Source: Lentimicrobiaceae bacterium
GTDB taxonomy: Bacteria; Bacteroidota; Bacteroidia; Bacteroidales; UBA4417
DNA length: 64,000 nucleotides
Direction of reading: 5' to 3'
NCBI GenBank assembly: GCA_041660125.1
Contig: JBAZWY010000003.1
Location: 164,030 to 228,029 of the forward strand
The first letter of the stretch is position 1, and every line of letters starts with the position of its first letter. The translations under genes were made by a program, and so were the position numbers. The notes below the pieces were generated by a model. The model was not told the DNA's origin. It searched no databases and saw nothing but the letters and a program-made list of their open reading frames with translations. Shown here piece after piece: positions 1 through 64,000 of the stretch.

Positions 1-1023
1 AGCACGATCAATATATTTAATAAGGGTGTCATCGATTGTAGATGGCAGATAAATGGCATTTACACCGGTGGCATACGAATTGTCCACCGGCGTATTAAAA
101 TAAGCCTTTATATCCCCGCTTGAATTGGAAACGGTGGCGAAGGGCATGATCCCTGAATATGCGGTGTCTGGTCCATTTACTGAAAATGCCTGTGTCCAGA
201 TAATCTGTCCGGCAGAAAAACCGGATAGTGAAATGGTGTGGTTAGTAACGTCACCTGCGCCATTAGAATGGTTCGACTTCACAGTTGCGGCTGATAATCC
301 GTAAAACATCTCGGTAGTGCCTGTAATATTGGTTGTCCAGCTGAAATCGAGTTCGGTCTTTGTGAAATTCGTGTTGTTCATCGTACCCATAAGATAAATA
401 GCGCTGGTCCTATGAATATCATTGGTGTCGCGTGGCAGTAACTGGTATCCTCCACTGCCGGTAAAGGTATATTGGGATAATATAGCTGTCATGTTGACCA
501 GGCCATGAGGAATAGGCTGCCCAACGATATTCTGGCCGGTTTTAACGTACATATTTACATTCCCGCCATCTGATGTAATCACATAGGTTTTATTCCCGGC
601 GAATACGCCTCCTGCGTCATTAAAAGACGCATGATTAATTTGCACTAACCTGCCCTCATAGGTTTCACCAATTTGAGCCGGTGTTAATATCATAGGTTCC
701 GGTAGCGGATTACCTGTTGAATCCACAACAACACTTACTAATGGATCGAGTTCGAGCAGACCGTTATAAATTTTAAGTGTACCTGTAACCGTTATCGAAT
801 CGCCTCTGTTTACAGGGCTAACCAATGTCCCATAGGCTGCAATACCTGCAGTATTATCCTGGAAATAACGAATTGGTCCAAATTCAGCAGTATTGGTAAC
901 AATACCCTTAACAGTTACAACTGTTCCCACAGGCATATTACGTGCTTCCTGGATGGTGTTTTGCGCATTTGCAACTAAACCGATCAACAGACAGACTAGC
1001 GCAAGAGTAAATGATTTTTTCAT
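1..1023 (-). CDS. Secreted protein, C-terminal part cut by window edge (signal peptide, OB-fold-like N-terminal region; distal part resembles the start of a PLD-like/nuclease domain)
   Basis: The minus-strand frame is open from the ATG at 1021-1023 to position 1. It is absent from the ORF track because it is truncated. The N-terminus MKKSFTLALVCLLIGLVANAQ is a signal peptide. It is followed by NTIQEARNMPVGTVVTVKGIVT...NGLLELDP, an OB-fold-like module. Confidence 0.6.
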   Translation of the reverse strand, partial: MKKSFTLALVCLLIGLVANAQNTIQEARNMPVGTVVTVKGIVTNTAEFGPIRYFQDNTAGIAAYGTLVSPVNRGDSITVTGTLKIYNGLLELDPLVSVVVDSTGNPLPEPMILTPAQIGETYEGRLVQINHASFNDAGGVFAGNKTYVITSDGGNVNMYVKTGQNIVGQPIPHGLVNMTAILSQYTFTGSGGYQLLPRDTNDIHRTSAIYLMGTMNNTNFTKTELDFSWTTNITGTTEMFYGLSAATVKSNHSNGAGDVTNHTISLSGFSAGQIIWTQAFSVNGPDTAYSGIMPFATVSNSSGDIKAYFNTPVDNSYATGVNAIYLPSTIDDTLIKYIDRA

Positions 1024-1416
1024 ACAATTGATTTTTAGAAATTCAAGGATTGTGTTTTAATATAAACTCTGGAAAGTTAGTTCACTGATGTTTTGCCTGG
1101 AAGCTAACTTTTGCCCGATTGCAGGATATTTATCAGAAAAAATCGGGATACAAACGTACAAGTATTTTTTAAGCAATTGTATGATTATGAAATAAATATG
1201 ATGTTTTAAAAAGTCTTAAAAATAATACGCTATTTTAAAGATCAGGTAATCAATATGATAGGAGAGGTTAAAAAATATTTTTATATGAGAATACTATATT
1301 TTAGGAGTGAAAAAATCACTGTTAAAACCTGATAAGTCATTGAGATTCTTAACAGTTCTTAAAAAAAACCGATCGTCTTTTTTTTTTCTTTAATTTCGTC
1401 ACACAAAAAAAACACT

Positions 1417-2145
1417 GTGTCTGATAGCCTGGTAATAATCCCTACATATAACGAGAAGGAAAACATCGCGAAAATGATTCGAAGAGTTTTCTCGTTACCA
1501 AAAGATTTTCATCTGCTTATTGTGGAGGATAATTCGCCCGATGGTACCGGGGCAATTGTTAAAAGTCTGATGCCTGAATACGAGGGAAAGCTTTTTATCC
1601 TGGAACGCAAAGGCAAACTTGGTCTGGGAACGGCTTATATTGATGGTTTCAAATGGGCGCTTGCGCGAGGTTATGAGTATGTTTTTGAGATGGACTGTGA
1701 TTTTTCACACAATCCTAACGATTTGGTACGACTGTATAATGCCTGTGCTATCGATGGAGCTGATATGGCAATCGGCTCTAGATATATCAAAGGTGTTAAT
1801 GTGGTAAACTGGCCCATGGGTCGCGTGCTGATGTCGTATGGCGCTTCCATGTATGTTCGTTTTATACTTGGAATGCCGGTGGCTGATACTACGGCTGGTT
1901 TTAAATGCTATACTGCAAAAGTACTTCGCACAATCAACCTTGATGCAGTTAAGTTTATGGGGTACGCATTTCAGATTGAGATGAAATATACCGCATGGAA
2001 ACTGGGATTTAAGATTATTGAGGTGCCGATAATTTTCACCGATCGAACCGAAGGAACCTCTAAAATGAGTTCTAAAATTTTTAAAGAAGCCTTCCTGGGT
2101 GTGATGAGCCTTAGATTTAAAAAGATAAAACCTGTGATCACTTAA
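1417..2145 (+). CDS. GT2 family polyprenol-monophosphomannose (dolichyl-phosphate mannose) synthase-like glycosyltransferase
   Basis: 242 aa with a GTG start. The motifs IIPTYNEKENI, IVEDNSPDGT and EMDCDFSH (DXD-like) are typical of Dpm1/Ppm1-type GT2 enzymes. Confidence 0.88.
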   Translation: MSDSLVIIPTYNEKENIAKMIRRVFSLPKDFHLLIVEDNSPDGTGAIVKSLMPEYEGKLFILERKGKLGLGTAYIDGFKWALARGYEYVFEMDCDFSHNPNDLVRLYNACAIDGADMAIGSRYIKGVNVVNWPMGRVLMSYGASMYVRFILGMPVADTTAGFKCYTAKVLRTINLDAVKFMGYAFQIEMKYTAWKLGFKIIEVPIIFTDRTEGTSKMSSKIFKEAFLGVMSLRFKKIKPVIT

Positions 2146-2172
2146 ATCACATCTAAAACAAAATAGGAACCT

Positions 2173-2207
2173 ACCCTTTGATGAGAAATCGTTAAAGGGT
2201 TTTTTTA
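2173..2207 (+). terminator. Rho-independent terminator after the GT2 gene
   Basis: Stem ACCCTTT (2173-2179) pairs with AAAGGGT (2194-2200). A T7 run follows. Confidence 0.7.
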
Positions 2208-2297
2208 TGTGAAATAGTCCGATCTGATAAATTGAAGCATGGATAATAACCTGAAGTACATTACTTTTGCAGCGTTCTAAAAGTATAGCTCTATCGC

Positions 2298-3647
2298 ATG
2301 GAATATAAAGATATTTTAATCCGGAATGCAACAATTGTTAATGAAGGACGGCAATATTCAGGTTATGTTCATATATGCGGGCAATTCATCAAAGCGACCG
2401 GAGAGGGCGATATGGAACCTATCGATGATTGTACCGTAATTGATGTCAAAGGGTTACTGCTGCTTCCCGGTGTGATCGACTGCCATGTACATTTTCGCGA
2501 GCCGGGTATGACACATAAGGCGGATATGTCGTCCGAAAGCAGAGCCGCTGTTGCAGGAGGTGTTACTTCGTTCTTCGAAATGCCTAATACCCAGCCTCAA
2601 ACCATTACACTCGAGTTACTGGAGCAGAAAATGGCACTGGCAGCGGAAAAATCATTGGCGAATTATTCTTTTTTCCTGGGGGCAAGTAACGATAATATCA
2701 GCGAAATCGTTAATGCCAATCCACGTACGGTATGTGGTGTAAAGGTTTTCTTCGGTGCCTCAACCGGTAATATGCTGGTGGATAATATCAATACGCTGGA
2801 AGAAATATTTAAACACTCACCTATCCCGGTGGCTGCTCATTGTGAGGACGAAACAACTATCCGTATTAATAGTGACGCAATGCGTGCGAAATACGGTGAC
2901 GATGTTCCCATGGAAATGCATCCGCTTATTCGCAGCGCTGAAGCTTGTTTTCATTCGAGCGAACTAGCTGTAACCCTGGCACTCAAATACAATACCCGCT
3001 TGCATATTACCCATTTATCGACAGAAGCTGAACTTAGCTTACTCGATAACACATTACCGCTGGAACAAAAACGCATAACTGCCGAGGCTTGTACGCATTA
3101 CCTGTGGTTTTGTGACAAAGATTATGCCCGGCTGGGTACAAAACTGAAAGTAAACCCTGCTGTAAAATCAAGTTCCGACAGGGCAGCCCTCATTCAAGGA
3201 TTGCTGGATAACAAAATTGATATTATCTCGACTGACCATGCCCCGCATCTGGCTCAGGAAAAGGCAGCTACATATTTTAAAGCACCTTCAGGTACACCGC
3301 TTGTGCAACATTCGTTACAAGCCATGTTACAACTAGTGAAACAAGGGAAAATGGCGCTTACAACCCTGGTCGAAAAAATGTGTCATGCCCCAGCGGTTTG
3401 CTATGGTATCGAAAAACGTGGTTTTATCCGTTCCGGTTACTTTGCCGACCTGGTATTGGTAAACCCTGATCAAAAAATGACTGTTCAAAAAGAAAATATA
3501 CTTTATAAATGCGGATGGTCGGTTTTCGAAGGTACAACTTTCGATACACGGGTTGAGAAAACATTTGTTAACGGACGTCTTGTCTATGACATGGGAACAA
3601 TTTACGATGAAGTAAAAGGATTGAGGTTAACTTTCGACAGAAAATAA
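2298..3647 (+). CDS. pyrC: Dihydroorotase (cyclic amidohydrolase family)
   Basis: 449 aa. Metal-binding motifs are DCHVHFREPG, AHCED, HITHLS and STDHAPH. Length and pattern match the long Bacteroidota-type dihydroorotase. Confidence 0.8.
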   Translation: MEYKDILIRNATIVNEGRQYSGYVHICGQFIKATGEGDMEPIDDCTVIDVKGLLLLPGVIDCHVHFREPGMTHKADMSSESRAAVAGGVTSFFEMPNTQPQTITLELLEQKMALAAEKSLANYSFFLGASNDNISEIVNANPRTVCGVKVFFGASTGNMLVDNINTLEEIFKHSPIPVAAHCEDETTIRINSDAMRAKYGDDVPMEMHPLIRSAEACFHSSELAVTLALKYNTRLHITHLSTEAELSLLDNTLPLEQKRITAEACTHYLWFCDKDYARLGTKLKVNPAVKSSSDRAALIQGLLDNKIDIISTDHAPHLAQEKAATYFKAPSGTPLVQHSLQAMLQLVKQGKMALTTLVEKMCHAPAVCYGIEKRGFIRSGYFADLVLVNPDQKMTVQKENILYKCGWSVFEGTTFDTRVEKTFVNGRLVYDMGTIYDEVKGLRLTFDRK

Positions 3648-3652
3648 GAATA

Positions 3653-4108
3653 ATGAAGAAAATACTACTTGTTATCATATTGCTTGTTGCGGTAGCATTT
3701 GGATGTTCCCGTAAAAAAATAGTAGAGGCTACTTATGAAAACGGTAATCCCAGGATAGTAAAGTATTACCACAAACAAGCAGGCAACCTGGTTCTCGATA
3801 GGGAAGTGGTATATTATCAGAATAAACAAATAAAAATAGACGGCGAATACAAAGACCACCAACGTAATGGACGCTGGAAGGCCTGGTACGAAAACGGTAA
3901 TTTGTGGAGCGAAGGCGAATACAAAGATGGGAAGCGCAACGGGCAAGGGATTGCCTATCACGAAAACGGGAAAAAGTACATCGAAGGCATATACCGTGAT
4001 GATATTCGTGTGGGGGTTTGGCACTTTTACGATACCACAGGTGTCTTAACGAAAGAAGTCAATTTCGACCTTGTTCCCAAATCAATGGAAAGCGATTCCT
4101 CTAAATAA
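3653..4108 (+). CDS. MORN-repeat (YwqK-like) lipoprotein
   Basis: 151 aa. Lipobox LLVAVAFGC. Repeated GEYKDxxRNGxWKxWYENG units are MORN variant repeats. Confidence 0.7.
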   Translation: MKKILLVIILLVAVAFGCSRKKIVEATYENGNPRIVKYYHKQAGNLVLDREVVYYQNKQIKIDGEYKDHQRNGRWKAWYENGNLWSEGEYKDGKRNGQGIAYHENGKKYIEGIYRDDIRVGVWHFYDTTGVLTKEVNFDLVPKSMESDSSK

Positions 4109-4246
4109 GTGCATAGAGTGCCTAAAGTGCCTAGAGTGCCTAAAGTAATTAGAGTGATGTAACTTTTAGTTTGAGTAGTTATTGCATTTTGAACTTAACA
4201 GATCAACTTTAGGCACTTCAACTTTAAGTACTTTAGGCACTTATAT
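4109..4246. repeat. Imperfect hairpin with tandem-repeat arms (9-bp unit AGTGCCTAR), located between convergent genes
   Basis: The left arm agagtgcctaaagtgcctagagtgcctaaagt is complementary to the right arm actttaggcacttcaactttaagtactttaggcact. Confidence 0.8.
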
Positions 4247-5287
4247 TTAGTTCAGGCTGAACGTCACATATACCGGCAGGTGATCGCTGTAGCCACCAAA
4301 GTATTTTGCTCCCATGGTGCGGTTAGGCCGCGCTTTCCCGCTTTTATCTTTGAAAAGCAAGTATTCTGCACTGAAAATATTCGCATCCTGCACTGAGGTA
4401 TGCAGGCCTTTTTGTTTCATAAGCATATTTCCTGAAACGATTATCTGGTCGAAAAGATCCCAGTCTTTGTAGTACAGGCTGCCTTCCCCTTTTTTAAACT
4501 GTGGGTATAACAGGCTGTATAAGTTATTATTGCTGATTGCCTGATCCGGATTCAGCGCTTTTAAGCCTTGGGTAATGCTGTTATCTGAAGGTTCGTCATT
4601 AAAATCGCCGAGAATAAGGATATTGGGCGACTTTTCAAGTTTTTGAATTTCGTCGAGTTTAGCACGTAGCACCTTTGCTGCTACCATACGTTTCGGCTCA
4701 GAGAGTTCTGATCCTTCGCGTCGCGATGGCCAGTGATTAATAAAAACATGTACTATTTCGCCCGAAATAAGTTTGCCTTTAACATAAAGTATATCGCGGG
4801 TACGATCGTTACCAGGAAGTACCACGTTTAATGGCTCTGATGAAATCACCTTAAAAGTGGACGGGTTATAAAGCATGGCTACATCTATTCCTCTTTCGTC
4901 GGGACTGTCGTAATGAACGATACTATATTTTGTCTTGCTGAGCGAGAATGAATTAGTAAGCATTTCGAGAACCTGCTGGTTTTCAATTTCAGCAAATCCC
5001 ACAAGATCGGGCAAAGCAGGCTTGGTAATATCCGTTAAAACCTGGCCGATATGGTTAATTTTGGTTTCAAGCCGTTCTTCTGTCCAGGGGACTTTTGCGG
5101 TAGGCGTAAATTCCTCGTCGTTGATTTTCGGGTCATTCTGTGTGTCATATAGGTTTTCAACATTATAAAACACGGCTACAAATGACCGCTTTGAAGGTTT
5201 TGTTATATTCTTTGCCGGTTGGGCATAGGCAGTAAGCAGTGGAAGCACTGCTATTGCAATAAAAAGGTTCCTGATTTTCATGTGCAA
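4247..5287 (-). CDS. Endonuclease/exonuclease/phosphatase (EEP) family secreted protein
   Basis: 346 aa with a signal peptide. Motifs VAVFYNVENLYD, GFAEIEN, LGDFNDEP and SDHLPV are typical of the EEP fold. Confidence 0.82.
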   Translation of the reverse strand: MHMKIRNLFIAIAVLPLLTAYAQPAKNITKPSKRSFVAVFYNVENLYDTQNDPKINDEEFTPTAKVPWTEERLETKINHIGQVLTDITKPALPDLVGFAEIENQQVLEMLTNSFSLSKTKYSIVHYDSPDERGIDVAMLYNPSTFKVISSEPLNVVLPGNDRTRDILYVKGKLISGEIVHVFINHWPSRREGSELSEPKRMVAAKVLRAKLDEIQKLEKSPNILILGDFNDEPSDNSITQGLKALNPDQAISNNNLYSLLYPQFKKGEGSLYYKDWDLFDQIIVSGNMLMKQKGLHTSVQDANIFSAEYLLFKDKSGKARPNRTMGAKYFGGYSDHLPVYVTFSLN

Positions 5288-5357
5288 ATATACTGTTTAA
5301 TTCTCTTTGTGAAAGTGCGAAAGCAATGCTTCAGGCCTTTTAAATTCGATGAGGAAT

Positions 5358-5392
5358 AAAAAAAGCCGGTCTCGAAAGAAACCGGCTTTTTA
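5358..5392 (-). terminator. Rho-independent terminator for the 5411..6301 gene
   Basis: Stem AGCCGGT (5364-5370) pairs with ACCGGCT (5381-5387). Read on the minus strand the hairpin is followed by a T run. An A run and a T run flank it, so it may work in both directions. Confidence 0.75.
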
Positions 5393-5410
5393 TTTAATAA
5401 GGTTTATACT

Positions 5411-6301
5411 TTAGTTAGCAGCAATCACAAGGAATTTGCTTTTGCTCCAGAAGTCAGTATAGTTAAGAATAACCAGTTTTTCAACCATTTTCTTGTCGTT
5501 AGCTACAAATTTGTAGGATCCGGTAGGATGGGTTGAGATAAGAACTGCTTTTTTCTTATTAATTGGAAGTTCAGTGAAAGTCGTGATATCAACTTTTGTA
5601 AAATTGGATTTATCAATATCTGCAGCCAATTCCTTAGAACGGCCAATACCAATGAATCCGCCTGTTTTGTCAATGATCTTCTTGTCTTTCAGTTCCTTGG
5701 TTGAGCCTATAGCATAATAACCGGTGTTGAGGGCAGCTGTTTTTTCATCAATAGCTTGCTGTTTGGCTTTGTTTTCAGCACTAAGGTTGTCAACGTTGGT
5801 GTTCAGAGTTGTTACCTGGTTGCCTAAATCAGCAACCTTAATATTTAATTTACCTAGCTGATCTTTTAAATCAGCAATTTCAGCATCTTTCTCAACGATT
5901 GATTTGTTGAGGTTATCAATCATTAATTCGAGTTCAGCTACCTTGGCATTGGAGCCTTTAAGTTGTTTGCGCAATGAAGCAACCATTTCGCGGTTCTTCT
6001 GCAACATTTTATAAATAGCATTAATGTCACCGGTGATCTGCTCGCGTGCACTGGTTTGTACTTCTGTACCACCTTTGGTGCTCTGGTTGATCATGTTCTC
6101 TTTCATTTTGATTGAGTCGAGGTTCGACTGAATCTCATTAAAAGCCCTTACAAATTCCATAACCGTAGTGTCTTTCTGGAAGCCAAGAGCCAGCAAACTG
6201 TCGTTTTTAGCTTTCAGTCTTGCATTTTCTTCTTTCATCTTATTGCAACTCATGGTCATTAACATGGCCGGAATCAACATTAATAAAAATAATTTTTTCA
6301 T
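5411..6301 (-). CDS. Coiled-coil lipoprotein of unknown function
   Basis: 296 aa. Lipobox LMTMSC. The central region is heptad-rich (LKDQLGKLNIKVADLGNQVTTLNTNVDNL). The C-terminal domain appears globular. Confidence 0.7.
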   Translation of the reverse strand: MKKLFLLMLIPAMLMTMSCNKMKEENARLKAKNDSLLALGFQKDTTVMEFVRAFNEIQSNLDSIKMKENMINQSTKGGTEVQTSAREQITGDINAIYKMLQKNREMVASLRKQLKGSNAKVAELELMIDNLNKSIVEKDAEIADLKDQLGKLNIKVADLGNQVTTLNTNVDNLSAENKAKQQAIDEKTAALNTGYYAIGSTKELKDKKIIDKTGGFIGIGRSKELAADIDKSNFTKVDITTFTELPINKKKAVLISTHPTGSYKFVANDKKMVEKLVILNYTDFWSKSKFLVIAAN

Positions 6302-6763
6302 AATTTCTTTTGGTTAGTGGTTAAATAATGTACAAATGTACAATGAATTGTTCGAAAATGATTTTAATTGGAAAAATAATTATTTGATTTAATCATAAAA
6401 ATCAATACAGGTAAAGGGTATTAGAGAATATTATTTTATTATTTACAAAAATTAATATTTTCATGTTCTAATCAGATTTTTAAGATGAGTTCTTTTTGTT
6501 TAAAACAATTATTTTTTAATGCAGGGCCTGAATGACTCAGAATACTTTCGGATTACTTCTAATTTCCTTGTCTTTGACCGCAAAATATGTTCCATAAACA
6601 ATATAGTACACTTATTTGATTACCGAATTCCTTAAAAAGGAAATCATGAAGTACTCATGGAATTATTCCCCGACAATATTGCTGCCGCTAACTGGACTGT
6701 TAAAATTGCTTAGTTTTCAACCTCATTGGGCTTTTCGTTATCTTTGCCAAATTACTTACGAAT

Positions 6764-7954
6764 ATGACAGTGTATCCTCAAATCATTCTGAAACCAGGCA
6801 AAGATGGCCCGATATTGCGTTTTCATCCCTGGATTTTTTCGGGAGCCATTGAGAAAACAATCGGCAAACCGGCTGAAGGTGATATTGTGGAGTGTTTTTC
6901 CGCGTCGGGAGCTTACCTGGCTACAGGCCATTGTATGCCGGGATCGTTAGCTGTAAAACTTTTTACTTTCAAAAAGCAGCAGATAAATGAAGCTTTCTGG
7001 CACACAAAGATCAATGAGGCATGGCAGGTACGAAAAACTTTGGGTCTTACTGATAATCCCTGTACCAATGCTTATCGGCTTGTGCACAACGAAGGCGATA
7101 ATATGCCAGGACTTATTGTGGATGTTTATGGCTCCCTGGCCGTGCTTCAGGCACATTCAACCGGAATGCATGATATCAGGCAGACGCTGGCTGAAGCGGT
7201 TGTAGCCGTGAGCGAAGGTAAAATTAACACTGTTTATGACAAGAGTGCCGAAGCCATCCGGAAAATGACAGGTCGTAAAGTGGATGATGGTTTCCTGGCT
7301 GGCTATGTTGGCGAATGTGAAGTTCTTGAAAATGATCATCGTTTTCATATAGATGCGGTTACAGGACAAAAGACAGGATTTTTTCTCGATCAGCGCGAAA
7401 ACCGAGAACTGTTTGCCCGGTATGCCAAAGGCAGGAATGTATTGAATATGTTCGGATATACTGCCGGGTTTTCGGTATATGCTGCAAAAGCAGGAGCCAG
7501 GGTAGTTCATACTGTTGATAGTTCAGCCCCGGCTATACTTATCGCTGAAAGAAACATGAAACTGAATGGCTTCAATTCGCCTGAATACAACTGTTTTACA
7601 GCCGATGCCCGTAAGTATATCGAAACCATGGAGCAAGGACACTATGATTTAATTGCGCTCGATCCACCGGCTTATGCCAAAAACGTAGCTTCACGTAACC
7701 AGGCACTGAAAGGTTACAGGACAATAAACGCAATGGCTTTGTCAAAAATTAAAAGCGGTGGAGTGTTGTTCACTTTCTCCTGTTCCCAGGTTGTTGACAG
7801 GCAGATGTTTACTTCGGCAGTTACAGCAGCAGCAATAGACGCGGGCCGGCAGGTGCGGATTATTCAACATCTCTCTCAGCCGCCTGACCACCCGGTAAAT
7901 ATTTTTCATCAGGAAGGAGAATATTTGAAGGGATTGGTATTGCTTGTGGATTAG
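6764..7954 (+). CDS. rlmI: Class I SAM-dependent 23S rRNA (cytosine-C5) methyltransferase RlmI-like
   Basis: 396 aa. PUA-like N-terminus (ILKPGKDGPILRFHPWIFSGAI). QKTGFFLDQRENR motif. SAM fold with LDPPAY. Confidence 0.82.
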   Translation: MTVYPQIILKPGKDGPILRFHPWIFSGAIEKTIGKPAEGDIVECFSASGAYLATGHCMPGSLAVKLFTFKKQQINEAFWHTKINEAWQVRKTLGLTDNPCTNAYRLVHNEGDNMPGLIVDVYGSLAVLQAHSTGMHDIRQTLAEAVVAVSEGKINTVYDKSAEAIRKMTGRKVDDGFLAGYVGECEVLENDHRFHIDAVTGQKTGFFLDQRENRELFARYAKGRNVLNMFGYTAGFSVYAAKAGARVVHTVDSSAPAILIAERNMKLNGFNSPEYNCFTADARKYIETMEQGHYDLIALDPPAYAKNVASRNQALKGYRTINAMALSKIKSGGVLFTFSCSQVVDRQMFTSAVTAAAIDAGRQVRIIQHLSQPPDHPVNIFHQEGEYLKGLVLLVD

Positions 7955-8205
7955 TTGGATACACATTCAACTGAATAAATTCAATGGTTTTAAAAGACCG
8001 AAGCCCCAAATTCCAGGAACCAGGATACAAGGGAATATCAAAGAAAAGTTAATTATTCAATGCTTCGAGTATTGCGGACTTGTCCCGCCGCGGCAGGATG
8101 GGATTTGGGACTTGACATTTAGAATTTGTATCCCGGGATTTCCCTCAAGGAATCACATTTTATCCCTTAACTATTTTCAATTTTCTATTAACTCAACACC
8201 ACCCC

Positions 8206-8598
8206 CTACCACGATTCCTTACTATTTTTCAGTTGATCAATAACCCGGCGTTGTTTTTTTGTAGGCCTGCCAATTCCGCGATCACGGTATTCGCTGTTGG
8301 TATCATTTATCAGTTTCACCCTATCGTATTCAGCCTGAACCGTAAGGTCTTCCATAAAATCAGGAACAAGTTTTGCGTTAACCCGGCTTTTGGGGAATTG
8401 CTTTACGCGAATGGTTTTAAACAAGGGATTCAGACTGACTGTAATAATGTCACCTTCTTTAATTTCCTTTGAGGCTTTAACGTTACTGCCTTCCATTTTA
8501 ACTTTCCCGGCCTTACATGCGTCCGTAGCCAGGCTCCTGGATTTAAACAGCCGGACTTCGCAAAGCCATTTGTCAATTCGTAACGTTTCGTTTCCCAT
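8206..8598 (-). CDS. S4-domain RNA-binding protein (Hsp15/HslR-like)
   Basis: 130 aa. LRIDKWLCEVRLFKSRSLATDACKAGKVKMEG is an S4 alpha-L motif. Confidence 0.78.
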   Translation of the reverse strand: MGNETLRIDKWLCEVRLFKSRSLATDACKAGKVKMEGSNVKASKEIKEGDIITVSLNPLFKTIRVKQFPKSRVNAKLVPDFMEDLTVQAEYDRVKLINDTNSEYRDRGIGRPTKKQRRVIDQLKNSKESW

Positions 8599-8745
8599 TT
8601 TTGTTATGAGAGAGGGTTGGTTGAATTGGAGATGTTTAGAAGTGAGTGGTAGAGTGGGAGAAGGGGCGAAAGGATGATCAGGCGATGAACCGCAAGGCGA
8701 TCATTCTTCCACATCCGACATCTAACATTCGACATCCCACATTAA

Positions 8746-10050
8746 TTACTTTTTCCTGAAATATATTTCCATTGGAGTTCCCGTAAAGTTGAACTCTTCC
8801 CGTATCCTGTTTTCGGCAAATCGTTTGTATGGGTCTTTCACATACTGAGGAAGGTTGCAGAAAAGCACAAAACTGGGATAGGGTGTCTTGATTTGGGTGA
8901 TGTATTTGATTCTAACTTCTTTTCCTTTAATAAATGGAGGCGGAGTGCCTTCAAAAATGGGTAAAAGCACATCGTTCAGTTTACGGGTGGGAATGCGTTT
9001 TCTGCGGTTTTCATATACAGATGTAGCTTCTTCAAGGGCTTTATGGATGCGTTGCTTGGTTAGAACCGAAGTAAAAATAATAGGAACATCCGAAAAAGGA
9101 GCTATGTTTTTACGGATAGCTTCTTCAAAGTACTTGTGCGTTTGTGTATCTTTTTCAACCAGGTCCCATTTGTTTACAATGATAACGATGCCTTTGTGAT
9201 TGTTTTGGGCCAGTTTAAAAATATTCATATCCTGCGATTCCCAACCTTGTGTGGCATCGATCATCAGGAGTACTACTTCGCTGCTTTCGATGGCCCGGAT
9301 AGAGCGCATTACTGAGTAGAATTCAATATTCTCGAATACTTTCGATTTTTTGCGTAACCCGGCTGTATCAACCAGGAGGAAGTCGAATCCGAACGAATTG
9401 TAACGGGTATAAATGCTGTCGCGTGTGGTTCCGGCAACAGGCGTAACTATATTTCGCTCAACGCCAAGCAACGCATTTACAAAGGATGATTTCCCGACAT
9501 TCGGTCTTCCAACAACCGTAAACTTCGGCAGGTCGGGGAGGGTTTCGGGTGTATCTTTATTGAATTCTTTTACTATCTCATCGAGCAGGTCACCGGTACC
9601 ACCCCCGTTAGATGAAGAAATGCCGAACATGTCTTTGAAACCCAGGCTGTAAAAATCCGAAACCTCGTGGAATTTATCAGGACTGTCAATTTTGTTTACG
9701 GCCAGAAATGATTTTTTAGGTGAACGGCGGATCATATTGGCTACATCCTTATCCAGCGGAGTAAGACCTTCGCGGGCATCAACCATCAACAGGATAACAT
9801 CTGCTTCTTCGATGGCAAGTTCAACCTGTTTGATGATTTCGTGTTCAAAAACATCATCGCCGCCGACAACTACACCACCGGTATCGATTATCGAAAATTC
9901 AATTCCATTCCAGTCGCTGTGGCCGTAATGGCGGTCGCGTGTAACTCCGCTGGTAGGATCCACAATTGCTTCGAGCGAACCGGTCATGCGATTAAAAAAA
10001 GTGCTTTTCCCAACATTTGGGCGGCCAACAATAGCCAGAATATTTGCCAT
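8746..10050 (-). CDS. der: Ribosome-biogenesis GTPase Der (EngA)
   Basis: 434 aa with two tandem GTPase domains. P-loops are GRPNVGKST and GRPNVGKSS, with DTGG/DTAG and NKID/NKWD motifs. A KH-like C-terminus follows. Confidence 0.95.
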   Translation of the reverse strand: MANILAIVGRPNVGKSTFFNRMTGSLEAIVDPTSGVTRDRHYGHSDWNGIEFSIIDTGGVVVGGDDVFEHEIIKQVELAIEEADVILLMVDAREGLTPLDKDVANMIRRSPKKSFLAVNKIDSPDKFHEVSDFYSLGFKDMFGISSSNGGGTGDLLDEIVKEFNKDTPETLPDLPKFTVVGRPNVGKSSFVNALLGVERNIVTPVAGTTRDSIYTRYNSFGFDFLLVDTAGLRKKSKVFENIEFYSVMRSIRAIESSEVVLLMIDATQGWESQDMNIFKLAQNNHKGIVIIVNKWDLVEKDTQTHKYFEEAIRKNIAPFSDVPIIFTSVLTKQRIHKALEEATSVYENRRKRIPTRKLNDVLLPIFEGTPPPFIKGKEVRIKYITQIKTPYPSFVLFCNLPQYVKDPYKRFAENRIREEFNFTGTPMEIYFRKK

Positions 10051-10486
10051 GAGTAATTTTTGCTTTGCTCTGTTTGGACTGGATATTAAAGTATTTCAGG
10101 TATTTGCAACCCAAAGTACTCAGTGCGCAAACTGAATTTCTAATTTTCGGCAAAGGTAGCCTAAATTCTGAATTTTTTCATAATTGTTTCTGATTTAATG
10201 GTATAGGGTGTTTTAAGTAGCAGTAGAATTTCTTTATCGTTTAAATGAATGCCGGGAAATTAAGCAAGGTTTAGGGATAAATTTGAAAAACCGGAATTTT
10301 CTCAGAATCAATTGCATATTTGGTAAACAATTCGGCAAAATTAATTGTTATTGAAATCTGTTATTCTTGGTTTTTCCAGCTCACCATTTTTCTAGCTGGG
10401 ATACAATTATCTTCAACCTCTTTGAAGGTTCAGCTCTTTTTCATTTTTTGGAATTTAATCTGTGAAAACAATCTAAAACCATTGTT

Positions 10487-11368
10487 ATGAGCACAAAAAC
10501 AGCAAATATAGCCATCACCGTAAGAGCCATAATTAATGCTCCGGTTCAAAAGGTCTGGGAATACTGGACCAATCCAAAACATATTATTCACTGGAACAAT
10601 GCTTCGCCCGACTGGCATACGCCACGAGCTGAAAATGATCTTCGCGTCGGCGGGAAATTCCTTTCGCGGATGGAAGCCCGCGATGGAAGCATGGGCTTCG
10701 ATTTTGAAGGAACATACACCAAAGTAAAACATCAGAAACTGATTGAGTTAACTCTCGATGATGACAGGAAAGTCCAGGTGCATTTTGATCCTGTTGGTAA
10801 TAAAACTAAGGTAACCGAAGTATTTGAAGCCGAACAGGAAAATACAGTTGAGTTGCAGGAAACAGGCTGGCAGGCGATACTTACTAATTTTAAAAAATAC
10901 GTTGAAACACCGGGTAAAAGAGAAACATTGCATTTTGAAACAAGCATAAATGCAAAAGTTGAAAAGGCTTACAGAATCATGTTTGATGATAAAAGTTGGA
11001 GGGAGTGGACGGCAGTATTTAATCCTACGTCGCATTATAAAGGCTCCTGGGAAAAAGGATCAAGAATACTATTTCTTGGCACTGATCATGACGGCAAAGT
11101 GGGCGGAATGGCAAGCCGTATTAAGGAGAACATTCCCAATAAGTTCGTAAGTATTGAGCACCTGGGAATGATTCGCGGTGATATTGAGATCAATTCCGAG
11201 ATTGAAGTTGATGACTGGTCCGGTGCTATGGAAAATTATACATTTACTGAAAATAATGGGAAAACCCTGCTATCGGTTGAATTGGAGGCCAACGAAGAAT
11301 TTTTATCCTACTTTACTGATACCTGGCCCAAAGCTTTGAATAAACTGAAAGAAATATGTGAAAGATAA
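10487..11368 (+). CDS. Tandem SRPBCC (AHSA1/START-like) domain protein
   Basis: 293 aa. There are two Aha1-like halves (VQKVWEYWTNPKHIIHWN...; VEKAYRIMFDDKSWREW...). Confidence 0.75.
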   Translation: MSTKTANIAITVRAIINAPVQKVWEYWTNPKHIIHWNNASPDWHTPRAENDLRVGGKFLSRMEARDGSMGFDFEGTYTKVKHQKLIELTLDDDRKVQVHFDPVGNKTKVTEVFEAEQENTVELQETGWQAILTNFKKYVETPGKRETLHFETSINAKVEKAYRIMFDDKSWREWTAVFNPTSHYKGSWEKGSRILFLGTDHDGKVGGMASRIKENIPNKFVSIEHLGMIRGDIEINSEIEVDDWSGAMENYTFTENNGKTLLSVELEANEEFLSYFTDTWPKALNKLKEICER

Positions 11369-11387
11369 TTAACTCCCGAAATAGGCC

Positions 11388-11935
11388 GTGATGAAGATTT
11401 TAAAACGAATCGGTATTGTTGTCCTGGTACTTATTGCATTACCATTCATAGTAGCATTGTTTATTCCCCGAAGCTATACCGTGAGTGTTACGGAAACGAT
11501 AAATAAGCCCAGGCGGGTAGTTTATGACTATGTACGCATGTTGGATAACCAAAAGAATTATAGCATTTGGGTAATGGCAGATCCTGGCCTTCATCCGGTT
11601 ATTTCAGGAACAGATGGTACGGTTGGCGCAATCCAGAGTTGGAACAGCAAAATTGACGATGTTGGCGAAGGCGAACAGGAAATTATCTCATTAACTCCCG
11701 ACCGTATGGATTTGGAAATTCGTTTTAAACGCCCATTTGCCGGAACATCGAAAGCCGCGAATATTTTTAAATCCGTTTCGAAAACCAGACCATACTGACA
11801 AGCGAGTTTTACAGTAACGATTCGTATCCTTTAAATCTGCCATCGTATATCTTTGGTAGAAAAATGATAGAGAAAGCGCAGGTGAAAAATCTTCAAAACA
11901 TCAAGCGGATTCTTGAACAACCACAAATTAAGTAA
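11388..11935 (+). pseudogene. SRPBCC-family membrane-anchored protein interrupted by a frameshift (or a sequencing error)
   Basis: The frame-0 ORF 11388..11798 ends at a TGA. A second frame, shifted by one nucleotide, continues without stops. It reads ENQTILTSEFYSNDSYPLNLPSYIFGRKMIEKAQVKNLQNIKRILEQPQIK up to the TAA at 11933-11935. This looks like the normal C-terminus of this family. Confidence 0.6.
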
Positions 11936-11976
11936 ATTTCAGAGTAAACATTTATAAACCACTTAAATCAAAAAAA

Positions 11977-12414
11977 ATGGCAAAAGTCAGCACATACCTC
12001 AATTTCCCAAACCAAACCGAGGAAGCATTTACTTTTTACAAATCGGTTTTCGGAGGTGAATTTATCGGCGGAATAGCACGTTTCAGTGATATTCCTCCTT
12101 CGGATGGAATGCCTCCCCTAGCGGAAGCAGATAAAAACCTGGTAATGCATATTGTATTGCCAATCCTTGGCGGTCACCAGTTGATGGGAACCGATGCACC
12201 TGAATCCATGGGTTTCAGGGTAAATTTCGGAAACAATGTTTACCTTAATCTCGAACCCGATACAAGGGCTGAAACCAAACGTCTGTTCGATGCGCTTTCG
12301 GCAGGCGGTAATGTTGAACAAGAGCTGCAGGAGATGTTCTGGGGCGATTATTACGGAAGTTGCAAGGATAAATTCGGAGTGCAGTGGATGTTTAACTGTG
12401 CGGAGAAAAAGTAA
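11977..12414 (+). CDS. VOC (glyoxalase/bleomycin-resistance, PhnB-like) family protein
   Basis: 145 aa. YLNFPNQTEEAFTFYKSVFGGEF ... FWGDYYGSCKDKFGVQWM is typical of PhnB-like VOC proteins. Confidence 0.78.
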   Translation: MAKVSTYLNFPNQTEEAFTFYKSVFGGEFIGGIARFSDIPPSDGMPPLAEADKNLVMHIVLPILGGHQLMGTDAPESMGFRVNFGNNVYLNLEPDTRAETKRLFDALSAGGNVEQELQEMFWGDYYGSCKDKFGVQWMFNCAEKK

Positions 12415-12440
12415 TAAATAACACATAACATCAAATGAGA

Positions 12441-12480
12441 ATGTAAAAGTTACCAGGCTTGCGCTACTTTTACATTTTGT
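12441..12480 (+). terminator. Rho-independent terminator after the VOC gene
   Basis: Stem TGTAAAAGT (12442-12450) pairs with ACTTTTACA (12466-12474). TTTTGTT follows. Confidence 0.6.
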
Positions 12481-12531
12481 TAAGTGTTTAATGTTAATGA
12501 TTCATCTCTAAAATGTTTAAAATCATAGACC

Positions 12532-13371
12532 ATGAATAATCCCATATATCCATGCCTTTGGTTTGATGGGAATGCAAAGGCAGCAGCAGAATTTTACTGT
12601 TCCGTTTTTCGAAACTCTAAAATTGTTGATGACAATCCAATGGTGGTAAATTTTGAATTGAACGGTAACCTGATAATGGCATTAAATGGCGGTCCTATGT
12701 TTAAATTCAATCCATCCATTTCAATGTTTGTTCATTGTGAATCTCATTCCGAAACCAACCTGGTTTGGGATAAACTCATTAAAGGCGGGAAGGAACTGAT
12801 GCCAATCGATAAATATCCGTGGAGCGAACGATACGGCTGGCTTGAGGATAAGTTTGGATTTACCTGGCAGATTTCCGTTGCTGCTACCGAAGAAGCTAAA
12901 TTTAAAATAACGCCTTCCATGTTATTTACAGGCAAACAGTTTGGCAGAGCCGAAGAAGCCATAACATTTTATAGCTCTGTATTTGAAAATTCGGCCACCG
13001 GTTTGCTTTTGCATTATGAGGAAAATGACCCGAACGAAGGCAAGGTATTATATTCGGAATTTAACCTGAACCACTACAGTATTATTGCGATGGATGGTCC
13101 TGGTGTTCATGAATTTACCTTTAATGAAGCCTTTTCATTCACTGTCAGCTGCCAATCGCAGGAAGAAATAGATTACTATTGGAACAAACTAACCGAAAAT
13201 GGTGGAAGCGAAGGGCAGTGTGGCTGGCTGAAAGATAAATTCGGTGTTTCATGGCAAATTGTTCCGGCTATTCTGGGAACACTTATGAGCGATCCGGTAA
13301 AATCAGAACGCGTTGTAAATGCCTTTATGCAGATGAAGAAATTTGATATTGAAAAACTGGTGAATGCGTGA
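12532..13371 (+). CDS. Two-domain VOC family protein (3-demethylubiquinone-9 3-methyltransferase-like/PhnB-like fold)
   Basis: 279 aa. CLWFDGNAKAAAEFY ... WLEDKFGFTWQI is repeated as WLKDKFGVSWQI in the second half. Confidence 0.78.
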   Translation: MNNPIYPCLWFDGNAKAAAEFYCSVFRNSKIVDDNPMVVNFELNGNLIMALNGGPMFKFNPSISMFVHCESHSETNLVWDKLIKGGKELMPIDKYPWSERYGWLEDKFGFTWQISVAATEEAKFKITPSMLFTGKQFGRAEEAITFYSSVFENSATGLLLHYEENDPNEGKVLYSEFNLNHYSIIAMDGPGVHEFTFNEAFSFTVSCQSQEEIDYYWNKLTENGGSEGQCGWLKDKFGVSWQIVPAILGTLMSDPVKSERVVNAFMQMKKFDIEKLVNA

Positions 13372-13405
13372 TCAATTTTAATAATTTCGTTCAAAATAGT
13401 ACCCA

Positions 13406-14473
13406 GTGACTCTATCGGATATATCAAACCTGCGCTTACAAAATCAGAAAATTGAAACAACAACATTCACAAAAGCTAACGAGGTAGTTAGCTGGATGGG
13501 TGCCATGCAAGCCCAGGATTTTGCCATGAGCAAATGGGCAATCGGGCAGCGGATATTAGGCGCAACCGACGAAATTATTGAAAAAGCCTTGAATGATGGT
13601 TTACTACTCCGGACTCACTTACTACGGCCAACCTGGCACCTGGTAAGCGCTGAAGATATTTACTGGATGCTTGAGTTAACTGCCCCCAGAATTAAGTCTT
13701 CGATGAAATCAAGGGATAAGGAACTCGGGCTTACGCATGAAATTCTTAACAAATCTTTTAGCCTGCTCGAAAAAGAGCTTTCGAATGGAGTCAGTCTTAG
13801 TCGCGACCAGATTATGGGAATATTAAATGCGGCAGGTATAAAAACCGACGAAAACAGGCTTTCGCATATTCTGATGAATGCTGAATTGGAGGGCATGATT
13901 TGCAGCGGGCGAAGGTCGGGGAACAAAATTACTTTTGGTTTACTTTCGGAAAGAGTTCCGAAACGGAATATTCTCAGCAAAGATGAGTCCCTGACAGAAC
14001 TTGCAAAACGATATTTTACCAGCCATGGCCCAGCCACGCTTAAGGATTTTATATGGTGGTCAGGTTTATCGGTTGCTGATGCCACAAAAGCATTATACCT
14101 GGCCGCATCTGATTTTATTTCGTTGTCTGTTGGTTCGGAGAAATACTGGCTGAAAGCTGAAGGTTCAAACTTCAAAGGGCATAGCAATTCGGTTCATTTA
14201 TTGCCTGCTTTCGACGAATTTCTGATCAGTTACCGTGACAGAAACGCTTCGCTCGAGTTGGCACATAACAGGAAAGCTATTTCAAACAATGGAATATTTT
14301 ATCCGGTTGTTGTACTGAACGGACAGGTTTCCGGCACGTGGAAAAGAACTATTCAAAAAGAGACAATGAAAATTGAGACTTACTTTTTTGTGGATATTAA
14401 AAAGCAACACACTGATCTGCTTAAAAAAGAGAAAGAAGTTTATTCCCGGTTTTTGAACCGTAAATTAGTTTAG
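13406..14473 (+). CDS. Winged-helix HTH_42 family protein (AlkZ/YcaQ-like DNA glycosylase)
   Basis: 355 aa with a GTG start. The N-terminal MQAQDF contains a Q-A-Q motif. RTHLLRPTWHLV and PAFDEFLISYRDR are family-typical blocks. Confidence 0.7.
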   Translation: MTLSDISNLRLQNQKIETTTFTKANEVVSWMGAMQAQDFAMSKWAIGQRILGATDEIIEKALNDGLLLRTHLLRPTWHLVSAEDIYWMLELTAPRIKSSMKSRDKELGLTHEILNKSFSLLEKELSNGVSLSRDQIMGILNAAGIKTDENRLSHILMNAELEGMICSGRRSGNKITFGLLSERVPKRNILSKDESLTELAKRYFTSHGPATLKDFIWWSGLSVADATKALYLAASDFISLSVGSEKYWLKAEGSNFKGHSNSVHLLPAFDEFLISYRDRNASLELAHNRKAISNNGIFYPVVVLNGQVSGTWKRTIQKETMKIETYFFVDIKKQHTDLLKKEKEVYSRFLNRKLV

Positions 14474-14790
14474 CAAGGAAAACACGAATTGATGTTTCCG
14501 TTTCCCCCAATTTCATTTCTGATGTTGTGCATCAGCACTTTGTAATGAAAAGTGAGGTGTGCTGCTGCGTCAGTACACTGTTCCAGGCTTTTTTTTAGAA
14601 AACTATTAGTCTGTGGTTTAAAGTTTCTATACAGTTGTATCGGAAGCAAACACTTATTGTATCACTACCGAACACTTTTTCAAAAGTCAGTATTTTTAAA
14701 CAATTGAAAATCAGAGTGATTGTTATTTGGCACTATATTTATACCCTTTAAGCGTATGTTATAGTAGTAATAACAAAAAAATCAAACACA

Positions 14791-16044
14791 GTGGACAGAG
14801 TTATAGAAAAGAAAAAGTGGACTCCTAAAAAGATTATGACAATCGCAATTGTCGCAGCTATTGTATTATTGATAGCTGCAAGTTATTATTTTACTTCCGG
14901 CAAATCAAAACTGAATGTTGACCTGGAACGCATTACTGTTAGCGAAGTCACCAACGGCTCTTTCCAGGAATTTATTCCTGTAAACGGGGTTGTGCTCCCT
15001 ATTACCACCATTTACCTCGATGCCAGCGAAGGCGGCCGTGTGGAAGAAAAGTATGTTGAAGATGGCACAATTATGAAAAAAGGACAGCCTATCCTTCGCT
15101 TGTCGAATACCGATCTGTTGATGACCATGATGAGCCAGCAAAACACGGTTTACAATACCCTTACACAAATGCAGATCAACAACAATGCTGCTCAACAGAA
15201 CACAGTAAGCAAATTAAACCAGATGGCCGATGTACTTAGCCAGTACCGCGAGGCTGAGCGTATTTACAACCTCGACAAACACCTGTATGATGAAAAAGTA
15301 ATAGGATTGCAGGAGTTTAAAAAAGCTGAAAATGATTATTTATATTACCAGGAAAAGAAAAAACTGACACAGAAAATTCTGGAACAGGACTCTTTATCCC
15401 GTTCTCAGCAGGAAGAACAGGATAAACGTTCGTACCAGGGTTCGCAGGAAGCACTTAATATGATGCGGCAAAAGGTAAATGATCTGATCGTGCGATCGCC
15501 GATTGATGGACAGCTTACCTCGCTGGATGCAGAAATTGGGGAAAATAAAAAGCAGGGCGACCGGCTGGGACAGATTGATGTTTTGAGCGGTTTTAAAGTT
15601 CGTGTCGATATCGATGAACACTATATTTCACGAATTTATACAGGGCTGATGGGTGATTTTACTTTTGCTGATACAGTTTATAAGCTGAAAATCAATAAAG
15701 TATTTACCCAGGTTACCAATGGACGATTCCAGGTTGATATGCAGTTCGAAGGAAAAGTGCCGAAAGGGATACGCCGCGGACAAACATTGCAGATACGATT
15801 AGCTTTAAGTGATGAAAAGCAGGCTTTGCGTTTACCGCGCGGTGGTTTCTACCAGCAAACCGGGGGCAACTGGATATTTAAACTGAGCTCCGATGGCAAG
15901 ACCGCTTATAAGGCTGATATTCAGCTTGGAAACCAGAACCCTGATTTTTATGAAGTCCTTCAGGGCTTAAAACCAGGCGATAAAGTAATTACCAGCAGTT
16001 ACGAGAATTATGGGAATATGCAGGAGTTGGTGCTGAAGAAATAA
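14791..16044 (+). CDS. HlyD/MacA-type periplasmic adaptor (membrane fusion protein)
   Basis: 417 aa with a GTG start. It has an N-terminal TM, a lipoyl-like hairpin (VEDGTIMKKGQPILRL ... SPIDGQLTSL) and a coiled-coil insert. Confidence 0.85.
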   Translation: MDRVIEKKKWTPKKIMTIAIVAAIVLLIAASYYFTSGKSKLNVDLERITVSEVTNGSFQEFIPVNGVVLPITTIYLDASEGGRVEEKYVEDGTIMKKGQPILRLSNTDLLMTMMSQQNTVYNTLTQMQINNNAAQQNTVSKLNQMADVLSQYREAERIYNLDKHLYDEKVIGLQEFKKAENDYLYYQEKKKLTQKILEQDSLSRSQQEEQDKRSYQGSQEALNMMRQKVNDLIVRSPIDGQLTSLDAEIGENKKQGDRLGQIDVLSGFKVRVDIDEHYISRIYTGLMGDFTFADTVYKLKINKVFTQVTNGRFQVDMQFEGKVPKGIRRGQTLQIRLALSDEKQALRLPRGGFYQQTGGNWIFKLSSDGKTAYKADIQLGNQNPDFYEVLQGLKPGDKVITSSYENYGNMQELVLKK

Positions 16045-16046
16045 TA

Positions 16047-16107
16047 GTTCCGGGTTCCGGGTTCCAGGTTCCAGGTTCCGGGTTCCAGGTGCCAGGTTCC
16101 GGGTTCC
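16047..16107. repeat. Heptamer tandem repeat GTTCC(G/A)G, about 8.7 copies
   Basis: The repeat can be read directly in the sequence. It lies between the adaptor and ATPase genes. The track ORF 16008..16253 (-) merely translates it (EPGTWHLEPGTWNLEPGT). Confidence 0.95.
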
Positions 16108-16267
16108 ATTGCCAAATCAAAGATTTTACAGTAATCATTTAAAATATACAAAACCCTGAATAAAAGAAAAATCAATGTTAGCATCCGGCACCTCTTGTTA
16201 AAAGCCGGAAATTTCCAACTTCCAGAATTATAATTAAAAATCAAAACACTCATTAAATAACACGAAA

Positions 16268-16945
16268 ATGATAAAGATCAAAGACCTCGAAAAAATCTAC
16301 CGCACCGAAGAGGTAGAAACCATTGCATTGAACAAATTATCGATGGAGGTTAAAGAAGGCGAGTTTGTCGCCGTAATGGGTCCTTCCGGTTGCGGAAAAT
16401 CTACTCTGTTGAATATCCTGGGCCTGCTGGATGATTCCGATGGTGGCAGCTTTGTATTCAATGGGGTTGATGTGTCTCATTTCAACGAAAGAAAACGTGC
16501 TGAGATGCGGAAACACAATATAGGCTTTGTGTTTCAGAGTTTTAACCTGATAGATGAATTAACGGTATATGAAAATGTTGAACTGCCTCTTATCTATACT
16601 GGCGTTAAAACGGGCGAACGAAAAGCAATGATTGAAGCCGTGTTGGACAAAATGAAAATTATGCACCGCCGAAACCATTACCCGCAGCAGCTTTCGGGCG
16701 GACAACAGCAACGTGTGGCTGTAGCCAGGGCAGTTGTTAATAATCCTAAATTAATTCTTGCCGATGAGCCTACCGGTAATCTCGATTCTACCAATGGCAA
16801 CGAAGTAATGGAACTTTTAACTGATCTCAACGAACAAGGCACAACCATTATCATGGTAACACACAGCGAACACGATGCAAAGTTCAGTCATCGTATTATT
16901 CGAATGTTAGACGGACAAACCGTTACTGAAAATATTTTGATTTAA
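16268..16945 (+). CDS. MacB/LolD-type ABC transporter ATP-binding protein
   Basis: 225 aa. Walker [10 protein letters not shown], signature [14 protein letters not shown], Walker [13 protein letters not shown]. Confidence 0.92.
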
Positions 16946-16966
16946 TTTAAGCATTACCTCATTGTT

Positions 16967-19414
16967 ATGATTAGAAGCTATTTAAAAACCGCGTGGCGCA
17001 ACCTGATCCGCAATCCGAAAATATCAGCAATAAATATCGGAGGACTTGCCATCGGGCTTGCTTGCACTATCATATTATATCTATATGCCAGCAGCGAATT
17101 CGGATATGATGGTTATTATAAAAACGCCGATCGTATTTACCGTGCATATACCCATATCAGTCTTAACGGTGCCGAATCGAACAGCGCTAAAAGCAGTCCG
17201 CCGTTGGCAGAAACACTCAGGACACAGTTTCCTGAAGTTGAGTCGAATACTTTGGTAGGTTATGAGAATGCATACGATGTACGTTATAAAGATAAAACTT
17301 TCCGTGAATATCGTATTTATACAGCTGATTCCAATTACTTCAAAGTTTTTGATCATCCGGTTATTAAAGGAAATGCATCTGAGGCTTTATCAATGCCCAA
17401 TGAGGTGGTGATTACTGAAACAACAGCAAAAAGATATTTTGGTGATGCAGACCCGGTCGGCAAACAGCTTCTGTTAAATGACACATTAGCTTTAATGGTA
17501 ACTGCTGTTATGACCGACTTTCCGGAAAACTCACATTTCAATGCAGACATGCTCATGTCTATGAGTACCCTTAGGGGGAAAAATAATGAAAACTGGCTGG
17601 CCCTCGGTTATTCAAATTTTGTAATGCTCAAAAAAGGCACTGATGTAAAAGCGATGGAACAAAAACTAAACGTACTTGTTGATAAAAGTGCCGGACCACA
17701 AATTGAGAAACTGCTTAATGTACATTACAGTGCATTCAAATCGACCGGGAATACATTTGAAATGAAGTTGCAACCATTACGGGAAGTTTACCTTTATTCG
17801 AAAGAACGTTATGGTATTGATCCGAACACCGAATGGGGGCATAGCAGAACAGGCAACATTTTGTATGTACGTATATTTATTGCATCAGCTTTATTTGTAT
17901 TGCTGATTGCCATTTTCAACTTTATGAATATCGCTACTGCAAGAAGCGAAAAACAAGCTAAAGAAACAGGCATTCGTAAAACATTAGGATCTGCAAGGTG
18001 GCAACTCATGATCAGGTATTTCACCGAATCAATGATGACAACCGGGATTTCAGTCATAATTGCACTTTGCATTGTATATGCAACATTGCCATGGTTCAAT
18101 CAACTCATCGGGAAAACAGCAAAATTAAACTTGTTCGAAAACATCTGGTCTATTCCCATTTTGTTATTGTTCACTATGGCAGTAGGAATTTTTGCAGGAA
18201 GCTATCCGGCTATATTCCTTTCTGCTTTTCAACCGGTAGAAACCCTCAAAGGATTACGGCGAAAGAACAAAACCACTTTAAGAAGTATCCTTGTAGTTAG
18301 TCAGTTCGCCATCAGCATTGCTATGATTATTGGCATGATGGCTGTGAAAAGCCAACTTAATTATATGCAACACAAAAATCTGGGTATTAAACCGGATCAA
18401 CTTATCACTATCACCAATGGCGCAACACTTGGCAATAATTTACAGGCATTCAGACAAGAACTACTTAAAAATCCCGCAATCACATCAGTAACTAATTCTT
18501 CCCTCATATTTGCATCGGGTGTACCCGAATCGGCATACAGTTACGAAAACCAAACAAAAACTGAACCACCAATACAAGCCGCTTATCTTGATGTTGATGA
18601 ATCATTTATCAAAACATTCGGTATTGAACTGAAAGAGGGTCGTTTCTTCGATCCATCAATGCCAACTGACAGCAACACAGTAGTTATTAACGAAACAGCA
18701 GCAAAAGATTTTGCTCCCAATGTAAAATCAATAATTGGGCATAACATAACCATGCTTTCGAATCGCAAAATCCCGATGATATTCCGTGTTATCGGTGTTA
18801 CAAAAGATTTCAATTTTGAATCATTGCATCAAAAAGTAAAGCCACTGGTATTACACCTTGATAAAGTACAACAGGCTGCTTCTTACATTACCATCAAATT
18901 TTCGGGCAATAATCCGGAATCCATCCTCACATATACAGAAAGCATATGGGACAAAGTAAATTCAATTGAAAAAGCCAATTGCAGTTTTCTTAATGATACG
19001 ATAGAAAGCCTTTACAGTAGTGAAAAAAGGATAAGCACACTTTCAACTATCCTCTCAATACTCGGTATTCTGGTAGCCTGTTTAGGTCTTTTCGGACTGG
19101 CCATGTTTGTTACCGAGCAACGCAAAAAGGAAATCGGCATCAGAAAAATACTGGGAGCAGGAGTTGCAGAGGTAACAGCCACCATTTCAAAGCAATTTGT
19201 TTTATGGATTGCTATTGCCAACCTCATAGCATGGCCTGTGGCGTATTTCGTATTGCATCAATGGCTTCAGAATTTTGCTTACAATATAAAACCTGCATGG
19301 TGGATGTTCGCCGGTGCTGGATTTATAACATTATTCATTGCACTGGCTACTATCAGCATTTTGTCTGTCAAAGCGGCATTGGCCAACCCGGTAAAGAGTC
19401 TACGAACTGAATAA
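16967..19414 (+). CDS. FtsX-like ABC permease with MacB-type periplasmic domains (paralogue 1 of 3)
   Basis: 815 aa. N-terminus MIRSYLKTAWRNLIRN. Two FtsX 4-TM modules. C-terminus ANPVKSLRTE is shared with the two genes that follow. Confidence 0.9.
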   Translation: MIRSYLKTAWRNLIRNPKISAINIGGLAIGLACTIILYLYASSEFGYDGYYKNADRIYRAYTHISLNGAESNSAKSSPPLAETLRTQFPEVESNTLVGYENAYDVRYKDKTFREYRIYTADSNYFKVFDHPVIKGNASEALSMPNEVVITETTAKRYFGDADPVGKQLLLNDTLALMVTAVMTDFPENSHFNADMLMSMSTLRGKNNENWLALGYSNFVMLKKGTDVKAMEQKLNVLVDKSAGPQIEKLLNVHYSAFKSTGNTFEMKLQPLREVYLYSKERYGIDPNTEWGHSRTGNILYVRIFIASALFVLLIAIFNFMNIATARSEKQAKETGIRKTLGSARWQLMIRYFTESMMTTGISVIIALCIVYATLPWFNQLIGKTAKLNLFENIWSIPILLLFTMAVGIFAGSYPAIFLSAFQPVETLKGLRRKNKTTLRSILVVSQFAISIAMIIGMMAVKSQLNYMQHKNLGIKPDQLITITNGATLGNNLQAFRQELLKNPAITSVTNSSLIFASGVPESAYSYENQTKTEPPIQAAYLDVDESFIKTFGIELKEGRFFDPSMPTDSNTVVINETAAKDFAPNVKSIIGHNITMLSNRKIPMIFRVIGVTKDFNFESLHQKVKPLVLHLDKVQQAASYITIKFSGNNPESILTYTESIWDKVNSIEKANCSFLNDTIESLYSSEKRISTLSTILSILGILVACLGLFGLAMFVTEQRKKEIGIRKILGAGVAEVTATISKQFVLWIAIANLIAWPVAYFVLHQWLQNFAYNIKPAWWMFAGAGFITLFIALATISILSVKAALANPVKSLRTE

Positions 19415-19424
19415 AATTAAAGAT

Positions 19425-21782
19425 ATGATCAGAAATTATTTAAAAACGACCTTCCGTAACCTCTGGAAAAACAAGGGGTACAGTTTCCTGAATATAGGCG
19501 GACTTGCCGTAGGCATTGCCTGCGCCGGGTTGATATTATTATGGGTAGAGGACGAACTCACCTTTAATCATTATTTCAGTAACCGCGACAACCTTTATAA
19601 AGTTAAGGATCAGCAAACCTACGATGGCCAGACTTTTACTTTCGATGCCACTCCCGGCCCTATGGCCAAGGGCATAAAAGCTGAAATCCCGGGTATTAAA
19701 AATACGGCACGTTCAACCTGGGGCGATAACCTGCTTTTTGCGCTCAACAATAAAACTATTTATGAGCAAGGTTTGCATGTGGATGCACCGTTTCTGACCA
19801 TGTTCCAGCTTCAGTTTATAAAGGGCAATGCTAACAATGCTTTTACGCAATTGCATTCGTTGGTGATATCCGAAACCATGGCCAATAAATTTTTTGGAAC
19901 TACCGATGTGCTGGGCAAAACCCTGAAAGTAGACAATAAGCAGAATTACATTATTACGGGTGTATTTGAGGATATTCCCGAGAATGTTTCGTTTAAATTT
20001 CACTGGCTGGCACCTTTTAAAATTTATGAAGATCAAAACACCTGGCTTCAGGCATGGGGCAATAATGGCGTTATAACTTATGTGGAAACGCAGCCTGGTG
20101 CCGATATCGGTGCAATAAATGCAAAGCTGTACAATTATATACAGGGCAAACAACAGGAGGCAAGTGCTAAAATGTCCATTTACCCGATGAGCCGGTGGCG
20201 GATGTACGACAGTTTCGAGAATGGCAAAGAAGTACCGGGCCGGATCAAATATGTGAACCTGTTTAGCCTGATTGCATGGATCATCCTGATTATTGCCTGC
20301 ATTAATTTTATGAATCTGTCAACGGCGCGATCCGAACAGCGGGCCCGCGAAGTAGGTGTACGTAAAGTGTTGGGTGCAGGCAAAGGAAACCTGGTGAGGC
20401 AATTTATCGGCGAATCCATATTCCTGTCACTGATTTCTGCAGTTTTTGCTGTTGTAATCATTTACCTTGCGTTGCCTGCTTTTAATGGAATTGTCGAAAA
20501 GCAGCTGTCTGTTAATATAGTATATCCGGTTCATCTCATTGCATTATTTTTAATTGCTTTGTTCTGTGGGTTAATTGCAGGAAGCTACCCTGCATTTTTT
20601 CTTTCATCATTTAAACCCGTAAATATTCTGAAAGGGATAAAACTTAAAAACAGCGCCAGTGCCGGCTATATCCGCAAAGGCCTGGTGGTATTGCAGTTTT
20701 CCATATCTGTGATACTGATTATTGGTACCATAATTATCTACCAGCAAATTCTTCACGTAAAGGACCGCGACCTGGGATACAATAAAAAGGATTTGATTTA
20801 CACCGCCTTGCAGGGCAAAATGAAGCAGCATTTTAATGCAATTAAAAATGATTTGCAGGCCACCGGGTTTGTTCAGAATGCAAGCCTGAGTCAAAACCGG
20901 GTTTTGCAACTGGGCAGCAATACGGGTGATTTTGAATGGGAGGGGAAAGATCCGAACAAGCAGGTTCTGATTACCATTGAACCGGTAAGCCCTGAATATA
21001 TTTCGACCATGGGAATAAAACTGAAAGCCGGCAGGGATTTTTACAGCGACATGAAAGCGGACAGCAATAATGTGATCATCAATGATGCCCTGGCAAAAAT
21101 TATGAACCAGAAGCATATAATAGGAAGTTACCTTATGAATAATGGAGCTAAGTACACTGTTGTTGGCGTTATCAATGATTTTGTGTACAACGATATGTAT
21201 TCGCCGGCAGCGCCCCTCATTATGTTTGCGGATACTATAAATGCTTTTTGCCTCACCATGCGATTAAAGCCTAATAGCAATCTTTCAACAGCCTTACCGG
21301 CCATCGAAAGAGTGATAAAAGCCAGTAACCCGGATTATCCGTTCGAGTACAAATTTGTGGATGATGATTTTAACAACTTATTTAAAACCGAAACCCTGAT
21401 CGGGAAATTAGCAGGCATTTTCTCCATATTGGCAATTTTTATTTCGTGCCTGGGATTATTTGGTTTAGCTGCCTATACTGCTGAACGTAGAACCAAAGAG
21501 ATCGGGGTAAGGAAAGTATTAGGTGCCAGTACACAAGGTCTGGCAGCATTGCTTTCAAAAGATTTCCTGCTGCTGGTAGCTGTCTCATGCCTTATTGCTT
21601 TCCCGCTTGCCTGGTGGGCGATGAATAACTGGCTTCAGAGTTTCACTTACAGGGTTGATATCCATTGGACTGTTTTTGTTTTGTCAGGTTTGCTGGCCTT
21701 GATGATCGCTGTGTTAACAGTCAGTTTCCAGGCAATAAAAGCTGCCATTGCCAATCCTGTAAAGAGTTTACGAACTGAATAA
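19425..21782 (+). CDS. FtsX-like ABC permease (paralogue 2 of 3)
   Basis: 785 aa. N-terminus MIRNYLKTTFRNLWKNK and C-terminus ANPVKSLRTE. Confidence 0.9.
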   Translation: MIRNYLKTTFRNLWKNKGYSFLNIGGLAVGIACAGLILLWVEDELTFNHYFSNRDNLYKVKDQQTYDGQTFTFDATPGPMAKGIKAEIPGIKNTARSTWGDNLLFALNNKTIYEQGLHVDAPFLTMFQLQFIKGNANNAFTQLHSLVISETMANKFFGTTDVLGKTLKVDNKQNYIITGVFEDIPENVSFKFHWLAPFKIYEDQNTWLQAWGNNGVITYVETQPGADIGAINAKLYNYIQGKQQEASAKMSIYPMSRWRMYDSFENGKEVPGRIKYVNLFSLIAWIILIIACINFMNLSTARSEQRAREVGVRKVLGAGKGNLVRQFIGESIFLSLISAVFAVVIIYLALPAFNGIVEKQLSVNIVYPVHLIALFLIALFCGLIAGSYPAFFLSSFKPVNILKGIKLKNSASAGYIRKGLVVLQFSISVILIIGTIIIYQQILHVKDRDLGYNKKDLIYTALQGKMKQHFNAIKNDLQATGFVQNASLSQNRVLQLGSNTGDFEWEGKDPNKQVLITIEPVSPEYISTMGIKLKAGRDFYSDMKADSNNVIINDALAKIMNQKHIIGSYLMNNGAKYTVVGVINDFVYNDMYSPAAPLIMFADTINAFCLTMRLKPNSNLSTALPAIERVIKASNPDYPFEYKFVDDDFNNLFKTETLIGKLAGIFSILAIFISCLGLFGLAAYTAERRTKEIGVRKVLGASTQGLAALLSKDFLLLVAVSCLIAFPLAWWAMNNWLQSFTYRVDIHWTVFVLSGLLALMIAVLTVSFQAIKAAIANPVKSLRTE

Positions 21783-21791
21783 AATTGAGTC

Positions 21792-24182
21792 ATGATCCGA
21801 AATTATTTCAAAATAGCGTGGAGAAATTTGTTAAGAAATAAAGTATTTTCTGTTATTAATATTGTAGGCCTTACAACAGGATTAGTTTGTTGTTTGTTGC
21901 TGGTACTGTACATACAGCACGAACTTAGTTTCGATAATTTTCATCCAAACAAAGACCGCATTGTTCGTGTAATTATGGAATATAGTTTCAACGGAAACAA
22001 ACCTGTAAAAGGCAACTGGACAAGCACTAAAGTGTTACCTGCTTTTGAACGTCAATTTCCTGAAGTGGAAAGCGGTGTTAGGATGAATACTTTTTGGACA
22101 AGCAATGTTGTAAAATATGGCGACAAGTTATTTATTGAGAGTAATTTTTTATTTGCCGATTCTAATTTTTTTAATGTATTCGGATACAAATTAATAAGCG
22201 GTAATCCTTCGCAAGTTTTAAAACTGACTAATAATGTTGTGATCACAGAAACTTCTGCAAAAAAATATTTCGGCGAAGACAATCCTGTTGGAAAAACCTT
22301 ATTAATAGGCACAAGGCAGATGCCTTTTTTAGTCACAGGCGTAGCAAAAGATTGTCCCGATAATTCTCAGCTAAAATTTGATTTTATTGCGTCTTTTTCT
22401 TCCTTAGGAGAAAATCAGGAGCAAACATATTTTAACGCAAATTATACCACCTATCTTCTTCTTAAAGACAAAAATTCAATTGCTTCTCTTCAAAAAAAGA
22501 TTGAACCTTTTATGAAGAAAGAAATGAAAAATGAAAAAGGCACATACATTAATTATTATTTAGAACCACTTACTCAGGTGCATTTATATTCGCCTTATGA
22601 TGCAATGGTTCCTAATACTAACATTGTTTACATCTACATTATCTCCGGTGTTGCTTTATTGATTTTATTAATTGCCTGCTTTACTTACATTAATTTAAGC
22701 ACTGTAAAATCAATTGGACGTGCTAAGGAAGTAGGAATCCGTAAGGTGGCAGGCGCAAATAAAAAGCAGATTTTTTGGCAGTTTATTATTGAGTCGTTGG
22801 TAATAACATTGACTTCTGTTATTATAAGTATTGCCATTACTATTTTTATTTTGCCATTGTTTAATTCATTCACACAAAAAAACTTAACGGTTTTTAATTT
22901 GCTAAACCCTTCCATTATTGCATCAGTATTAATTTTGCTATTTACAATTGCTGTGCTGGCAGGAAGTTATCCGGCAATGATTGTAGCAGCTTTTAAGCCG
23001 GTTAAAGTATTGAAGGGTGCATTTAAAAATACGGCGCCCGGTAATTGGTTGCGAAAATCTTTAATTGTCTTTCAATTTTCCATTTCTGTTTTTTTGATTA
23101 TTGCTGCTATTATTATTGCGCGACAACTATCATTTATTCAAAACAAAAAATTAGGATACGATAAAGAGCATGTGCTGGTAACGCATCTTACTCAGACACT
23201 GGTTGATAAGATTGATTTGGTAAAATCGGAATTTAAATCAAATCCCGATATTATTTCTGTTTCCAAAACGGCATGGGAGCCTGTTTCAATTATAAGTGGT
23301 GGTCATATAAGAAGAGCTGATTTGCCCCCATCGAATAATATGAATGTAAGTTTTAGTCCTGTTGATGAAGATTATGTAAAAACCTGCGGATTGCAACTAA
23401 TTGCAGGAAATGAATTGAGCCGGCAAGATATTTTAGATGGGTCAAAAGATTCAAACAATTATAATCATATAATTATAAACGAAGCAGCATGTAAAGCTTT
23501 AGGGTGGAAATCACCACAGGAAGCGATTAATAAAAAAATATTTTTTGGAGATGGCCCGGGTGAAATAAAAGGTGTGGTAAAAGACTTTCATTTTGCATCA
23601 TTACATAGCTTAATTGAACCATTGGTGCTCTCGTCAGCAAATTGGGGAAACACGCTTTTAATAAAAACATCCGGCAAGAATTTACCGCAAACTATTGATT
23701 TTATTGGAAAGAAATATAAAGCCATTGAACCTAATCTTCCTTTTGATTTTCATTTTATGGATGAAGATTTTCAAAAATTATACACGAGCGAAATGCGTAC
23801 AGGCAAGGTGTTTAACTTGTTTACGTTTATTGCTGTTTTGTTGGCATGTTTAGGTTTATTTGGTTTAGCTGCTTACGATATTCGCCAACGTACTAAAGAA
23901 ATTGGTGTTAGAAAAGTATTGGGAGCATCGGTTTCGCAAATTACAATATTATTATCGGGTGGTTTTTTAAAGTTAGTGCTGGCGGGTATTGTAATTGCAA
24001 GTCCGATAGCATGGTGGTTAAGTAACAAATGGCTGCTAAATTTTGCATACCGAATTAATATTAGTTGGTGGATGTTTTTACTTGCAGGATTACTTGCTTT
24101 ATTAATTGCACTGATTACAATAAGTTATCAGTCAATAAAAGCATCCATTGCAAACCCGGTAAAAAGTTTAAGAACCGAATAA
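21792..24182 (+). CDS. FtsX-like ABC permease (paralogue 3 of 3)
   Basis: 796 aa. N-terminus MIRNYFKIAWRNLLRNK and C-terminus ANPVKSLRTE. Confidence 0.9.
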   Translation: MIRNYFKIAWRNLLRNKVFSVINIVGLTTGLVCCLLLVLYIQHELSFDNFHPNKDRIVRVIMEYSFNGNKPVKGNWTSTKVLPAFERQFPEVESGVRMNTFWTSNVVKYGDKLFIESNFLFADSNFFNVFGYKLISGNPSQVLKLTNNVVITETSAKKYFGEDNPVGKTLLIGTRQMPFLVTGVAKDCPDNSQLKFDFIASFSSLGENQEQTYFNANYTTYLLLKDKNSIASLQKKIEPFMKKEMKNEKGTYINYYLEPLTQVHLYSPYDAMVPNTNIVYIYIISGVALLILLIACFTYINLSTVKSIGRAKEVGIRKVAGANKKQIFWQFIIESLVITLTSVIISIAITIFILPLFNSFTQKNLTVFNLLNPSIIASVLILLFTIAVLAGSYPAMIVAAFKPVKVLKGAFKNTAPGNWLRKSLIVFQFSISVFLIIAAIIIARQLSFIQNKKLGYDKEHVLVTHLTQTLVDKIDLVKSEFKSNPDIISVSKTAWEPVSIISGGHIRRADLPPSNNMNVSFSPVDEDYVKTCGLQLIAGNELSRQDILDGSKDSNNYNHIIINEAACKALGWKSPQEAINKKIFFGDGPGEIKGVVKDFHFASLHSLIEPLVLSSANWGNTLLIKTSGKNLPQTIDFIGKKYKAIEPNLPFDFHFMDEDFQKLYTSEMRTGKVFNLFTFIAVLLACLGLFGLAAYDIRQRTKEIGVRKVLGASVSQITILLSGGFLKLVLAGIVIASPIAWWLSNKWLLNFAYRINISWWMFLLAGLLALLIALITISYQSIKASIANPVKSLRTE

Positions 24183-24192
24183 AAAAACTATT

Positions 24193-24858
24193 ATGATAGA
24201 AATAAAACACATAACCAAATGGGTAACTTCCGGCGGAAACCGTGTTTTCCTGTTACGCGATATAAACCTCGCTGTTAAGGAAGGTGAGTTTATCAGCATT
24301 ATGGGACCATCCGGTTCGGGTAAATCAACCTTGCTGAATGTAATCGGAATGCTGGACGAATTTAATGAAGGCGAATACAATTTCCGCAATCAGCCGGTTC
24401 ACCATCTAAAGGAAAAACACCGGTCGCAATTGTATAAAAGCCATATCGGTTTTGTATTCCAGGCCTATCACCTTATCGATGAGTTAACGGTTTATGAAAA
24501 TATTGAAACGCCTTTGCTTTATCAAAACATAAAATCGTCAGAACGGCAATCCATTGTTGCTGATATCCTGGATCGTTTCAATATAGTCGGCAAGAAAGAT
24601 CTTTTCCCAACCCAATTATCCGGCGGACAGCAGCAACTGGTTGGCGTAGCACGTGCCATTGTTGCAAAGCCCAAACTGATACTGGCCGACGAACCAACCG
24701 GCAATCTTAACAGCAAACAAGGTGAAGAAATTATGGAATTGTTTAAACAGCTAAACAAAGAAGATGGCGTGACCATTATACAGGCCACCCATTCCGAAAG
24801 AAATGCCTCGTATGGCTCCAAAATTATCAATTTGCTGGATGGAAGAATTGAAAAATAA
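24193..24858 (+). CDS. MacB/LolD-type ABC transporter ATP-binding protein (second copy)
   Basis: 221 aa. Walker A GPSGSGKST, signature LSGGQQQLVGVARA, Walker [13 protein letters not shown]. Confidence 0.92.
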   Translation: MIEIKHITKWVTSGGNRVFLLRDINLAVKEGEFISIMGPSGSGKSTLLNVIGMLDEFNEGEYNFRNQPVHHLKEKHRSQLYKSHIGFVFQAYHLIDELTVYENIETPLLYQNIKSSERQSIVADILDRFNIVGKKDLFPTQLSGGQQQLVGVARAIVAKPKLILADEPTGNLNSKQGEEIMELFKQLNKEDGVTIIQATHSERNASYGSKIINLLDGRIEK

Positions 24859-24921
24859 ATAGTATAAGTACCGGGAATAATTAAAAACTGTTCTCTTATT
24901 TAATCTACCCGCTTAGATAAT

Positions 24922-24949
24922 CCCTGTCAGGCTGAGCGGAGTCGAAGCC
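24922..24949. repeat. REP-like intergenic element CCCTGTCAGGCTGAGCGGAGTCGAAGCC (copy 1 of 3)
   Basis: It is near-identical to 36864-36891 and related to 26561-26586. Short inverted sequences flank it. Confidence 0.8.
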
Positions 24950-25063
24950 AGAGAGGATTTGACAGGCGGAGGGGTGCTTTTTTAAAAACAGTAACCAATT
25001 TAATAATGATTCACGATACTCATCATAAATCGCATACTCTTATTTAGAATAATCTATTTTACC

Positions 25064-26506
25064 ATGAACAAATTAACAGGAATACTCTTGGCGCTGATCT
25101 GCATTGCAGCTACAAAAAGAACAAATGGCCAGGATTCTCTATCCGCCGGCAATATTTATACATTACAACAATGCGTTGAAATCGCTTTTAAAAACAATGC
25201 AGATGTTAAACAGGCAGAGCTTCTGGCAGAATCGGCACATATAAATTACAACCAGTCCAAAGCCAATATGCTGCCGGACCTCAATGCCGGTATTTCGCAT
25301 ACTTCGTATAACGGGCGAAGCATTAATCCATATACCAATTCGTATATTAATGAACAAAATAACGCCGCCTCTTACCAGCTAACAACGAATATTGTTTTGT
25401 GGAATGGTTGCAGTCTTCATAATTATATGAAACAAAACGAACTCAATTATGAAGCGGGTAAAATGGACGCACAGAATGCAAAAGATAAAATAACAGTCGA
25501 TATAATCTTAAACTATCTTTTTGTCTTAAGCACGCAGGAACAACTGAATATTGCTCAAAAGCAGGTGGAAGCTACACGAATAAAAGTGGACCTTCTGATC
25601 GCAAAAAATAATGAAGGTGCAATTTCGCCTTCTGATCTGTACGATATGAAAGGCCAGCTTGCCAATGATGAATTATCAGTAGTAAGTACAAAAAACAGTC
25701 TTGAAAATTATAAACTGACCCTGGTGCATCTGATGAACATTCCTTACTCTGAAAACATGCAGCTTGTTGCTTTTAGCGATAGTACGCAGGTTCAACCATA
25801 CACCTCATCCATAAGCCAGGTATATGAAAATGCCCTGGAACACCTGGCGTTGGTGAAATCGGCTGACCTGAAGGTTGCCGGTGCAGCCAAAAATATTAAG
25901 GCAATAAGGGGACAGATGTTGCCTACATTATTTCTTTCAGGTGGTTTGTATTCCAACTATTCAGGAACGGCCAATACGCAGCAGCTTGTCAGTACCACCG
26001 ATGTTCAAACCCCGGGTTACGTGTTGCTGAACAATGAAAAAAATCCGGTTTACAGTCCGCAATCGACGTATAATTCGCTGCCGATTACATATGCAACCCA
26101 GTTGAGCAACAACTTCAATTCCGCGGTTAGCTTGGGCTTGCAGATCCCGTTGCTGAACGGTTTGCAGGTCCGAAATAAGTTAAAGCAGGCAAAGGTATCA
26201 GAGCAGCAACTCAGTGTGCAGGCACAAAATACCAGGAACCTGTTGCGGCAGGCTATTGAGCAGGATTATGTAAATATGAATTCCGATTATGCTTCTTATC
26301 AGATACTGCTCCGGCAGGTAAGTGATTTCGAACAATCGTTTCGTGCTGCCGAAATCCGTTTTGAACAGGGTGCCATTTCCACCGTTGATTTTGTAATCGC
26401 AAAGAATAATCTCGACAGGGTACAGTTAAAACTGGTATCATTAAAATACAATTACCTTCTCCGCTCCAAGCTGCTGGATTTTTACCAGGATAAGGCGTTG
26501 TGGTAG
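25064..26506 (+). CDS. TolC-family outer-membrane efflux protein
   Basis: 480 aa with a signal peptide. It shows the two-fold repeat pattern of coiled helices and beta strands typical of the OEP family (LQQCVEIAFKNNADVKQAEL...). Confidence 0.88.
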   Translation: MNKLTGILLALICIAATKRTNGQDSLSAGNIYTLQQCVEIAFKNNADVKQAELLAESAHINYNQSKANMLPDLNAGISHTSYNGRSINPYTNSYINEQNNAASYQLTTNIVLWNGCSLHNYMKQNELNYEAGKMDAQNAKDKITVDIILNYLFVLSTQEQLNIAQKQVEATRIKVDLLIAKNNEGAISPSDLYDMKGQLANDELSVVSTKNSLENYKLTLVHLMNIPYSENMQLVAFSDSTQVQPYTSSISQVYENALEHLALVKSADLKVAGAAKNIKAIRGQMLPTLFLSGGLYSNYSGTANTQQLVSTTDVQTPGYVLLNNEKNPVYSPQSTYNSLPITYATQLSNNFNSAVSLGLQIPLLNGLQVRNKLKQAKVSEQQLSVQAQNTRNLLRQAIEQDYVNMNSDYASYQILLRQVSDFEQSFRAAEIRFEQGAISTVDFVIAKNNLDRVQLKLVSLKYNYLLRSKLLDFYQDKALW

Positions 26507-26560
26507 AGGAAAGGGAGAAGTTCAAATTTGACTGATTTAGTAAGAAAATAGCTCAAACTT

Positions 26561-26586
26561 CTGTCAAGCTGTGCGTTGTCGAAGCC
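26561..26586. repeat. REP-like element, diverged copy (CTGTCAAGCTGTGCGTTGTCGAAGCC)
   Basis: It shares the CTGTCA.GCTG.GCG..GTCGAAGCC skeleton with 24922 and 36864. Confidence 0.6.
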
Positions 26587-26738
26587 CGCTAAAATAAACT
26601 GATTATGTTCGTTTGAGAGTTGTGCAAGTGCATTTAGGGATGAATCCGTCCTACATACAGACTATAGTAAAGTAGAAATGAAACACATGAACCACTAAGA
26701 TCCATACGGACGATACAAATTGTAACCTGAAACTAAGG

Positions 26739-27455
26739 TTATTTAATGTTCTGTATAAAATTCTTCCTGTACATTTCGCTTAGCGTTAATACCAAAAACT
26801 TTTCGTTTTCGCCTGTGATACGGGTGGTGATTTCGCTATGCGAGAAAGAATGAACCGATTTCAAAGCCAGAATTTCTTTTTTGTTGACCTGGCAGAATTG
26901 ACCGGGAGGTAATATTCTCAACAATTTATCGAATGAAATATTCTTTAGCCGCAACGACGAATTATCCAACATCCGGGCTACTTTGTCGCGGCTGTCAGTT
27001 TCGGAAGTTTTAATGTAAACCAACTGATCAAAGTAAACCAGAGTCCTGCCTTTATCCGTATTAAGCTGAATATATTTAGGTGAAGAATATATGCTTTCGA
27101 TTCGGTTAACAGCCTTATTTACTGCCAGTTGAAGTCGTTCAAGCTGCACGGGCTTTTGCAGATAATCAACTGCATCGAGTTCAAAAGCATCCAGTGCGTA
27201 TTCTTTGTATGCGGTAATAAAAATTATTGGTTTCCCTTTAAGCAGGCTGGCCACTTTGATTCCGTTCAGACCGGGCATTTCAATATCCAGGATGCATAAA
27301 TCGCATTCAATCCCCGGAAAATCCTTCAGAAATGTATTGGGATCATTAAATGCCCGCACTATTTCCAGTTCAGGAATTTGTTCGCAGAGTAACTTCAGAT
27401 ACGTTAAACCTTGCAATTCATCATCCAATAGCAAGCATTTTAGCTTTGTGTTCAA
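26739..27455 (-). CDS. LytTR-family response regulator
   Basis: 238 aa. The receiver domain has CLLLDDE and ILDIEMPGLNG (phospho-acceptor Asp context). The C-terminal LytTR DNA-binding domain reads IYIKTSETDSRDKV... Confidence 0.9.
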   Translation of the reverse strand: MNTKLKCLLLDDELQGLTYLKLLCEQIPELEIVRAFNDPNTFLKDFPGIECDLCILDIEMPGLNGIKVASLLKGKPIIFITAYKEYALDAFELDAVDYLQKPVQLERLQLAVNKAVNRIESIYSSPKYIQLNTDKGRTLVYFDQLVYIKTSETDSRDKVARMLDNSSLRLKNISFDKLLRILPPGQFCQVNKKEILALKSVHSFSHSEITTRITGENEKFLVLTLSEMYRKNFIQNIK

Positions 27456-28191
27456 GCAGGTTTATTTTTAGATGAGCAATATATACATTGTCCTCCACGA
27501 ACTTGTCCAGGGTGTAGTTTTCCTTATAAATGATCTTTAAGCGTTGTTCCATTATTTCATCGCCAATGCCACTTTTCTCCTTTTTCATGGGTTCTTTAGC
27601 TGAAATTTTATTGGCTACGGTTAATGAAAAAATACTGTCGTTGAACGAAACTGTAACGGAAATAAACGAATCAGGACTCTGAAGGTCAGCATGTTTAAAT
27701 GCGTTTTCAACCAATTCAACCGAAATCAGCGGAACGAGATACCGCTGCAGATACATAGGTTCATTTTCATGAATCTTTAGTTTCACCTTTAACTCGAAAA
27801 GCGGGCTAAGCTTAATTTTGTTGATCTCAATCAGGCTTACGATAAAATCGACCTCCTCTTTGGGAGTAACATATTGTTTGTGGCTGTCGTATAAAATATA
27901 ATCGAGAACGTTTGCCAACTTGTCGATAGCATAATACGACTGGTACACGTGCGATTGAATGGAGTTAAGTATGTTTTTAAGTAAATGCGGATTAATCCTT
28001 GACTCGATAGTTTCAAGCTTAATATTATCCAGCTGATATTCAATTTCCTCAAATTTCTTTTTTGCTTCCAGAGTTTTCTTTTGTTCCTGATGAAGCCGTA
28101 TCAGTAAATAGACAACCCATGATCCAAGTACAACCGCGATACCAATTGTCCAGATCATATTTTCGGTTAAGAATATGGAATTGTTATTCAT
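27421..28191 (-). CDS. LytS/YehU-type sensor histidine kinase with a single N-terminal TM and no obvious sensor domain
   Basis: 256 aa. His box INPHLLKNILNSIQ (PF06580-type), N box LVENAFKH, G box SGIGDEIMEQRL. It overlaps the regulator gene by 35 nt. Confidence 0.85.
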   Translation of the reverse strand: MNNNSIFLTENMIWTIGIAVVLGSWVVYLLIRLHQEQKKTLEAKKKFEEIEYQLDNIKLETIESRINPHLLKNILNSIQSHVYQSYYAIDKLANVLDYILYDSHKQYVTPKEEVDFIVSLIEINKIKLSPLFELKVKLKIHENEPMYLQRYLVPLISVELVENAFKHADLQSPDSFISVTVSFNDSIFSLTVANKISAKEPMKKEKSGIGDEIMEQRLKIIYKENYTLDKFVEDNVYIAHLKINLLEHKAKMLAIG

Positions 28192-28553
28192 TTCTGAACA
28201 AAAGTAATGCTTATATGATATTCCTGCAATAACATCTGATAAAATTGTTAAAATGCAAATAGCTGTTTAGGAATAAATTACATAATATTGGCAAAGCGAA
28301 AATTTTGTGTTTAGCGCTTATTTTGGTGCATGAGGTCAAATGCTGTTAGTGATGCTTGGATATGCTGGGTGTATTTGCTTTTTAAGCAAACACCATGACA
28401 GCAAAAAAGGACATGAAACCAGCCGGCATAGCCTGCATGTGTTGGAGCGAAAGCTTAAGGCACAGCAAATTCCCGTAAATATGGTCTATAACATAGAATT
28501 TGAAATTACCATCGGCTAACATTCAAGTTTTGAAATGCACAGGCATTAAAACC

Positions 28554-28618
28554 TGTGAATTATGTAACTTGAATATAAAGTTATGTAACACTTTCAGCCA
28601 TTCAGGATATTACCTTTG
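28554..28618 (+). promoter_or_regulatory. Island promoter module P1 (distal and proximal TGTAAC repeats plus -7 box)
   Basis: Sequence is TGTGAATTATGTAAC-N12-TTATGTAACAC-N19-TACCTTTG. The start codon at 28642 lies 24 nt after the box. Confidence 0.8.
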
Positions 28619-28641
28619 ATCCCAACCTTAAAACCATCCTT

Positions 28642-28827
28642 ATGTCACTTCTTACCATTTTACTCGTGATAATTGTTGCAGGTTTTGTACTGTGGCTTGT
28701 CAATAATATGATCCCTATGGATCGTAAAATCAAGAAAATACTGAATATTGTTGTAGTGGTAGTCGTTTGCATATGGCTTCTGAAGGTATTTGGCTTACTC
28801 AGTACACTGACCAATATTCATGTGTAA
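28642..28827 (+). CDS. Thivi_2564-family small membrane protein
   Basis: 61 aa with two TM segments. MSLLTILLVIIVAGFVLWLVNNMIPMDRKIKKILNIVVVVVVCIWLL matches this family's pattern. Confidence 0.7.
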   Translation: MSLLTILLVIIVAGFVLWLVNNMIPMDRKIKKILNIVVVVVVCIWLLKVFGLLSTLTNIHV

Positions 28828-28945
28828 AATTGATTTCCGCTTCAATAAAAGCTTGTTGAATTAACCGGCAACAGATTACATCAGAGGAAAGATCGTTTGA
28901 AAAACAGCGGTTGAATTGATACATCTATATTTAAAATAAAAAATC

Positions 28946-29140
28946 ATGAATCTAAAAAGAATCTTTGGCGCATTGCTCACATTACTTGGTATAGGTGGAC
29001 TGATCTATGCTGCAATAATAGCTGTAAATACATCAGGTGGAACACATAATATTAAGGCACTTGTCATATATGGCATTCTTGGCCTTATTTTCTTTGTTGC
29101 GGGTATCAGCCTGGTTCGCACCACGAAAGATGAATCGTAA
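28946..29140 (+). CDS. Small two-TM membrane protein of unknown function
   Basis: 64 aa (LLTLLGIGGLIYAAII ... GILGLIFFVAGISLV). It lies downstream of P1 in the same orientation. Confidence 0.6.
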   Translation: MNLKRIFGALLTLLGIGGLIYAAIIAVNTSGGTHNIKALVIYGILGLIFFVAGISLVRTTKDES

Positions 29141-29207
29141 TGTGTGAATGATGTAACACATAAATAGAATTATGTAACACATGCCGGAACATCACAAGGT
29201 ATCTTTG
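29141..29207 (+). promoter_or_regulatory. Island promoter module P2
   Basis: Sequence is TGTGTGAATGATGTAAC-N12-TTATGTAACAC-N19-TATCTTTG. It begins immediately after the stop codon of the previous gene. Confidence 0.8.
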
Positions 29208-29246
29208 CATCTAACAATTTCACTAACTTATTTAAACCTAAAGAAA

Positions 29247-29582
29247 ATGAAAAAAACTATCTTTTTTGCGCTGCTTATGATCATGTCAATGAGCGCATCA
29301 ACCGTATTTGCAGGCAATTTAAATCCTAAAAATGCGATAGAAAACCCGGCAATCCCGGCAAAAACTGATACTAAATTAACAGAAGCACAGGCTGCAAAAT
29401 TGAAAGATCGTGTTGAAGAAATACGCAACATGGACAAATCGAATATGTCAGCTTCCGAAAAACTTGCACTTCGTAAAGAAGTAAAAGAAATTAAACAAAC
29501 TGTGAAAAAAGACGGTGGTTATGTTTATATCGGCACCGGTACCCTGATTCTCATTGTTGTTCTGCTCATCATCCTGCTTTAA
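29247..29582 (+). CDS. Secreted, C-terminally anchored coiled-coil protein (paralogue of 62326..62652)
   Basis: I moved the start from the track's 29181, which lies inside P2, to the ATG at 29247. The product begins MKKTIFFALLMIMSMSASTVFA (signal peptide). The C-terminus is GGYVYIGTGTLILIVVLLIILL. Confidence 0.7.
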   Translation: MKKTIFFALLMIMSMSASTVFAGNLNPKNAIENPAIPAKTDTKLTEAQAAKLKDRVEEIRNMDKSNMSASEKLALRKEVKEIKQTVKKDGGYVYIGTGTLILIVVLLIILL

Positions 29583-29708
29583 TCATTTGCTCCATGATTG
29601 ACCAGGATTAATAGAAAGCAAAGCAAAAATGATATGCTTTAGGATTATAGCACAAGCCTTATCTGTTTTCAGACAATATTTGAGTCCAATACACTAAAGC
29701 TTATAATA

Positions 29709-29745
29709 AAAAAAGAGTTCTGTTTAACGCAGAACTCTTTTCTTG
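29709..29745 (+). terminator. Rho-independent terminator
   Basis: Stem AGAGTTCT (29714-29721) pairs with AGAACTCT (29731-29738). TTTTCTT follows. Confidence 0.7.
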
Positions 29746-29913
29746 AATCTGAGAATTCAGTAAACAGAGCCATTTCTGATGAGATTGCAAGAAAGTGCAG
29801 TCATGATATACATGATATAACTCAGGTTAGTTCAATAATTTCCAGGATTTTAGTCCATATTCCTGTAGGTGACAGGGGAAATAAATGCAGTAATCCCTTA
29901 ATTCATAATCATT

Positions 29914-32904
29914 TTGAAAAATTTGCCAGATAACTGCATTACATGGAAAGTGATTCTTTTGGGTGCGATAGTTCTATTGCAATTTCAGTATGCTACAGCG
30001 CAAAAATATTTTCAGCAGGAAGTAAATTATTCAATTGCTGTTACACTTAATGATAAGCTTCATGAATTAAATGCATCCGAAACCATCGGATACACCAATA
30101 ATTCGCCCGACACCCTGAAATTCTTATTCTTTCACCTTTGGCCTAATGCCTATTCCAGTAACAATACCGAATTGGCCAGGCAGTTATTCAGCCTGAAAGG
30201 AAAGGAAAAGCTGTTTGATAACCCTGAATTGAGAGGATTTATTGATTCACTGGATTTTAAGATCAATGGCCGGTTGGTTCAATGGAGCCTGCTCCCCGGC
30301 TTCCCCGACATTTGCAAAATCATACTAAACAAGCCACTCATTCCGGGTGAATCGATCATCATTACTACTCCATTTCATGTAAAACTGCCAAAAGGCGTAA
30401 GCTCTCGGTTAGGACATATTGGCGAATCGTACCAAATCTCGCAGTGGTATCCTAAACCTGCAGTTTACGACGGTTCGGGCTGGCACCAGATGCCTTATCT
30501 CGACCAGGGTGAGTTCTATTCAGAATTTGGAAGCTATGATGTAAACATTACACTGCCTGATAATTATACTGTCGGTGCTACCGGCGACCTTCAAAATAAA
30601 CGGGAATCGGAAAGGCTCGACAGCCTTGCTGCCGATACTTCCTGGAAAAAAGATTTTTACTTTGGAACACCAAAATTCCCTCCTTCATCCGGAAAATTAA
30701 AAACACTGAAATATACCGGGAACCAGATACATGATTTTGCCTGGTTTGCCGATAAACGTTTTCATGTCCGGAAAGGGAACATAATACTTCCTGAATCGGG
30801 AAGAACGGTAACTACATGGATTATGTTTACCGATAAGCAGGCGCCGCTCTGGCTCGATGCCTTACCTTATGTGAACCGGGCTATACTGGATTTTTCAGGG
30901 TGGATTGGCGATTATCCTTACCATAGTTTTACTGCTGTTCAAAGTTCTTTAAGTGCAGGAGCTGGTATGGAATACCCCGGACTTACTGTTATCGGTCTGG
31001 CCGACGATGCATACGATCTCGACCAGGTAATTACCCATGAAATCGGGCATAACTGGTTTTACAGTTCCCTGGGTTACAACGAACGCCGCTACCCTTACCT
31101 CGACGAAGGCCTTACCACTGCTTATGAAAAGCGTTACATGAACGATAAATACCCTGACAAAAAACTATGGGAAGTGTATTTTAAAAACGGGAAGCTAGCG
31201 AAATTTTTCCATATCAAGGATATGCCGGTTGAGCGGATGCAGGAAATCGGTTGGCTGATCCAGGCCCGCGCGAACATTGAACAACCGATAAACCTTACTT
31301 CGGCGGAATACAGCGATGCAAATTACAATATGATGATTTATTACAAGGCAGCCCTTGGATATAATTACCTGAGGGCGTACCTGGGAGATTCCATTTTTGA
31401 TTCAGTTATGCATGATTATTATCGTGAATGGAAGTTCAGGCACCCACAGCCGGACGATCTTCGAACTTCATTCGAATCCCTGACAGGGAAAAACCTGAGC
31501 TGGTTTTTTGATGATTTCCTGGGGACAACCAAACGCATAGATTATAAAGTAATCCGTTTCGAAAACGACAAACTACTTGTAAAAAATAATGGTGAGATTG
31601 CCTCGCCTGTGTTGATTGCCGGGATGACCGGCGACTCAGTTCAATTTGAAAAATGGGTTGATGGTTTCGAAGGTGAGAAATGGATTGATCTTCCGCAAGG
31701 AAATTATCCGGAAATAAAAATTGATCCGGGTCACCTGATGCCCGAATTATACAGGCTCAATAACAACACCAGCACATCAGGAATTTTCCGCAAGGCTGAT
31801 CCTATCCGGACACAGTTTTACTTCACCCTGGAGGACCCTGACAAACGATCCTTAATGTACATTCCTTTAGTAAACTGGACAAGAGAAAACAGTTATATGC
31901 TGGGAGTAGCGGTGCATAACGGGTTTCTTATACCCAAACCCATTGAGTACTTTTTTATGCCGTTCTATACTTTCAAGAAACCTGGAGTAGCTGGTTTTGG
32001 GCGGATTTCGTACAACATTTTACCTGACAATACTTTTATCAGGTTAGCAAAATTTACCCTGGAAGGAACGCAATTCGGTGCACCTGGCGACCAAAACTAT
32101 CACACAGTAAAAGCCGGGATCGACCTGTACTTCATGCCAAAAAAACTTAATAACCCATTATCGCACAGTGTATTTGGATACTATATTGCTGCAACAGATC
32201 TCTACCAGATAGAACTAACAGAAAAGGCAAAAATGAGTTCGTACCTGCAAATTGGCTATCGTTTGGAAAAATCACGACTGGTAAACCCATACAGTTTGCA
32301 AGTCACATTAGAAGCGCATAATTCGTATCAGAAAGCATCGCTGGTGTTCAACTACAGGAGCAGTTACATTGGCAAAGACAAAGGGTTGGATATTAAATTG
32401 TTTGCAGGAACCATGCTGCAAAACACTTCGGGAGTGCCGTTTTATTCGCTTGCACCCGGAGGCAGAAGCGGGCGTGAGCAATATCTTTACGAAGGCACTT
32501 TCCCGGACCGTTTTACCACATTTCCTGAAACATTTCTTTCGAGGCAGGTCTTGTTTTCGGAAGGCAACCTTGTATCGCCGGTTAACGAAAGCCTTGGGTA
32601 TAGTAAGCGTCTTATTTCTGTTTCCTTTACCAGCAGCCTGCCCGGAAAAGCCAGCCTGATTCCAATTAAACCATTTGCGAATATTTTGCTCAATGATCAT
32701 GGTTTCGACACAAGTCATGATTCCCCGGTCTTTTTTGAAGCAGGCCTGAAAGCAGGTATTTGGGATGTATTCGAGGTATATGTGCCTCTGCTCGTTTCGG
32801 CAAATATTGAATCCGTTGCCAGTACAGTTAAGGAAAGGATACGGATCACATTAAACCTGGATCTTTCAAAGCAGGTAAAATTGCACACTGGAACGGTAAA
32901 ATAA
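29914..32904 (+). CDS. M1-family zinc metallopeptidase, large secreted form
   Basis: 996 aa. It carries GAGMEYPG (GxMEN-like) and HEIGHNWFY...E (HEXXH-E). The start is uncertain: TTG at 29914, or the in-frame TTG/GVG... correction: or the in-frame TTG/GTG just downstream. Confidence 0.82.
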   Translation: MKNLPDNCITWKVILLGAIVLLQFQYATAQKYFQQEVNYSIAVTLNDKLHELNASETIGYTNNSPDTLKFLFFHLWPNAYSSNNTELARQLFSLKGKEKLFDNPELRGFIDSLDFKINGRLVQWSLLPGFPDICKIILNKPLIPGESIIITTPFHVKLPKGVSSRLGHIGESYQISQWYPKPAVYDGSGWHQMPYLDQGEFYSEFGSYDVNITLPDNYTVGATGDLQNKRESERLDSLAADTSWKKDFYFGTPKFPPSSGKLKTLKYTGNQIHDFAWFADKRFHVRKGNIILPESGRTVTTWIMFTDKQAPLWLDALPYVNRAILDFSGWIGDYPYHSFTAVQSSLSAGAGMEYPGLTVIGLADDAYDLDQVITHEIGHNWFYSSLGYNERRYPYLDEGLTTAYEKRYMNDKYPDKKLWEVYFKNGKLAKFFHIKDMPVERMQEIGWLIQARANIEQPINLTSAEYSDANYNMMIYYKAALGYNYLRAYLGDSIFDSVMHDYYREWKFRHPQPDDLRTSFESLTGKNLSWFFDDFLGTTKRIDYKVIRFENDKLLVKNNGEIASPVLIAGMTGDSVQFEKWVDGFEGEKWIDLPQGNYPEIKIDPGHLMPELYRLNNNTSTSGIFRKADPIRTQFYFTLEDPDKRSLMYIPLVNWTRENSYMLGVAVHNGFLIPKPIEYFFMPFYTFKKPGVAGFGRISYNILPDNTFIRLAKFTLEGTQFGAPGDQNYHTVKAGIDLYFMPKKLNNPLSHSVFGYYIAATDLYQIELTEKAKMSSYLQIGYRLEKSRLVNPYSLQVTLEAHNSYQKASLVFNYRSSYIGKDKGLDIKLFAGTMLQNTSGVPFYSLAPGGRSGREQYLYEGTFPDRFTTFPETFLSRQVLFSEGNLVSPVNESLGYSKRLISVSFTSSLPGKASLIPIKPFANILLNDHGFDTSHDSPVFFEAGLKAGIWDVFEVYVPLLVSANIESVASTVKERIRITLNLDLSKQVKLHTGTVK

Positions 32905-32980
32905 CATTACTGATTCCTTTAAAATATCTATTGCTGTAGTTGCTATGATTACTTACTATTATTTTATGATTCACAAATAT

Positions 32981-33016
32981 AAAAAAAAGCTGTTGGCTTT
33001 GAAGCAAACAGCTTTC
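32981..33016 (-). terminator. Terminator for pckA, located between convergent genes
   Basis: Stem AGCTGTT (32988-32994) pairs with AACAGCT (33007-33013). A T8 run follows on the minus strand. Confidence 0.7.
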
Positions 33017-33022
33017 CATCTT

Positions 33023-34687
33023 CTAATCTTCGCCAACATCGCGCAGTCTGTGTGGACCCGCTTGATGTACTTCATCCGGAGTAAACTCGGCAAAAAGCTT
33101 GAAGTTTTCGATGTATCTTGAAGCCAGAGCATCGTATTTTTTCCAATATTCTTTTTTATCGCCCCAGGCATTGGATGGCTCAAAAACGTCATCGGGCACT
33201 TCCGGGCAATGCAAAGGAATGTGGAAACCGAAAAGTTTATCTTTTCTGAATTCAACATTATCAAGTTTTCCTTCGAGTGCTGCATTGAGCATATTCCGGG
33301 TATGACGGATTGAAATCCGTTTTCCGATTCCGAATTTACCCCCAACCCAGCCCGTGTTAACGAGCCATATTTTTGCGCCTGATCTTTCTGCTTTTTGACG
33401 AAGCAAATTGGCGTAAAAATAAGGATGATGCACCATAAAAGGAGCACCGAAACATGCGGAGAAGGTAATTTCGGGTTCTATTCCCAGGCCTAATTCAGTA
33501 CCGGCAATTTTGGAGGTATATCCACTAATAAAATGGTAAATGGCCTGGTTCATATCCAATAGAGCAATTGGAGGTAAAACCCCTTGAGCATCAGCAGTTA
33601 GAAATACAATATTTTTTGGTTGAGAATAGACCATTTTCTCAGGAACTGCATTGGGGATATAATCCAAAGGATAAGAGAGACGGGTATTCTCTGTAATGAT
33701 TACATTATCAAGATCTATTTCGCGTGAAGCAGGATCGAAGATAACATTTTCGAGAATGGTTCCGAATTTATAAGTACAGGCATGAATTTCAGGTTCGGCT
33801 TCACTATTCAGACGGACTGCTTTTGCGTAGCAACCGGCTTCAAAATTAAAAACAGCATCATCGCTCCATCCATGCTCATCATCACCTATCAGATTGCGCC
33901 TTGGATCAGCAGAAAGTGTTGTTTTTCCGGTGCCACTTAATCCGAAAAATAAGGCGACATCTTTTTTCTCTTTTCCAACATTTGCTGAGCAATGCATGGC
34001 CATTACATCTTGCAATGGCATCAGATAATTCATGATGGTGAATACCGTTTTCTTTATTTCGCCGGCATATTCGCTATTGGCAATGATGGCAAGCCTTTGC
34101 TCGAAATTGATAACAATCGCTGTTTCGCTCAAAGTTCCATCAATTCTCGGATCCAATTTGAATTTAGGAGCTACCATAACCGTGAAATCGGGGATGAATT
34201 GCTTGAGCTTGGCCAAATCATTTTCCACCAGCAGCATATTTCGGACGAAATGAGAACACCAGGCTTTATCGGAGATAATTCTGAACGGCAAGCGATATTC
34301 GGGATGTGCCCCCGCATATACATCCTGAACAAAAAGCTCCTCACCTTGCCAATAAGCCTGCAATCTGGCAAAAAGGCCATTGAATTTCTCAGGAGTCATG
34401 GGACGATTATAGGAGCCCCAATCTATTTGCTCTTCTGTACTTTCTTCTTTTACAAAGTATTTATCATTCGCAGCTCTTGCTGTCCATTTTCCGGTATATA
34501 CATGGAAAGCTCCTCCTTTTACCAGATGGCCTTCGCCGCGAAAAACGGCTTCTTCCACCAAGGCTTCAGTTGGCAGATTCCAAAAAACTCTATCAAGATG
34601 CACCAAACCATGATTTTCCAATCCGTAATCAGATTTAAATTCTGCGGCTTGTTTTCGGGCCGGCGTATCAAATTCCAGGTATTTCAT
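33023..34687 (-). CDS. pckA: Phosphoenolpyruvate carboxykinase (ATP)
   Basis: 554 aa. Kinase-1a loop FFGLSGTGKTTLS. The blocks IGDDEHGW and NTGWVGG are typical of ATP-dependent PEPCK. Confidence 0.95.
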   Translation of the reverse strand: MKYLEFDTPARKQAAEFKSDYGLENHGLVHLDRVFWNLPTEALVEEAVFRGEGHLVKGGAFHVYTGKWTARAANDKYFVKEESTEEQIDWGSYNRPMTPEKFNGLFARLQAYWQGEELFVQDVYAGAHPEYRLPFRIISDKAWCSHFVRNMLLVENDLAKLKQFIPDFTVMVAPKFKLDPRIDGTLSETAIVINFEQRLAIIANSEYAGEIKKTVFTIMNYLMPLQDVMAMHCSANVGKEKKDVALFFGLSGTGKTTLSADPRRNLIGDDEHGWSDDAVFNFEAGCYAKAVRLNSEAEPEIHACTYKFGTILENVIFDPASREIDLDNVIITENTRLSYPLDYIPNAVPEKMVYSQPKNIVFLTADAQGVLPPIALLDMNQAIYHFISGYTSKIAGTELGLGIEPEITFSACFGAPFMVHHPYFYANLLRQKAERSGAKIWLVNTGWVGGKFGIGKRISIRHTRNMLNAALEGKLDNVEFRKDKLFGFHIPLHCPEVPDDVFEPSNAWGDKKEYWKKYDALASRYIENFKLFAEFTPDEVHQAGPHRLRDVGED

Positions 34688-34725
34688 TTCTAATGGGTTT
34701 TCTTATTGATTGTAAATAATTCTAA

Positions 34726-35943
34726 CTATCTCCAGTCCCTGACTAATTTTCTTTCCCCAATGTACAATTCGTTGGAAGAGTCAGGGTCAAGGGCCCATTT
34801 AATGCGATCGATTCCTTCGTTAATCTCTTTAATTGAACCGCAGAATGATATTCTAAGAAAACCGTCCATTCCGAATTCTTTCCCCGGCATAGTAAGAACT
34901 TTTACTTTATCGAGCAAGAACTTGGATAATTTGGTGGAATCCTTTTCATAAGCACTGAAATCTGCAAATGCATAAAAAGTTCCGTCGGGTGGAAGCAGAT
35001 GAACTCCATTGAAGGCTTTTAATCTTTCAACCAAAACTTTTCGGTTATTTTCAAGCGTGGTTCTTAAGGCATTGGTGCTTGATTGCACTCCGTTAATAGC
35101 CCCAATTGCTGCTTTTTGCAATAAAATGGATGGTCCGGATGTTTGATGCCCTTGAATATTCGACATCACTGCAATCAATGATTTGTTTGCTATTCCCCAT
35201 CCGATTCTGAAGCCAGTCATGGCATATGCTTTTGAAACTCCGTTAATGATGATGAGTTTAGAACTTTCGGAGAAATTACTGATATAATCAAAAGGATTCG
35301 CCACTTTTACCCCACCATAAACAAGTTTTTGATAGATATCATCCATGATAAGGTAGATGCTTTTTTTCTCGCAGAATTGCACTATTTCTGCAATAAAAGC
35401 TTCGGGGTAAACGGCACCCGAAGGATTATTCGGACTATTGATAATAATGGCTTTTGTATAGGAAGTAACATTTTGCTCAATGTCGTGCATTGTTGGAGTA
35501 AAAGTTCCGTCTTCGGGAACAACGGGTATTGGAATAGCTCCGCAAAGCTTGATCATTTCGGGATAAGACACCCAGTAAGGTGCAGGATAAATGACTTCAT
35601 CCTGAGGGTCAAGTATAGCCTGAAGTGCAACCATCAAAGCTTGCTTTGCCCCACTGGAAACGATTATATTTTTAGGTTCCACAAGGCGGTGATAGTTTTC
35701 TAATGTATATCTGATTACCGCTTTTTTCATATCAATGCTGCCATCCGCAGGTGCATACCTGACTTCTCCGCTATTAATGTGTGAATTCAGCGCCGTGATT
35801 GCATCCAATGGGGCTTTGCTTTTTGGTTCCCCACCACCAAGATGTATTACCGGTTCCCCTTTTGCCTTTAAGATTGCAAAGGTTTCATTCAGTTTCAGAG
35901 TAGCTGATTCATTGATCGACCTTCCTATAATGCTAATACTCAT
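34726..35943 (-). CDS. Class I/II pyridoxal-phosphate-dependent aminotransferase (aspartate aminotransferase-like)
   Basis: 405 aa. The PLP-lysine block is NGVSKAYAMTGFRIGW. NSPNNPSG is also present. Confidence 0.88.
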   Translation of the reverse strand: MSISIIGRSINESATLKLNETFAILKAKGEPVIHLGGGEPKSKAPLDAITALNSHINSGEVRYAPADGSIDMKKAVIRYTLENYHRLVEPKNIIVSSGAKQALMVALQAILDPQDEVIYPAPYWVSYPEMIKLCGAIPIPVVPEDGTFTPTMHDIEQNVTSYTKAIIINSPNNPSGAVYPEAFIAEIVQFCEKKSIYLIMDDIYQKLVYGGVKVANPFDYISNFSESSKLIIINGVSKAYAMTGFRIGWGIANKSLIAVMSNIQGHQTSGPSILLQKAAIGAINGVQSSTNALRTTLENNRKVLVERLKAFNGVHLLPPDGTFYAFADFSAYEKDSTKLSKFLLDKVKVLTMPGKEFGMDGFLRISFCGSIKEINEGIDRIKWALDPDSSNELYIGERKLVRDWR

Positions 35944-36098
35944 AATGTAATGGTTTTATAAATGCGTGAAAACGAATTTGTCAATTATGGTTAATTATTA
36001 AGGGGCATAAAATTAGGATAATTAAAGGAAACCATTCATCAAGAACGTTAATTTATTTGTGATATAAATAACAAATCTAACCTGTATTATTCGTGCAG

Positions 36099-36240
36099 GA
36101 GATAAAAGATAAAAGTAAAAAGATAAAAATCAGGCAGTTGCAAACCATTTTCATGATTTATTTTGTAAAGATGATTTTTATGATTGCCTTCATAATGTTT
36201 TGATCCTTTTGTCTTTATCCTTTTATCTTTTGTCTTTTTT
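36099..36240. repeat. Imperfect hairpin with tandem-repeat arms (GATAAAA-type units)
   Basis: The left arm gagataaaagataaaagtaaaaagataaaaat is complementary to the right arm tccttttgtctttatccttttatcttttgtctttttt. Confidence 0.75.
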
Positions 36241-36382
36241 GAAGTTTATGAAATAATCAAGCTAAAGAAGTTCAGGTTAATGAGTTAAGCGAAAATAGAA
36301 ATGTGGTTTTTCTTTGTTTATTTAAAGGCCAGGTCAGTCTTTTCTACCTGGATACTTTGAATAGCATCCGCTTTGGCAAGAC

Positions 36383-36603
36383 CCCTGTACCGCAATGTCA
36401 CATAGTTAAGCATTAGCTGATTTAAGAACAAGGATTATTCGCTCATTACCTATTTTTAAAAGGTGCTCATGAGTCGCTTTGCTTGTTAACGATTTAAGAT
36501 TTTAGATGTACATGATGATTTAACGAAACTTCGAAAATCAAAAATCGATGTTCCTAGTTCAATATTCAAATGAAACATCCTTAAATGACATTGCCCTGTA
36601 CCG
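36383..36603. mobile_element. Candidate non-autonomous element (MITE-like): 201-bp core with 8-bp terminal inverted repeats, flanked by a perfect 10-bp direct repeat
   Basis: Left end: CCCTGTACCG (36383-36392) followed by CAATGTCA (36393-36400). Right end: TGACATTG (36586-36593) followed by CCCTGTACCG (36594-36603). The interior has no ORF. Confidence 0.35.
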
Positions 36604-36863
36604 GTTTACATCGTCTTCTAACCCTTCAATCTGAATTTCGATAGTTTGCAGTTGAAGTTTCAATAAGGAGTTGTCCAATTGAATTAAAGCCTTTCCTTTT
36701 TATGAGTATCGGATATCATTAATAAGATTGATTATTGGAGAACAAATATTACCCCTCCGCCTATCGGATCCTCCCCTATGCTTTGGCTTCGCTTAGCATC
36801 CAGGGGAGGCAGATTTTAACCAACAGAATTGCAATCTGTTAAGTTAATACAACCCAACTCCCT

Positions 36864-36891
36864 CCCTGTCAGGCTGAGCGGAGTCAAAGCC
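36864..36891. repeat. REP-like element CCCTGTCAGGCTGAGCGGAGTCAAAGCC (copy 3)
   Basis: It differs by one mismatch from 24922-24949. It is embedded in a hairpin (cccaactccctcc ... ggaagagttggg). Confidence 0.8.
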
Positions 36892-37057
36892 AGGAAGAGT
36901 TGGGATGGTACATTATGGAGAAGAACAAATTGTTAATCTTTCCCGATATTCATTAAATAAAATTGCTGACTTAACGCAATCTTTTAGCAAACTTCACACT
37001 CAGTCTCTGTACCATAAATCCAGGAAAAGCCCAAAAAAAGGAACTACTTAAACAGGA

Positions 37058-38002
37058 TCATACTATTTTCAATTCATCAATTTCAATTTTATGTTTTATG
37101 ATTTTTACAGCATATCCGTTGGGAATTATTTTCCCCCCATGGTTTTCGGCAAACGCCCTGGTAAATTCGGCGCCAAAATAAAGTATGATAGCCGAGTAAT
37201 ATACCCACACAAGAATTAAAATAACGGATCCGGCGGCGCCATACCAGGACCCTATTGCTGAACGTCCAAGATACGCCCCGATTGCAAATTTGCCGATCAT
37301 AAAGAGAACAGTGGTAAAAGAAGCGCCGATAAGGCAATCGCGCAGAGCCAGTTGCCCGTCGGGTAGTGTTTTAAAAATTACAGTAAACAAGACTGTAATT
37401 ATACCGAAAACGACCAGCAGGTTGAAGGCATAAAATAAATATACTGTATCCTTCGGAAAATAAACTGCCAATCGCGTGTTCAGCAAATCCATTAATGAAT
37501 TAATAATTAATCCGACCAGCAACAAAAAGCCAACTGAACCAATCATGGAGAAAGACATCAGGCGGTTTTTGATAAATTTAACCAGGCCACGTTTCGGTTT
37601 TGCTTTAAGTCCCCAGATAAAATTGATTGAATCCTGAATTTCGACAAATACGCCTGATGCGCCTATCAGTAAAATGATTACGCCAAATGTGGTTGCAAAT
37701 GTCGAGCTGTGTGAAAGTTTTACGTTTTTTATTATTTCCTGTATCTGTAATGCTGCGGCGTTACCTACCAGCCCGTTTATCTGCCCGAAGAGTTCGCCCC
37801 TGACAGCTTCCGCTCCATAAAAGAAACCCGACAGACTTATAATGATAATGAGGAGTGGCGGTAATGAAAAAATGGTGTAATACGATAAGGATGCTGCTAA
37901 CTTCATACCATCGTCTTCGAGAAATCCATTATAAGTATCCTTCAGGAGCATTCCTGCCTTTTTAATTTTAACTATTATTCGCAATTTATCAAGATGCTTC
38001 AT
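37058..38002 (-). CDS. YihY/BrkB (virulence factor BrkB) family membrane protein
   Basis: 314 aa. AASLSYYTIFSLPPLL opens the family-typical six-TM pattern. The end reads YYSAIILYFGAEFT. Confidence 0.82.
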   Translation of the reverse strand: MKHLDKLRIIVKIKKAGMLLKDTYNGFLEDDGMKLAASLSYYTIFSLPPLLIIIISLSGFFYGAEAVRGELFGQINGLVGNAAALQIQEIIKNVKLSHSSTFATTFGVIILLIGASGVFVEIQDSINFIWGLKAKPKRGLVKFIKNRLMSFSMIGSVGFLLLVGLIINSLMDLLNTRLAVYFPKDTVYLFYAFNLLVVFGIITVLFTVIFKTLPDGQLALRDCLIGASFTTVLFMIGKFAIGAYLGRSAIGSWYGAAGSVILILVWVYYSAIILYFGAEFTRAFAENHGGKIIPNGYAVKIIKHKIEIDELKIV

Positions 38003-38051
38003 TTTGCTTGATGTGTTAAAATTTTTGAAATTTACTGCATTCTGTATAAGC

Positions 38052-38146
38052 GTTTCAGGGTTTCAGGGTTTCAGAGTTTCAGAGTTTCAGAGTTTCAGGG
38101 TTTCAGGGTTTCAGAGTTTCAGGGTTTCGCGTTTCAGAGTTTCAGT
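38052..38146. repeat. Octamer tandem repeat GTTTCAG(G/A), about 12 copies, with a partial complementary arm at 38190-38248
   Basis: The repeat can be read directly. The right-hand sequence aaactctgaaacc / ccctgtaatcctgaacc is imperfectly complementary to it. Confidence 0.9.
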
Positions 38147-38284
38147 TAACAAGATTTAGATACATATAAATTACCTGGTATTCAGAACTTGTAACCCTGT
38201 AATCCTGAACCGAGTGCAGAGAGCTCAGCGCAGCTAAACTCTGAAACCAATATTCAATTACAACAGCCCATTTCCCAAGCCAGT

Positions 38285-40132
38285 TTACTGAAACATCACC
38301 ACCGCCGGTTTACCTATTTCAAAATCACGGAAACCAAAATCAACCGTACGGAATGAATTTCCTTTAAAAACATTTTCCCCGATACCCGGAATAGTAGGAT
38401 AATAGGCAATAGACAGTTGAAATGTATTTATTACCAGGTTATCGTTTTTTATTAATATTCCTAACCCGATTTGCGAATACAGCTTACTGTTTCTGAATCC
38501 GGTTGCTTCATTACCAAGTCGTCCAAGTGTTAAGGTAAAATATGGCCCAAAACGGAATCCAATAAAATTCCATGGAGCATAGGATTGGGTTTGTAAAGTG
38601 ATAATCATCCGACTGACTCCTGACAATGAAGAACTGTTAAACCCATCCATTCCAAATCCATCATTTAAAGTAAGACTATCATAAGCAAAGCGGTTGATAC
38701 CAATGGTGAGCTGTGGTTTTACAAATTGCCTGAATTTCCATTTCCCTATTTCGATTAAGCCTGTAAAATAATTGATACCTGCAGTAACAACGCCTTGTTC
38801 GGCACGCGATGCGTTAAAAAAAGTTCCCGATTCGAGATTAAAGCTTAGATATCCCCAGGGATAATAATTGCCGGACGAAATTCGACCTCCAAAGTAAAAA
38901 CGGCCATGATTATTTTTTACCTGGTAACCGCCTGTCAGGCTGTAAACCCTTCCAACAGGAACATCTTCGGTTACACCAAATCTAAAGATGTATTTATCCT
39001 GAACATATTTTCGTGTTGAAATACCAATGCTTGCCAGGTAAAATTTTTCATTTGAAAAAAAATGCTCTGTATCATATGCTTCATCAGGTTTTTCGAGATA
39101 GTGTACATTTAAAAGTCGAAATGCAGAAATAAAATTAGTGGTACGATTAAATTCAGTATTCCCTTTGAAAAGCTGTATGGCATTACCTGCCCAGTAGTCC
39201 TGAATATTAAATTTAAATGGCTGCAGTACCAATGCCGAGTCATTGGCATGAATAAAATCCTTCCGGAATTGCTGCGAAAAATTTATTCCGGCTGCCCACT
39301 TTGCAAAGGGTGAAAAAAACGGGCGATCCATTCCTATGCTTCGTGTATAGTTCCCTGATTCTTCTTTGCCCATATGAAATGTTGAGCTGATATAGGTATT
39401 CCGAATGTTGGGAATATGGTAATTCAACTTGTAAGCGTAGTTGCCGACGGCATCATTCCATGTAAATTCATTTTTCGATTCGTGGCCTAAGCCCATGAAA
39501 TTGTTGTCTTTTAAATTAATGTTGATGCTGGTTGCGGAAAAGGCCCCGTCAGGAATAATACTCCATCTATCCAATTCGCGGATAAAAATATCAACAGAAT
39601 CGGAATTCTTTGCTGTAGTTGTAACAAAAAATGAAACATCGGTTACATAAGTCATGCTTCGCACAAGGCGTTCCGATTCTTTCACAAGCAACGAATCAAA
39701 TACCTGATTTCGCCGGATAAGCAGAAGGTTCCTGATAGTGATCCTTTGTGATTTTATATGAAGTTTATTCGCGTTTTTCGCAAAAGCACCTTGTTTTTTT
39801 TCAATAGTATCGGCAATCGAATATCCAAATGGATCCAACGTTTCAATATTAATATGCCTGATAATTTTTCCTTCGAAAGCGCTGTATGGTTTTCGAATCA
39901 GTTTTTTATATACTTTCTTTTTATCATTCTTTTTTTGCGAACTAACTGCTATTGGTTTAAAAAACACGTGGTACATGTACTTTGTGAACTTACGTTTCAC
40001 CGAAAACGATTCTATATTCTTATAAACTTTGGTTGAATCTTTCGTAACCGGGGTCTTTTGGGCAAATGCAAAATCATTTGTTAAAACTGAAACAAAAAAC
40101 AGTATGAAAAGTATTTTAAACCATTTTTGCAT
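38285..40132 (-). CDS. Outer-membrane beta-barrel protein, Omp85/BamA-superfamily-like
   Basis: 615 aa with a signal peptide. The POTRA-like segment IRHINIETLDPFGYS is followed by LKDNNFMGLGHE and long alternating beta-strand patterning. I did not verify family assignment by search. Confidence 0.55.
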   Translation of the reverse strand: MQKWFKILFILFFVSVLTNDFAFAQKTPVTKDSTKVYKNIESFSVKRKFTKYMYHVFFKPIAVSSQKKNDKKKVYKKLIRKPYSAFEGKIIRHINIETLDPFGYSIADTIEKKQGAFAKNANKLHIKSQRITIRNLLLIRRNQVFDSLLVKESERLVRSMTYVTDVSFFVTTTAKNSDSVDIFIRELDRWSIIPDGAFSATSININLKDNNFMGLGHESKNEFTWNDAVGNYAYKLNYHIPNIRNTYISSTFHMGKEESGNYTRSIGMDRPFFSPFAKWAAGINFSQQFRKDFIHANDSALVLQPFKFNIQDYWAGNAIQLFKGNTEFNRTTNFISAFRLLNVHYLEKPDEAYDTEHFFSNEKFYLASIGISTRKYVQDKYIFRFGVTEDVPVGRVYSLTGGYQVKNNHGRFYFGGRISSGNYYPWGYLSFNLESGTFFNASRAEQGVVTAGINYFTGLIEIGKWKFRQFVKPQLTIGINRFAYDSLTLNDGFGMDGFNSSSLSGVSRMIITLQTQSYAPWNFIGFRFGPYFTLTLGRLGNEATGFRNSKLYSQIGLGILIKNDNLVINTFQLSIAYYPTIPGIGENVFKGNSFRTVDFGFRDFEIGKPAVVMFQ

Positions 40133-40366
40133 TTGTTGTCGTTGGGTAATTTGAAAGTATCAGTTGATTGCAGGTAGGTTTCACGTTCTTACATACTGTT
40201 AAATTGGTCGGGCGTCCGAAGCCGGAAGGAGTCCTTTAACTTTTCAAAATACTGTTTAAAGAGATCTTTAACAGTTAATTATTCCATTCTTCATACACAA
40301 CAGATTTCCAGCTTTCCACTCCCGACTTCATGCTCCCGACTGCCTGTTCAGCTTCAACCTCCACCA

Positions 40367-41080
40367 CTACTTCTTCTTCTCTTCCGCTTTCTCTTTCAGC
40401 TTTTCAGCGTCTCTTGCTTTCTTTTTAAAGTATCCTTTTAAGAAAATATTATGCTTAACTGCTTTCATGTTTTCATCCAGTCCCTTGGAACTTGTTTTAA
40501 GGTTCTCAATGGTTTGATTCAGATTTTCAGCGATGGCCGTATCCTGAATCAGCCTGCCCAGTGTTCCCTGCCCGGTGTTTATATAGGACATAATATCAGC
40601 AAGTTGCTCCGAAATAACTTCGGCGTTAGCCGCTGTCACCTCCAGGCTTGCCATGATGGCATCCGTTTCAACAGGCTCGGTTGATATGAGTTTTTGACCT
40701 TCTTTCGCTAAAGGCGCTTCGGTACTGCCTTGGGTAATGACCAGGAGCCGGTCACCAATAATTCCTTCGGAACCAATGGCAACCTGACAATCGGATTTTA
40801 TAAACTGGTGAACTTCTTTCCTGACCAACATATCAACCCTTACGGTTGAATCATTTATGATGACGATATTGTCAACTGTGCCAACATTAATGCCTGAAAA
40901 ACGGATGTTGTTTCCAACCTGCAACCCGCTAACATTATAAAACGTTGTAGTGAGTTTAAAAACAGGATTAAACAGGTTTTTTTGTCTCCCGATTATAAAA
41001 ATGGCCAGTACAAAAATAGCCAGTCCTCCTGCGACAAAAAAGCCTAAGCGTATTTTAAATTTTTGTGAGTGCGTTTCCAT
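40367..41080 (-). CDS. mlaD: MlaD/MCE-family substrate-binding protein (operon 1)
   Basis: 237 aa. It has an N-terminal TM, an MCE core (NVSGLQVGNNIRFSGINVGTVDNI) and a helical tail. Confidence 0.82.
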   Translation of the reverse strand: METHSQKFKIRLGFFVAGGLAIFVLAIFIIGRQKNLFNPVFKLTTTFYNVSGLQVGNNIRFSGINVGTVDNIVIINDSTVRVDMLVRKEVHQFIKSDCQVAIGSEGIIGDRLLVITQGSTEAPLAKEGQKLISTEPVETDAIMASLEVTAANAEVISEQLADIMSYINTGQGTLGRLIQDTAIAENLNQTIENLKTSSKGLDENMKAVKHNIFLKGYFKKKARDAEKLKEKAEEKKK

Positions 41081-41130
41081 TGGATGTGTTTTTTTAGGCT
41101 AGTTGAGTATTTATGTTGGTTATTCGTTAA

Positions 41131-41356
41131 TTGATCATTTGTCATTCGATGGTCATTCAGTTGTTGAGGATAAAGTTTTTGAGCTTTGGGAGATTGGTGA
41201 GTTGTCATTCGATGGTCATTCAATTGTCGTTAGACAAGAACTTTGAGTTATTGAGGTTATTGGAGAGTTGGTATATTTTACATTAAAAGGGATTTGTGAT
41301 TTGTGCTCTGTGAGTTTTGATTTATGACCAGCGACCAGTGACTAGTAACCAGTAAC
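41131..41356. repeat. Block of direct and short tandem repeats between the mlaF and mlaD genes of operon 1
   Basis: GTCATTCGATGGTCATTCA(G/A)TTGT occurs at 41141-41164 and 41204-41227. gatttgtgatttgtg and gaccagcgaccagtgactagtaaccagtaac lie at 41291-41356. Confidence 0.85.
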
Positions 41357-41376
41357 TTAGAAATTGATAATGATTT

Positions 41377-42159
41377 TTAGTTGAAAAATGACTTTATCAG
41401 CGGGTCGGCTGAGTGTTCAAAGTCTTTGAGTTTTCCTTCCTTGTAAACTTCCCCTTCGGCCAGCATGATCATCCGGTCGGAAGTTGCAAGCGCGCATTTG
41501 ATATCATGGGTTATGATGAGAGATGAGGTTTTATATTTTTTCTGGACTTCATTAATGAGTTCACTTATTTCATCAGAAGTTACAGGATCAAGTCCTGTGG
41601 TGGGTTCGTCGTAAAGCATGATCATAGGGTCCACAACAATGGTGCGTGCAAGGCTTATCCGCTTGCGCATACCGCCCGAAAGTTGCGAAGGCATTTTATG
41701 CAGTGCATCAGCCAGACCAACATTTTCGAGAACTTCATTGATTTTTTCTGCCATTTCTTTTTCTGAGAGGTTCTTTCTTATCCTGCGCAACGGGAATTCC
41801 AGGTTCTCTTTCACCGTCATGGAATCATATAGTGCGCCACTTTGAAAAAGGAAACCTATTTTCTGCCTCAATTCGCTCATTTCCATTGTATTCAAGGTAG
41901 TTACATTTTTATTGAACACGTTTATAGTGCCACCATCGGGGCGCAACAAACCAACAATACATTTTATCAGAACCGACTTGCCACTGCCTGATTTTCCCAG
42001 CACTACCAGGTTTTGGCCATTAAAAAGCTTTAACGAAACATCTTTTAATACTTCGTTTGAACCAAATGATTTTTTCAGGTGGTTTATTTCAATAACCGGC
42101 TCTTTGCCCGGAATTTTTGATACAGCCTCAACTGTGGTTTCAGTTTGTTCCATCATCAT
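41377..42159 (-). CDS. mlaF: MlaF-like ABC transporter ATP-binding protein (operon 1)
   Basis: 260 aa. Walker A GKSGSGKS, signature LSGGMRKRISLAR, Walker B IMLYDEPTTGLDP. Confidence 0.88.
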   Translation of the reverse strand: MMMEQTETTVEAVSKIPGKEPVIEINHLKKSFGSNEVLKDVSLKLFNGQNLVVLGKSGSGKSVLIKCIVGLLRPDGGTINVFNKNVTTLNTMEMSELRQKIGFLFQSGALYDSMTVKENLEFPLRRIRKNLSEKEMAEKINEVLENVGLADALHKMPSQLSGGMRKRISLARTIVVDPMIMLYDEPTTGLDPVTSDEISELINEVQKKYKTSSLIITHDIKCALATSDRMIMLAEGEVYKEGKLKDFEHSADPLIKSFFN

Positions 42160-43019
42160 GATGTTAGCATATCAGTAAACTGTACGGCAATCATATCCAC
42201 AATTATTACCAGGAGTGATGCCAATACTACGGCAGAATTTGCCGCAACACCGACACTTTCAGTTCCACGCCCGGCATTATACCCTTTGTAGGTTCCTACC
42301 AATCCGATTACGGCCCCGAAGAAAAATGATTTTATAAAGGCAGGTAAGAAATCCATAAAATTAACGGAAGCAAATGCCTGGTGGAAAAACAGGACAAACG
42401 AAACACTGCCTTTTATATTGGCTCCTGCCCAACTGCCTAATATACCAAATGCATCGGCATACAAAATCAGGAGCGGAATCATAAGCGTTGCTGCCAACAC
42501 ACGAGTTACAACTAAAAATTTCATGGGATTAGTTGAAGATACTTCCATAGCATCAATCTGCTCGGTTACTTTCATTGAACCCAGTTCGGCTCCCATGCCT
42601 GAACCGATTTTCCCTGCGCAGATCAATGCGGTTATAACCGGTCCCATTTCCCTGATCAGCGAAACTGCCACCATACCGGGAAGCATACTAACCGCTCCAA
42701 AATCAATAAGTACCGGTCTTGATTGAATGGTAAGCACCAGGCCCATGATGGCTCCTGTTACCGAAATCAATGGCAGTGACTTGTAACCGATCTGAAAACA
42801 CTGGCGAAAGAATTCTTTAAACTCGAAGCCGCGCGAGAATGTTTCTTTTACAATTCGCGTTAAAAACAGTATTACATCGGCAAAATCAGTCAGGAAACCG
42901 CCAGCGGCTTCGGTTTTTTTCAGTGTTTTATCACTGAGCTTACTCATGGATTGCACGGTAGCCACCCTAATCTTTGGAATAGCCTTTCGTACGGGACCTG
43001 TATTTTTTATTTTCTCCAT
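42156..43019 (-). CDS. mlaE: MlaE-family ABC permease (operon 1)
   Basis: 287 aa. The conserved block is REMGPVITALICAGKIGSGMGAELGSMKVTEQIDAMEVS. It overlaps mlaF by 4 nt. Confidence 0.88.
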   Translation of the reverse strand: MEKIKNTGPVRKAIPKIRVATVQSMSKLSDKTLKKTEAAGGFLTDFADVILFLTRIVKETFSRGFEFKEFFRQCFQIGYKSLPLISVTGAIMGLVLTIQSRPVLIDFGAVSMLPGMVAVSLIREMGPVITALICAGKIGSGMGAELGSMKVTEQIDAMEVSSTNPMKFLVVTRVLAATLMIPLLILYADAFGILGSWAGANIKGSVSFVLFFHQAFASVNFMDFLPAFIKSFFFGAVIGLVGTYKGYNAGRGTESVGVAANSAVVLASLLVIIVDMIAVQFTDMLTS

Positions 43020-43125
43020 GCCTTAGCGTATGATGTTAAAAGCAATTTATTTTCAATCAGATAATTTTTCATTTCCTTTAAATAGAAAATGCCGGACGCA
43101 ATGTTCCTTACTATTTGAATGTGAA

Positions 43126-43192
43126 CAAAATTACATGCAAACCACAGTGAAAGTGTTACATAACTATTTCAATAATTTACATGATTCACACA
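43126..43192 (-). promoter_or_regulatory. Island promoter module P3
   Basis: The minus strand reads TGTGTGAATCATGTAAA-N12-TTATGTAACAC-N19-TAATTTTG. It lies about 105 nt upstream of the mlaE start at 43019. Confidence 0.78.
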
Positions 43193-43257
43193 TTGAATCA
43201 AAGTGATAAAATGTTGTTTATTATACTTAGTGTGGGATAAAATCACGCATTCAGAAA

Positions 43258-43357
43258 AATCCAAGTCCCAAGTCCCAAATCTAAAGAACCAAGACCTACT
43301 CTAAATTCCCTCTTGGAATTTTGAGTTTGGAATTTGGAATTTGGAATTTGGGACTTA
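43258..43357. repeat. Hairpin with tandem-repeat arms (CCAAGTCC / TTTGGAAT octamers)
   Basis: tccaagtcccaagtcccaaatc is followed by tttggaatttggaatttggaatttgggactt. It lies directly downstream of the stop of the 43410..44393 gene. Confidence 0.85.
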
Positions 43358-43409
43358 ATGGATGAGGAAATTTATCCCGTTTTCATTATATATTGAAAAT
43401 CTTAATGGA

Positions 43410-44393
43410 TTACTTCTCAGTCGCTTCACTTACTTTCGCATCCTCTTTTGTCTTCTTCTTAAAATACCCTTTCAGCAAAAAATTACTCTGTGCTGCTTTA
43501 AGATCTTCATCCAGTTTCTGAGAGCTGGCTTCAAGATTTTTGATGGTCTGTTTTATACGTGCACCTGATTCCTCATCGCGCAACAATATACCAATTGAAG
43601 TATTAGGATTAGTGCCTGCTTGTTTAAGATCAGCAATAAACGCTGTAGCTGTATCCGCAATCTGTTGCAACTGAAGCACGGAAGCTTTCACAGATTTAAA
43701 GACTACTGTATCTGTTGTTAATTCATTGGCCAGTGTCCCTTTTTTATTCAGGCCCGAACTGAAAGTGGCAAGCGAACTCACCAATTCCTGTGCTTTCGCA
43801 GATGCAGTCTGAAGCGATGCAGTGGCAGCGTTGATTTGGGTGTAAACGGCATCGTCGGTCAGAAATTTGCCGATGGTGCCTTCGCCGGCAGCTAAATTTT
43901 TACTGATCACTTTAAAATCGTTAGTGATAGCGAGGAAGTTTTTGTTGTTTTCCTGTAATGTATTGATCATATCTTCCGAAGTAAAAGTCTTTTCCACGCC
44001 TAAGATGTCTCCTTCCTGAACCTGGCCCGAACTCATTGTGCCTCCGTAAATAACCAGGATTTTATTCCCGATAAGCCCATCACTGCTTAATTTAACCTTT
44101 GAATCTTTACGGATATACCTCTGAGCTTTTACTTCAATCTTCATAGTTACTTCCACCTGTGAAGTTCCATGAAAACTCAGACTGCTCACAGTTCCTATTT
44201 TTACACCTGAAAACCATACGTTATTCCCTTTTTGTAAGCCCCCCACATCATCGAAAAGTGAACCAATTTCCATTTTGGTTTTAAAAGTTTCGTGAAGGTT
44301 ACCTACCATAAGGATTCCCGCAATAAAAATCAATATGCCTGTGATGATAAAAACTCCCACTATTACTGCTCGTCTGTTTGATGATTCATTCAT
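43410..44393 (-). CDS. mlaD: MlaD/MCE-family protein with a long helical C-terminal extension (operon 2)
   Basis: 327 aa. It has a TM segment and an MCE core (DVGGLQKGNNVWFSGVKIGTVSSL). Confidence 0.82.
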   Translation of the reverse strand: MNESSNRRAVIVGVFIITGILIFIAGILMVGNLHETFKTKMEIGSLFDDVGGLQKGNNVWFSGVKIGTVSSLSFHGTSQVEVTMKIEVKAQRYIRKDSKVKLSSDGLIGNKILVIYGGTMSSGQVQEGDILGVEKTFTSEDMINTLQENNKNFLAITNDFKVISKNLAAGEGTIGKFLTDDAVYTQINAATASLQTASAKAQELVSSLATFSSGLNKKGTLANELTTDTVVFKSVKASVLQLQQIADTATAFIADLKQAGTNPNTSIGILLRDEESGARIKQTIKNLEASSQKLDEDLKAAQSNFLLKGYFKKKTKEDAKVSEATEK

Positions 44394-44396
44394 GGC

Positions 44397-45173
44397 TTAT
44401 TGTATAAAATTGTAATTGAAAAAACCTTTTACCTGTTCATTATCCGAATCAAATACTTCTGCAAAGGATCCGACTTTTAAAAACCGGCCTTCGAGCAACA
44501 TTGCAATCCGGTTTCCCGTATTTTTGGCACATGTAAGGTCGTGAGTTATAATAACGGAACTGGTATTGTATTTGAGCTGGACTTCATTAATAAGTTCAAT
44601 AATTTCCGCACTTGTAACCGGATCGAGTCCCGATGTGGGTTCATCATACAGCATAATTTCGGGCTTCAGTATTAATGTGCGTGCTATCCCAATTCGTTTT
44701 CGTTGTCCACCCGAAAGGTCCGATGGCAGTTGGTTTGCTTTGTCCTTTAAACCGACAGCTTCCAGCACTTCATCCAGCACTTCATCCACATCTTTTTTAC
44801 TCAGGTTCTTCCTGTTCATGGTTAGCGGGAAAGCCAGGTTATGGTAAACATTCATGCTGTCGTATAAGGCACTGCTCTGGAACGAAAACCCGATACGCAA
44901 CCGCAATGCATCCAACTCTTTTCGTTCGAGTTTATCTACATGTTGGCCAAGCACCAGCACTTCACCTTTATCAGGTTTCAGCAAACCCACAATTATTTTT
45001 ATTAACACAGATTTCCCTGTGCCTGATTTACCTAGCACAGCGATATTCTCACCTTTAAAAAGCTCAAAATCAATTCCTTTCAATACATGCAATTCGCCAA
45101 ACGACTTGTATAATCCACTGATTGAAATAACCGGCTTATCATAATCTATAGTATGTTGTTTCAGTTCTTCCAT
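44397..45173 (-). CDS. mlaF: MlaF-like ABC transporter ATP-binding protein (operon 2)
   Basis: 258 aa. Walker A GKSGTGKS, signature LSGGQRKRIGIAR, Walker B IMLYDEPTSGLDP. Confidence 0.88.
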   Translation of the reverse strand: MEELKQHTIDYDKPVISISGLYKSFGELHVLKGIDFELFKGENIAVLGKSGTGKSVLIKIIVGLLKPDKGEVLVLGQHVDKLERKELDALRLRIGFSFQSSALYDSMNVYHNLAFPLTMNRKNLSKKDVDEVLDEVLEAVGLKDKANQLPSDLSGGQRKRIGIARTLILKPEIMLYDEPTSGLDPVTSAEIIELINEVQLKYNTSSVIITHDLTCAKNTGNRIAMLLEGRFLKVGSFAEVFDSDNEQVKGFFNYNFIQ

Positions 45174-45177
45174 CGCT

Positions 45178-45972
45178 TTAAAAATATCGGATCCAGTTCG
45201 CTAACTGAACAATGATAAGTTCCTCAATAAATATCAGGAACATGGCAAGCACAACAGCCTGGTTCGCCGCTTTGCCTACGCCCCGGGTTCCCTGTGTGGC
45301 ATTAAATCCTTTGTAAGCCCCAACCATTCCGATGGTAAAACCGTAAACAAGTGCTTTGGTTACAGAGGTAAATATGTCGAGAAAACTGATGGTTGAAAAT
45401 GCGCTTTGGTAGAAGCTAATAATGCTGCTGGCTTCCTCCGTATGAACATTCACGTACGAGCCATACAACCCGACAAAGCTGCAATACAGCGACAGGATGG
45501 GAATGGTGATTGTGGTAGCCAACACCCGTGTAACCACAAGGTATTTAAACGGATTGATTGCCGATACTTCCATGGCATCAATCTGCTCGGTTACTTTCAT
45601 GGAACCCAGTTCGGCGCCTATACTCGATCCCACTTTGCCGGCGCAGATAAGCGCCGTAACCAAAGGCCCCAATGCTCTTACCAGTGCAATACCGATTAAC
45701 GAAGGCAGCCACGATGTAGCTCCGAAATCCTCCAGCGAAGGACGCGATTGTTTTGTAAAAACCACGCCAACTATAAATCCTGTAAGTGTAATTAAAGGCA
45801 GTGACTTTAATCCGACTTCGAAGCTTTGGTTTATTACTTCACGAAGGTGAAACGGCGTTTTAAAAGCTTCTTTAAAGAATAAAGCAACAAAACTCCAGGC
45901 GCTTTGAACGCCTTCAAAATACTGGTCGATTCCTTTTGAAAACAGGTATTCCCTTTTCGTAAAAATTGCCAT
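45178..45972 (-). CDS. mlaE: MlaE-family ABC permease (operon 2)
   Basis: 264 aa. The conserved block is RALGPLVTALICAGKVGSSIGAELGSMKVTEQIDAMEVS. Confidence 0.88.
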   Translation of the reverse strand: MAIFTKREYLFSKGIDQYFEGVQSAWSFVALFFKEAFKTPFHLREVINQSFEVGLKSLPLITLTGFIVGVVFTKQSRPSLEDFGATSWLPSLIGIALVRALGPLVTALICAGKVGSSIGAELGSMKVTEQIDAMEVSAINPFKYLVVTRVLATTITIPILSLYCSFVGLYGSYVNVHTEEASSIISFYQSAFSTISFLDIFTSVTKALVYGFTIGMVGAYKGFNATQGTRGVGKAANQAVVLAMFLIFIEELIIVQLANWIRYF

Positions 45973-46105
45973 TTAGAATTCAGGTATTGTAGAAGTGACT
46001 GATTTTAATGAAACCGTTAGAGTTAAAGATTGCTGAGCTTATTGTAATTGAATTGTTTCCAGCTCTCCTGATATTTTCAGGACTTAGTACCTCTAAATTA
46101 GATTA

Positions 46106-46172
46106 CAAAGGTGAAAACATCTAAAACATAACGTGTTACATAACTTTTTAAATTTGTTATATAATTCACACA
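46106..46172 (-). promoter_or_regulatory. Island promoter module P4
   Basis: The minus strand reads TGTGTGAATTATATAAC-N12-TTATGTAACAC-N19-CACCTTTG. It lies about 130 nt upstream of the mlaE start at 45972. Confidence 0.78.
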
Positions 46173-46394
46173 TAACCAAAGTCATTTGAAGGAATTTGCA
46201 TAGATCAGGCTGTTTCAAAACATATTTCAACGCACAAGTTCACAAAGGGTGCGCAAACATGCCTGGCCGCAAAAAGGGAACCGAAAAGACACTTTATTGA
46301 TGTAGGAATCTCTGCGAAACTCTGCGATTAGACTCAGCGGTCCTCTGCGTTTAAACTTTATGGGTTGAGACAGCTTCAGAGGATCATGTGCTTT

Positions 46395-48821
46395 TTATAA
46401 CACACTCCTATTTTTGCTGCGCTGTTTCTTAAAAAGATTCCTCGGCGCCCTGTCATTTAATTCATTCATTTTCGTATTGGCATCCCACAGCTTTTTGGGA
46501 AATTCTCCCTTGTAAACAATTTTATAGAATGAAAACCCATTATACGGAATCACGTTTTGGCCGGCATTAATTTTTATACGTTTCGCAACATCCCTTTCCT
46601 TGAAATACGAAAGGAAAGCGGTTTCCCTTTCTTTATTTAACTGATTGTATTTTGATTCAACAAGTTTCCCGAGCAGCCTTGTGCATTTATCTTGTACTGT
46701 GAACAACATTGAATCAGCTGTTTGTTTATTTAAATAGCTGATAAACTTTTCATCTTTAATCGACATTTTTTCAACTGATTCTGCATCTTCCCTGCTAAAG
46801 TCCGTTTCGTTTTTACTTTTGGTAGTCATGAAATATTTTTTCTTAGCCTCATAAATCAGGATATATTCTTTTTCCTTAACGGAATATTGTTGTGGCGAAA
46901 CAGCAATAGTTGCATCCGGATTTTTGACGAGGAAGTCAGCCATTTGTTCAATAAACTTTTTCTGCAGCTTGGTAAGTGAACTGCCCCGCATTTCCCATTT
47001 CACGGTAAGTGATTTTTCGATTTCAGTTTCTGTATTTTTTACTTCCATCCGGTATGCTGTGGTTGCAGGTTTAACAAAGATATTTCCGAGCACATCGATA
47101 ATCACATCATACAAATTAAATTTCGGATCCTTTAAATCACCGCTTATCGGGACTTCGTAATCAATCACATTACCTCGTTCGCGCATAAAAGCCATGATGA
47201 GCCGCATGGGAAGTCGTACAATACCTTTGGTTTTTTCCCGCTTTGTTAACCTGGGATCAATGATCACCAGGTGGTTGTCGCTTTTAATATTACCGTTTCT
47301 GACATGCCATGTGCCTTTTAATGAAAGTGTTCCCCGATCGAGAGGGAACGAAGTGTATTGAATCAGGTACGGATTAAACAGTGCAACAGGTAGTTTCTGG
47401 AGTAAATAATTCAGGTCAAAATCAGAGCTGTCGTTTGGATTTATGCTAAGGGCTACCGTCGCATTTCCATAAGGCTGAATGCCTGATTTAATAGAAACGC
47501 TGACTCTTTTTTGGTTTTTGGTAATGGAATCAGCCTGCGCATAAAGTGGGTTTAAATGCATGGAGAATTTTTCACTTAACGAATAATCATTGAACTCCAG
47601 GTCACCGTTGTATATGGCCAGCCGGTTAATTTTGTAATTACTCCGGAAGAAATTCTGCGACAGTCGTTTTATATAATTACCTATTTCGAGAACAAGGTTA
47701 AATTTGGCTCCTGGTGACTGCGTAACAGCTGCTTTGGTTTCTTCCGAAACAAACATTCGTGTAAGGTTATCGAGGTAATCGTAACGCTCATATTTGAAAT
47801 AGGGATTATTGAGCGACACTGAATCAAAAATGTATTTTTCATTTTTCGGACTAAGCTCGAATATAGCTAAAGCCAGTTTATGAAAGGAAGCATAATCTTC
47901 GCCTGGTCTTTCGCCTGTGCGAAAATCGTTAATTGCCAAAAGTCCCCTGAAAGTTACATTCTCAGCAGTTTTAAAGCTACCCTTAACTTTCAGGTCTGCG
48001 TCAATATTACCTTTGAAATATCCGAAATTGGTTAACTCCTTAAGGTATTGTTCCAGGATTTCCAGGTCGAATTTTTGAGCCACCACGGCCAGCCGGTAAT
48101 CGAGACTTTTAATATTGATGGTAAAATTTCCACTCATACTTCCGCCTCCGATGCCTGATAGAAACGAAAATTTTGCTGCTATTGTGTCAGCATCCCAATG
48201 GATGCCTGTACTTTCGATATTTACTTTTTTGATAAAGTAATTTATAGGTGTAACCCTTTCACGGTAATAGAATTCGCCATCCACTATTTTAATCTTGAGA
48301 ATACTGAAGTGAACTGGTGCTGAAGCCTTAATGGAATCAACTTTCGGGGAAAACTTTTTAATCAGGTCATCAAAATTCAAATCATTATCAATCTGAATAA
48401 TAATCCCTTGCGGTTTATTTAATGTTAGCTCACTGATTTGATAGGTTTTGGAGAAGAGCTTCCATATTTCAAAATTTGCACTGACACCTTTTGCAGAAAG
48501 GAAAATGCTGTCGCTTTGAAATTCATGAATTTTAAAGTTATTGAAATGAACATATCCGGTAAACGGGTTAACATAGGCCCAGTCCATCGTAATTTGCCGT
48601 CCGGTATATTTTAAGTCATATTTTTCGACCAGATACTTTGCTATTGGTGAAATAAGGATAATTACCAAGCCTGCTAAAACAATAAGTAAACTAATAAAAA
48701 TAAGAAGCGCTTTCAATGGTTTTGGCATATGCTTTCGCAGAAGGAATTTGCTACCTCTGGATTTGAAGGCAGTTACTATTCTTCTGAAAAAAGCAAAGAG
48801 TGGATTTGTTTTAAACGGCAT
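46395..48821 (-). CDS. DUF748/AsmA-like large envelope protein with an N-terminal membrane anchor
   Basis: 808 aa. It has a single TM (ALLIFISLLIVLAGLVIILISPI), then long beta-rich repeats of the type seen in DUF748/AsmA-family proteins. I assigned the family by eye only. Confidence 0.6.
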   Translation of the reverse strand: MPFKTNPLFAFFRRIVTAFKSRGSKFLLRKHMPKPLKALLIFISLLIVLAGLVIILISPIAKYLVEKYDLKYTGRQITMDWAYVNPFTGYVHFNNFKIHEFQSDSIFLSAKGVSANFEIWKLFSKTYQISELTLNKPQGIIIQIDNDLNFDDLIKKFSPKVDSIKASAPVHFSILKIKIVDGEFYYRERVTPINYFIKKVNIESTGIHWDADTIAAKFSFLSGIGGGSMSGNFTINIKSLDYRLAVVAQKFDLEILEQYLKELTNFGYFKGNIDADLKVKGSFKTAENVTFRGLLAINDFRTGERPGEDYASFHKLALAIFELSPKNEKYIFDSVSLNNPYFKYERYDYLDNLTRMFVSEETKAAVTQSPGAKFNLVLEIGNYIKRLSQNFFRSNYKINRLAIYNGDLEFNDYSLSEKFSMHLNPLYAQADSITKNQKRVSVSIKSGIQPYGNATVALSINPNDSSDFDLNYLLQKLPVALFNPYLIQYTSFPLDRGTLSLKGTWHVRNGNIKSDNHLVIIDPRLTKREKTKGIVRLPMRLIMAFMRERGNVIDYEVPISGDLKDPKFNLYDVIIDVLGNIFVKPATTAYRMEVKNTETEIEKSLTVKWEMRGSSLTKLQKKFIEQMADFLVKNPDATIAVSPQQYSVKEKEYILIYEAKKKYFMTTKSKNETDFSREDAESVEKMSIKDEKFISYLNKQTADSMLFTVQDKCTRLLGKLVESKYNQLNKERETAFLSYFKERDVAKRIKINAGQNVIPYNGFSFYKIVYKGEFPKKLWDANTKMNELNDRAPRNLFKKQRSKNRSVL

Positions 48822-48875
48822 TTAATTAAATGATTTTCTTTTTGATCTGCTTTCAACAGAACTCAAAATTTCTTG

Positions 48876-48942
48876 CAAAGTTCAGTTAGTAATGCCGGAT
48901 ATCTGTTACACAACTTTATATTAAAGTTATATAATTCACACA
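48876..48942 (-). promoter_or_regulatory. Island promoter module P5
   Basis: The minus strand reads TGTGTGAATTATATAAC-N12-TTGTGTAACAG-N19-GAACTTTG. It lies 55 nt upstream of the start at 48821. Confidence 0.78.
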
Positions 48943-48986
48943 TCAATTGACTGAAAATGAGTTGTAAAAGATAATCAAGATGAAAA

Positions 48987-49053
48987 TGTGTGAATGATGT
49001 AACTCTTGAATTTAATTGTGTAACGCATTGTAAAATTTCCCGACAGTACTTTG
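48987..49053 (+). promoter_or_regulatory. Island promoter module P6, back-to-back with P5
   Basis: Sequence is TGTGTGAATGATGTAAC-N12-TTGTGTAACGC-N19-GTACTTTG. Confidence 0.78.
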
Positions 49054-49090
49054 CAAAGTGAAAATATTATCACGAACTAATCCAGACACA

Positions 49091-51136
49091 ATGAAAATAA
49101 ACCGAACAAGATTTTGGATGACTACAGTCGTAGCCGTCCTATCCTTTGCAGCAATCATGACTGCTTGCAAAAAAGATGACTACATTGATCCCGTTTATGT
49201 ATGCCCGATTGTTGTATCAACAAACCCGGCTGATGCTGCTACTTCCGTACCTCTCCGTCAGGTTATCAGTGCAACCTTTAATGAAGAGATGGACCCGGCA
49301 ACGATCGACCAGGCATCTTTTATCTTAACAAGTGGGTTAAAATCGAGTGAAGCAATCACAGGTATCCTTACCTACGACAATACAAATGCTACGATGAGTT
49401 TTACGCCAACCACTCCGCTCACATCCAACACAACTTATACCGGAAGGATTAAAACCACGGTTAAAGATTTAGCAGGTACACCATTACAAACTGATTATGT
49501 TTGGACATTTAGCACTGGGGTGGTTCTGTCGCCAACAATTATTTCGACTGACCCGGTAAATAATGCCCTGAATGTTTTCCTTAACACAGATGTAGAGGCA
49601 AATTTTAGTGTTGCAATGGATCCGACCACTATTACTCAAACAAGCTTTACCTTAAAACAAGGTACAACTTTAATTGCAGGCGCCGTTACATATAGTGGTA
49701 CAAAAGCAGTATTTACACCTACCGTTGCTTTGACGCCAGGTACTGTTTATACCGGAACTATTACTACTGAAGCCAGGAATGTTCCAGGTGCGCAATTGAT
49801 GGCTGATTATGTTTGGACATTTACAACAGGTGCTTATATTGCACCATTAGTAAGTTCTACTAGCCCGGCAAATAATGCCTTGGGTGTAGCTCTTAATAAA
49901 ACCGTAACTGCAACGTTTAGCGTTACAATGAATCCTGGGACCATTAATACCACAACCTTTACATTAAAACAAGGTACAACACCAATTGCAGGCGTAGTTA
50001 TCTATTCAGGAACAACAGCTTCGTTTAATCCTACTGTTGATCTTTTACCAGGTACAGTTTACACTGCTACAATTACTACCGGTGCAGCAAGTACATCAGC
50101 TATGAAACTGGCTGCTGACTATGTTTGGACATTTACCACTGCAAATCTTACTGATCCTCTTGTTATTTCTACCGACCCTGCAGACAATGCATCAGGAGTA
50201 GCTCTTAACAAAATTGTAACAGCAGATTTTAATATGACAATGGATTTGTTGACCATTACTTCGACAACCTTTACATTGATGCAAGGGACAACGCCGGTTG
50301 ATGGAACAGTTTCGTATGCTGGTACAACTGCAACTTTTGCTCCATTGAGTGATCTTTTGCCAGGTACTAATTATACAGCAACGATTACTACCGGAGCTAT
50401 GAATCTTGCTGGTACTGCACTGGCCGATAACTATTCATGGACCTTCAGGACCACAGGTGGCGCAATTGTTCCTCCAGTTATTAATCTTGGAGCGGCTGAT
50501 GATTTCGGAATTCTTGCAGGTGTAGGAGTTAGTAATGCAGCTGGCTTTAGTGTAATATATAATATGAATGTTGGTATTTACCCTGGACTTCGTTCATCAG
50601 TTACCGGATTCCCACCTGCAACCGTAGTGAACGGCGCAATTTTTGCCGCTGACGACATTGCTCCTCCGGGAGTTGCTGCCATGCTTCTACAGGCTAAAAC
50701 TGACCTCACCGCTGCATATCTTTTTGCAGAAGGAGCAACTTCACCGGCACCAGCTACAGTATCAGGTGATCAGGGTGGTAAAACACTTGCACCTGGTATC
50801 TATAAATCAACTTCTACCTTATTAATTCAATCAGGTGATTTAACACTTGATGGACAGGGTGATCCGAATGCAGTTTGGATATTCCAGATCGCATCTGACT
50901 TTACTACAGTTGGCGGAGCAGGCGGAAGTGTTATCCTCAGCGGAGGCGCCCAGGCTAAAAACGTTTACTGGCAGACAGGTAGTTCCGCTACCATCGGCGA
51001 CTATACCGTGTTCCAGGGAAATGTTCTGGCTCTGACATCCATAACAATGAATTCGCATGCAACAGCAGTAGGCCGGATGCTTGCCAGGAATGGTGCCGTA
51101 GTAATGACACACACAAACACAATAACAAAACCATAA
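49091..51136 (+). CDS. Lipoprotein with five Ig-like (SbsA/Big_5-type) repeats and a C-terminal DUF3494 ice-binding-fold domain
   Basis: I moved the start to the ATG at 49091 because the track's GTG at 49058 abuts the P6 -7 box. The lipobox is AIMTAC. There are five ~100-aa repeats, each ending in DYVWTF(S/T)T. The C-terminus reads LGAADDFGILAG...PGIYKS...DPNAVWIFQI...AQAKNVYWQTGSSATIG...GRMLARNGAV, typical of DUF3494. Confidence 0.8.
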   Translation: MKINRTRFWMTTVVAVLSFAAIMTACKKDDYIDPVYVCPIVVSTNPADAATSVPLRQVISATFNEEMDPATIDQASFILTSGLKSSEAITGILTYDNTNATMSFTPTTPLTSNTTYTGRIKTTVKDLAGTPLQTDYVWTFSTGVVLSPTIISTDPVNNALNVFLNTDVEANFSVAMDPTTITQTSFTLKQGTTLIAGAVTYSGTKAVFTPTVALTPGTVYTGTITTEARNVPGAQLMADYVWTFTTGAYIAPLVSSTSPANNALGVALNKTVTATFSVTMNPGTINTTTFTLKQGTTPIAGVVIYSGTTASFNPTVDLLPGTVYTATITTGAASTSAMKLAADYVWTFTTANLTDPLVISTDPADNASGVALNKIVTADFNMTMDLLTITSTTFTLMQGTTPVDGTVSYAGTTATFAPLSDLLPGTNYTATITTGAMNLAGTALADNYSWTFRTTGGAIVPPVINLGAADDFGILAGVGVSNAAGFSVIYNMNVGIYPGLRSSVTGFPPATVVNGAIFAADDIAPPGVAAMLLQAKTDLTAAYLFAEGATSPAPATVSGDQGGKTLAPGIYKSTSTLLIQSGDLTLDGQGDPNAVWIFQIASDFTTVGGAGGSVILSGGAQAKNVYWQTGSSATIGDYTVFQGNVLALTSITMNSHATAVGRMLARNGAVVMTHTNTITKP

Positions 51137-51146
51137 TACTAAATAT

Positions 51147-53195
51147 ATGAAATTGATAACTAATTTTAAAAAGGGACCGCGCAAGGCGTGGTCCCCTTAT
51201 ACCCTGATCGTTAAAGGCGTTGTTATCAGTGCTTTTATGCTAATCGGCATCAACGCATCATTACAGGCGCAGGAAACTGAATACACAAGACCTTCGTGGT
51301 TGTTTGGTGTAGCAGGAGGTGCAAATTTTAACTTCTATAACGGATCTACACATCAATTAGATGCAAACTTCGCTCCTCCGGTAACATTTCATGAGGGCCA
51401 GGGTATCGGTCTGTTTGTCGCACCTCTTATTGAGTATCATCGTCCGGATTCAAGACTGGGTTTCATGTTACAGGGAGGCTTAGACAACCGTCAGGGAAAA
51501 TTTGACCAGGTAAAAGCACCTTGTAACTGCCCGGCAGATTTAGAAACAGACATAAGCTATGTTACCATTGAACCAAGCCTGAGACTTGCGCCTTTCAAAT
51601 CGGATTTTTATTTGTACGCCGGCCCGCGCTTCGCTTACAATATATCAAAATCCTATACCTATAAGCTGGGATTAAATCCTGCATATCCTGATCAGGAGCC
51701 TACTGCTGATGTTACAGGCGATTTAAGTGATGTTAATGATATGCAGATTTCAATGCAGGTCGGGGCAGGATATGATATCCAGCTTTCATCCACAAGCCAA
51801 CAAACACAATGGGTGCTCTCCCCTTTTGTTTCTTTCCAGCCTTATTTTGGACAGACCCCACGTTCAATTGAAACGTTGAATATAACTACCATAAGAGCGG
51901 GTGTTGCACTTAAACTTGGACGTGGCCGCGAAATACCGGCACCTGCAAAGGTTGAAGAAATTGCACCTGTTGTAGTTGTTGCAGTTGTACCTGAGGTTAA
52001 GTTTATGGTGAACTCACCTAAGAATGTTCCTGCAGAACTTAAAGTAACCGAAGTATTCCCAATACGTAACTATGTATTCTTCGATTTGGGATCTAAAGAG
52101 ATTCCTAAGCGGTATGTATTGCTCCAAAAGGATGAGGTAAAAGATTTCAGGGAAGATCAACTTGAATCAAGCAAGCCTAAAAACATAGAAGGTCGTTCAG
52201 ATCGTCAGATGGTTGTTTATTATAACATCCTGAATATACTCGGCGACCGCATGGTAAAGAATCCTTCGACTACCGTTACATTGGTCGGATCGTCGCGGGA
52301 AGGCAGCAAAGATGGCCGCGAAATGGCAGAATCGATAAACACATACCTTGTAAATGTATTCGGAATCAGTGGTTCGAGAATTACTGTTAAAGGCCAGAGC
52401 AGACCTGATGTTCCATCTGAACAACCAGGCGGTTCAAAAGAACTTGTACTCCTTCGTGAAGGTGACCGCAGAGTATCTATCGAAAGCAAATCACCTGAAC
52501 TGTTGATGGAATTCCAGAGTGGACCTGATGCATCGCTGAAACCAGTCGTTATCGCAACTATACCGGAAGCTCCTGTTGAAAGCTATATTACTTTCGAGAG
52601 TATAGGTGCAACAGAAGCCTACAAGTCGTGGAGGCTGGAAATAAGGGACGAAAAAGGAACAGTTCAGAATTTCGGACCTTATTACCAGGATTCAGTCAGC
52701 ATACCTACAAAATCAATACTTGGCACAAGACCGTCAGGCGACTATAAAGTGAAAATGGTTGCTGATACCAAAGCTGGCAGGATCGAAGAGAAGGAATCTA
52801 CAGTACACATGGTACTATGGACACCACCACAAACCAAAGAAGGAATGAGATTCAGCATATTGTATGAATTCAATAAATCGAAGGCTACTGATATGTATGA
52901 AAAGTATCTTTCTGAAATTGTAACACCAAAAATTCCTTCTGGCGGAACAGTTATTATCCAGGGCCATACCGATATTATCGGTGGTGAAGAAAATAACGTA
53001 GAACTTTCAGTTGCCAGGGCTAATGATGTAAAGGGCATTCTCGAAAAGAGCCTTACAAAAGCTGGCAGAAGCGATGTTAAATTTCAGGTTAACGGATTTG
53101 GTGAAGATGAGAAATCAGCACCATTCGAAAACAAATATCCTGAGGACCGCTTTTATAACCGTACTGTTATAATTGATATCATCCCCGTAAAATAA
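51147..53195 (+). CDS. Large OmpA-family outer-membrane protein (N-terminal beta-barrel, central region, C-terminal OmpA-like domain)
   Basis: 682 aa. The C-terminus is IIQGHTDIIGGEENNVELSVARANDVKGIL, a peptidoglycan-binding OmpA_C motif. A weaker OmpA-like segment occurs at VTLVGSSREGSKDGREMAESINTYL. Confidence 0.82.
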   Translation: MKLITNFKKGPRKAWSPYTLIVKGVVISAFMLIGINASLQAQETEYTRPSWLFGVAGGANFNFYNGSTHQLDANFAPPVTFHEGQGIGLFVAPLIEYHRPDSRLGFMLQGGLDNRQGKFDQVKAPCNCPADLETDISYVTIEPSLRLAPFKSDFYLYAGPRFAYNISKSYTYKLGLNPAYPDQEPTADVTGDLSDVNDMQISMQVGAGYDIQLSSTSQQTQWVLSPFVSFQPYFGQTPRSIETLNITTIRAGVALKLGRGREIPAPAKVEEIAPVVVVAVVPEVKFMVNSPKNVPAELKVTEVFPIRNYVFFDLGSKEIPKRYVLLQKDEVKDFREDQLESSKPKNIEGRSDRQMVVYYNILNILGDRMVKNPSTTVTLVGSSREGSKDGREMAESINTYLVNVFGISGSRITVKGQSRPDVPSEQPGGSKELVLLREGDRRVSIESKSPELLMEFQSGPDASLKPVVIATIPEAPVESYITFESIGATEAYKSWRLEIRDEKGTVQNFGPYYQDSVSIPTKSILGTRPSGDYKVKMVADTKAGRIEEKESTVHMVLWTPPQTKEGMRFSILYEFNKSKATDMYEKYLSEIVTPKIPSGGTVIIQGHTDIIGGEENNVELSVARANDVKGILEKSLTKAGRSDVKFQVNGFGEDEKSAPFENKYPEDRFYNRTVIIDIIPVK

Positions 53196-53221
53196 GTTTT
53201 CGGAGCGCAATTGTTTTTTAA

Positions 53222-53260
53222 AACAGCTGCCTGGTAGTATTATCAGGTAGCTGTTTTTTC
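53222..53260 (+). terminator. Rho-independent terminator after the OmpA-family gene
   Basis: Stem CAGCTGCCTG pairs with CAGGTAGCTG (one mismatch). TTTTTTC follows. Confidence 0.75.
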
Positions 53261-53283
53261 TTCCTAAAACTTAAACTTATCAA

Positions 53284-53350
53284 TGTGTGAATGATGTAAA
53301 TCTTTCCCATAATTGTGTAATGCTTTGCGGTGAGCAACGACTCACCTTTG
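53284..53350 (+). promoter_or_regulatory. Island promoter module P7
   Basis: Sequence is TGTGTGAATGATGTAAA-N12-TTGTGTAATGC-N19-CACCTTTG. Confidence 0.78.
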
Positions 53351-53386
53351 CAGTGTGAAAATCAACTCACAATAAAATCAGCTAAA

Positions 53387-53929
53387 ATGAAAACTTTAAA
53401 ATTAATTGTAATCGTAATGACGTTGTTTCTTGCAGGAACTACCCAGGCACAAGTATCGGTGAATGTGAATATTGGCTCGCCACCGATGTGGGGACCAGTT
53501 GGATATTCTAACGTTCAGTATTATTACCTCCCCGATGTGTATGCCTACTATGACATACATTCATCCATGTTTATTTATCAGAGTGGTGGAGTATGGGTTC
53601 ACAGAACTTACCTTCCAACCCGCTACAGAAATTATGATTTATACAATGGGTATAAAGTTGTAATGACTGACTATCATGGCAATGAACCTTATGTTCATTA
53701 CAGGGATTATAAAAGGCGATATGCAAAAGGCTATCACGGTCCGGCACAAAGAAATATTGGTGAAAGACCAGAAAACGGGTACTCAGGGACCAAAGGAAAT
53801 TCAAATAGACATTATAAAGAATCGAACCATGGCAATGTTAAAAGCAACGGTCAGAGAAATGCTAAAAGTAGCGGACATGGCAATAATAATAAGGGTGGTG
53901 GTCACGAAAAAGGACATCGTAAAAAATAA
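53387..53929 (+). CDS. Secreted Tyr-rich protein with a His/Asn/Gly/Lys-rich hydrophilic tail; unknown function
   Basis: I moved the start to the ATG at 53387 because the track's GTG at 53330 lies inside P7. The signal peptide is MKTLKLIVIVMTLFLAGTTQAQ. The tail reads GNSNRHYKESNHGNVKSNGQRNAKSSGHGNNNKGGGHEKGHRKK. Confidence 0.65.
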   Translation: MKTLKLIVIVMTLFLAGTTQAQVSVNVNIGSPPMWGPVGYSNVQYYYLPDVYAYYDIHSSMFIYQSGGVWVHRTYLPTRYRNYDLYNGYKVVMTDYHGNEPYVHYRDYKRRYAKGYHGPAQRNIGERPENGYSGTKGNSNRHYKESNHGNVKSNGQRNAKSSGHGNNNKGGGHEKGHRKK

Positions 53930-54011
53930 TACTTATTGGCACTTACAATCTTCAACCTTAAACATCAAAAAACCAATAACTTTAAAAACCAATAATTAAA
54001 CAAACAAACAA

Positions 54012-54548
54012 ATGAAAAAAATAGCTTTAGCATTACTGTTAGCCTTTTTAATATCAGGGCCAAATTTATTCGCCCAGAGAACCTATTCTACTGGACAATA
54101 TGGACACACCTTAAATGTCGGCCTTGGTATAGGAGGATATTACGGATATTATAATTATGGACATTCATTGCCGGTATTTAACATTAACTATGAATTTGAT
54201 GTGGCAAGAAATTTCACATTGGCTCCTTTTATTTCTTTTTCAACGTACAGAGATGATGCGAATTATTACCGTGAAACGATTATACCTATAGGTGTTAAAG
54301 GCACTTACTATTTCGATCAGATATTAGGTGCTGGCCCCGACTGGGATTTTTACCTTGCAGGATCTTTAGGGTTTTCTATTGTAAAAGAAACCTGGGATAA
54401 TGGGTATTCACACGATACATATTACCATAATGTAAATCCTTTGTTTCTTGACTTACATGTTGGAACAGAATATCACCTGAGTAAGAAGGTAGGATTATTC
54501 CTTGACCTTTCAACCGGTGTTTCAACTCTTGGTTTGTCATTTCGCTAG
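54012..54548 (+). CDS. Small outer-membrane beta-barrel protein
   Basis: 178 aa with a signal peptide. It shows an alternating aromatic/Gly strand pattern and ends in a C-terminal aromatic (LGLSFR). Confidence 0.65.
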   Translation: MKKIALALLLAFLISGPNLFAQRTYSTGQYGHTLNVGLGIGGYYGYYNYGHSLPVFNINYEFDVARNFTLAPFISFSTYRDDANYYRETIIPIGVKGTYYFDQILGAGPDWDFYLAGSLGFSIVKETWDNGYSHDTYYHNVNPLFLDLHVGTEYHLSKKVGLFLDLSTGVSTLGLSFR

Positions 54549-54591
54549 GCCTCATTAATAAGCGTTAGTTATCTAACAATCTAATTCCTGC

Positions 54592-54624
54592 AAAAACCCA
54601 TTTCAATTTGAAATGGGTTTTTGC
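54592..54624 (+). terminator. Rho-independent terminator
   Basis: The stem is AAAAACCCATTTC with loop aatt and GAAATGGGTTTTT. TGCG follows. Confidence 0.75.
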
Positions 54625-54695
54625 GTGTTTAATACAAAAGGAGTTTGGAAAAAAATATCAAAAACCATATGAGTTTAAACAACCCATTGCCTGAA

Positions 54696-54762
54696 TGTGT
54701 GAATAATGTAACTCTTTTACAAAATTGTGTAATGCTTTCAGGCAAATTGAGACTGATCTTTG
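54696..54762 (+). promoter_or_regulatory. Island promoter module P8
   Basis: Sequence is TGTGTGAATAATGTAAC-N12-TTGTGTAATGC-N19-GATCTTTG. Confidence 0.78.
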
Positions 54763-54802
54763 TATTCCGAAATTATTTAAACTAACTATAAAGACTAAAA
54801 TC

Positions 54803-55072
54803 ATGGGTACAAAAACATTATTAATCGGCGTTTTGGCCGGTGCTGCCGCTGGTGCTGTATTAGGGATTTTATACGCTCCGGATAAAGGCTCAAACACACG
54901 CAGGAGATTTTCGCGGAAAAGCTATGCTTATAGCGACGAACTGGAACAAAAATTCAACGATTTGATTGACAACATCACTGAACAATTTCAGACTGTTGTC
55001 GAAGAAGTTAACCTTATGGCTGACGCTGAAAGGCTTAAAACAGAAAAAGTAAAGACTGCTACTGCCAAATAA
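54803..55072 (+). CDS. YtxH-domain general-stress-type protein
   Basis: I moved the start to the ATG at 54803 because the track's start at 54725 lies inside P8. MGTKTLLIGVLAGAAAGAVLGILYAPDKGSNTRRR is the YtxH signature. Confidence 0.8.
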   Translation: MGTKTLLIGVLAGAAAGAVLGILYAPDKGSNTRRRFSRKSYAYSDELEQKFNDLIDNITEQFQTVVEEVNLMADAERLKTEKVKTATAK

Positions 55073-55181
55073 TGAAAAATGTGACAGTCAGGTTACTGCC
55101 AGCAGGATGTTACTCTATTGAATTCGGAAGTTGAAATACAATTCAGTTAAAAACAAGTGAATTATTTGCAATTCCCCTAAA

Positions 55182-55370
55182 ATGAAAACTATAAAAACAA
55201 TTGCGTTTTTACTGTTGTGCATTGGTCTTTTATATGGCACAACATCCTGCGTTGTATATCATACTAAACATGACAATGGAAAACATGCGGGATGGTACAA
55301 GAATTCCAATAACCCACATCATCCGTATAGCTCAAATCCAGGGCAATCAAAGGGGAACCATAAAAAATAA
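55182..55370 (+). CDS. Small lipoprotein with a His/Asn/Lys-rich hydrophilic tail
   Basis: 62 aa. The lipobox is LYGTTSC. The tail reads HDNGKHAGWYKNSNNPHHPYSSNPGQSKGNHKK. Confidence 0.6.
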   Translation: MKTIKTIAFLLLCIGLLYGTTSCVVYHTKHDNGKHAGWYKNSNNPHHPYSSNPGQSKGNHKK

Positions 55371-55426
55371 TTTCCTGAAGCTTAAAACTAATTCATAATA
55401 AAAACCAACAGAATAATTATTAGCTC

Positions 55427-55768
55427 ATGGAAACCACGGCAAATTCAATTGAATCGCTATTTGAGAAAGCTGAAGCTTATGGCAAAACAACCTATGAACT
55501 GTCGAAACTCAAGTTACTGGAGACGACTAACATAGTAGTTACATCATTGATTGCCAGGCTTAGTACTATTCTTATGATCTCAATGTTCTCATTTGTGTTG
55601 AGTATAGCTGTGGCATTATGGCTGGGCGATATACTCGGAAAAGCTTATTATGGTTTTTTTATCGTTGCAGGATTTTACCTTTTGGCTGGTGTGATATTGC
55701 ATTTTTTTCTTCACGGTTGGGTTAAAAAGCCAATCAGTGAATTGATCATCAAACAAGCGCTTCAATAA
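55427..55768 (+). CDS. Holin-X-like (phage holin 3_6 superfamily) two-TM membrane protein
   Basis: 113 aa. An amphipathic N-terminal helix (SIESLFEKAEAYGKTTYELSKLKLLE) is followed by two TM segments. In many Bacteroidota this type is commonly found next to YtxH genes. Confidence 0.6.
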   Translation: METTANSIESLFEKAEAYGKTTYELSKLKLLETTNIVVTSLIARLSTILMISMFSFVLSIAVALWLGDILGKAYYGFFIVAGFYLLAGVILHFFLHGWVKKPISELIIKQALQ

Positions 55769-55776
55769 TCGGTATC

Positions 55777-56226
55777 ATGCAAACAATAATTACACAAACC
55801 GATTTAAGAGCGGCCATACTTATGTTAGAAAGCAGGCAGGCTGAAGAAGGTAAATTGCTGAAAGAACAATTTCTTGTTGCAGTTGAAAGTATTAAACCTA
55901 TCAACCTGATTAAAAGCGCTTTTAGCGAAGCAGCTGAATCAACGGATTTACAGGACAACCTGATAAACTCAACAATTGGCATATCGGCCGGATACCTTTC
56001 GAAAGTACTCTTTCAAGGTGTTACAGGCAATCCAATTAAAAAAATTATCGGCACCGCTATAATGTTTGGAATTAAAAACCTGGTTGCAAAAAATCCTGAA
56101 GTCGTCAAATCAGGAGGAAGAGCAATATTTAATCTTATCAGGAATACTTTGAGAGAGAAAAATAATAAAGATCAGAATAACGAAGACTGGAAAACGGTTG
56201 ACCCAAAGTCTGCATCCCGAATATAA
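55777..56226 (+). CDS. Hypothetical protein, third member of the YtxH / Holin-X-like gene set
   Basis: 149 aa. The gene is co-oriented and starts 8 nt after the preceding gene. Confidence 0.55.
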   Translation: MQTIITQTDLRAAILMLESRQAEEGKLLKEQFLVAVESIKPINLIKSAFSEAAESTDLQDNLINSTIGISAGYLSKVLFQGVTGNPIKKIIGTAIMFGIKNLVAKNPEVVKSGGRAIFNLIRNTLREKNNKDQNNEDWKTVDPKSASRI

Positions 56227-56361
56227 TTTTATATCCTATGCTTGATTCATCCCGCGAAAGCGGAACAAGCCAGGGCCGCATGATGTCAGTAGTTTATTGT
56301 TGCGGATATTTATTTGTTTCACTCCTGGTTTAGAGCTACAGTTGTGCAGAAGTTCATCGCT

Positions 56362-57906
56362 TCAGGCTACTCTCATTTCGCTCTTGTTCTCTGAATTCAA
56401 TCTTCTTTCAGAATGATCGTCTAAAGCTTTATGATTCTCTGTTTCTAATCCTTTGAGTTCATTCAGTAGTTCCGTTAAATTAACAGTAGCATACGTCGAT
56501 GTATGGTCCGACATGGCGTATGGGATAATAAGGTCCTTGCCATGAATAATTGAACCGCACGAAAAAATGGCATTAGGTACTGAGCCTTCTCTCTCAGCTT
56601 CATTTGGCATGATCAAAGGGACATTTAACCTTCCGATTTCCTTTTCCGGGTTATCAAGTTCAAATAATGATGCGCTTATAACGTGTCTATTCATCGGGCC
56701 AACCGCGTGTGTTATAACCAGCCAGCCATCTTCTGTCTCAATCGGCGAACCGGCGTTGCCAATTTGTAAAAGTTCCCATGGATATTTAGGCTGCTGTATG
56801 AGTGTTGCTTCGCGCCAGATATTTATAGTATCCGAATAGGCAATAAAATTACTGACTCCATCAACCCGGCAAAGCATGGCATATTTTCCGTTAATTTTCC
56901 TTGGGAACAAGGCCATTCCTTTATTGTGTACAATTTCACCATACATAGGCAGAACCTTGAAATGATAAAAATCGGTAGTCTTAATTAATTTTGGCATAAT
57001 AGTTATCCCATCATTTGCCGTATAGGTAGCATAATACACGGAATCTCCGTTGTCGTCAGTAAATTTAACAAAACGGGCATCTTCAATCCCCTTTTGCTCT
57101 GACTTTGAAATCGGGAATATAACCCTTTCGGAAATGGCCGAATCAATAGAGAAGTCAATTTCATAATGTGAAGAAGCCAGCCACTTAACTTGATTGATAA
57201 GCAATTCCTTTTCTATTGAGTTCGTCTCATTTGCATCCTTCAGACTTCTCATTAACTCGCCAAATGTAAAGGCATCCCCTAATTTGTCCAGAATAAAAGC
57301 AGGTGAAATTGCAGTTTCCGGATCCTGCATCTCAACCAGTTTCTCCTGAAAAATATTTTTATCGTAAACATGACGTTTGATAACATCGGCTTCAGCCAGC
57401 ATCCTGCCAACCGGTTCAACTGTGAGATTATTATTCCTGTCGAGCACACCTGAACGGAAAACGATGGATGAAATGTGCCCTTCGCCTGTAGCCCTGAAAC
57501 TTAAAATAACACGTTTTTCGTCCTTGTTTAATTCAGTCTGATCCGGATCTTCAACAATAGATGGATTGTAGAATGCAGCAGATTCGATGGAATATTCCAT
57601 TGTGAAAAAGGAACCGATCAGTGCTTTTCGCGATGAACTCAGTTCTTTCACATCAATTTCGAGCAGTTTGAATATATCACTGAGTTTTTCAATATGCTTT
57701 TCAAATGTTCGTGTAATATTTCTGTGTCTGGTCGAAAAGTCTCTTAACAGCGGATTTAGTGCATAATTCACTTCATTTTCAGACATTACAAGCACCGTTC
57801 TGATGATTTCAATGCTTCTGTTTTCCGAGGTAAATAAAAAGCGGGGAATGATGCGGGTGGAGTCAGGTGAAAACTGAGTGCCTTTTCTGATAACTTTAAC
57901 GTGCAT
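56362..57906 (-). CDS. GH130-like glycosidase/phosphorylase-fold protein with an ~190-aa N-terminal extension (paralogue B)
   Basis: 514 aa. The C-terminal beta-propeller-type blocks are GIEDARFVKFTDDNG, MALFPRKINGKYAML, NAGSPIETEDGWLVITHAVG and IPYAMSDH. Confidence 0.65.
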   Translation of the reverse strand: MHVKVIRKGTQFSPDSTRIIPRFLFTSENRSIEIIRTVLVMSENEVNYALNPLLRDFSTRHRNITRTFEKHIEKLSDIFKLLEIDVKELSSSRKALIGSFFTMEYSIESAAFYNPSIVEDPDQTELNKDEKRVILSFRATGEGHISSIVFRSGVLDRNNNLTVEPVGRMLAEADVIKRHVYDKNIFQEKLVEMQDPETAISPAFILDKLGDAFTFGELMRSLKDANETNSIEKELLINQVKWLASSHYEIDFSIDSAISERVIFPISKSEQKGIEDARFVKFTDDNGDSVYYATYTANDGITIMPKLIKTTDFYHFKVLPMYGEIVHNKGMALFPRKINGKYAMLCRVDGVSNFIAYSDTINIWREATLIQQPKYPWELLQIGNAGSPIETEDGWLVITHAVGPMNRHVISASLFELDNPEKEIGRLNVPLIMPNEAEREGSVPNAIFSCGSIIHGKDLIIPYAMSDHTSTYATVNLTELLNELKGLETENHKALDDHSERRLNSENKSEMRVA

Positions 57907-58120
57907 TTTAGTAATTGTTTACTTGTATAGTTACATTAATTAATTGCTGTGCATCGGAATAGTAACTACTTTATTTATGAGAACGACAAATATATTACAT
58001 CATTTAGTCGGGATTACACCACCGGTGCGATATTTATGAACCGTTATTGTTTATAAAAAAAATTGTTCTGTTTAAGAAAAATATACAAAATGACTTTTTT
58101 GTAATCTTATGAAGATTATG

Positions 58121-58279
58121 GTTCCGGGTGCCTGGTTCCGGGTGCCTGGTTCCGTGTGCTGGTTCAATACTTTATTCAAGACATTTCTGCTTTCAATCAG
58201 CAACGAGAATACCTGAAAATACAATAAGGGCTATTTATAACAGTCACTGGCACCCGGCACCCTGTACCCGGCATCCTGT
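58121..58279. repeat. Long imperfect hairpin with tandem-repeat arms (14-bp unit GGTTCCGGGTGCCT)
   Basis: The left arm at 58121-58166 contains about 3 units. The right arm at 58246-58279 (cactggcacccggcaccctgtacccggcatcctg) is complementary. It lies just downstream of the stop of 58284..59873. Confidence 0.85.
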
Positions 58280-58283
58280 ATTA

Positions 58284-59873
58284 TTACTTGTTGTTGCCGG
58301 AAGCTTTCAGCACATCAAGCAGTTCCCTGAGATCAACAGTAGCGTAAGTGGATGAATGATCGGACATAGCATACGGTAGAATCAGATCTTCATTATGAAT
58401 AATTGAACCACACGAATAAATTACATTCGGTACATATCCTTCTCTTTCAGTTTCATTTGGTACCATTAAAGGGGACGATAGTCTTCCAATCTCTTTCTCC
58501 GGATTGTCAAGCTCATACAATGCAGCTCCTAAGGTATATTCTCTCATCGAACCTACTGCATGAGTTATAACCAGCCAGCCATCTTCTGTTTCTATCGGCG
58601 AGCCTGCATTGCCGATCTGTACCAGTTCCCACGGGTATTTGGGCTGCTGAAGAATTTTGGCTTCATGCCAGATGTTTATACTATCCGAAAAAGCGATATA
58701 ATTATTTACACCATCAATCCTGCATAGCATGGCGTATTTCCCGTTGATTTTACGGGGAAACAGGGCCATTCCCTTATTTTGGGCTAACTCACCATTAATA
58801 GGTAATATTTTAAAATTATAAAAGTCTTTTGTACTGATCAACTTTGGCATAATAGCCATACCATCATACGCCGTATAAGTGGCATAATAGGTTACTTCGC
58901 CATCATCATCGGTGAATTTTACAAAACGGGCATCTTCAATACCTCTTTGCTCGGTTGCCGATACAGGAAAAATAACCCTTTCGGAAATGGCTGAATCAAT
59001 TGAGAAAGTAATCTCGTAGTGAGAGGAAGCCAGCCACATCATCCGGTTCATAATTTTAATATGATCTTCGGTTAGTTTGGGGTTCTTTCGTGCTATTTCG
59101 AGATTCTTCATTAATTCGCCATAGGTAAAACTATCTTCAAGCTTATCCATGATAAATGCTGGCGAGATATCTTTTCTATGATCCTGCTTTTTGTCAATTT
59201 TATCAATGATAATTGGTGGGATAACATTTGCCTGGCCTGGTTTTTCATCATGTTTATCCAGAATTGCGGGAGAAATCACATTCCCCTGCTCGTTAAGTTC
59301 AGCCAGTTTAGCCTGAAATGCTTTTTTATCGTAAACATTCCGTTTAATTAGATCAGCTTCAGCCAGCATTTTCCCAACAGGTTCAAGGGTGAGGTTGTTA
59401 TTCCGGTCGAGAAGTCCTGAACGGAAAACCACTGATGAGATATGGCCTTCTCCGGTTGCACGGAAACTGAAGATCACTCTTTTTTCATCCTGTCGTGTTT
59501 CTGACTGATCAGGATTTTCAACAACGGAAGGATTGAAAAAAGCAGCGGACTCGATGGAATATTCCATTGTAAAATAAGAGCCGATAAGTGCTTTCTGCGA
59601 AGCGGTGAGATCATCTTCATTCACTTCAATTTTATCAAATATAGGAGCCAGTTTGTTGAAATGCTTCTCAAATATTTTCGAAATATTCCTGTGACGCCTC
59701 GAATACCCTCTCAACAACTGGCTCATGGCAATGTTTACTTCCTTTTCGGGCATTGCCAATACTTTCCTTATTATATCAGCCGATCTTTCATCGTTCACAT
59801 AAAGGAAACGTGCAATTACCCTGCTTGGATCGGGTGAAAAAATAAACTTCTTTCTGGTTATTGCTACTTGCAT
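58284..59873 (-). CDS. GH130-like glycosidase/phosphorylase-fold protein (paralogue A, with an internal triplicated segment)
   Basis: 529 aa. It is collinear with 56362..57906 and shares GIEDARFVKFTDDDG, MALFPRKINGKYAML, NAGSPIETEDGWLVITHAVG and LPYAMSDH. Confidence 0.65.
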   Translation of the reverse strand: MQVAITRKKFIFSPDPSRVIARFLYVNDERSADIIRKVLAMPEKEVNIAMSQLLRGYSRRHRNISKIFEKHFNKLAPIFDKIEVNEDDLTASQKALIGSYFTMEYSIESAAFFNPSVVENPDQSETRQDEKRVIFSFRATGEGHISSVVFRSGLLDRNNNLTLEPVGKMLAEADLIKRNVYDKKAFQAKLAELNEQGNVISPAILDKHDEKPGQANVIPPIIIDKIDKKQDHRKDISPAFIMDKLEDSFTYGELMKNLEIARKNPKLTEDHIKIMNRMMWLASSHYEITFSIDSAISERVIFPVSATEQRGIEDARFVKFTDDDGEVTYYATYTAYDGMAIMPKLISTKDFYNFKILPINGELAQNKGMALFPRKINGKYAMLCRIDGVNNYIAFSDSINIWHEAKILQQPKYPWELVQIGNAGSPIETEDGWLVITHAVGSMREYTLGAALYELDNPEKEIGRLSSPLMVPNETEREGYVPNVIYSCGSIIHNEDLILPYAMSDHSSTYATVDLRELLDVLKASGNNK

Positions 59874-60176
59874 GAGATTTTAGTTTTCATAACGGGATCA
59901 TCGCTTTGCTGATGTTTTTGACCTTTCGGGGTTGAGTGCAATTTTTGCACTTTACCAATTCAAACATTTTAGTTGAACTGAATTCAGTGCTTTTCAATGC
60001 CCTGGCAGGCTCCTCAACGGTTCGGTTATTTTATTTTTTTACGAAAGTAGTCATTCTGATGGATTTCTTTTTAAAAATTAACAATAAATAAGTGTGTATT
60101 CCCGGGGAAAAGTCAATTTATCAGATACTCTCTTAAAATTGAGGGTGGCGATTTGTGGTGAAAAGAATATACTTTA

Positions 60177-61691
60177 TCACACACTCGCACTTTTAAGCCG
60201 CTTCAGGTTTAGTTTTATTATTTTCCTGAAGTGAAAGCCATATATAGTAAAGGTAATGGAGTTTGCAAATAGTCCTGGGCGCTTAAAGATTGTCCAGAAA
60301 AACAGGTTCCAGAATCGAAAGCCTGACCTGTTCCAGAATCCGATATAAAAAAATGATTTTATAAGTGCCAGCATATAAATGAAACTCATGGGATCCCGCT
60401 TACGCTGGGTTTGATTGTATTCCCTTAAAAACGTTTTTACCCGGGCATAATATGCCTTAGGGGAATAGATTGAAGTTAATAACTTTGTGTAACCTTTGAT
60501 AAGTTCTTCTGATTTCATCTTCGGAACGAAGTTTACCGTGAAGTCGGTGTTGTCGCCCGTTGATTGTTTCAATATCCTGTTTTCATGATGCAGCCGTTGG
60601 TATAGTTTTGTATCAGGCAAGGCTGTCAGCAATCCAACCATTGCGGTTACAATCCCACTCCGCTGAATAAAATCAACCTGCGAATCAAAAATGGAAGAAG
60701 GATCGCTGTCAAAACCGACAATAAATCCGCCCGTCACTTCAAGCCCTGCTTTCTGTAAGGTGTTCACACTCCTGAGCAGATCACGGTTCTCATTTTTAAA
60801 CTTGTTGCACTCCTTCAGGCTGTCTTCATTGGTTGTTTCAATTCCTATAAACACTCTGTCAAACCCGGCTTCGGTCATTCGTTTTATCAATTCATAGTCA
60901 TCTGCCAGTTCAATGGATACCTGTGTGTTAAACGAATGCTGAGTCATAAACTGCGATTGCCATCCGGTTATTGCAGGTAATATCTCTTTTTTTAGCTTAG
61001 GTTTATTCCCGATAAAGTTATCGTCAACAAAAAATATTTCCTTGCGCCATCCTGCGCTATGAATGGCTTCCAGTTCACTAACCACTTGTTCCTTGTTTTT
61101 AGTACGCACTTTCCGGCCAAACAAGAGTGTAATATCGCAAAACTCGCAATCGTAAGGACATCCCCGCGAGTATTGAATATTCATAGTTGCATATTTGCGC
61201 ATATCGATAAGCGACCACATTGGAACAGGTGTATCCGCCAGATCTGCAAATTTGTCCGTGGTATAGAGGTGTTTAGGATTACCCTGGTACAGATCCATCA
61301 GGAATTCAGGCAAAGTCAGCTCAGCTTCGTTCAGCACCAGGTAGTCAACCTCTCCATACTCCTCAAAGTCAGATGTAAACAGCGGTCCGCCGGCAATAAT
61401 TTTTTTATTCTTTGCCTTGCACCTGCGAATGATCTCCCAGGTTGATTTTCGTTGAACATTCATAGCGCTGATCAGCACATAATCAGCCCGGTTTAACAGT
61501 TTTTCGTCAAGTTTTTCAACATTCAGATCCACTAATTTAAGTTCCCAATCGGAAGGCAGCATGGATGCTACCGTCAGAAGACCCAATGGGGGAAGGGCCG
61601 CTTTCCGGTGAATAAACTTCAGGGCATATTTAAAACTCCAGAAAGTTTCGGGGTACTCAGGATATATTAAAAGGGCATTTTTCATCGCCAT
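60177..61691 (-). CDS. B12-binding-domain radical SAM protein (DUF4070-type C-terminus)
   Basis: 504 aa. The N-terminal cobalamin-binding-like Rossmann region is LIYPEYP...PPLGLLTVASML. The radical SAM cluster motif is YSRGCPYDCEFCD. A hydrophobic C-terminal segment follows. Confidence 0.78.
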   Translation of the reverse strand: MAMKNALLIYPEYPETFWSFKYALKFIHRKAALPPLGLLTVASMLPSDWELKLVDLNVEKLDEKLLNRADYVLISAMNVQRKSTWEIIRRCKAKNKKIIAGGPLFTSDFEEYGEVDYLVLNEAELTLPEFLMDLYQGNPKHLYTTDKFADLADTPVPMWSLIDMRKYATMNIQYSRGCPYDCEFCDITLLFGRKVRTKNKEQVVSELEAIHSAGWRKEIFFVDDNFIGNKPKLKKEILPAITGWQSQFMTQHSFNTQVSIELADDYELIKRMTEAGFDRVFIGIETTNEDSLKECNKFKNENRDLLRSVNTLQKAGLEVTGGFIVGFDSDPSSIFDSQVDFIQRSGIVTAMVGLLTALPDTKLYQRLHHENRILKQSTGDNTDFTVNFVPKMKSEELIKGYTKLLTSIYSPKAYYARVKTFLREYNQTQRKRDPMSFIYMLALIKSFFYIGFWNRSGFRFWNLFFWTIFKRPGLFANSITFTIYGFHFRKIIKLNLKRLKSASV

Positions 61692-61776
61692 TGCTCTATA
61701 TACAGCAGCAGGTAAGGGATTTATCCGCGATTTCAGGACTTATTTATACCTCTCTTAAGAGTATAATAAATTTGAA

Positions 61777-61843
61777 TAAAATTACTGCTTTCAGACCTGT
61801 AATTTTTTATATAATTTATGATAAAAGTTACATAATTCACACA
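61777..61843 (-). promoter_or_regulatory. Island promoter module P9 (most degenerate proximal repeat)
   Basis: The minus strand reads TGTGTGAATTATGTAAC-N12-TTATATAAAAA-N19-TAATTTTA. It lies about 85 nt upstream of the start at 61691. Confidence 0.7.
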
Positions 61844-61997
61844 TTTTGCTATATTTTAATACACCTCAATCAGTCACTTCTCCGTTAGAGCCTGGATATT
61901 TTATTATTATATAGCCCGGTAACAATAATTTACAGTATTTACCATGGAATGTTTCTGTGCAAACATTACAAAGCATTATAGGAACGCTGATTTATAA

Positions 61998-62064
61998 GGT
62001 GTGAATAATGTAACTTATTTATGGAATTATGTAATGCATAGTGGAAGTGCCGGGTATATCTTTG
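61998..62064 (+). promoter_or_regulatory. Island promoter module P10, divergent from P9
   Basis: Sequence is GGTGTGAATAATGTAAC-N12-TTATGTAATGC-N19-TATCTTTG. Confidence 0.78.
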
Positions 62065-62146
62065 TGCCTGTAATAGTTTACTACTTAAACAAGATCGAAT
62101 ATGATAAGGACTATTATAAAAAACCAAATTTTAAAAACTTAGAGTC

Positions 62147-62302
62147 ATGGGAAATCTACTTTACATCATCGCGGTAATCCTGGTAATCGCCTGGGCGATC
62201 GGATTTTTTGCATACAGCACCGGAGGCATCATTCATATACTGCTTGTTATAGCAATAATTGCAGTAATATTCAGAGTAATCCAGGGCAGGAGAATATTGT
62301 AA
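62147..62302 (+). CDS. lmo0937-family small membrane protein (51 aa, below the ORF-track cutoff)
   Basis: Manual translation gives MGNLLYIIAVILVIAWAIGFFAYSTGGIIHILLVIAIIAVIFRVIQGRRIL. It is the first ORF after P10. Confidence 0.75.
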   Translation: MGNLLYIIAVILVIAWAIGFFAYSTGGIIHILLVIAIIAVIFRVIQGRRIL

Positions 62303-62325
62303 ATCAAATTTTTAAAACACTTAAT

Positions 62326-62652
62326 ATGAAAAGAATCACATTTGTTGTGATGGCAATGTTCTTGTCGTTAGCATTTTACCCGGGTCAGGCAAATGCTGCA
62401 ACTCTAAAAGAAGCTACACCATCATCAATAGGTGCTACAAATCCTGCTGACGCAGCCAAAGTCAAAGTATTAGAACTAAGGCTAAACGAAATAAACGACA
62501 TGGACAAATCAGGTCTGAAGTCGTCAGAAAAACGCGAATTGCGAAAAGAAGTCCGTTCAATAAAACAGCAACTTCATGAAATGGGCGGTTATGTCTATGT
62601 TTCAGTCGGAACTGTTCTTCTTATCGTTTTATTGCTAATCATTTTATTATAA
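62326..62652 (+). CDS. Secreted, C-terminally anchored coiled-coil protein (paralogue of 29247..29582)
   Basis: 108 aa with a signal peptide. It shares NDMDKSGLKSSEKRELRKEVRSIKQQL and the tail GGYVYVSVGTVLLIVLLLIILL with the 29247 gene. Confidence 0.72.
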   Translation: MKRITFVVMAMFLSLAFYPGQANAATLKEATPSSIGATNPADAAKVKVLELRLNEINDMDKSGLKSSEKRELRKEVRSIKQQLHEMGGYVYVSVGTVLLIVLLLIILL

Positions 62653-62673
62653 ACCATATAAAAAACAGAAATT

Positions 62674-62913
62674 ATGAGTTCAGGAAAAGTAGTATTAGGA
62701 TTATTAGCTGGCATAGCAGCCGGTGCAGTGTTAGGGATTTTACTGGCACCAGACAAAGGATCGGATACCCGGAATAAATTATCAAAAAAGGGGAAGGATT
62801 ACTCAGATTCATTAAAGAATAAATTCGACGAATTTAAAGAAAGCATTACTGAAAAGTTTGAAAAAGTAAAAGGAGATGTTTCCGAATTTACCGAACAGGC
62901 TAAGGCTAAGTAA
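62674..62913 (+). CDS. YtxH-domain general-stress-type protein (second copy)
   Basis: 79 aa. The signature is MSSGKVVLGLLAGIAAGAVLGILLAPDKGSDTRNK. Confidence 0.8.
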   Translation: MSSGKVVLGLLAGIAAGAVLGILLAPDKGSDTRNKLSKKGKDYSDSLKNKFDEFKESITEKFEKVKGDVSEFTEQAKAK

Positions 62914-62932
62914 ATAGGATTGAATTTGTTAT

Positions 62933-62973
62933 AAAAACTGCCTTGGGATGAAATACGTTCAAGGCAGTTTCAA
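62933..62973 (+). terminator. Hairpin, possibly a weak terminator or attenuator
   Basis: Stem AAACTGCCTTG (62935-62945) pairs with CAAGGCAGTTT (62960-62970). The T tract is weak. Confidence 0.45.
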
Positions 62974-63003
62974 TGCTAACACAAATTAAACCAGAGAACT
63001 GTG

Positions 63004-64000
63004 ATGGATACTGAGTTGAAATTCCCGTTTTACGCAAAGGCTTCGCTCCTGGTAATCGGATTGTTTGTCTTTATCAGTATGTTATACATTGCTCAAAGCA
63101 TTATAGTACCTATTGTTTTTGCCGTAATAATTGCCATCGTTCTCCACCCGGTGGTGAACTTTTTTGTGCGTTTCAAAATAAACAGGATTGTAGCCATTAT
63201 TATTACATTACTTCTTACTTTTTTAGTAGCTGCTGCACTTGCATTACTAATATTCAAACAGGCCAGTCGCTTTAGCGAAACATGGCCTGTGCTGGTCGAT
63301 AAAATTACACTTATGCTCAGCCAGGCTACGACCTGGGTTACCGGTTATTTCGGAATTGATCCGTGGGCGGCCCATAAATGGATCGTTAAAACCAAAACTG
63401 AACTACTTAGTAATAGCAATGCTGCGATTGGCCAAACACTTTTCGCAGTTGGTAATTCAATAATGGTAATGATTTTAATTCCCGTTTATGTATTTATTAT
63501 ACTTTTTTACCATTCACTGCTTATTGAATTTATACACAGGCTCTTTGGTACGGGCAATCAAAAAAAGGTGAGCGAAATTGTAAACCAAACCAAGACTCTT
63601 ATTCAACGCTACCTGGTAGGGTTGGTTATTGAAGCTGTAATGATTGCTGTAATGGAAATAGCAGCGCTCTTATTACTAGGCATTGAATATGCAATTCTTT
63701 TAGGCATTATAGGTGCATTGCTCAATGTAATTCCATATATCGGCGGACTTGTTGCTGTTGCAATACCCATGATGATTGCTCTTGCCACCAAGGACTCAGC
63801 CTGGTATGCATTCTATGTGCTGGTAATTTATTACATCATCCAACTCATCGACAATAATTTAATCGTGCCTCTGATCGTATCTTCCAAAGTGAAAATCAAT
63901 GCACTTTTCTCCATTATAGTTGTATTTGCAGGCAATGCCTTGTGGGGCATCTCTGGTATGTTTCTTTCAATACCACTGCTTGCCATAATAAAACTCATTT
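63004..64000 (+). CDS. AI-2E family (PerM/YhhT-like) transporter, 3' end cut by window edge
   Basis: The frame is open from the ATG at 63004 to the window end. It is absent from the ORF track because no stop lies in the window. The product is multi-TM, with LLGIIGALLNVIPYIGGLVA and NALWGISGMFLSIPLLA typical of the family. Confidence 0.8.
   Translation, partial: MDTELKFPFYAKASLLVIGLFVFISMLYIAQSIIVPIVFAVIIAIVLHPVVNFFVRFKINRIVAIIITLLLTFLVAAALALLIFKQASRFSETWPVLVDKITLMLSQATTWVTGYFGIDPWAAHKWIVKTKTELLSNSNAAIGQTLFAVGNSIMVMILIPVYVFIILFYHSLLIEFIHRLFGTGNQKKVSEIVNQTKTLIQRYLVGLVIEAVMIAVMEIAALLLLGIEYAILLGIIGALLNVIPYIGGLVAVAIPMMIALATKDSAWYAFYVLVIYYIIQLIDNNLIVPLIVSSKVKINALFSIIVVFAGNALWGISGMFLSIPLLAIIKLI

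Follow-up and report, generated by a model that had tools for sequence, protein, structure and literature searches.

The stretch of Lentimicrobiaceae DNA analysed here (64 kb; hereafter the window) contains ten copies of a 65-bp promoter-like module which is phylum-wide in Bacteroidota and not specific to this island. By gene content, the genes downstream of the module appear to form a general-stress-like or envelope-protection set, and the module is linked in genomes to an operon encoding an AraC-family protein, a hybrid histidine kinase and a single-domain receiver. The best reading is that an AraC-family protein activates a phylum-wide stress regulon in a class-II-type manner from tandem repeats, which we regard as likely.

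A composite module with fixed geometry

Exactly ten sequences in the whole window match TGTGAATNATRTAAM with no more than one mismatch, compared with 0.28 on average and at most three in shuffled sequences. The consensus of the unit is TGTGAATnATrTAAm-N12-TTrTrTAA-N23-nAnnTTTG, and each copy starts at its TGTGAAT (the lower coordinate in Table 1 for plus-strand copies and the higher for minus-strand copies). Two TGTAAC-type cores begin 21 bp apart in 10/10 copies, with the proximal core followed after 21 nt by an 8-mer whose last four bases are TTTG (TTTA in P9). The repeats can also be read as 9-bp TTrTGTAAC direct repeats on either side of 12 variable bases. In P1, P2, P3 and P10 (4/10) the 8-mer matches TAnnTTTG perfectly, and in P9 it differs by one base. 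All ten copies are intergenic and co-oriented with the following ORF, whose ATG lies 23 to 133 nt past the box.

The number, geometry, placement and -7 matches of the copies are as claimed in the original prediction, as is the absence of copies from the first 28 kb. A weight matrix of 70 columns, trained on 153 copies from other genomes, gave the ten window copies 54 to 72 bits and no other site in the window at 0 bits or above (best score in shuffled sequence, -1.6), so window positions 1-28 kb are without a copy. The copies also lie where they had been placed, except that the coordinate for P1 was 2 nt off the prediction's own alignment, in which the 'cc' starts at 28552. The further claim of a 34-kb co-regulated island held only as far as the clustering of promoters is concerned. 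An 11th module is found past 62064, about 2.8 kb beyond the window end on a contig that is 100% identical to window positions 58974-64000, and about 6 kb within the range (29.9-35.9 kb, with genes for an M1 peptidase, PEPCK and an aminotransferase) has no module. Because of this gap, the region is a set of clustered promoters and not a single 34-kb block under uniform regulation, and the island is a locally dense part of the regulon that reaches past the window end.

Table 1. Modules in the window and the putative transcription units downstream of them
Feature	Coordinates	Strand	Evidence
Module P1 (TGTGAAT ... TACCTTTG), putative promoter of Thivi_2564-family gene	28554..28618	+	matrix 55.4 bits
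Unit 1: 61-aa Thivi_2564-family membrane protein (28642-28827)	28642..29140	+	NCBIfam NF041949, E 6e-21
Module P2	29143..29207	+	matrix 63.8 bits
Unit 2: 111-aa secreted or lipoprotein-like protein	29247..29582	+	no Pfam/NCBIfam family match
Module P3	43126..43190	-	matrix 59.3 bits
Unit 3: MlaE (42156-43019), MlaF-type ABC ATPase (41377-42159), MlaD (40367-41080)	40367..43019	-	Pfam
Module P4	46106..46170	-	matrix 57.2 bits
Unit 4: second operon, MlaE (45178-45972), MlaF (44397-45173), MlaD (43410-44393)	43410..45972	-	Pfam
Module P5	48876..48940	-	matrix 56.9 bits
Unit 5: 808-aa DUF748/AsmA-like envelope protein	46395..48821	-	Pfam E 2e-80
Module P6	48989..49053	+	matrix 54.4 bits
Unit 6: Big_5 + Ice_binding-like protein (49091-51136), OMP beta-barrel + OmpA protein (51147-53195)	49091..53195	+	Pfam
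Module P7 (top-scoring window copy)	53286..53350	+	matrix 71.9 bits
Unit 7: 180-aa secreted protein (53387-53929), 178-aa ORF (54012-54548)	53387..54548	+	no Pfam/NCBIfam family match
Module P8	54698..54762	+	matrix 68.4 bits
Unit 8: YtxH (54803-55072), 62-aa ORF, holin-X-like membrane protein (55427-55768), 149-aa ORF (55777-56226)	54803..56226	+	Pfam
Module P9 (weakest proximal core TTATATAAAAA, box TAATTTTA)	61777..61841	-	matrix 54.3 bits
Unit 9: B12-binding radical SAM/DUF4070 (60177-61691), two GH130-like (58284-59873, 56362-57906)	56362..61691	-	Pfam
Module P10	62000..62064	+	matrix 56.5 bits
Unit 10: lmo0937/DUF5670 membrane protein (62147-62302), 108-aa ORF (62326-62652), YtxH (62674-62913)	62147..62913	+	NCBIfam NF033488; Pfam YtxH

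Many of the families in Table 1 recur downstream of modules in other loci, including the Thivi_2564 family (10 loci), the 111-aa family of Unit 2 (6 loci), the ice-binding family (9 loci), the 180-aa family of Unit 7 (5 loci) and the radical SAM family (4 loci); clusters of MlaD/E/F are found again in 9-10 module loci and GH130 in 13. A 64-aa protein with two transmembrane segments (28946-29140), whose family recurs in 6 loci, probably also belongs to Unit 1. Unit 3 may extend further downstream to a 615-aa ORF (38285-40132) and BrkB (37058-38002); in another locus (L029) BrkB is, by position, directly module-driven. P5 and P6 stand back-to-back with their TGTGAAT starts 49 bp apart. The YtxH, holin_3_6 and ORF trio of Unit 8 adjoins the AraC operon in L128. 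Unit 10 runs on past the window end, as seen in three loci (L130-L132), where the order is an AI-2E transporter, GT1, the 11th module, OmpA, an AraC-type regulator and a CHASE3-type kinase, the last label being read from the N-terminal sequence.

Conservation of the module and the genes downstream of it

A strict 35-nt pattern matched at least 120 genome stretches. Among the matches listed, all are from Bacteroidota or the FCB group, with the orders Bacteroidales, Chitinophagales, Cytophagales, Flavobacteriales and Saprospirales (titled Saprospirales/Saprospiraceae) represented. The taxonomic picture refers to the 120 module loci listed out of these at least 120 matches, and the linkage counts describe loci rather than whole genomes. 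The -7-like box lay outside the query, yet it is present at equal spacing in about 97% of copies, and the AATG preceding the motif, also outside the query, is conserved among 153 unique copies. In the box of these 153 copies the A occurs in 134, the TTT in 148, 147 and 123, the G in 86 and the first T in 62, and C is preferred at the third and fourth positions. The AAT..TGTAAC flanks of the distal and proximal sites align with one another, and conservation is restricted to specific columns while the spacer columns are random. Since the copies were retrieved with a pattern that fixes the spacing, they are no independent test of the 21-bp spacing.

A co-oriented ORF is found downstream of 145 of 155 copies, at a median box-to-ATG distance of 40 nt. 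Families that recur in this position include CsbD, YtxH, lmo0937/DUF5670, Thivi_2564, Dps, Usp and YceI, as well as OmpA/glycine-zipper, Mla and ice-binding-like proteins, and in one locus (L127) a module lies upstream of a ribosome hibernation factor and PPK2. Gene content characteristic of general stress regulons is present (CsbD, YtxH, Dps, Usp, hibernation factor and small membrane stress proteins), suggesting a set of genes that may be induced by stress. The scan of related genomes that the original prediction had proposed yielded modules of equal spacing upstream of genes throughout Bacteroidota, and together with the recurrence of stress-type families it supports the claim that a fixed-geometry upstream element joined to a core promoter marks a dedicated regulon. 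The motif had not been recognised as any described site, and full-text literature searches found no description of the motif or the regulon.

A candidate AraC-family regulator

The candidate regulator is a Bacteroidota-specific protein of about 185 aa. Its N-terminal domain is HMA/ferredoxin-like and contains a single invariant Cys, and a linker helix connects it to a DNA-binding domain with a double helix-turn-helix. Its C-terminal domain has the seven helices and two helix-turn-helix motifs that define the AraC family and matches Pfam HTH_18 (E 3e-17) and HTH_AraC (E 1e-11); no NCBIfam equivalog was matched at its cut-off. Foldseek matched the DNA-binding domains of AraT, AdpA, MarA, SoxS and ToxT with TM(target) of 0.73-0.83, and the N-terminal domain is similar to Atx1/CopZ. 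Between lineages the protein shares about 75-93% identity, in parallel with conservation of the motif.

Genomic linkage between the module and the operon encoding this protein is reciprocal. The AraC family is found in 23 of the 120 listed module loci, where it ranks second among recurrent ORF clusters, and no other top cluster around modules is a DNA-binding family. Metagenome loci fetched by means of the AraC protein alone contain modules in 69/80 cases, and in 19/19 when the locus is at least 10 kb long. Module density in the AraC-fetched loci is 2.9 per 10 kb, as against 0 in window positions 1-28 kb and 0 in three control loci (L001, L003, L005) fetched with a LytTR-like regulator. A co-oriented module lies within 150 nt upstream of 49/74 AraC genes in the metagenome loci, the other 25 having no module within that distance, and four loci fetched only via the AraC protein have 6-9 modules each, with one located 39-49 nt before each AraC gene. 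The AraC gene is usually the first of an operon that also encodes a hybrid PAS kinase and a single-domain receiver; across the AraC-fetched loci, the hybrid kinase is found in 65/80 and the receiver in 36/80. A 179-aa AraC paralogue is also tightly linked to modules, and in 11 loci AATGTGTGA of the module itself encodes its C-terminus (...N-V-stop) in fixed register. In the lineage of the window, the AraC gene is located about 4.4 kb to the right of the window end and is preceded by two AATGTGTGAAGG remnants and a low-complexity insert in place of a canonical module. The linkage points to the AraC protein as the candidate switch for the modules through guilt by association, with direct binding as the predicted link, though the AraC genes could instead be members of the regulon.

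Predicted promoter architecture and mechanism

Each 65-bp module is predicted to be an activator-dependent promoter. Its core would be the -7-type element nAcCTTTg, a weaker version of the TAnnTTTG of Bacteroidota, and in place of a -33 element it would have two direct AATnrTGTAAC repeats spaced exactly 21 bp apart, or two helical turns. The distal repeat bears an extra 5' extension, AATGTGTG, and the two sites are not equivalent because the proximal repeat lacks an upstream TGTG element. The Bacteroidota -7 box is reported to be located at -12 to -5 (PMC9723704). On this basis transcription would start about 5 nt past the G of the box, which would place the proximal core near -39 to -34 and the distal one near -60 to -55. 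The conserved A of the box follows the end of the proximal core by 22 nt. In part like the Bacteroidota housekeeping promoter (-33 TTTG / -7 TAnnTTTG), the module has the A and TTT(G) of the -7 element in a fixed place, and its leader of about 35 nt is of a length typical for such promoters. Unlike the housekeeping promoter, the module has no conserved TTTG at -33, 19-21 nt upstream of the -7 element, in the 153 copies; the GTAACA of the proximal repeat is found there instead. The module's box likewise differs in its infrequent first T and its preference for C at both 'n' positions.

The AraC candidate may bind the repeats as two subunits in tandem, much as AraC does at araI1-I2, with the promoter-proximal subunit overlapping the -35 region and recruiting RNA polymerase, so that its effect would be activation rather than repression. 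A module before the regulator's own gene, which is the usual case, would provide positive autoregulation. The hybrid PAS histidine kinase and single-domain receiver, usually co-transcribed with it, presumably set the activity of the AraC protein under stress. The regulon under its control would serve general stress and envelope protection (CsbD, YtxH, lmo0937, Thivi_2564, Dps, Usp, YceI, the hibernation factor, and OmpA/glycine-zipper, Mla, AsmA-like and ice-binding-like proteins), and ten of its promoters would be in the window.

Alternative explanations

The activator could be some other, unlinked factor, for example of the CRP/FNR type, with the AraC/kinase/receiver operon as a regulon member that forms a downstream sub-circuit. 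Regulators are often members of regulons themselves, a third of the AraC genes (25/74) have no nearby module, and the TGTGA pentamer is reminiscent of the CRP half-site. This explanation is unlikely but carries some weight. The repeats are direct rather than inverted, and the TCACA partner expected in TGTGA-N6-TCACA is absent. No second DNA-binding family is enriched near modules, the 179-aa paralogue and the module are physically joined, and the extreme conservation of the AraC protein matches that of the sites. A tandem arrangement with 21-bp spacing, in which the promoter-proximal site covers the -35 region, is moreover the hallmark of AraC/XylS activators. A sigma-factor promoter, with TGTAAC as the -35 element, the CTTTG box as the -10 and the distal repeat as a second or UP-like element, has somewhat less in its favour, and we consider an ECF-type or other alternative sigma factor distinctly improbable. 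TGTAAC is a typical ECF-sigma -35 sequence (as for B. subtilis SigX) and fits the 'AAC' motif of these factors, the box departs from TAnnTTTG as described above, general stress regulons elsewhere are driven by sigma factors, and an ECF sigma gene lies downstream of a module in L025, with homologues within L074 and L021. Conversely, no conserved CGT-type -10 occurs 16-17 nt past the core (columns 16-20 nt downstream hold at most 0.22 bits), the A and TTT conserved in the box coincide with bases of the housekeeping -7 element, and a sigma factor leaves unexplained the equally conserved second repeat 21 bp upstream and its extension. Sigma and anti-sigma families are absent from the 40 ORF clusters that recur most often around modules.

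The LytS-type kinase and LytTR-like response regulator encoded left of P1 (26739-28191, minus strand) are very unlikely to act on the modules. They adjoin P1/P2 (the kinase as His_kinase, PF06580, the partner as a receiver protein), and homologues of the window regulator are named as LytR/AlgR family in their sources. LytTR regulators such as AgrA, ComE and PlnC classically recognise 9-bp direct repeats 12 bp apart upstream of a weak promoter, with which the 9+12 = 21-bp periodicity is compatible, but this geometry is common to LytTR and AraC-type sites, and the module misfits the LytTR consensus in this orientation. No module lies within +/-10 kb of the orthologous pairs (62-75% identity) in Gaoshiqia, Ohtaekwangia and a 97-kb metagenome contig, and in other genomes the pair adjoins Na+/H+ exchanger genes. 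The 120 module loci contain no close homologue of the kinase or regulator, only two weak partial regulator matches (27-33% identity; L049, L111), and the regulator's C-terminal domain gave no Pfam LytTR match even at E<=1. This absence of linkage to modules elsewhere disfavours the pair. A dispersed REP/MITE-like repeat or structured RNA that is no promoter has next to no probability, although there are many near-identical short intergenic copies and a small palindrome follows some of them. The original prediction held that a repeat element would lie inside genes or disregard their orientation; just 9 of 248 copies fall in long open frames, compared with 70% of random 70-mers, and the repeat-element alternative is excluded for that reason. 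Consistent orientation toward a gene start 20-130 nt off and column-specific conservation with random spacers also effectively refute it, the module is conserved over orders that share no synteny, and no Rfam match was found.

Relation to known regulatory systems

Activation by the AraC candidate would resemble that by AraC (araI1-araI2), RhaS, MelR and XylS in its direct repeats with 21-bp periodicity, in a proximal site that overlaps the -35 region of a promoter lacking its own upstream element, and in a regulator whose two-HTH DNA-binding domain stands behind a small N-terminal domain and linker helix. It would differ in its new recognition sequence, AATnrTGTAAC with the distal extension, in an N-terminal domain that is HMA/ferredoxin-like rather than a cupin or receiver, in a core promoter of the Bacteroidota -7 type, and in a target that is a phylum-wide stress regulon and not a catabolic operon. 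The candidate is also co-encoded with a hybrid kinase and stand-alone receiver, and its binding is predicted.

In gene content, the module set has much in common with the regulons of sigma-B (Bacillus/Listeria), sigma-S (Enterobacteria) and EcfG-NepR-PhyR (Alphaproteobacteria), sharing CsbD, YtxH, lmo0937-family, Dps, Usp, YceI, hibernation factor and OmpA/glycine-zipper proteins. An autoregulated regulator operon would be a further likeness, and the histidine kinases and single-domain receiver beside the AraC candidate recall the kinase inputs of the PhyR system. Those systems act through alternative sigma factors, whereas the evidence from the module suggests a classical activator and a housekeeping-type core, with induction by stress as the expected response. 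Beyond the ten copies first noticed, the module defines a phylum-wide regulon with a strong candidate regulator that is accompanied by a hybrid kinase and receiver, and which is not the two-component pair adjoining the modules in the window. Taken together, these findings point to a previously undescribed AraC-family regulator which would activate its own synthesis and is co-encoded with a sensor kinase.

The composite promoter module in the window

The motif TGTGAATNATRTAAM, a degenerate 15-mer from the distal part of the module, has exactly 10 matches in the 64-kb window when one mismatch or none is allowed, compared with 0.28 on average and at most 3 in dinucleotide-preserving shuffles. The ten copies (P1 to P10) align as TGTGAATnATrTAAm, 12 variable bases, TTrTrTAAyrC, 19 variable bases and an 8-mer ending in TTTG (TTTA in P9), and the starts of the two TGTAAC-type cores are 21 bp apart in all ten, which bears out the number and the fixed geometry of the modules in the original prediction. 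The position given there for P1 was 2 nt off relative to its own alignment. A weight matrix of 70 columns, derived from 153 unique copies of the module from other genomes, scores P1 to P10 at 54 to 72 bits and finds no further module in the window at 0 bits or above (shuffled controls, 40 strands of 64 kb, reached at most -1.6). Since the matrix matches only these ten copies, the first 28 kb are free of the module, as had been claimed. All ten modules are indeed intergenic and oriented with the gene that follows, facing an open reading frame whose ATG lies 23 to 133 nt past the 8-mer. The proposed co-regulated island of 34 kb stands as a dense cluster of promoters but not as a closed unit, given that modules continue past the end of the window and that about 6 kb within the cluster range, containing genes for an M1 peptidase, PEPCK and an aminotransferase, have none.

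P5 and P6 are divergent and nearly abutting, with 48 bp between their distal ends, and one intergenic region of 269 bp would thus hold two activator-bound promoters. The 1.1 kb that separate the aminotransferase gene from that for BrkB contain no open reading frame longer than 48 codons, and neither a tRNA nor an Rfam match was found there; the window as a whole likewise has no Rfam match at gathering thresholds, and a tRNA scan of it found none. To the left of P1, the gene for a LytS-type kinase with one transmembrane segment (256 aa) overlaps that for a response regulator of 238 aa. Homologues of this regulator are named LytR/AlgR in their sources, and its C-terminal domain gives no Pfam LytTR match even at E<=1. 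The pair is conserved across orders at about 62% identity and above (62-75%), and it adjoins Na+/H+ exchanger genes in two of three other genomes.

Positions of features, in window coordinates or by locus (L numbers denote loci from other genomes or contigs)
Feature	Position	Remark
LytS-type kinase and response regulator	window 26739-28191 (-)	left of P1
Gap between aminotransferase and BrkB genes	window 35944-37057
P5 and P6	window 48876-49053	divergent
Intergenic region of P5 and P6	window 48822-49090
Leader palindrome	window 49058-49073	after P6
Leader palindrome	window 53354-53371	after P7
Leader palindrome, other loci	e.g. L036, L060, L100, L123
Second leader hairpin	L082, L105, L119, L121, L124	before ~150-aa and ~250-270-aa lipoprotein-like genes
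GT1-family glycosyltransferase	L128:13639-16041; L130:11665-14025
Repeats in kinase N-terminus	L073, L098, L117, L129	self-matches
Overlap of 179-aa paralogue and module	L049:1040-1048; L089, L115, L039, L072, L128 and others	11 loci
Region upstream of AraC gene, lineage of the window	L130:15500-15730	~4.2-4.4 kb past right end of window; GAACC/CCTCGCC repeats

Distribution of the module across Bacteroidota

A strict 35-nt pattern that covers both repeats only was scanned in one genome per bacterial or archaeal species, a collection in which roughly one match is estimated to occur by chance, and at least 120 genome stretches matched it. All 120 matches listed are from Bacteroidota or the 'FCB group', and among them are Bacteroidales (Prolixibacteraceae, Lentimicrobiaceae, Paludibacter, Draconibacterium, Maribellus and Carboxylicivirga), Chitinophagales and Saprospirales (titled Saprospirales/Saprospiraceae), Cytophagales (Emticicia, Arcicella and Lacihabitans) and Flavobacteriales (Flavobacterium piscis, F. 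sandaracinum, Lutibacter and Yeosuana). The 153 unique copies are also conserved outside the query: AATG directly precedes TGTGAAT (A 120, A 134, T 109, G 112), AA precedes the proximal repeat, and the box nAcCTTTg follows at a constant distance (A 134, C 103, T 148, T 147, T 123, G 86). The spacer between the repeats is A/T-rich and biased toward T. Because the box was not part of the query, its conservation at a fixed distance independently confirms the coupling of the repeats to a -7-type core promoter element. A co-oriented open reading frame of at least 40 codons starts within 400 nt of 145 of the 155 copies, at a median distance of 40 nt, and the placement of the module relative to genes fits a promoter. 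The copies in other genomes face gene starts, and this placement and the constant spacing of the box across Bacteroidota uphold the earlier reading of the module as an upstream element fused to a core promoter.

A palindrome, GTGAAAAT-N-ATTCAC, is conserved just 3' of the -7 box. It accompanies 35 of 289 modules, versus 0.04% of random sites, and mostly begins exactly 4 nt past TTTG, at the predicted start site. The sequence of its stem is itself conserved and resembles the TGTGAAT of the module, and the RNA is predicted to fold only into hairpins of low stability (-3 to -6 kcal/mol, with z from -1.4 to -3.0). The palindrome could be a second operator or a hairpin at the 5' terminus of the transcript, and the weak folding decides for neither. 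In a subset of the module-driven leaders, another short conserved hairpin (CCGCCAGnnGCGG or close variants of it) lies 3' of the palindrome.

Genes downstream of the modules

In the window, P1 precedes the gene for a 61-aa membrane protein of the Thivi_2564 family and P2 that for a secreted protein of 111 aa. P3 and P4 each lead into an MlaE-MlaF-MlaD operon, P5 faces the gene for a DUF748/AsmA-like protein, and P6 faces those for a Big_5/ice-binding-like protein and its OmpA-family partner. The gene for a secreted protein of 180 aa follows P7, those for a YtxH protein and a holin-X-like membrane protein follow P8, those for a B12-radical-SAM/DUF4070 enzyme and two GH130-like proteins follow P9, and those for an lmo0937/DUF5670 membrane protein and a second YtxH follow P10. 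Target families of the window recur directly 3' of modules in the 120 foreign loci listed. When these loci are counted together with the copies of the window, genes for Thivi_2564 proteins follow 10 module copies, those for ice-binding-like proteins (some with a T9SS sorting domain) and for OmpA proteins with a glycine zipper 9 each, CsbD and small cupins 8 each, the 111-aa protein 6, DUF5670 and radical SAM proteins 4 each, and YtxH 3. Single cases include Dps/ferritin, Usp, YceI, DJ-1/PfpI, BrkB, KaiC, an ECF sigma factor and stand-alone receivers, and at one locus (L127) a module precedes the gene for a ribosome hibernation factor (Ribosomal_S30AE) and another precedes that for PPK2. Such gene content is characteristic of the general stress regulons of sigma-B, sigma-S and EcfG, and the gene set of the module is, judged by these families, of the general-stress type with an added emphasis on the envelope. 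Pfam and NCBIfam gave nothing above cut-off for the module-driven families of 111, 150, 180 and 186 aa. A GT1-family glycosyltransferase of about 750-800 aa ranks high among the proteins encoded repeatedly near modules and near the AraC operon described below (15 of the 120 module loci listed), which hints at stress-induced synthesis of a sugar or polymer within the regulon.

An AraC-family protein linked to the module

The first gene 3' of the module repeatedly encodes an AraC-family protein of about 185 aa (Pfam HTH_18/HTH_AraC), which tblastn found in 23 of the 120 module loci listed (loci of at most 8 kb each) at 45-82% identity, mostly 62-82%. When all open reading frames from these 120 loci were clustered without bias, this family came second in recurrence; only a broad PAS/kinase cluster recurred more often, CsbD came after it, and the top 40 clusters included no sigma factor or other DNA-binding family. 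Reciprocally, loci were retrieved through homology to the AraC protein and then searched for modules. Four loci retrieved in this way (Labilibaculum sp. K2S and three metagenome contigs) have 6, 9, 9 and 7 modules per ~20 kb, and each AraC start codon is preceded by a module at 39-49 nt. At least one module is present in 69 of 80 further metagenome loci retrieved by alignment to the AraC protein, and a module is present in all 19 metagenome AraC loci of 10 kb or more; sufficient sequence upstream was available for 74 AraC genes, and 49 of these are preceded by a co-oriented module at no more than 150 nt. The density of modules is 2.9 per 10 kb in the AraC-retrieved metagenome loci, and it is zero in three control loci of LytTR-like regulators (L001, L003 and L005) and in the first 28 kb of the window.

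The AraC gene is usually the first in an operon that also encodes a hybrid PAS-HisKA-HATPase-REC kinase, which occurs in 65 of the 80 AraC loci and is 70-78% identical between orders, and a receiver-only protein of 143-154 aa. The N-terminal ~120 residues of the kinase match themselves at offsets of 63 nt, which indicates a tandem array of 21-residue repeats with a copy number that varies between genomes. A 179-aa paralogue, 62-68% identical to the ~185-aa protein, is tied to modules even more closely. Its C-terminus is (E/D)-N-V-stop, and at 11 loci the last two codons and the stop (AAT GTG TGA) constitute AATGTGTGA, the first nine conserved bases of the module, so the coding end and the regulatory site overlap in a fixed register in distant lineages.

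A search at E<1e-6 found no AraC homologue in the window. A contig 100% identical to window positions 58974-64000 runs on for 6.3 kb past the window end and carries, in order, genes for an AI-2E-family transporter and a GT1 glycosyltransferase, an 11th module before an OmpA gene, a 70-aa open reading frame, an AraC-type gene and a kinase gene whose product has an N-terminus that can be read as CHASE3-type. Upstream of this AraC gene there is no canonical module, only two AATGTGTGAAGG remnants and a low-complexity insertion, a pattern which suggests that the autoregulatory promoter was disrupted or remodelled in the lineage of the window.

The family of the AraC candidate is very large (at least 8000 clusters at E<=1e-10), and the best 120 of these clusters are 79-93% identical, with both recognition helices nearly invariant. 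No NCBIfam equivalog reaches its cut-off for the candidate, and no specific AraC subfamily model matched above cut-off. In an AlphaFold2 model (pLDDT 78), residues 1-62 form an N-terminal domain of beta-alpha-beta-beta-alpha topology, followed by a long linker helix and by a DNA-binding domain of seven helices. Foldseek hits for the C-terminal domain include AraT, AdpA, MarA, SoxS, Rob and ToxT (E down to 9e-6), and those for the N-terminal domain, which are weak, include HMA-fold metallochaperones such as Atx1, CopZ, GolB and HAH1 (E 0.04-0.1, TM about 0.7). A single cysteine (C13, P0199 numbering) is invariant at the position of the CxxC of HMA domains.

Alternative readings of the module

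The original prediction had named a REP/MITE as the outcome that would overturn it. Such an element is ruled out by the orientation of the copies, by their spacers, which are not conserved, and by their near-absence from coding sequence, since only 9 of the 248 matrix matches in the module loci lie wholly within a stop-free stretch of 150 codons or more compared with 70% of random 70-mers; both a dispersed repeat and a structured RNA are effectively excluded. The binding sites of LytTR proteins are direct repeats of 9 bp with a spacing of 12 bp, and because the module has this 9+12 geometry and the LytS/LytTR-like pair is located beside P1, the pair was first suspected as the regulator. No module, however, lies within 10 kb of the orthologues of this pair (62-75% identity) in Gaoshiqia, in Ohtaekwangia and on a metagenome contig of 97 kb, and the 120 listed module loci contain no close homologue of either protein; the search of these loci gave two weak, partial matches (27-33% identity), both to the regulator. 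The pair was rejected on these two grounds, and that it reads the module is highly improbable.

Recognition by an alternative sigma factor would agree with the resemblance of TGTAAC to ECF -35 elements and with the imperfect match of the box to TAnnTTTG, but it leaves the distal repeat unexplained, and neither a CGT -10 motif in the module columns nor a linked or recurrent sigma gene around the modules was found. The ECF version was discarded for the latter two reasons, and an alternative sigma factor of any kind is quite unlikely. An activator encoded elsewhere could also read the module, with the AraC operon merely one of its targets, and this is a minor possibility. The reading preferred here is that the linked AraC-family protein is itself the activator.

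Proposed mechanism

The -7 box of Bacteroidota covers positions -12 to -5 (PMC9723704), and the start site is therefore predicted about 5 nt past the G of the box. The proximal core would then lie at about -39 to -34 and the distal core at about -60 to -55, with the AATGTGTG extension reaching upstream to about -73. AraC at araI1-I2, RhaS, MelR and XylS act at direct repeats in tandem that are spaced by two helical turns, the proximal one of which covers the -35 region of a promoter that lacks an upstream element of its own. Since the module shares this arrangement, tandem binding by the AraC candidate is proposed. Two HMA-like/AraC subunits would bind the repeats directly or, because the distal and proximal sites are non-equivalent, one subunit of each paralogue might do so, and the bound protein would recruit the sigma-A holoenzyme. 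Through the module in front of it, the AraC operon would reinforce its own expression, and how active the AraC protein is would be controlled by the kinase and receiver. The motif with its geometry, conservation and orientation, the gene content and the reciprocal linkage in genomes are established by the analysis, and direct binding, activation, the position of the start site, the logic of the signalling and induction by stress are inferred.

The full proposal is a Bacteroidota-wide general stress response without an alternative sigma factor. Its activator would be the HMA-like/AraC protein, which would regulate its own gene and might act as two paralogues, given that the distal and proximal sites are non-equivalent. 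A single-domain receiver and a hybrid histidine kinase of the PAS (or CHASE3) type would set the activity of this activator in a phospho-dependent partner-switch-like circuit, and the output would pass through a 65-bp composite promoter that would have been almost invariant since the orders of Bacteroidota diverged. For all of these parts to hold jointly is given slightly under an even chance.

Significance

A full-text literature search, largely outside subscription journals, found no description of the motif, of the AraC subfamily or of a general stress regulator in Bacteroidota, and start-site maps of F. psychrophilum and B. thetaiotaomicron report other motifs and not the module. Bacteroidota are one of the dominant phyla in soils, sediments, oceans and guts; we know of no description of a general stress or dormancy response in them, and to our knowledge the sigma-S, sigma-B and EcfG paradigms are absent or uncharacterised in this phylum. 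Activator-dependent promoters, AraC-family regulators and general stress regulons are already known in kind. What appears to be new is the site itself, the architecture of the regulator, its coupling to a hybrid kinase and receiver, and the use of an activator instead of a sigma factor for such a regulon.

The finding supplies a precise promoter signature that can be scanned for, a list of target families, among them many whose function is unknown, and a specific candidate for the master regulator together with its sensor proteins. Carriers of the motif are in culture (Flavobacterium piscis, F. sandaracinum, Maribellus, Labilibaculum, Lacihabitans and Carboxylicivirga), which makes direct testing possible. 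The module may serve as a marker of the stress state in metatranscriptomes, and the module and its candidate regulator as an inducible pair for Bacteroidota genetics. It also provides a stress context for families of unknown function, namely Thivi_2564, the secreted proteins of 111, 150 and 180 aa, the small cupin and the ice-binding-like T9SS cargo.

Follow-up and report, generated by a model that had tools for sequence, protein, structure and literature searches.

Gene content of the locus

The window analysed here is a 64,000-nucleotide stretch of contig JBAZWY010000003.1 from a Lentimicrobiaceae bacterium, and all coordinates are positions within it. An initial annotation had described a gene cluster at 37058–48942, with two MlaFED-like operons, a DUF748/AsmA-like protein, an Omp85-like barrel and a BrkB/YihY protein behind three copies of one promoter module. 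This cluster was confirmed, its nine open reading frames all lying where described on the minus strand (Table 1). HMM searches against Pfam and NCBIfam upheld the assignments of MlaE, the ABC ATPase, MlaD/MCE, DUF748 and BrkB, and the common module was indeed present ahead of all three units (P3, P4 and P5). The gene families and the module of the earlier interpretation therefore stand, whereas the detection of Omp85 by sequence and the description of the arrangement as unusual do not. The latter was overstated, since the whole arrangement, together with the module, is kept across many Bacteroidales lineages; the envelope gene neighbourhood is a conserved Bacteroidales feature and is not specific to the source genome.

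Table 1. Genes, promoters and repeat-bearing spacers of the cluster (window coordinates).
Feature	Position	Strand	Evidence or content
YihY/BrkB-family inner-membrane protein, 314 aa	37058..38002	-	PF03631 7e-47; TIGR00765 87 bits, cut-off 73
8-nt tandem repeat GTTTCAGR, ~12 copies	38052..38145	.	within 282-bp barrel–brkB spacer
Outer-membrane protein, unnamed family, 615 aa	38285..40132	-	AF2 model and Foldseek
MlaD1, 237 aa, single MCE domain	40367..41080	-	PF02470 5e-14
Spacer inside first mla trio, 296 bp	41081..41376	.	35-nt direct repeats and 7-nt tandem repeats
MlaF1 ABC ATPase	41377..42159	-	PF00005 2e-34; MlaF model NF008809 162 bits, below cut-off
MlaE1 permease, 287 aa	42156..43019	-	PF02405 7e-70
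Promoter P3	43126..43195	-	module 43151-43195 and -7 box TAATTTTG 43126-43133
MlaD2, elongated single-MCE, 327 aa	43410..44393	-	PF02470 2e-16
MlaF2 ABC ATPase	44397..45173	-	PF00005 2e-33
MlaE2 permease, 264 aa	45178..45972	-	PF02405 5e-68
Promoter P4	46106..46175	-	module 46131-46175 and -7 box CACCTTTG 46106-46113
DUF748 (AsmA-like clan) protein, 808 aa	46395..48821	-	PF05359 2e-80
Promoter P5	48876..48945	-	module 48901-48945 and -7 box GAACTTTG 48876-48883

In the first mla trio, the last 4 nt of mlaE1 are also the first 4 nt of mlaF1. MlaD1 consists of an N-terminal TM helix, the MCE domain and a helical C-terminal extension ending FLKGYFKKK, and it matches solved MlaD and Mce structures. 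MlaE2 and MlaF2 share 51% and 58% identity with MlaE1 and MlaF1, respectively; MlaE2 has homologues among solved MlaE and YrbE structures, and MlaD2, which shares the C-terminal motif of MlaD1, also matches solved structures. The NCBIfam equivalog scores of the window mla proteins are all below the cut-offs, and none of the scanned window proteins is MlaA, MlaB or MlaC. The 296-bp spacer inside the first trio is a third long gap, unmentioned in the initial annotation, and it too carries repeats; simple scans of it revealed no open reading frame, -7 box or terminator-like hairpin, and the median mlaF1–mlaD1 gap in relatives is 35 nt.

The DUF748 protein has a single N-terminal TM segment (residues 31–66), and its match to the AsmA N-terminal model is weak (19 bits against a cut-off of 29.8). 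The BrkB protein has about six hydrophobic segments.

The outer-membrane barrel protein

The barrel protein belongs to a family of 2853 clusters at 50% identity. Its signal peptide, without a lipobox, is followed by a lysine-rich disordered stretch, one POTRA-like domain (residues 90–188) and a large β-barrel (residues 192–591). With its AF2 model (pLDDT 87.8, pTM 0.83) as the query, the top 50 Foldseek matches among solved structures were all BamA or TamA (E 2e-12, TM 0.3–0.4). At the sequence level, the protein matched nothing in Pfam or NCBIfam, PF01103 included, weak POTRA matches were obtained for 22 of 60 relatives, and alignment to real BamA and TamA by hhalign reached a probability of only 2–9%. 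The VRGF motif of Omp85 proteins, L6 (V/I)RG(F/Y), is present in BamA and TamA but absent here. The Omp85 claim thus fails by HMM, the test that the initial annotation itself had put forward, and the protein appears to be an Omp85 only as fold and architecture, not detectably by sequence. The lack of a lipobox cysteine rules out TamL as its identity. Elsewhere, family members at ~28–30% identity adjoin PagL and peptidase M49, or DUF481 and a fatty-acid desaturase.

Gene linkage in related loci

Do the barrel gene and brkB belong to the P3 transcript? This point had been left open in view of the gaps of 234 bp (40133–40366) and 282 bp (38003–38284) upstream of them, both lengths being exact, and synteny favours one transcript. 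Of 67 related loci, 60 have mlaE1F1D1 immediately upstream of the barrel gene (mlaEFD being absent there in the other 7 orthologous loci), with a median mlaD1–barrel gap of 66 nt in relatives. Directly downstream, brkB follows in 33 of 64, the gap having a median of 43 nt, often 14–60 nt, with a 4-nt overlap in two loci. Simple scans of the window gaps of the P3 unit found neither a -7 box nor a terminator-like hairpin, although such scans could miss promoters or terminators within the long repeat-filled spacers (234, 282 and 296 nt). Probably, brkB is the last gene of the P3 operon. For YhjD of E. coli, a paralogue within the YihY/BrkB family, a link to the transport of lipid A precursor and LPS has been reported (PMC3219608).

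In the reverse test, 80 metagenome loci anchored on DUF748 were collected, 61 of them with enough flanking DNA. The mla genes were found in 21 of these 61 loci, and DUF748 and mla genes occur together in at least five different gene orders, some with gaps of 15–135 nt. Among the barrel-anchored loci, 13 of 80 have DUF748 within 10 kb of the barrel gene, and the barrel gene is present in 5 of the 61 DUF748-anchored ones; DUF748 adjoins an mla trio more often than it adjoins the barrel gene.

These counts bear on the partner of the barrel protein. It might act with the DUF748/AsmA-like protein, in the manner of TamA–TamB or TamL–TamB of Proteobacteria and Bacteroidota, rather than with MlaD, the mla genes being merely co-regulated neighbours. 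In those systems, too, an inner-membrane-anchored AsmA-like protein has a barrel of Omp85 fold as its partner (PMC12045153), Omp85 barrels are known docking sites of AsmA-like proteins (PMC12045153, PMC10345924), TamA is among the closest solved folds of the window barrel, and DUF748 comes directly after the barrel gene or brkB in loci L068, L079, L135, L153 and L167. However, the window barrel has one POTRA-like domain instead of three and lacks the lipobox cysteine, the PF01103 match and the L6 motif, and its gene is linked mainly to mlaEFD, far more tightly than to the AsmA-like gene, which itself has an mla trio as its more frequent neighbour. We consider a DUF748 partnership rather unlikely.

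A promoter module shared by the three units

The module spans 45 nt and consists of two 11-nt direct repeats, AATnATGTAAC and ARTTRTGTAAC, set 21 bp apart and at a fixed distance, ~22 nt, upstream of a Bacteroidetes -7 box of the housekeeping sigma type. Being 21 bp apart, the repeats face the same side of the helix, and the proximal one occupies the expected position of the -33 element; this geometry is that of a class II activator site. AraC I1–I2 and XylS sites share with the module both the 21-bp spacing of the direct repeats and a proximal repeat that abuts -33/-35.

A 45-nt weight matrix finds exactly 10 copies in the window, those on which it was trained, at 46–56 bits; no other window site exceeds 3 bits, and no site in shuffled sequence exceeds 15 bits. 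The copies stand more than 40 bits above background. Independent support comes from ~80 other genomes, in which the matrix finds the module upstream of orthologous genes and in whose sites a TTTG outside the matrix is 99–100% conserved at a fixed distance. In a logo of 277 non-redundant sites from ~80 genomes, conservation is restricted to the two repeats and the fixed-distance -7 box, the spacers between them being variable.

A P3-type module lies upstream of mlaE1 in ~54 non-redundant related loci and a P4-type module upstream of mlaE2 in 19; in locus L001 there is none ahead of mlaE2, the gap between DUF748 and mlaE2 being only 85 nt. Upstream of DUF748, the module occurs within ~360 nt in ~45 of ~76 DUF748-anchored loci with upstream DNA. 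P5 stands back to back with a plus-strand module (48984–49028), the promoter of a Big_5/ice-binding-like gene, and this divergent pair is kept in relatives.

Genes behind the module in relatives encode CsbD, YtxH, Gly-zipper/OmpA lipoproteins, L,D-transpeptidases, OMP barrels, ice-binding-like proteins and sigma factors. This content points to a stress or envelope regulon and fits a stress programme, with the module presumably inducible. Since the module also drives general-stress and envelope genes, it likely serves a one-signal programme that includes envelope lipid trafficking. The Bacillus sigma-B general stress regulon similarly includes CsbD and YtxH (PMC7824861), but control in the window would be exerted by an activator on a housekeeping-type promoter and not by an alternative sigma factor.

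Alternatively, a repressor could bind the module, or the module could simply mark growth-phase promoters, in which case the Mla and AsmA-like systems would be housekeeping only and no switchable remodelling programme would exist. The -7 box of housekeeping type and the lack of further mla genes within the window agree with this, as do the ancestral, widespread character of the MlaEFD core (PMC10665443) and the likewise MlaEFD-only system, with extended MlaD, of B. thetaiotaomicron (PMC10212509). Yet two paralogous trios are adjacent, the module is confined within the window to 10 promoters of a 34-kb stretch, the matrix scan finds it at no housekeeping gene at 1–28 kb of the window, and its other targets are classic stress proteins, e.g. 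CsbD and YtxH, which together make such a housekeeping role improbable.

The likeliest regulator to bind the module is a small (~180 aa) AraC-family protein, for now a candidate. Its gene is present in both locus sets, in 14 of 80 loci of one and 13 of 61 of the other; its stop codon falls inside the module (AAT GTG TGA) in 8 of those 14 loci, and 2 loci have a module ahead of the gene, at a distance of 80 or 288 nt. The gene is absent from the window and from most loci.

Direct repeats with a 21-bp period are also typical of LytTR-type regulators, and the module geometry fits their sites. A LytTR-type response regulator, with the PF06580 His_kinase beside the module-rich region as its sensor, might therefore bind in place of AraC. 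A His_kinase and receiver pair (26739–28191) is divergent from the window module at 28549–28593; in L001, the genes divergent from the orthologous module encode a PF06580 kinase and a protein with Response_reg and LytTR domains. The window response regulator, however, has no recognisable LytTR domain, and its pair is not orthologous to that of L001 (no tblastn match). Such proximity is weak evidence, because LytTR systems are very abundant in Bacteroidota. The gene that recurs across the loci, and that is physically fused to a module, is the AraC gene; no LytTR gene shows such recurrence. We regard a LytTR regulator as quite unlikely.

Comparison with known systems and proposed role

As in the E. 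coli Mla system (MlaFEDB, MlaC and MlaA-OmpC/F), one operon encodes the MlaE permease together with an ABC ATPase and an MlaD whose N-terminal TM helix precedes a single MCE domain. Unlike in E. coli, MlaA, MlaB and MlaC are missing among the scanned proteins, the trio is duplicated, the MlaDs are 237 and 327 aa long with helical C-terminal extensions (the solved E. coli MlaD chain has 183 aa), and a window operon also holds the POTRA-barrel and YihY genes. The chloroplast TGD system (TGD1/2/3 and TGD4), too, combines an MlaE/MlaD/MlaF-type ABC transporter with a separate outer-membrane β-barrel, TGD4 being its outer-envelope barrel in inter-membrane lipid transfer. TGD4 lacks POTRA domains and is unrelated by sequence to the window barrel; the likeness is one of analogy only. 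Orthology between Mla and TGD has been stated (PMC10345924).

The mlaEFD-tolC-tamB cluster of Veillonella parvula and other Negativicutes similarly has a minimal MlaEFD without MlaA and MlaC, an elongated MlaD, and an outer-membrane barrel component encoded together with an AsmA-like protein, TamB; there, Mla and TamB are antagonistic (PMC10665443). The Veillonella barrel is fused to the C-terminus of MlaD, a fusion absent from the FCB group, which includes Bacteroidetes (PMC10665443), whereas the window has a barrel-less MlaD with a separate POTRA-barrel protein downstream. The AsmA-like member is TamB/DUF490 in Veillonella but DUF748 in the window, which also has a dedicated promoter module.

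We think it reasonably probable that the locus is a conserved envelope neighbourhood of three transcription units under one promoter design, acting in lipid transport; the lipid substrate, the direction of transport and every protein contact we infer. The candidate AraC-family activator would bind the direct repeats of the housekeeping-type promoters, and one signal would thereby switch on a programme including envelope lipid trafficking. P3 would drive mlaE1-mlaF1-mlaD1, then the POTRA-barrel outer-membrane protein and the YihY/BrkB protein; P4, mlaE2-mlaF2-mlaD2 with its elongated MlaD; and P5, the inner-membrane-anchored DUF748/AsmA-like protein. Both MlaFED complexes, without MlaA, MlaB or MlaC, would use ATP at the inner membrane, with helical MlaD assemblies reaching from them into the periplasm. 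The DUF748 protein may be a passive, groove-type lipid bridge working alongside or against Mla, like TamB in Veillonella, and YihY/BrkB may assist at the inner membrane.

POTRA-barrel proteins classically handle polypeptides, and genes for Big_5/ice-binding-like and OmpA-barrel proteins often lie nearby under the same module, but the barrel gene is fixed after mlaD1 while ice-binding genes move around, and the L6 motif of BamA/TamA is lacking, so that a protein secretion or assembly device for such regulon proteins (a TpsB-like exporter or a specialised BamA paralogue), not involved in lipid transport, is very unlikely. In the lipid-transport model that we prefer, the barrel protein would form the outer-membrane end of the MlaFED1 system. 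In Bacteroidota, MlaA and MlaC are missing and MlaD is extended; the literature treats the working of their Mla system as an open question (PMC10212509, PMC11131202). The barrel protein may supply the outer-membrane partner that the Mla transporter is missing in this phylum.

Gene content of the three units

All the open reading frames (ORFs) listed in the initial annotation were found on the minus strand with their coordinates unchanged, and its BrkB, MlaE, ABC ATPase, MlaD/MCE and DUF748 assignments are backed by Pfam and NCBIfam HMM searches. They form three units, each behind one copy of a 45-nt module: mlaE1-mlaF1-mlaD1, the barrel gene and brkB behind P3, mlaE2-mlaF2-mlaD2 behind P4, and the DUF748 gene behind P5. 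The two MlaE permeases are homologous to solved MlaE and YrbE structures. MlaD1 and MlaD2 each have one N-terminal transmembrane helix and match solved MlaD structures, and their C-termini are helical extensions with the common terminal motif FLKGYFKKK. The permease and ATPase genes overlap by 4 nt in the first trio and are 4 nt apart in the second. The two trios are paralogues, with identities of 51% for MlaE, 58% for MlaF and 26% for MlaD.

Both trios possess the MlaFED core, namely a permease, an adjoining ABC ATPase and an anchored single-MCE protein. In contrast to the six-component Mla system of E. coli, they come without MlaA, MlaB and MlaC, and their equivalog scores are under the cut-offs. 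Neither MlaA (PF04333) nor MlaC (PF05494) nor an MlaB STAS protein was matched among the window proteins scanned with Pfam, and the NCBIfam equivalog models give 67 and 71 bits for MlaD1 and MlaD2 (cut-off 135), 171 and 164 bits for MlaE1 and MlaE2 (cut-off 315), and 162 and 151 bits for MlaF1 and MlaF2 (cut-off 441). The YihY/BrkB protein has several hydrophobic segments and scores 87.2 bits against TIGR00765 (cut-off 73.15). The DUF748 protein shows a weak AsmA N-terminal match and one N-terminal hydrophobic anchor (residues 31-66), and a profile search of it against PDB sequences returned no match.

A 1.1-kb non-coding stretch downstream of brkB (35950-37057) contains one of four copies of a 31-nt element, TCCCTGTCAGGCTGAGCGGAGTCRAAGCCAG, located at 24921-24951, 36863-36893 (97% identical), 26558-26588 and 17151-17181, for which Rfam gives no match. 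Genes for PEP carboxykinase and an aminotransferase (33023-35943) lie between brkB and an M1 peptidase gene; they are missing at that position in the closest complete relatives, the related loci L001 and L003, and this part of the island has therefore been rearranged.

Coordinates of genes, intra-operon repeats and promoter modules in the window (first position only for modules P3 to P5)
Feature	Position	Strand	Evidence or context
YihY/BrkB protein	37058-38002	-	PF03631 7e-47, 160.6 bits (cut-off 33.7)
8-nt array, ~12 copies	38052-38145		barrel-brkB spacer
Barrel protein, 615 aa	38285-40132	-	
MlaD1, single MCE, 237 aa	40367-41080	-	PF02470 5e-14
35-nt direct repeats and 7-nt repeats	41130-41356		mlaF1-mlaD1 spacer
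MlaF1 ABC ATPase	41377-42159	-	PF00005 2e-34
MlaE1 permease	42156-43019	-	PF02405 7e-70
Module P3	43151	-	
MlaD2, single MCE, 327 aa	43410-44393	-	PF02470 2e-16
MlaF2 ABC ATPase	44397-45173	-	PF00005 2e-33
MlaE2 permease	45178-45972	-	PF02405 5e-68
Module P4	46131	-	
DUF748 protein	46395-48821	-	PF05359 2e-80, 271.6 bits (cut-off 50)
Module P5	48901	-	
Module	28549-28593	+	61-aa membrane protein
Module	29138-29182	+	133-aa protein
Module	48984-49028	+	Big_5/ice-binding-like protein, then OmpA-barrel protein
Module	53281-53325	+	180-aa protein, then possible small outer-membrane barrel protein
Module	54693-54737	+	YtxH and holin-like small proteins
Module	61802-61846	-	B12 radical-SAM enzyme, gene 60177-61691
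Module	61995-62039	+	DUF5670 peptide
His_kinase and receiver pair	26739-28191	-	

A barrel protein with an Omp85-like fold

The barrel protein has no Pfam match and no NCBIfam match, two profile searches related it to no solved structure by sequence, and the members of its family are named only 'hypothetical protein'. The family counts 3623 relatives in a word-indexed search and 2853 clusters at 50% identity in an exhaustive profile search. POTRA is the sole recurrent Pfam family among 60 diverse members; PF07244 gives weak matches in 22 of these 60 (best E 1.5e-4) and none in the window protein itself.

A confident AF2 model built on a deep alignment (pLDDT 87.8, pTM 0.83) supersedes an earlier low-confidence one built on a shallow alignment (pLDDT 61). 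In this model, a signal peptide and a lysine-rich disordered stretch are followed by a β-α-α-β-β arrangement (residues 90-188), which constitutes a single POTRA-like unit, and by a large barrel (residues 192-591). A Foldseek comparison of the model with the PDB yields BamA or TamA for every one of the best 50 matches (E values down to 2e-12), although their TM-scores are only 0.3-0.4. According to DSSP, the POTRA-like unit is followed by about 20 strand segments, which may or may not make up a 16-stranded barrel of the BamA/TamA kind. The Omp85 model PF01103 matches neither the window protein nor any of the 60 diverse relatives. Likewise, hhalign comparison of the barrel profile with E. coli BamA and TamA is not significant (probabilities of 2% and 9%, respectively), and only the POTRA-like region is aligned, to the last POTRA of either protein. 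The loop-6 motif (V/I)RG(F/Y), present as VRGF at 660 in E. coli BamA and as IRGY at 476 in TamA, is nowhere found in the 615 residues; near the start of the barrel there is an invariant N-F/L-x-G-x-G, which bears a likeness to DNWLGTG of BamA. On the strength of the model, the protein called 'Omp85-like' in the initial annotation would have an Omp85-like architecture and fold, but it is not demonstrably an Omp85 family member.

TamL proteins are defined by a lipoprotein signal peptide with a conserved cysteine and by three POTRA domains (PMC12045153). The signal peptide of the barrel protein ends in AFA-Q and has no cysteine, which rules out a TamL-type lipoprotein, as does the presence of one POTRA-like unit only.

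The family that the barrel protein represents is very large, unnamed and Omp85-like in fold, and one of its subfamilies is fixed to mlaEFD. Distant members with ~28-30% identity (L082:8001-10004 and L084:8001-9896) are found next to genes for a PagL lipid A deacylase and an M49 peptidase, or for a DUF481 protein and a fatty-acid desaturase. These neighbours are lipid- or envelope-flavoured and are not mla genes. Since the distant members sit in other contexts, it is this subfamily that the link to Mla characterises.

The module is a conserved promoter

The module, AATGTGTGAATnATGTAAC-N10-AAnTTATGTAACAC, had been proposed to stand ahead of all three units, and a 45-nt matrix indeed finds it at P3, P4 and P5. 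Exactly ten copies occur in the window, with scores of 46-56 bits, whereas the next best window site reaches 3 bits and shuffled sequence at most 15 bits. The same matrix detects the module throughout 80 related genomic loci anchored on the barrel protein, where it lies upstream of mlaE1 in ~54 non-redundant loci, of mlaE2 in 19 and of DUF748 in ~10. A logo of 277 non-redundant sites confines the conservation to two direct repeats 21 bp apart, AATnATGTAAC (with GTGTG ahead of it) and ARTTRTGTAAC; the intervening spacers are variable. Downstream, at an invariable distance, follows an A-n-C-T-T-T-G box, in which 99-100% of the sites keep the TT even though the box lies outside the matrix. This box is the Bacteroidetes housekeeping -7 element, TAnnTTTG, and the proximal repeat therefore takes the place of a -33 element, as in a class II activator site. 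The tandem half-sites, ~21 bp apart with the proximal one at -33/-35, match the geometry of an AraC-type class II site. A sigma-70 promoter scan was uninformative for Bacteroidetes, with counts no higher than the shuffle expectation, and its place was taken by a scan for the TAnnTTTG box; an Rfam scan of the whole window gave no match.

The module is a promoter. A mobile or miniature repeat is rejected, given that only the motif positions are conserved, that the spacers are variable and that the module stands ahead of orthologous genes in ~80 genomes. Nor is it a CRP/FNR-type palindrome, TGTGA-N6-TCACA: the second arm reads TAACT with an invariant AA, and the units are direct repeats.

Extent of the P3 operon

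It had been left open whether the P3 transcript extends to the barrel and brkB genes, as gaps of 234 and 282 bp separate them from the genes upstream. Both lengths are exact, and there is a third long gap of 296 bp between mlaF1 and mlaD1 that went unmentioned. No ORF is present in any of the three gaps, at least two of which carry short repeats, and on the coding strand the three spacers contain neither a -7 box nor a terminator-like hairpin. Short-period tandem arrays (7-8 nt, also 14 and 21 nt) are found in several intergenic spacers of the window (38052-38145, 41291-41356, 43313-43351, 16047-16108 and 58119-58165).

The gene order was compared in 80 GTDB species genomes (Lentimicrobiaceae, Prolixibacteraceae and other Bacteroidales MAGs) encoding a barrel protein of 60-80% identity. 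MAGs of Draconibacterium and Mariniphaga are among those with the cluster (L024, L027, L070, L071 and L076). In 60 of the 67 loci with enough upstream DNA, the mlaE1-F1-D1 genes directly precede the barrel gene (median gap 66 nt), and in 33 of 64 BrkB comes directly after it (median gap 43 nt), with many barrel-BrkB gaps of 14-60 nt and 4-nt overlaps in two loci. In ~22 loci of this set, mlaE2F2D2 immediately precedes the first trio. Five of the seven loci without mlaEFD upstream of the barrel gene (L028, L029, L036, L043 and L062) have a module ~150-670 nt upstream of it; the remaining exceptions are L073, which has no module, and L030, which has little upstream DNA. Because of this synteny, and because the spacers are free of -7 boxes and terminator-like hairpins, the barrel and brkB genes can be assigned, as well as sequence can do so, to the first mla operon, which settles the matter of membership at that level. 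The P3 spacers are several times longer here than in the relatives; their length is a peculiarity of this genome. The arrangement itself, regarded as unusual in the initial annotation, turns out to be a conserved feature of many Bacteroidales.

Linkage of DUF748 to the mla trios

In the reverse test, 80 metagenome loci anchored on DUF748 orthologues (54-99% identity) were compared. Of the 61 loci that have 3 kb or more of flanking DNA, 21 contain mla genes, and the gene order differs widely among them: DUF748 may be followed by mlaE2F2D2 (with gaps down to 15 nt, as in L099; 85 nt in L001) or by mlaE1F1D1, it may itself follow mlaE1F1D1 or the series mlaEFD1, barrel gene and brkB, or it may be convergent with a trio. 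The module lies no more than ~360 nt upstream of DUF748 in ~45 of the ~76 loci with upstream DNA, and 0.9-1.3 kb upstream in ~13 more. Although the order is shuffled, the linkage persists under a single promoter type, which speaks for a functional relationship of the three units.

One member of this comparison, L088, is a 28-kb public JGI metagenome contig (Ga0208789_1000661) with the same modules. Its compared proteins (p178 to mlaE1) are 97-99% identical to those of the window, with 99% over the DUF748 match, and it is probably from the same population.

Targets and candidate regulator of the module

Together with P3-P5, the seven other modules make up a 34-kb module-rich island. In relatives, the genes right behind modules encode CsbD (28 instances), Gly-zipper/OmpA lipoproteins, sigma-70 and ECF sigma factors and YceI, and L,D-transpeptidases, outer-membrane barrels and an AI-2E-family transporter recur within the related loci. 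The targets look like a general or envelope stress regulon. Literature searches turned up no account of the module or its regulon for Bacteroidota, nor of any CsbD/YtxH/AraC regulon for Bacteroidetes.

Downstream of the module-driven radical-SAM gene are two tandem paralogues of ~520 aa (56362-57906 and 58284-59873, minus strand), ~75% identical at the DNA level, whose C-terminal halves match GH130 beta-1,2-mannobiose phosphorylase models below cut-off. Elsewhere in the window (14791-26506) is a MacAB-TolC-type efflux cluster with an HlyD-family adaptor, two ABC ATPases, a TolC-like OEP protein and, by Pfam, one MacB-like permease, with which two similar-sized ORFs share near-identical 3' ends.

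The best candidate for the regulator, as far as gene neighbourhoods tell, is an AraC-family protein of ~180 aa with an HTH_18 domain. Its gene recurs in related loci (L028:4378-4917, L041:16706-17245, L075:5461-6000 and others), namely in 14 of the 80 anchored on the barrel protein and in 13 of the 61 that are anchored on DUF748 and have 3 kb or more of flanking DNA. In eight of the 14 cases the gene ends inside a module, AAT GTG TGA being read as N-V-stop; the TGA falls in the conserved GTGTGAAT, and the module begins 9 nt before the gene end. Two loci have a module 80 or 288 nt ahead of the AraC gene. No homologue of this protein is encoded in the window. A two-component system is the rival candidate: the window has a His_kinase and receiver pair next to the first module copy and divergent from it, in which a short histidine kinase of the PF06580 type (256 aa) precedes a receiver protein (238 aa) and the two ORFs overlap by 35 nt. 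However, the C-terminal half of the receiver protein has no recognisable DNA-binding or output domain, and L001 has another system, of LytTR type, at the corresponding position.

A possible trans-envelope system

The locus brings together, in three units, two MlaFED-type transporters without MlaA, MlaB or MlaC, an AsmA-clan inner-membrane-anchored protein, an outer-membrane POTRA-barrel protein and a YihY protein, and one conserved activator-type promoter is common to all three. The units would represent a co-induced programme of inter-membrane lipid trafficking, in which the barrel protein would serve as the outer-membrane end for MlaFED1 and DUF748 as a passive bridge. The initial annotation is right in its observation; its interpretation as a switchable lipid-remodelling programme is reasonable, yet overstated in calling the arrangement unusual and in taking inducibility as given. 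According to reviews, Bacteroidota lack MlaA and MlaC and have an extended MlaD, and the working mode of Mla there is open (PMC10212509, PMC11131202). It is conceivable, though on balance rather doubtful, that the POTRA-barrel family is the missing outer-membrane component of this MlaA- and MlaC-less Mla. It would then join up with a helically extended MlaD1 hexamer, and perhaps with YihY in the inner membrane, into one uninterrupted lipid conduit across the envelope, and an AraC-controlled regulon of Bacteroidales for envelope and general stress, not described before, would deploy this conduit along with the DUF748 bridge and the second MlaFED. Work on the YihY/BrkB family in E. coli has connected its paralogue YhjD with the transport of lipid A precursors and LPS (PMC3219608).

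The nearest known parallel is the mlaEFD-tolC-tamB cluster of Veillonella, in which MlaD carries its own outer-membrane barrel and the roles of Mla and TamB are opposed; the FCB group, of which Bacteroidetes are part, has no MlaD barrels, as the same paper reports (PMC10665443). The postulated conduit would be a 'split' version of this MlaD-barrel fusion. Analogous pairings of a barrel with a lipid-transfer machine are TamA-TamB and TamL-TamB (PMC12045153) and chloroplast TGD (PMC10345924). A literature search for a link between Mla and a POTRA barrel found nothing.

A POTRA-barrel gene fixed behind mlaEFD in dozens of Bacteroidales genomes is a concrete candidate for the outer-membrane end of Mla. 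That an AsmA-like gene has joined mla trios time and again is reminiscent of Veillonella, where Mla and TamB are functionally coupled. Taken with its likely AraC regulator and stress-type targets, the module may also mark out a regulon for general or envelope stress.

Follow-up and report, generated by a model that had tools for sequence, protein, structure and literature searches.

Three genes on the minus strand, coding in order for a cobalamin-binding radical SAM protein (rSAM) and two GH130 proteins (GHa and GHb), lie behind a promoter module, P9, in the window, by which we mean the whole 64,000-nucleotide stretch of DNA analyzed (Table 1). The source organism is a groundwater MAG. The original prediction had described three such ORFs with intergenic gaps of 303 and 377 bp, the latter holding a large hairpin. 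The genes are real and have the boundaries it gave them, both gap lengths are exact, and the hairpin is present with a predicted RNA folding energy of -53 kcal/mol (z = -2.3). Its arms are made of GGTGCCG-like repeats, and a second strain displays a 14-nt deletion polymorphism within it at position 58121. The closest relative (locus L006) has a hairpin 3' of GHa with a different arm sequence, while loci L019 and L007 have none. Single contigs cross the rSAM-GHa junction in two independent metagenome data sets, indicating that this juxtaposition is not a mis-assembly.

Table 1. Coordinates of the genes, predicted domains and other features of the locus (window numbering)
Feature	Position	Strand	Description
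Promoter module P9	61790-61843	minus	upstream of rSAM gene
rSAM gene	60177-61691	minus	504 aa; class-B (cobalamin-binding) radical SAM by motif and domains, with DUF4070 C-terminal domain
rSAM-GHa spacer	59874-60176	minus	303 bp
GHa	58284-59873	minus	529 aa; long-form GH130, slow-evolving type
GHa N-terminal domain	59574-59873	minus	
GHa blade 1 (modelled)	59379-59573	minus	
GHa insertion	58980-59378	minus	with triplicated ~16-aa segment
GHa blades 2-5 (modelled)	58305-58979	minus	
Hairpin	58110-58275	minus	long and imperfect; directly 3' of GHa stop codon
GHb	56362-57906	minus	514 aa; long-form GH130, fast-evolving paralogue type
GHb N-terminal domain	57607-57906	minus	
GHb blade 1 (modelled)	57412-57606	minus	
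GHb insertion	57127-57411	minus	
GHb blades 2-5 (modelled)	56452-57126	minus	
GHb C-terminal tail	56365-56451	minus	29 aa

The rSAM-GHa spacer matched no Rfam family and no intrinsic terminator was scored in it. In a three-way DNA alignment, this spacer shares conserved blocks with L019 and L024. One of them, TACTTTCG at 60042-60049, is a candidate internal promoter as it lies one mismatch away from the Bacteroidota -7 box TAnnTTTG. The distal motif of P9 (TGTGTGAATNNTGTAAC; also given as TGTGTGAATTATGTAAC) occupies 61827-61843 on the minus strand, and the ATG of the rSAM gene is found 152 nt downstream of its start. The promoter-module motif occurs in 10 copies in the window against an expectation of 0.15, and in 21 copies genome-wide.

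The long-form GH130 proteins

Both GHa and GHb, which are 64% identical, match the Pfam GH130 profile PF04041 well above its gathering score (107.9 and 92.9 bits respectively, against a cut-off of 26), bearing out their proposed membership in this family, with the matches spanning only profile positions 84-320. By sequence, the best solved structure for GHa is the 1,2-β-oligomannan phosphorylase 9fj8 (E = 8e-34). An AlphaFold2 model of GHb (pLDDT 89, pTM 0.84) was aligned by Foldseek to Teth514_1788 (9gph_A) with a TM score of 0.78 across 384 alignment columns, covering the whole 302-residue propeller. Moreover, residues 103-166, with the FTMEYSIESAAF and FRATGEGHISS blocks, align to blade 1 of the short GH130s in a weak hhalign match (E = 0.002). 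Going by the model, both proteins are complete five-bladed propellers and, with the reserve due to that weak profile match, residues ~100-165 with these two blocks are blade 1. Thus, of the ~190-residue extension earlier regarded as novel and lying outside the GH130 fold, about half is canonical blade 1 and belongs inside the propeller; the description holds for residues 1 to ~100, which are truly extra, and part of the N-terminal region has neither a Pfam family nor a PDB sequence match.

The true additions of the long form are hence this helical N-terminal domain and, separating blades 1 and 2, an insertion at ~165-260. The former is marked by an invariant Arg/His cluster (R7, R18, R22, R55 and R60-H61-R62), and the latter is a helical element of ~95-130 residues, variable in length, at the position of the lid loop of GH130_4. 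At least 8000 homologues share the length of the long form, and it occurs very commonly among environmental members of the Bacteroidota, Ignavibacteriota and Spirochaetota. Its N-terminal domain is found in 1217 clusters at 50% identity, in every case at the N-terminus, and this count of more than a thousand clusters is by itself a mark of how widespread the long form is. GH130 enzymes have so far been treated as almost entirely single-module degraders of dietary or host mannosides (PMC7660257); the two extra parts of the long form have no assigned fold family.

We then mapped residue roles (PMC7660257, Table 2; PMC12814180) through alignments to characterized GH130s and counted conservation over 77 sequences. 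The proton-donor Asp276 and the phosphate-binding Arg347 are each found in 74 of the 77 and the phosphate-binding His400 in 73, with all three present in both window proteins. Accordingly, GHa and GHb display the combination of a single Asp donor and a phosphate Arg/His pair that typifies GH130 phosphorylases (PMC7660257). The +1 subsite residues Arg138, Glu275, Lys329 and Asp467 are each present in at least 74 of the 77 sequences, reproducing the Arg/Glu/Lys/Asp pattern of β-1,2-specific enzymes (PMC7660257, Table 2), with Arg138 being mapped via the weak blade-1 alignment. GHa has the family consensus residue at all catalytic and phosphate-binding positions. However, Arg242 of Uhgb_MS, which contacts the phosphate pair, corresponds to Gln381 in 71 of the 77 long-form sequences, and hence the donor site differs from that of the characterized enzymes. 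Likewise, the proteins score only 119-145 bits against the NCBIfam β-1,2-mannobiose phosphorylase equivalogs NF050092 and NF052550 (cut-offs 450-550), which places them outside the characterized isofunctional groups.

Given the conserved proton donor, phosphate Arg/His pair and β-1,2-type +1 residues, we predict GHa and GHb to be cytoplasmic β-mannoside phosphorylases or Man1P-dependent synthases; their substrate, linkage and reaction direction are read from residue patterns. The reaction would be the reversible β-Man-(1->2)-X + Pi <-> α-Man-1-phosphate + X. Judging by their topology, the N-terminal domain and the insertion may close over the acceptor subsites, and together they might confer selectivity for one small acceptor X, possibly an anionic one. 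A further possibility is that a long-form GH130 would serve well as a catalyst to produce β-mannosides from Man-1-P.

GHb-type proteins form a monophyletic clade, with the GHa type as its sister group, and evolve 3-5 times faster than that type. GHa is 95-97% identical to its orthologue in L006. In GHb-type proteins the PMREY segment adjoining the phosphate site is changed, to PMNRH in the window GHb, which also has Y442S; those of L007 and L016 have Gln or Asn in place of the phosphate-binding His. These changes would be compatible with GHb, or possibly the whole long clade, lacking catalysis as a phosphorylase and instead having a propeller for sugar binding or regulation, or serving as a non-catalytic partner subunit. 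However, the window GHb retains Asp276, Arg347, His400, Glu275, Lys329 and Asp467, and the GHa type is strongly constrained at every catalytic position; therefore, this clearly improbable alternative would cover at most GHb. In our preferred reading GHb is a faster-evolving duplicate, altered next to the phosphate site, which may have a changed chemistry or serve as a partner subunit.

Conserved partners and the radical SAM gene

The three genes had been presented as an enzyme set. Contextual analysis of 80 related loci does not sustain the trio as a unit: the conserved partners of the long GH130 are instead GT4 glycosyltransferases, a PIG-L deacetylase and (α/α)6 proteins. A fusion of a GT4 and an (α/α)6 domain is found near the long GH130 in 49 of these loci; 28 have a convergent GT4 gene immediately downstream, about 16 have a short GH130, and GH100/GDE_C-like, GT4 and PIG-L genes are found in 12-13 each. 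In a sample of 121 genomes of the order, 24 of the 31 with a long GH130 also code for the fusion, at a distance of 10 kb or less in 20 of them (Fisher p = 4e-11, phylogeny ignored). Gillisia limnaea DSM 15749 and Sphingobacterium mizutaii DSM 11724 are examples of carriers in culture. The window genome has its own fusion gene (contig C3:228367-230724), which starts 338 bp beyond the end of the window, and a PIG-L/GT4/(α/α)6-hydrolase operon on another contig (C25:42687-39393), which follows a copy of the module at 43350. The conserved partner of the long GH130 is thus the GT4-(α/α)6 fusion and not the rSAM. Neither a cysteine ligase nor any other gene of a thiol pathway is among the recurrent neighbors in the 80 loci.

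The rSAM protein itself is as originally described: it has the cluster motif CPYDCEFC (CxxxCxxC) and scores above the Pfam cut-offs for the B12-binding (52.4 against 32.1), Radical_SAM (70.2 against 29.5) and DUF4070 (123 against 22) domains, which by motif and domains makes it a class-B enzyme. Assignment to a named class-B equivalog (HpnJ, HpnR, BchE, PhpK, AprD4 and others) was rejected, with NCBIfam scores far below the cut-offs: the best was the PhpK family (94 bits against 600), followed by HpnJ (80/578), BchE (76/481) and HpnR (60/650). The rSAM is a separate puzzle, being a class-B enzyme conserved at ~60% across phyla.

The trio is not conserved as a unit, since the rSAM directly adjoins the long GH130 upstream in only two of the 80 related loci (L010 and L024), in addition to the window, and lies within 10 kb in three more. 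Within the GHa subclade the rSAM has been lost differentially. In both L024 and L010 an AraC-type gene precedes the rSAM and GH130 genes. L006 lacks the rSAM and has an AraC-type gene where it would be, and L019 retains only a ~95-nt 3' remnant; close relatives have therefore deleted it while keeping both GH130 genes intact. Hence, the ancestral arrangement in one Bacteroidales lineage probably had the rSAM flanked by a gene for a small AraC-type regulator and by the long GH130, and there it would share the regulon. Elsewhere, it adjoins the GT4 fusion in L015, L018, L109 and L110 and lies 1.8 kb from it in L101, and it is enriched in genomes with a long GH130 or the fusion (odds ratios about 6.5, p about 3e-4). 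It lies beside one of these two genes in four of the 20 rSAM-carrying genomes of the order sample and in L010, L015, L018, L024 and L049. This is more often than expected by chance, and a functional link is thus possible in some lineages.

Sugar-methylating class-B radical SAM enzymes are established, and such associations might be taken to mean that the rSAM and the two GH130s belong to a single dedicated pathway, with the rSAM introducing a radical modification, for instance a C-methylation, into the glycoside that the GH130s make or cleave. We consider this unlikely: 75 of the 80 long-GH130 loci lack the rSAM, and most rSAM loci lack the cluster, with 10 of 17 instead pairing it with a LytTR-type membrane regulator, followed in two of these by a fatty-acid desaturase. 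Further, other phyla have homologues with 58-62% identity, the gene stood alone in all three contexts examined there, and the loss of the rSAM in close relatives left the GH130 genes untouched. Consistent with the original statement that no described pathway combines these families, our literature search found none joining a B12-rSAM to GH130. Taken together, the rSAM would be not a core element of the glycoside module but a widely conserved gene that joins the cluster in some Bacteroidales only.

The promoter module and a possible internal mannoside

The suggested link to a stress/envelope promoter module, on the other hand, is supported by comparison among loci. In nine loci, that of the window genome among them, the GT4-(α/α)6 fusion belongs to a co-directional gene run with the module at its head; in L013 the module immediately precedes a long GH130, and a P9-type module also precedes the rSAM orthologues of L015, L101, L109, L110, L112 and L115. 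In the window genome the gene set lies in three separate pieces, all of them preceded by this same module, and the product is therefore expected to be made or mobilized under the condition that induces the regulon. Such repeated placement behind one rigid module offers a concrete starting point in the search for the inducing condition as well as the product.

Phosphorolysis of imported environmental β-mannosides, such as yeast or plant mannan, would accord with the catabolic or salvage roles assigned to all characterized bacterial GH130 phosphorylases (PMC8950772, PMC4264767). However, the recurrent neighbors in the 80 loci are glycosyltransferases and a deacetylase, and among them is neither a SusC/SusD pair nor a sugar transporter nor a secreted mannanase; GHa and GHb show no signal peptide in their sequences; and the genes sit in stress-module islands, making such a role very unlikely. 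The company of glycosyltransferases in place of uptake systems points rather to an internal β-mannoside.

Hence, the best joint explanation, to which we give a probability of roughly 60%, is that the long-form GH130s act in a gene set for an internal mannoside that is linked to the stress module and has the rSAM as an occasional neighbor. This set would both build and recycle an internal glycoside or short glycan containing mannose and probably glucosamine, with the acceptor X most likely being made by the co-travelling GT4-(α/α)6 fusion, the PIG-L deacetylase/GT4 pair and the (α/α)6 hydrolase. A more specific version, of low probability, is that a novel cytoplasmic β-mannosylated, glucosamine-containing glycoside or short reserve glycan serves as a stress-protective solute or carbon buffer of the TGTGTGAAT...TGTAAC stress regulon of Bacteroidota, with the long GH130 as a phosphate-controlled valve between synthesis and Man-1-P recovery and the rSAM adding a C-methyl decoration in some lineages.

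Comparison with known systems

The rSAM shares its B12-binding/radical SAM/DUF4070 architecture with HpnP, HpnR and HpnJ, the DUF4070 domain having been noted in HpnP; no hopanoid genes were seen near it, and among solved structures AprD4 and OxsB come closest to it (E = 5e-11 to 1e-6).

For the GH130s the best match is to Teth514_1788 and Teth514_1789, the β-1,2-oligomannan and β-1,2-mannobiose phosphorylases of Thermoanaerobacter sp. X-514 (9fj8, 9gph, 7fip), with E-values of 8e-34 for a single sequence and 7e-44 for a profile and a fold TM of 0.78. They share with the window proteins the proton donor, the phosphate Arg/His pair, the Glu/Lys β-1,2 markers and the lack of a signal peptide. 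However, they are single-domain proteins of ~300 residues, whereas the window proteins add the 100-residue N-terminal domain and the 95-130-residue insertion; identity is ~21% over the structural alignment, and the Arg of WESARVG is Gln in the window proteins. The Thermoanaerobacter genes belong to an ABC-transporter/GDP-mannose salvage cluster (PMC4264767), while the neighbors of the window family are GT4 and PIG-L genes.

Uhgb_MS and Lin0857 of GH130_4 phosphorolyse β-1,2-mannosides and also show a weak GDP-Man transferase activity. Their extra loop (residues 53-100), between the blade-1 Arg and the Glu-Asp pair, is a lid limiting product length (PMC12814180), and the window insertion occupies the same topological position. 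That lid is 48 residues long and comes without an N-terminal domain, as against a helical insertion of 95-130 residues and variable length, and the window proteins score 135-145 bits against a cut-off of 550 for the GH130_4 NCBIfam equivalogs.

The PIG-L/GT4-380 pair of the partner operon resembles MshA/MshB and BshA/BshB, in which a GT4 and a PIG-L/LmbE deacetylase generate GlcN-α-X cores, although its GT4 gives only weak MshA/BshA-type matches (58 bits against an equivalog cut-off of 462). Finally, in the mannogen cycling of Leishmania, as cited in PMC8950772, PMC12814180 and PMC4264767, an internal β-1,2-mannoside pool is built and phosphorolysed by the MTP enzymes of GT108, which are GH130-related propellers with five blades, and is used under stress. 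They belong to another family and kingdom, the GT4 fusion and PIG-L partners have no counterpart there, and a mannan polymer lacks support in the window system; yet, as an analogy, this cycling is the closest functional parallel for a substrate that is internal rather than dietary.

The gene trio and the radical SAM gene

An ORF listing recovered the three minus-strand genes of the original prediction at the same coordinates, together with the gaps of 303 bp between the radical SAM gene (rSAM) and the first GH130 paralogue (GHa) and of 377 bp between GHa and the second paralogue (GHb). The family assignments likewise held: rSAM matches the Pfam B12-binding, Radical_SAM and DUF4070 models and both paralogues match Glyco_hydro_130 over their C-terminal ~230 residues, each above the curated cut-off. 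The initial observation was largely right. GHa and GHb are 64% identical, with a 38-residue expansion in GHa. The source organism is a groundwater Bacteroidales MAG, and the sequencing runs carrying this sequence are exclusively DNA metagenomes, with no RNA runs among them. The rSAM-GHa junction is covered by single contigs in two independent metagenome data sets and is therefore no assembly artefact.

Coordinates of the features discussed (window positions unless a contig or locus is named)
Feature	Location	Strand	Details
rSAM	60177-61691	minus	504 aa; ORF listing
GHa	58284-59873	minus	529 aa; ORF listing
GHb	56362-57906	minus	514 aa; ORF listing
TACTTTCG block	60042-60049		one mismatch from TAnnTTTG
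Hairpin after GHa	58110-58275		arms of tandem GGTGCCG- or GTGCTBAGCAC-like repeats (window and L006)
TGTGTGAATNNTGTAAC module copy	61827-61843	minus	motif begins 152 nt before the rSAM start codon
rSAM remnant	L019:2880-3340		final ~95 nt of the rSAM gene plus the complete spacer, upstream of the GHa of L019
GT4-(alpha/alpha)6 fusion	C3:228367-230724 (window 64338-66695); L099:2368-4728		786 aa; starts 338 bp beyond the right end
Second module island	C25:39393-43350	minus	module copy at 43350
GHb-type paralogue	L007:1645-3186		phosphate-binding histidine replaced (ITQAVG)
GHb-type paralogue	L016:11768-13306		phosphate-binding histidine replaced (ITNAIG)

The trio does not behave as a conserved unit. 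Besides the window, rSAM lies directly upstream of a long GH130 (a GH130 propeller with an N-terminal domain and an insertion) in only two of the related loci, L010 and L024, the latter branching in our tree as sister to window GHa plus L006. L006, with 86-88% DNA identity to the window, has an AraC gene alone at the rSAM position, and L019 retains a remnant of the rSAM gene that is a clean deletion scar. An insertion of rSAM, together with the promoter-module copy upstream of it (P9), into a pre-existing AraC-GHa arrangement is contradicted by this 3' remnant and by the AraC|rSAM-GH130L order in L024 and L010. The same observations favor differential loss: most likely, this subclade started out with an AraC|rSAM-GH130L arrangement and then lost rSAM repeatedly, with the GH130 genes left intact. 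Hence, rSAM is an occasional companion in a shared regulon rather than a required partner.

The wider contexts of rSAM are diverse. Homologues from Nitrospirota, Glassbacteria and Bacteroidota share 58-62% identity, and in the three contexts inspected from other phyla the gene stands alone between long spacers, with no common neighbours. In 10 of 17 Bacteroidales loci the gene ahead of rSAM encodes a LytTR-type membrane regulator, and in two of these ten a fatty-acid desaturase gene comes after rSAM as well. The latter hints at a lipid-related role; in both (L103:8072-10775 and L106) the order is LytTR-domain membrane regulator, rSAM orthologue and membrane desaturase, a His-box protein. Elsewhere, rSAM occurs in AraC-rSAM-cupin-(kinase)-fusion runs (L101, L110 and L049) or adjoins the GT4-(alpha/alpha)6 fusion gene discussed below (L109, L015 and L018), and 6-7 of 23 loci have the stress/envelope promoter module ahead of rSAM. 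The protein has no close NCBIfam equivalog and no close solved structure.

No intrinsic terminator scored in either gap of the trio and the sigma-70 promoter scan stayed at background level, both scans being uninformative for a Bacteroidota genome; a search of 55800-62400 against Rfam (E <= 1) found no riboswitch or other RNA family. DNA alignment of the 303-bp spacer with L019 and L024 revealed conserved blocks. The Bacteroidota -7 consensus is TAnnTTTG, and by its resemblance to this motif TACTTTCG is a candidate internal promoter. The large hairpin noticed earlier in the 377-bp gap is real. It is limited to the window lineage and L006 and varies between strains, a second strain having a 14-nt deletion polymorphism at 58121, and for this reason does not count as a conserved regulatory feature; a consensus fold computed for the inter-paralogue hairpin over four relatives showed no common structure, two of them being without the element. 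Such hairpins may be small mobile or repeat-prone elements. The L006 hairpin, at 6659-6790, occupies a different intergenic place than that in the window.

Conserved partners of the long GH130 and the promoter module

Of more interest than the trio is the long GH130 in combination with the GT4, PIG-L and (alpha/alpha)6 partners downstream of the stress promoter module. We clustered the ORFs from 80 related loci of Bacteroidota, Ignavibacteriota and Spirochaetota and found the most conserved partner to be a GT4 glycosyltransferase fused to an (alpha/alpha)6-like domain (~745-785 aa; 49 of the 80 loci). Next in frequency come a convergent 337-aa GT4 immediately downstream (28/80), a small AraC-type regulator (20/80), a canonical GH130 of 309 aa (about 16/80), a 390-aa GH100/GDE_C/MGH1-like protein and a 380-aa GT4 (13/80 each), and a PIG-L deacetylase (12/80). 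Across an order-level sample of 121 genomes, the long GH130 is present in 31 and the fusion in 35, with both in 24 (Fisher p = 4e-11, not corrected for phylogeny) and the two lying within 10 kb of each other in 20. The fusions of this sample fall into two types, one of ~785 aa with 57-73% identity to the own-genome copy and one of ~745-760 aa with 34-36%; genomes G067 and G111 have two copies each, those of G111 being one of each type. A search of the literature on GH130 with rSAM, N-terminal extensions, GT4/LmbE or compatible solutes found neither the long form nor this gene set described in any paper.

In the window's own genome the fusion gene follows an AI-2E permease gene, co-directionally with the P10, lmo0937-like and permease genes. 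Further downstream are a module copy at C3:230823, an OmpA-like gene and the small AraC-type regulator (at C3:232418-232963), together with a hybrid kinase/response-regulator pair. The window contains 10 occurrences of the module motif TGTGTGAATNNTGTAAC, where 0.15 would be expected; strict module copies number 21 genome-wide, with 10 on the window's contig and four on contig C25. One of the latter heads an island that supplies the rest of the conserved glycoside gene set: behind the module come genes for an 84-aa protein, a PIG-L deacetylase, a 380-aa GT4 and a 398-aa GH100/GDE_C-like (alpha/alpha)6 protein. Of the loci compared, nine, own genome included, have co-directional runs that start with the module and contain the fusion, some with the order module, cupin, fusion, short GH130 and GT4; in L013 the module lies directly upstream of a long GH130.

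Catalytic residues and the two paralogues

We took residue roles from Table 2 of PMC7660257 and from PMC12814180, mapped them via profile alignments and counted them over a 77-sequence alignment of long GH130s. The proton donor Asp276 (74/77) and the phosphate-binding Arg347 (74/77) and His400 (73/77) are strongly conserved, as are the +1 subsite residues Arg138 and Glu275 (76/77 each), Lys329 (74/77) and Asp467 (75/77). A +1 subsite pattern of this type was assigned to beta-1,2 phosphorylases by Li et al. (PMC7660257). In Uhgb_MS, a characterised GH130 enzyme, Arg242 contacts the phosphate pair, whereas the long forms have Gln381 at that position (71/77). The NCBIfam beta-1,2-mannobiose phosphorylase equivalogs score only 119-145 bits on GHa and GHb against cut-offs of 450-550, which places both as GH130 members outside the characterised isofunctional groups. 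Neither N-terminus has a signal peptide.

In a maximum-likelihood tree window GHb and the second copies of L007, L015 and L016 form one well-supported clade; its sister is the GHa-type clade, and its branches are several-fold longer. The GHb type has PM(N/G/K)(R/K)(H/C) in place of the PMREY of the GHa type and an extra C-terminal tail of ~28 residues, and it is invariably found in tandem, downstream of the first copy. This is an old duplication within a single Bacteroidales group. The loss of the phosphate-binding histidine from the L007 and L016 GHb types suggests that the second copies are diverging from phosphorylase chemistry; window GHb retains this histidine and has Y442S.

Fold of the long form

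A single-sequence AlphaFold2 model of GHb reached a pLDDT of 32, and one based on the 77-sequence alignment reached 89 (pTM 0.84). The best Foldseek matches of the latter are GH130 structures throughout, headed by Teth514_1788, a beta-1,2-oligomannan phosphorylase (E 1.5e-20; TM 0.78 normalised to the 302-residue target; 384 alignment columns). On this model, such a superposition would mean that the entire propeller is matched, roughly over residues 100-485, with ~90 query residues inserted. Whole-profile hhalign and hmmsearch against the PDB recovered blades 2-5 only (residues 265-479 on target 82-294) and did not bridge the insertion. Residues 95-170, when cut out, aligned with blade 1 of short GH130s that the same loci encode (hhalign, E 0.002, weak and topologically consistent), pairing FNPS with HNAA and FRATGEGH with FRSHLxNG.

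These results bear on the novel extension of about 190 residues in the original prediction. By the cut-out alignment and the propeller superposition, FTMEYSIESAAF and FRATGEGHISS, two of the four blocks listed as novel, are predicted to form the canonical first blade; residues 1-~100 are truly extra, and the boundaries need to be redrawn accordingly. This first addition comprises a beta-hairpin and five helices, with R7, R18, R22, R55 and R60-H61-R62 invariant. The second is a helical insertion of variable length (~165-260) between blades 1 and 2. As to whether the N-terminal part is a known domain, profile searches of Pfam and PDB sequences with the first 100 residues and the insertion gave no match better than E 0.02. 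A triplicated segment of GHa (~16-residue units; window 59139-59282) sits within the insertion. The 529-533-aa form is common among relatives and 490-aa forms are without the segment; it is thus an old length variant of a lid-like insertion rather than recent slippage. The comparison here is with GH130_4, in which a 48-residue lid loop caps the acceptor subsites; the insertion of the long GH130 occupies the same topological position (PMC12814180).
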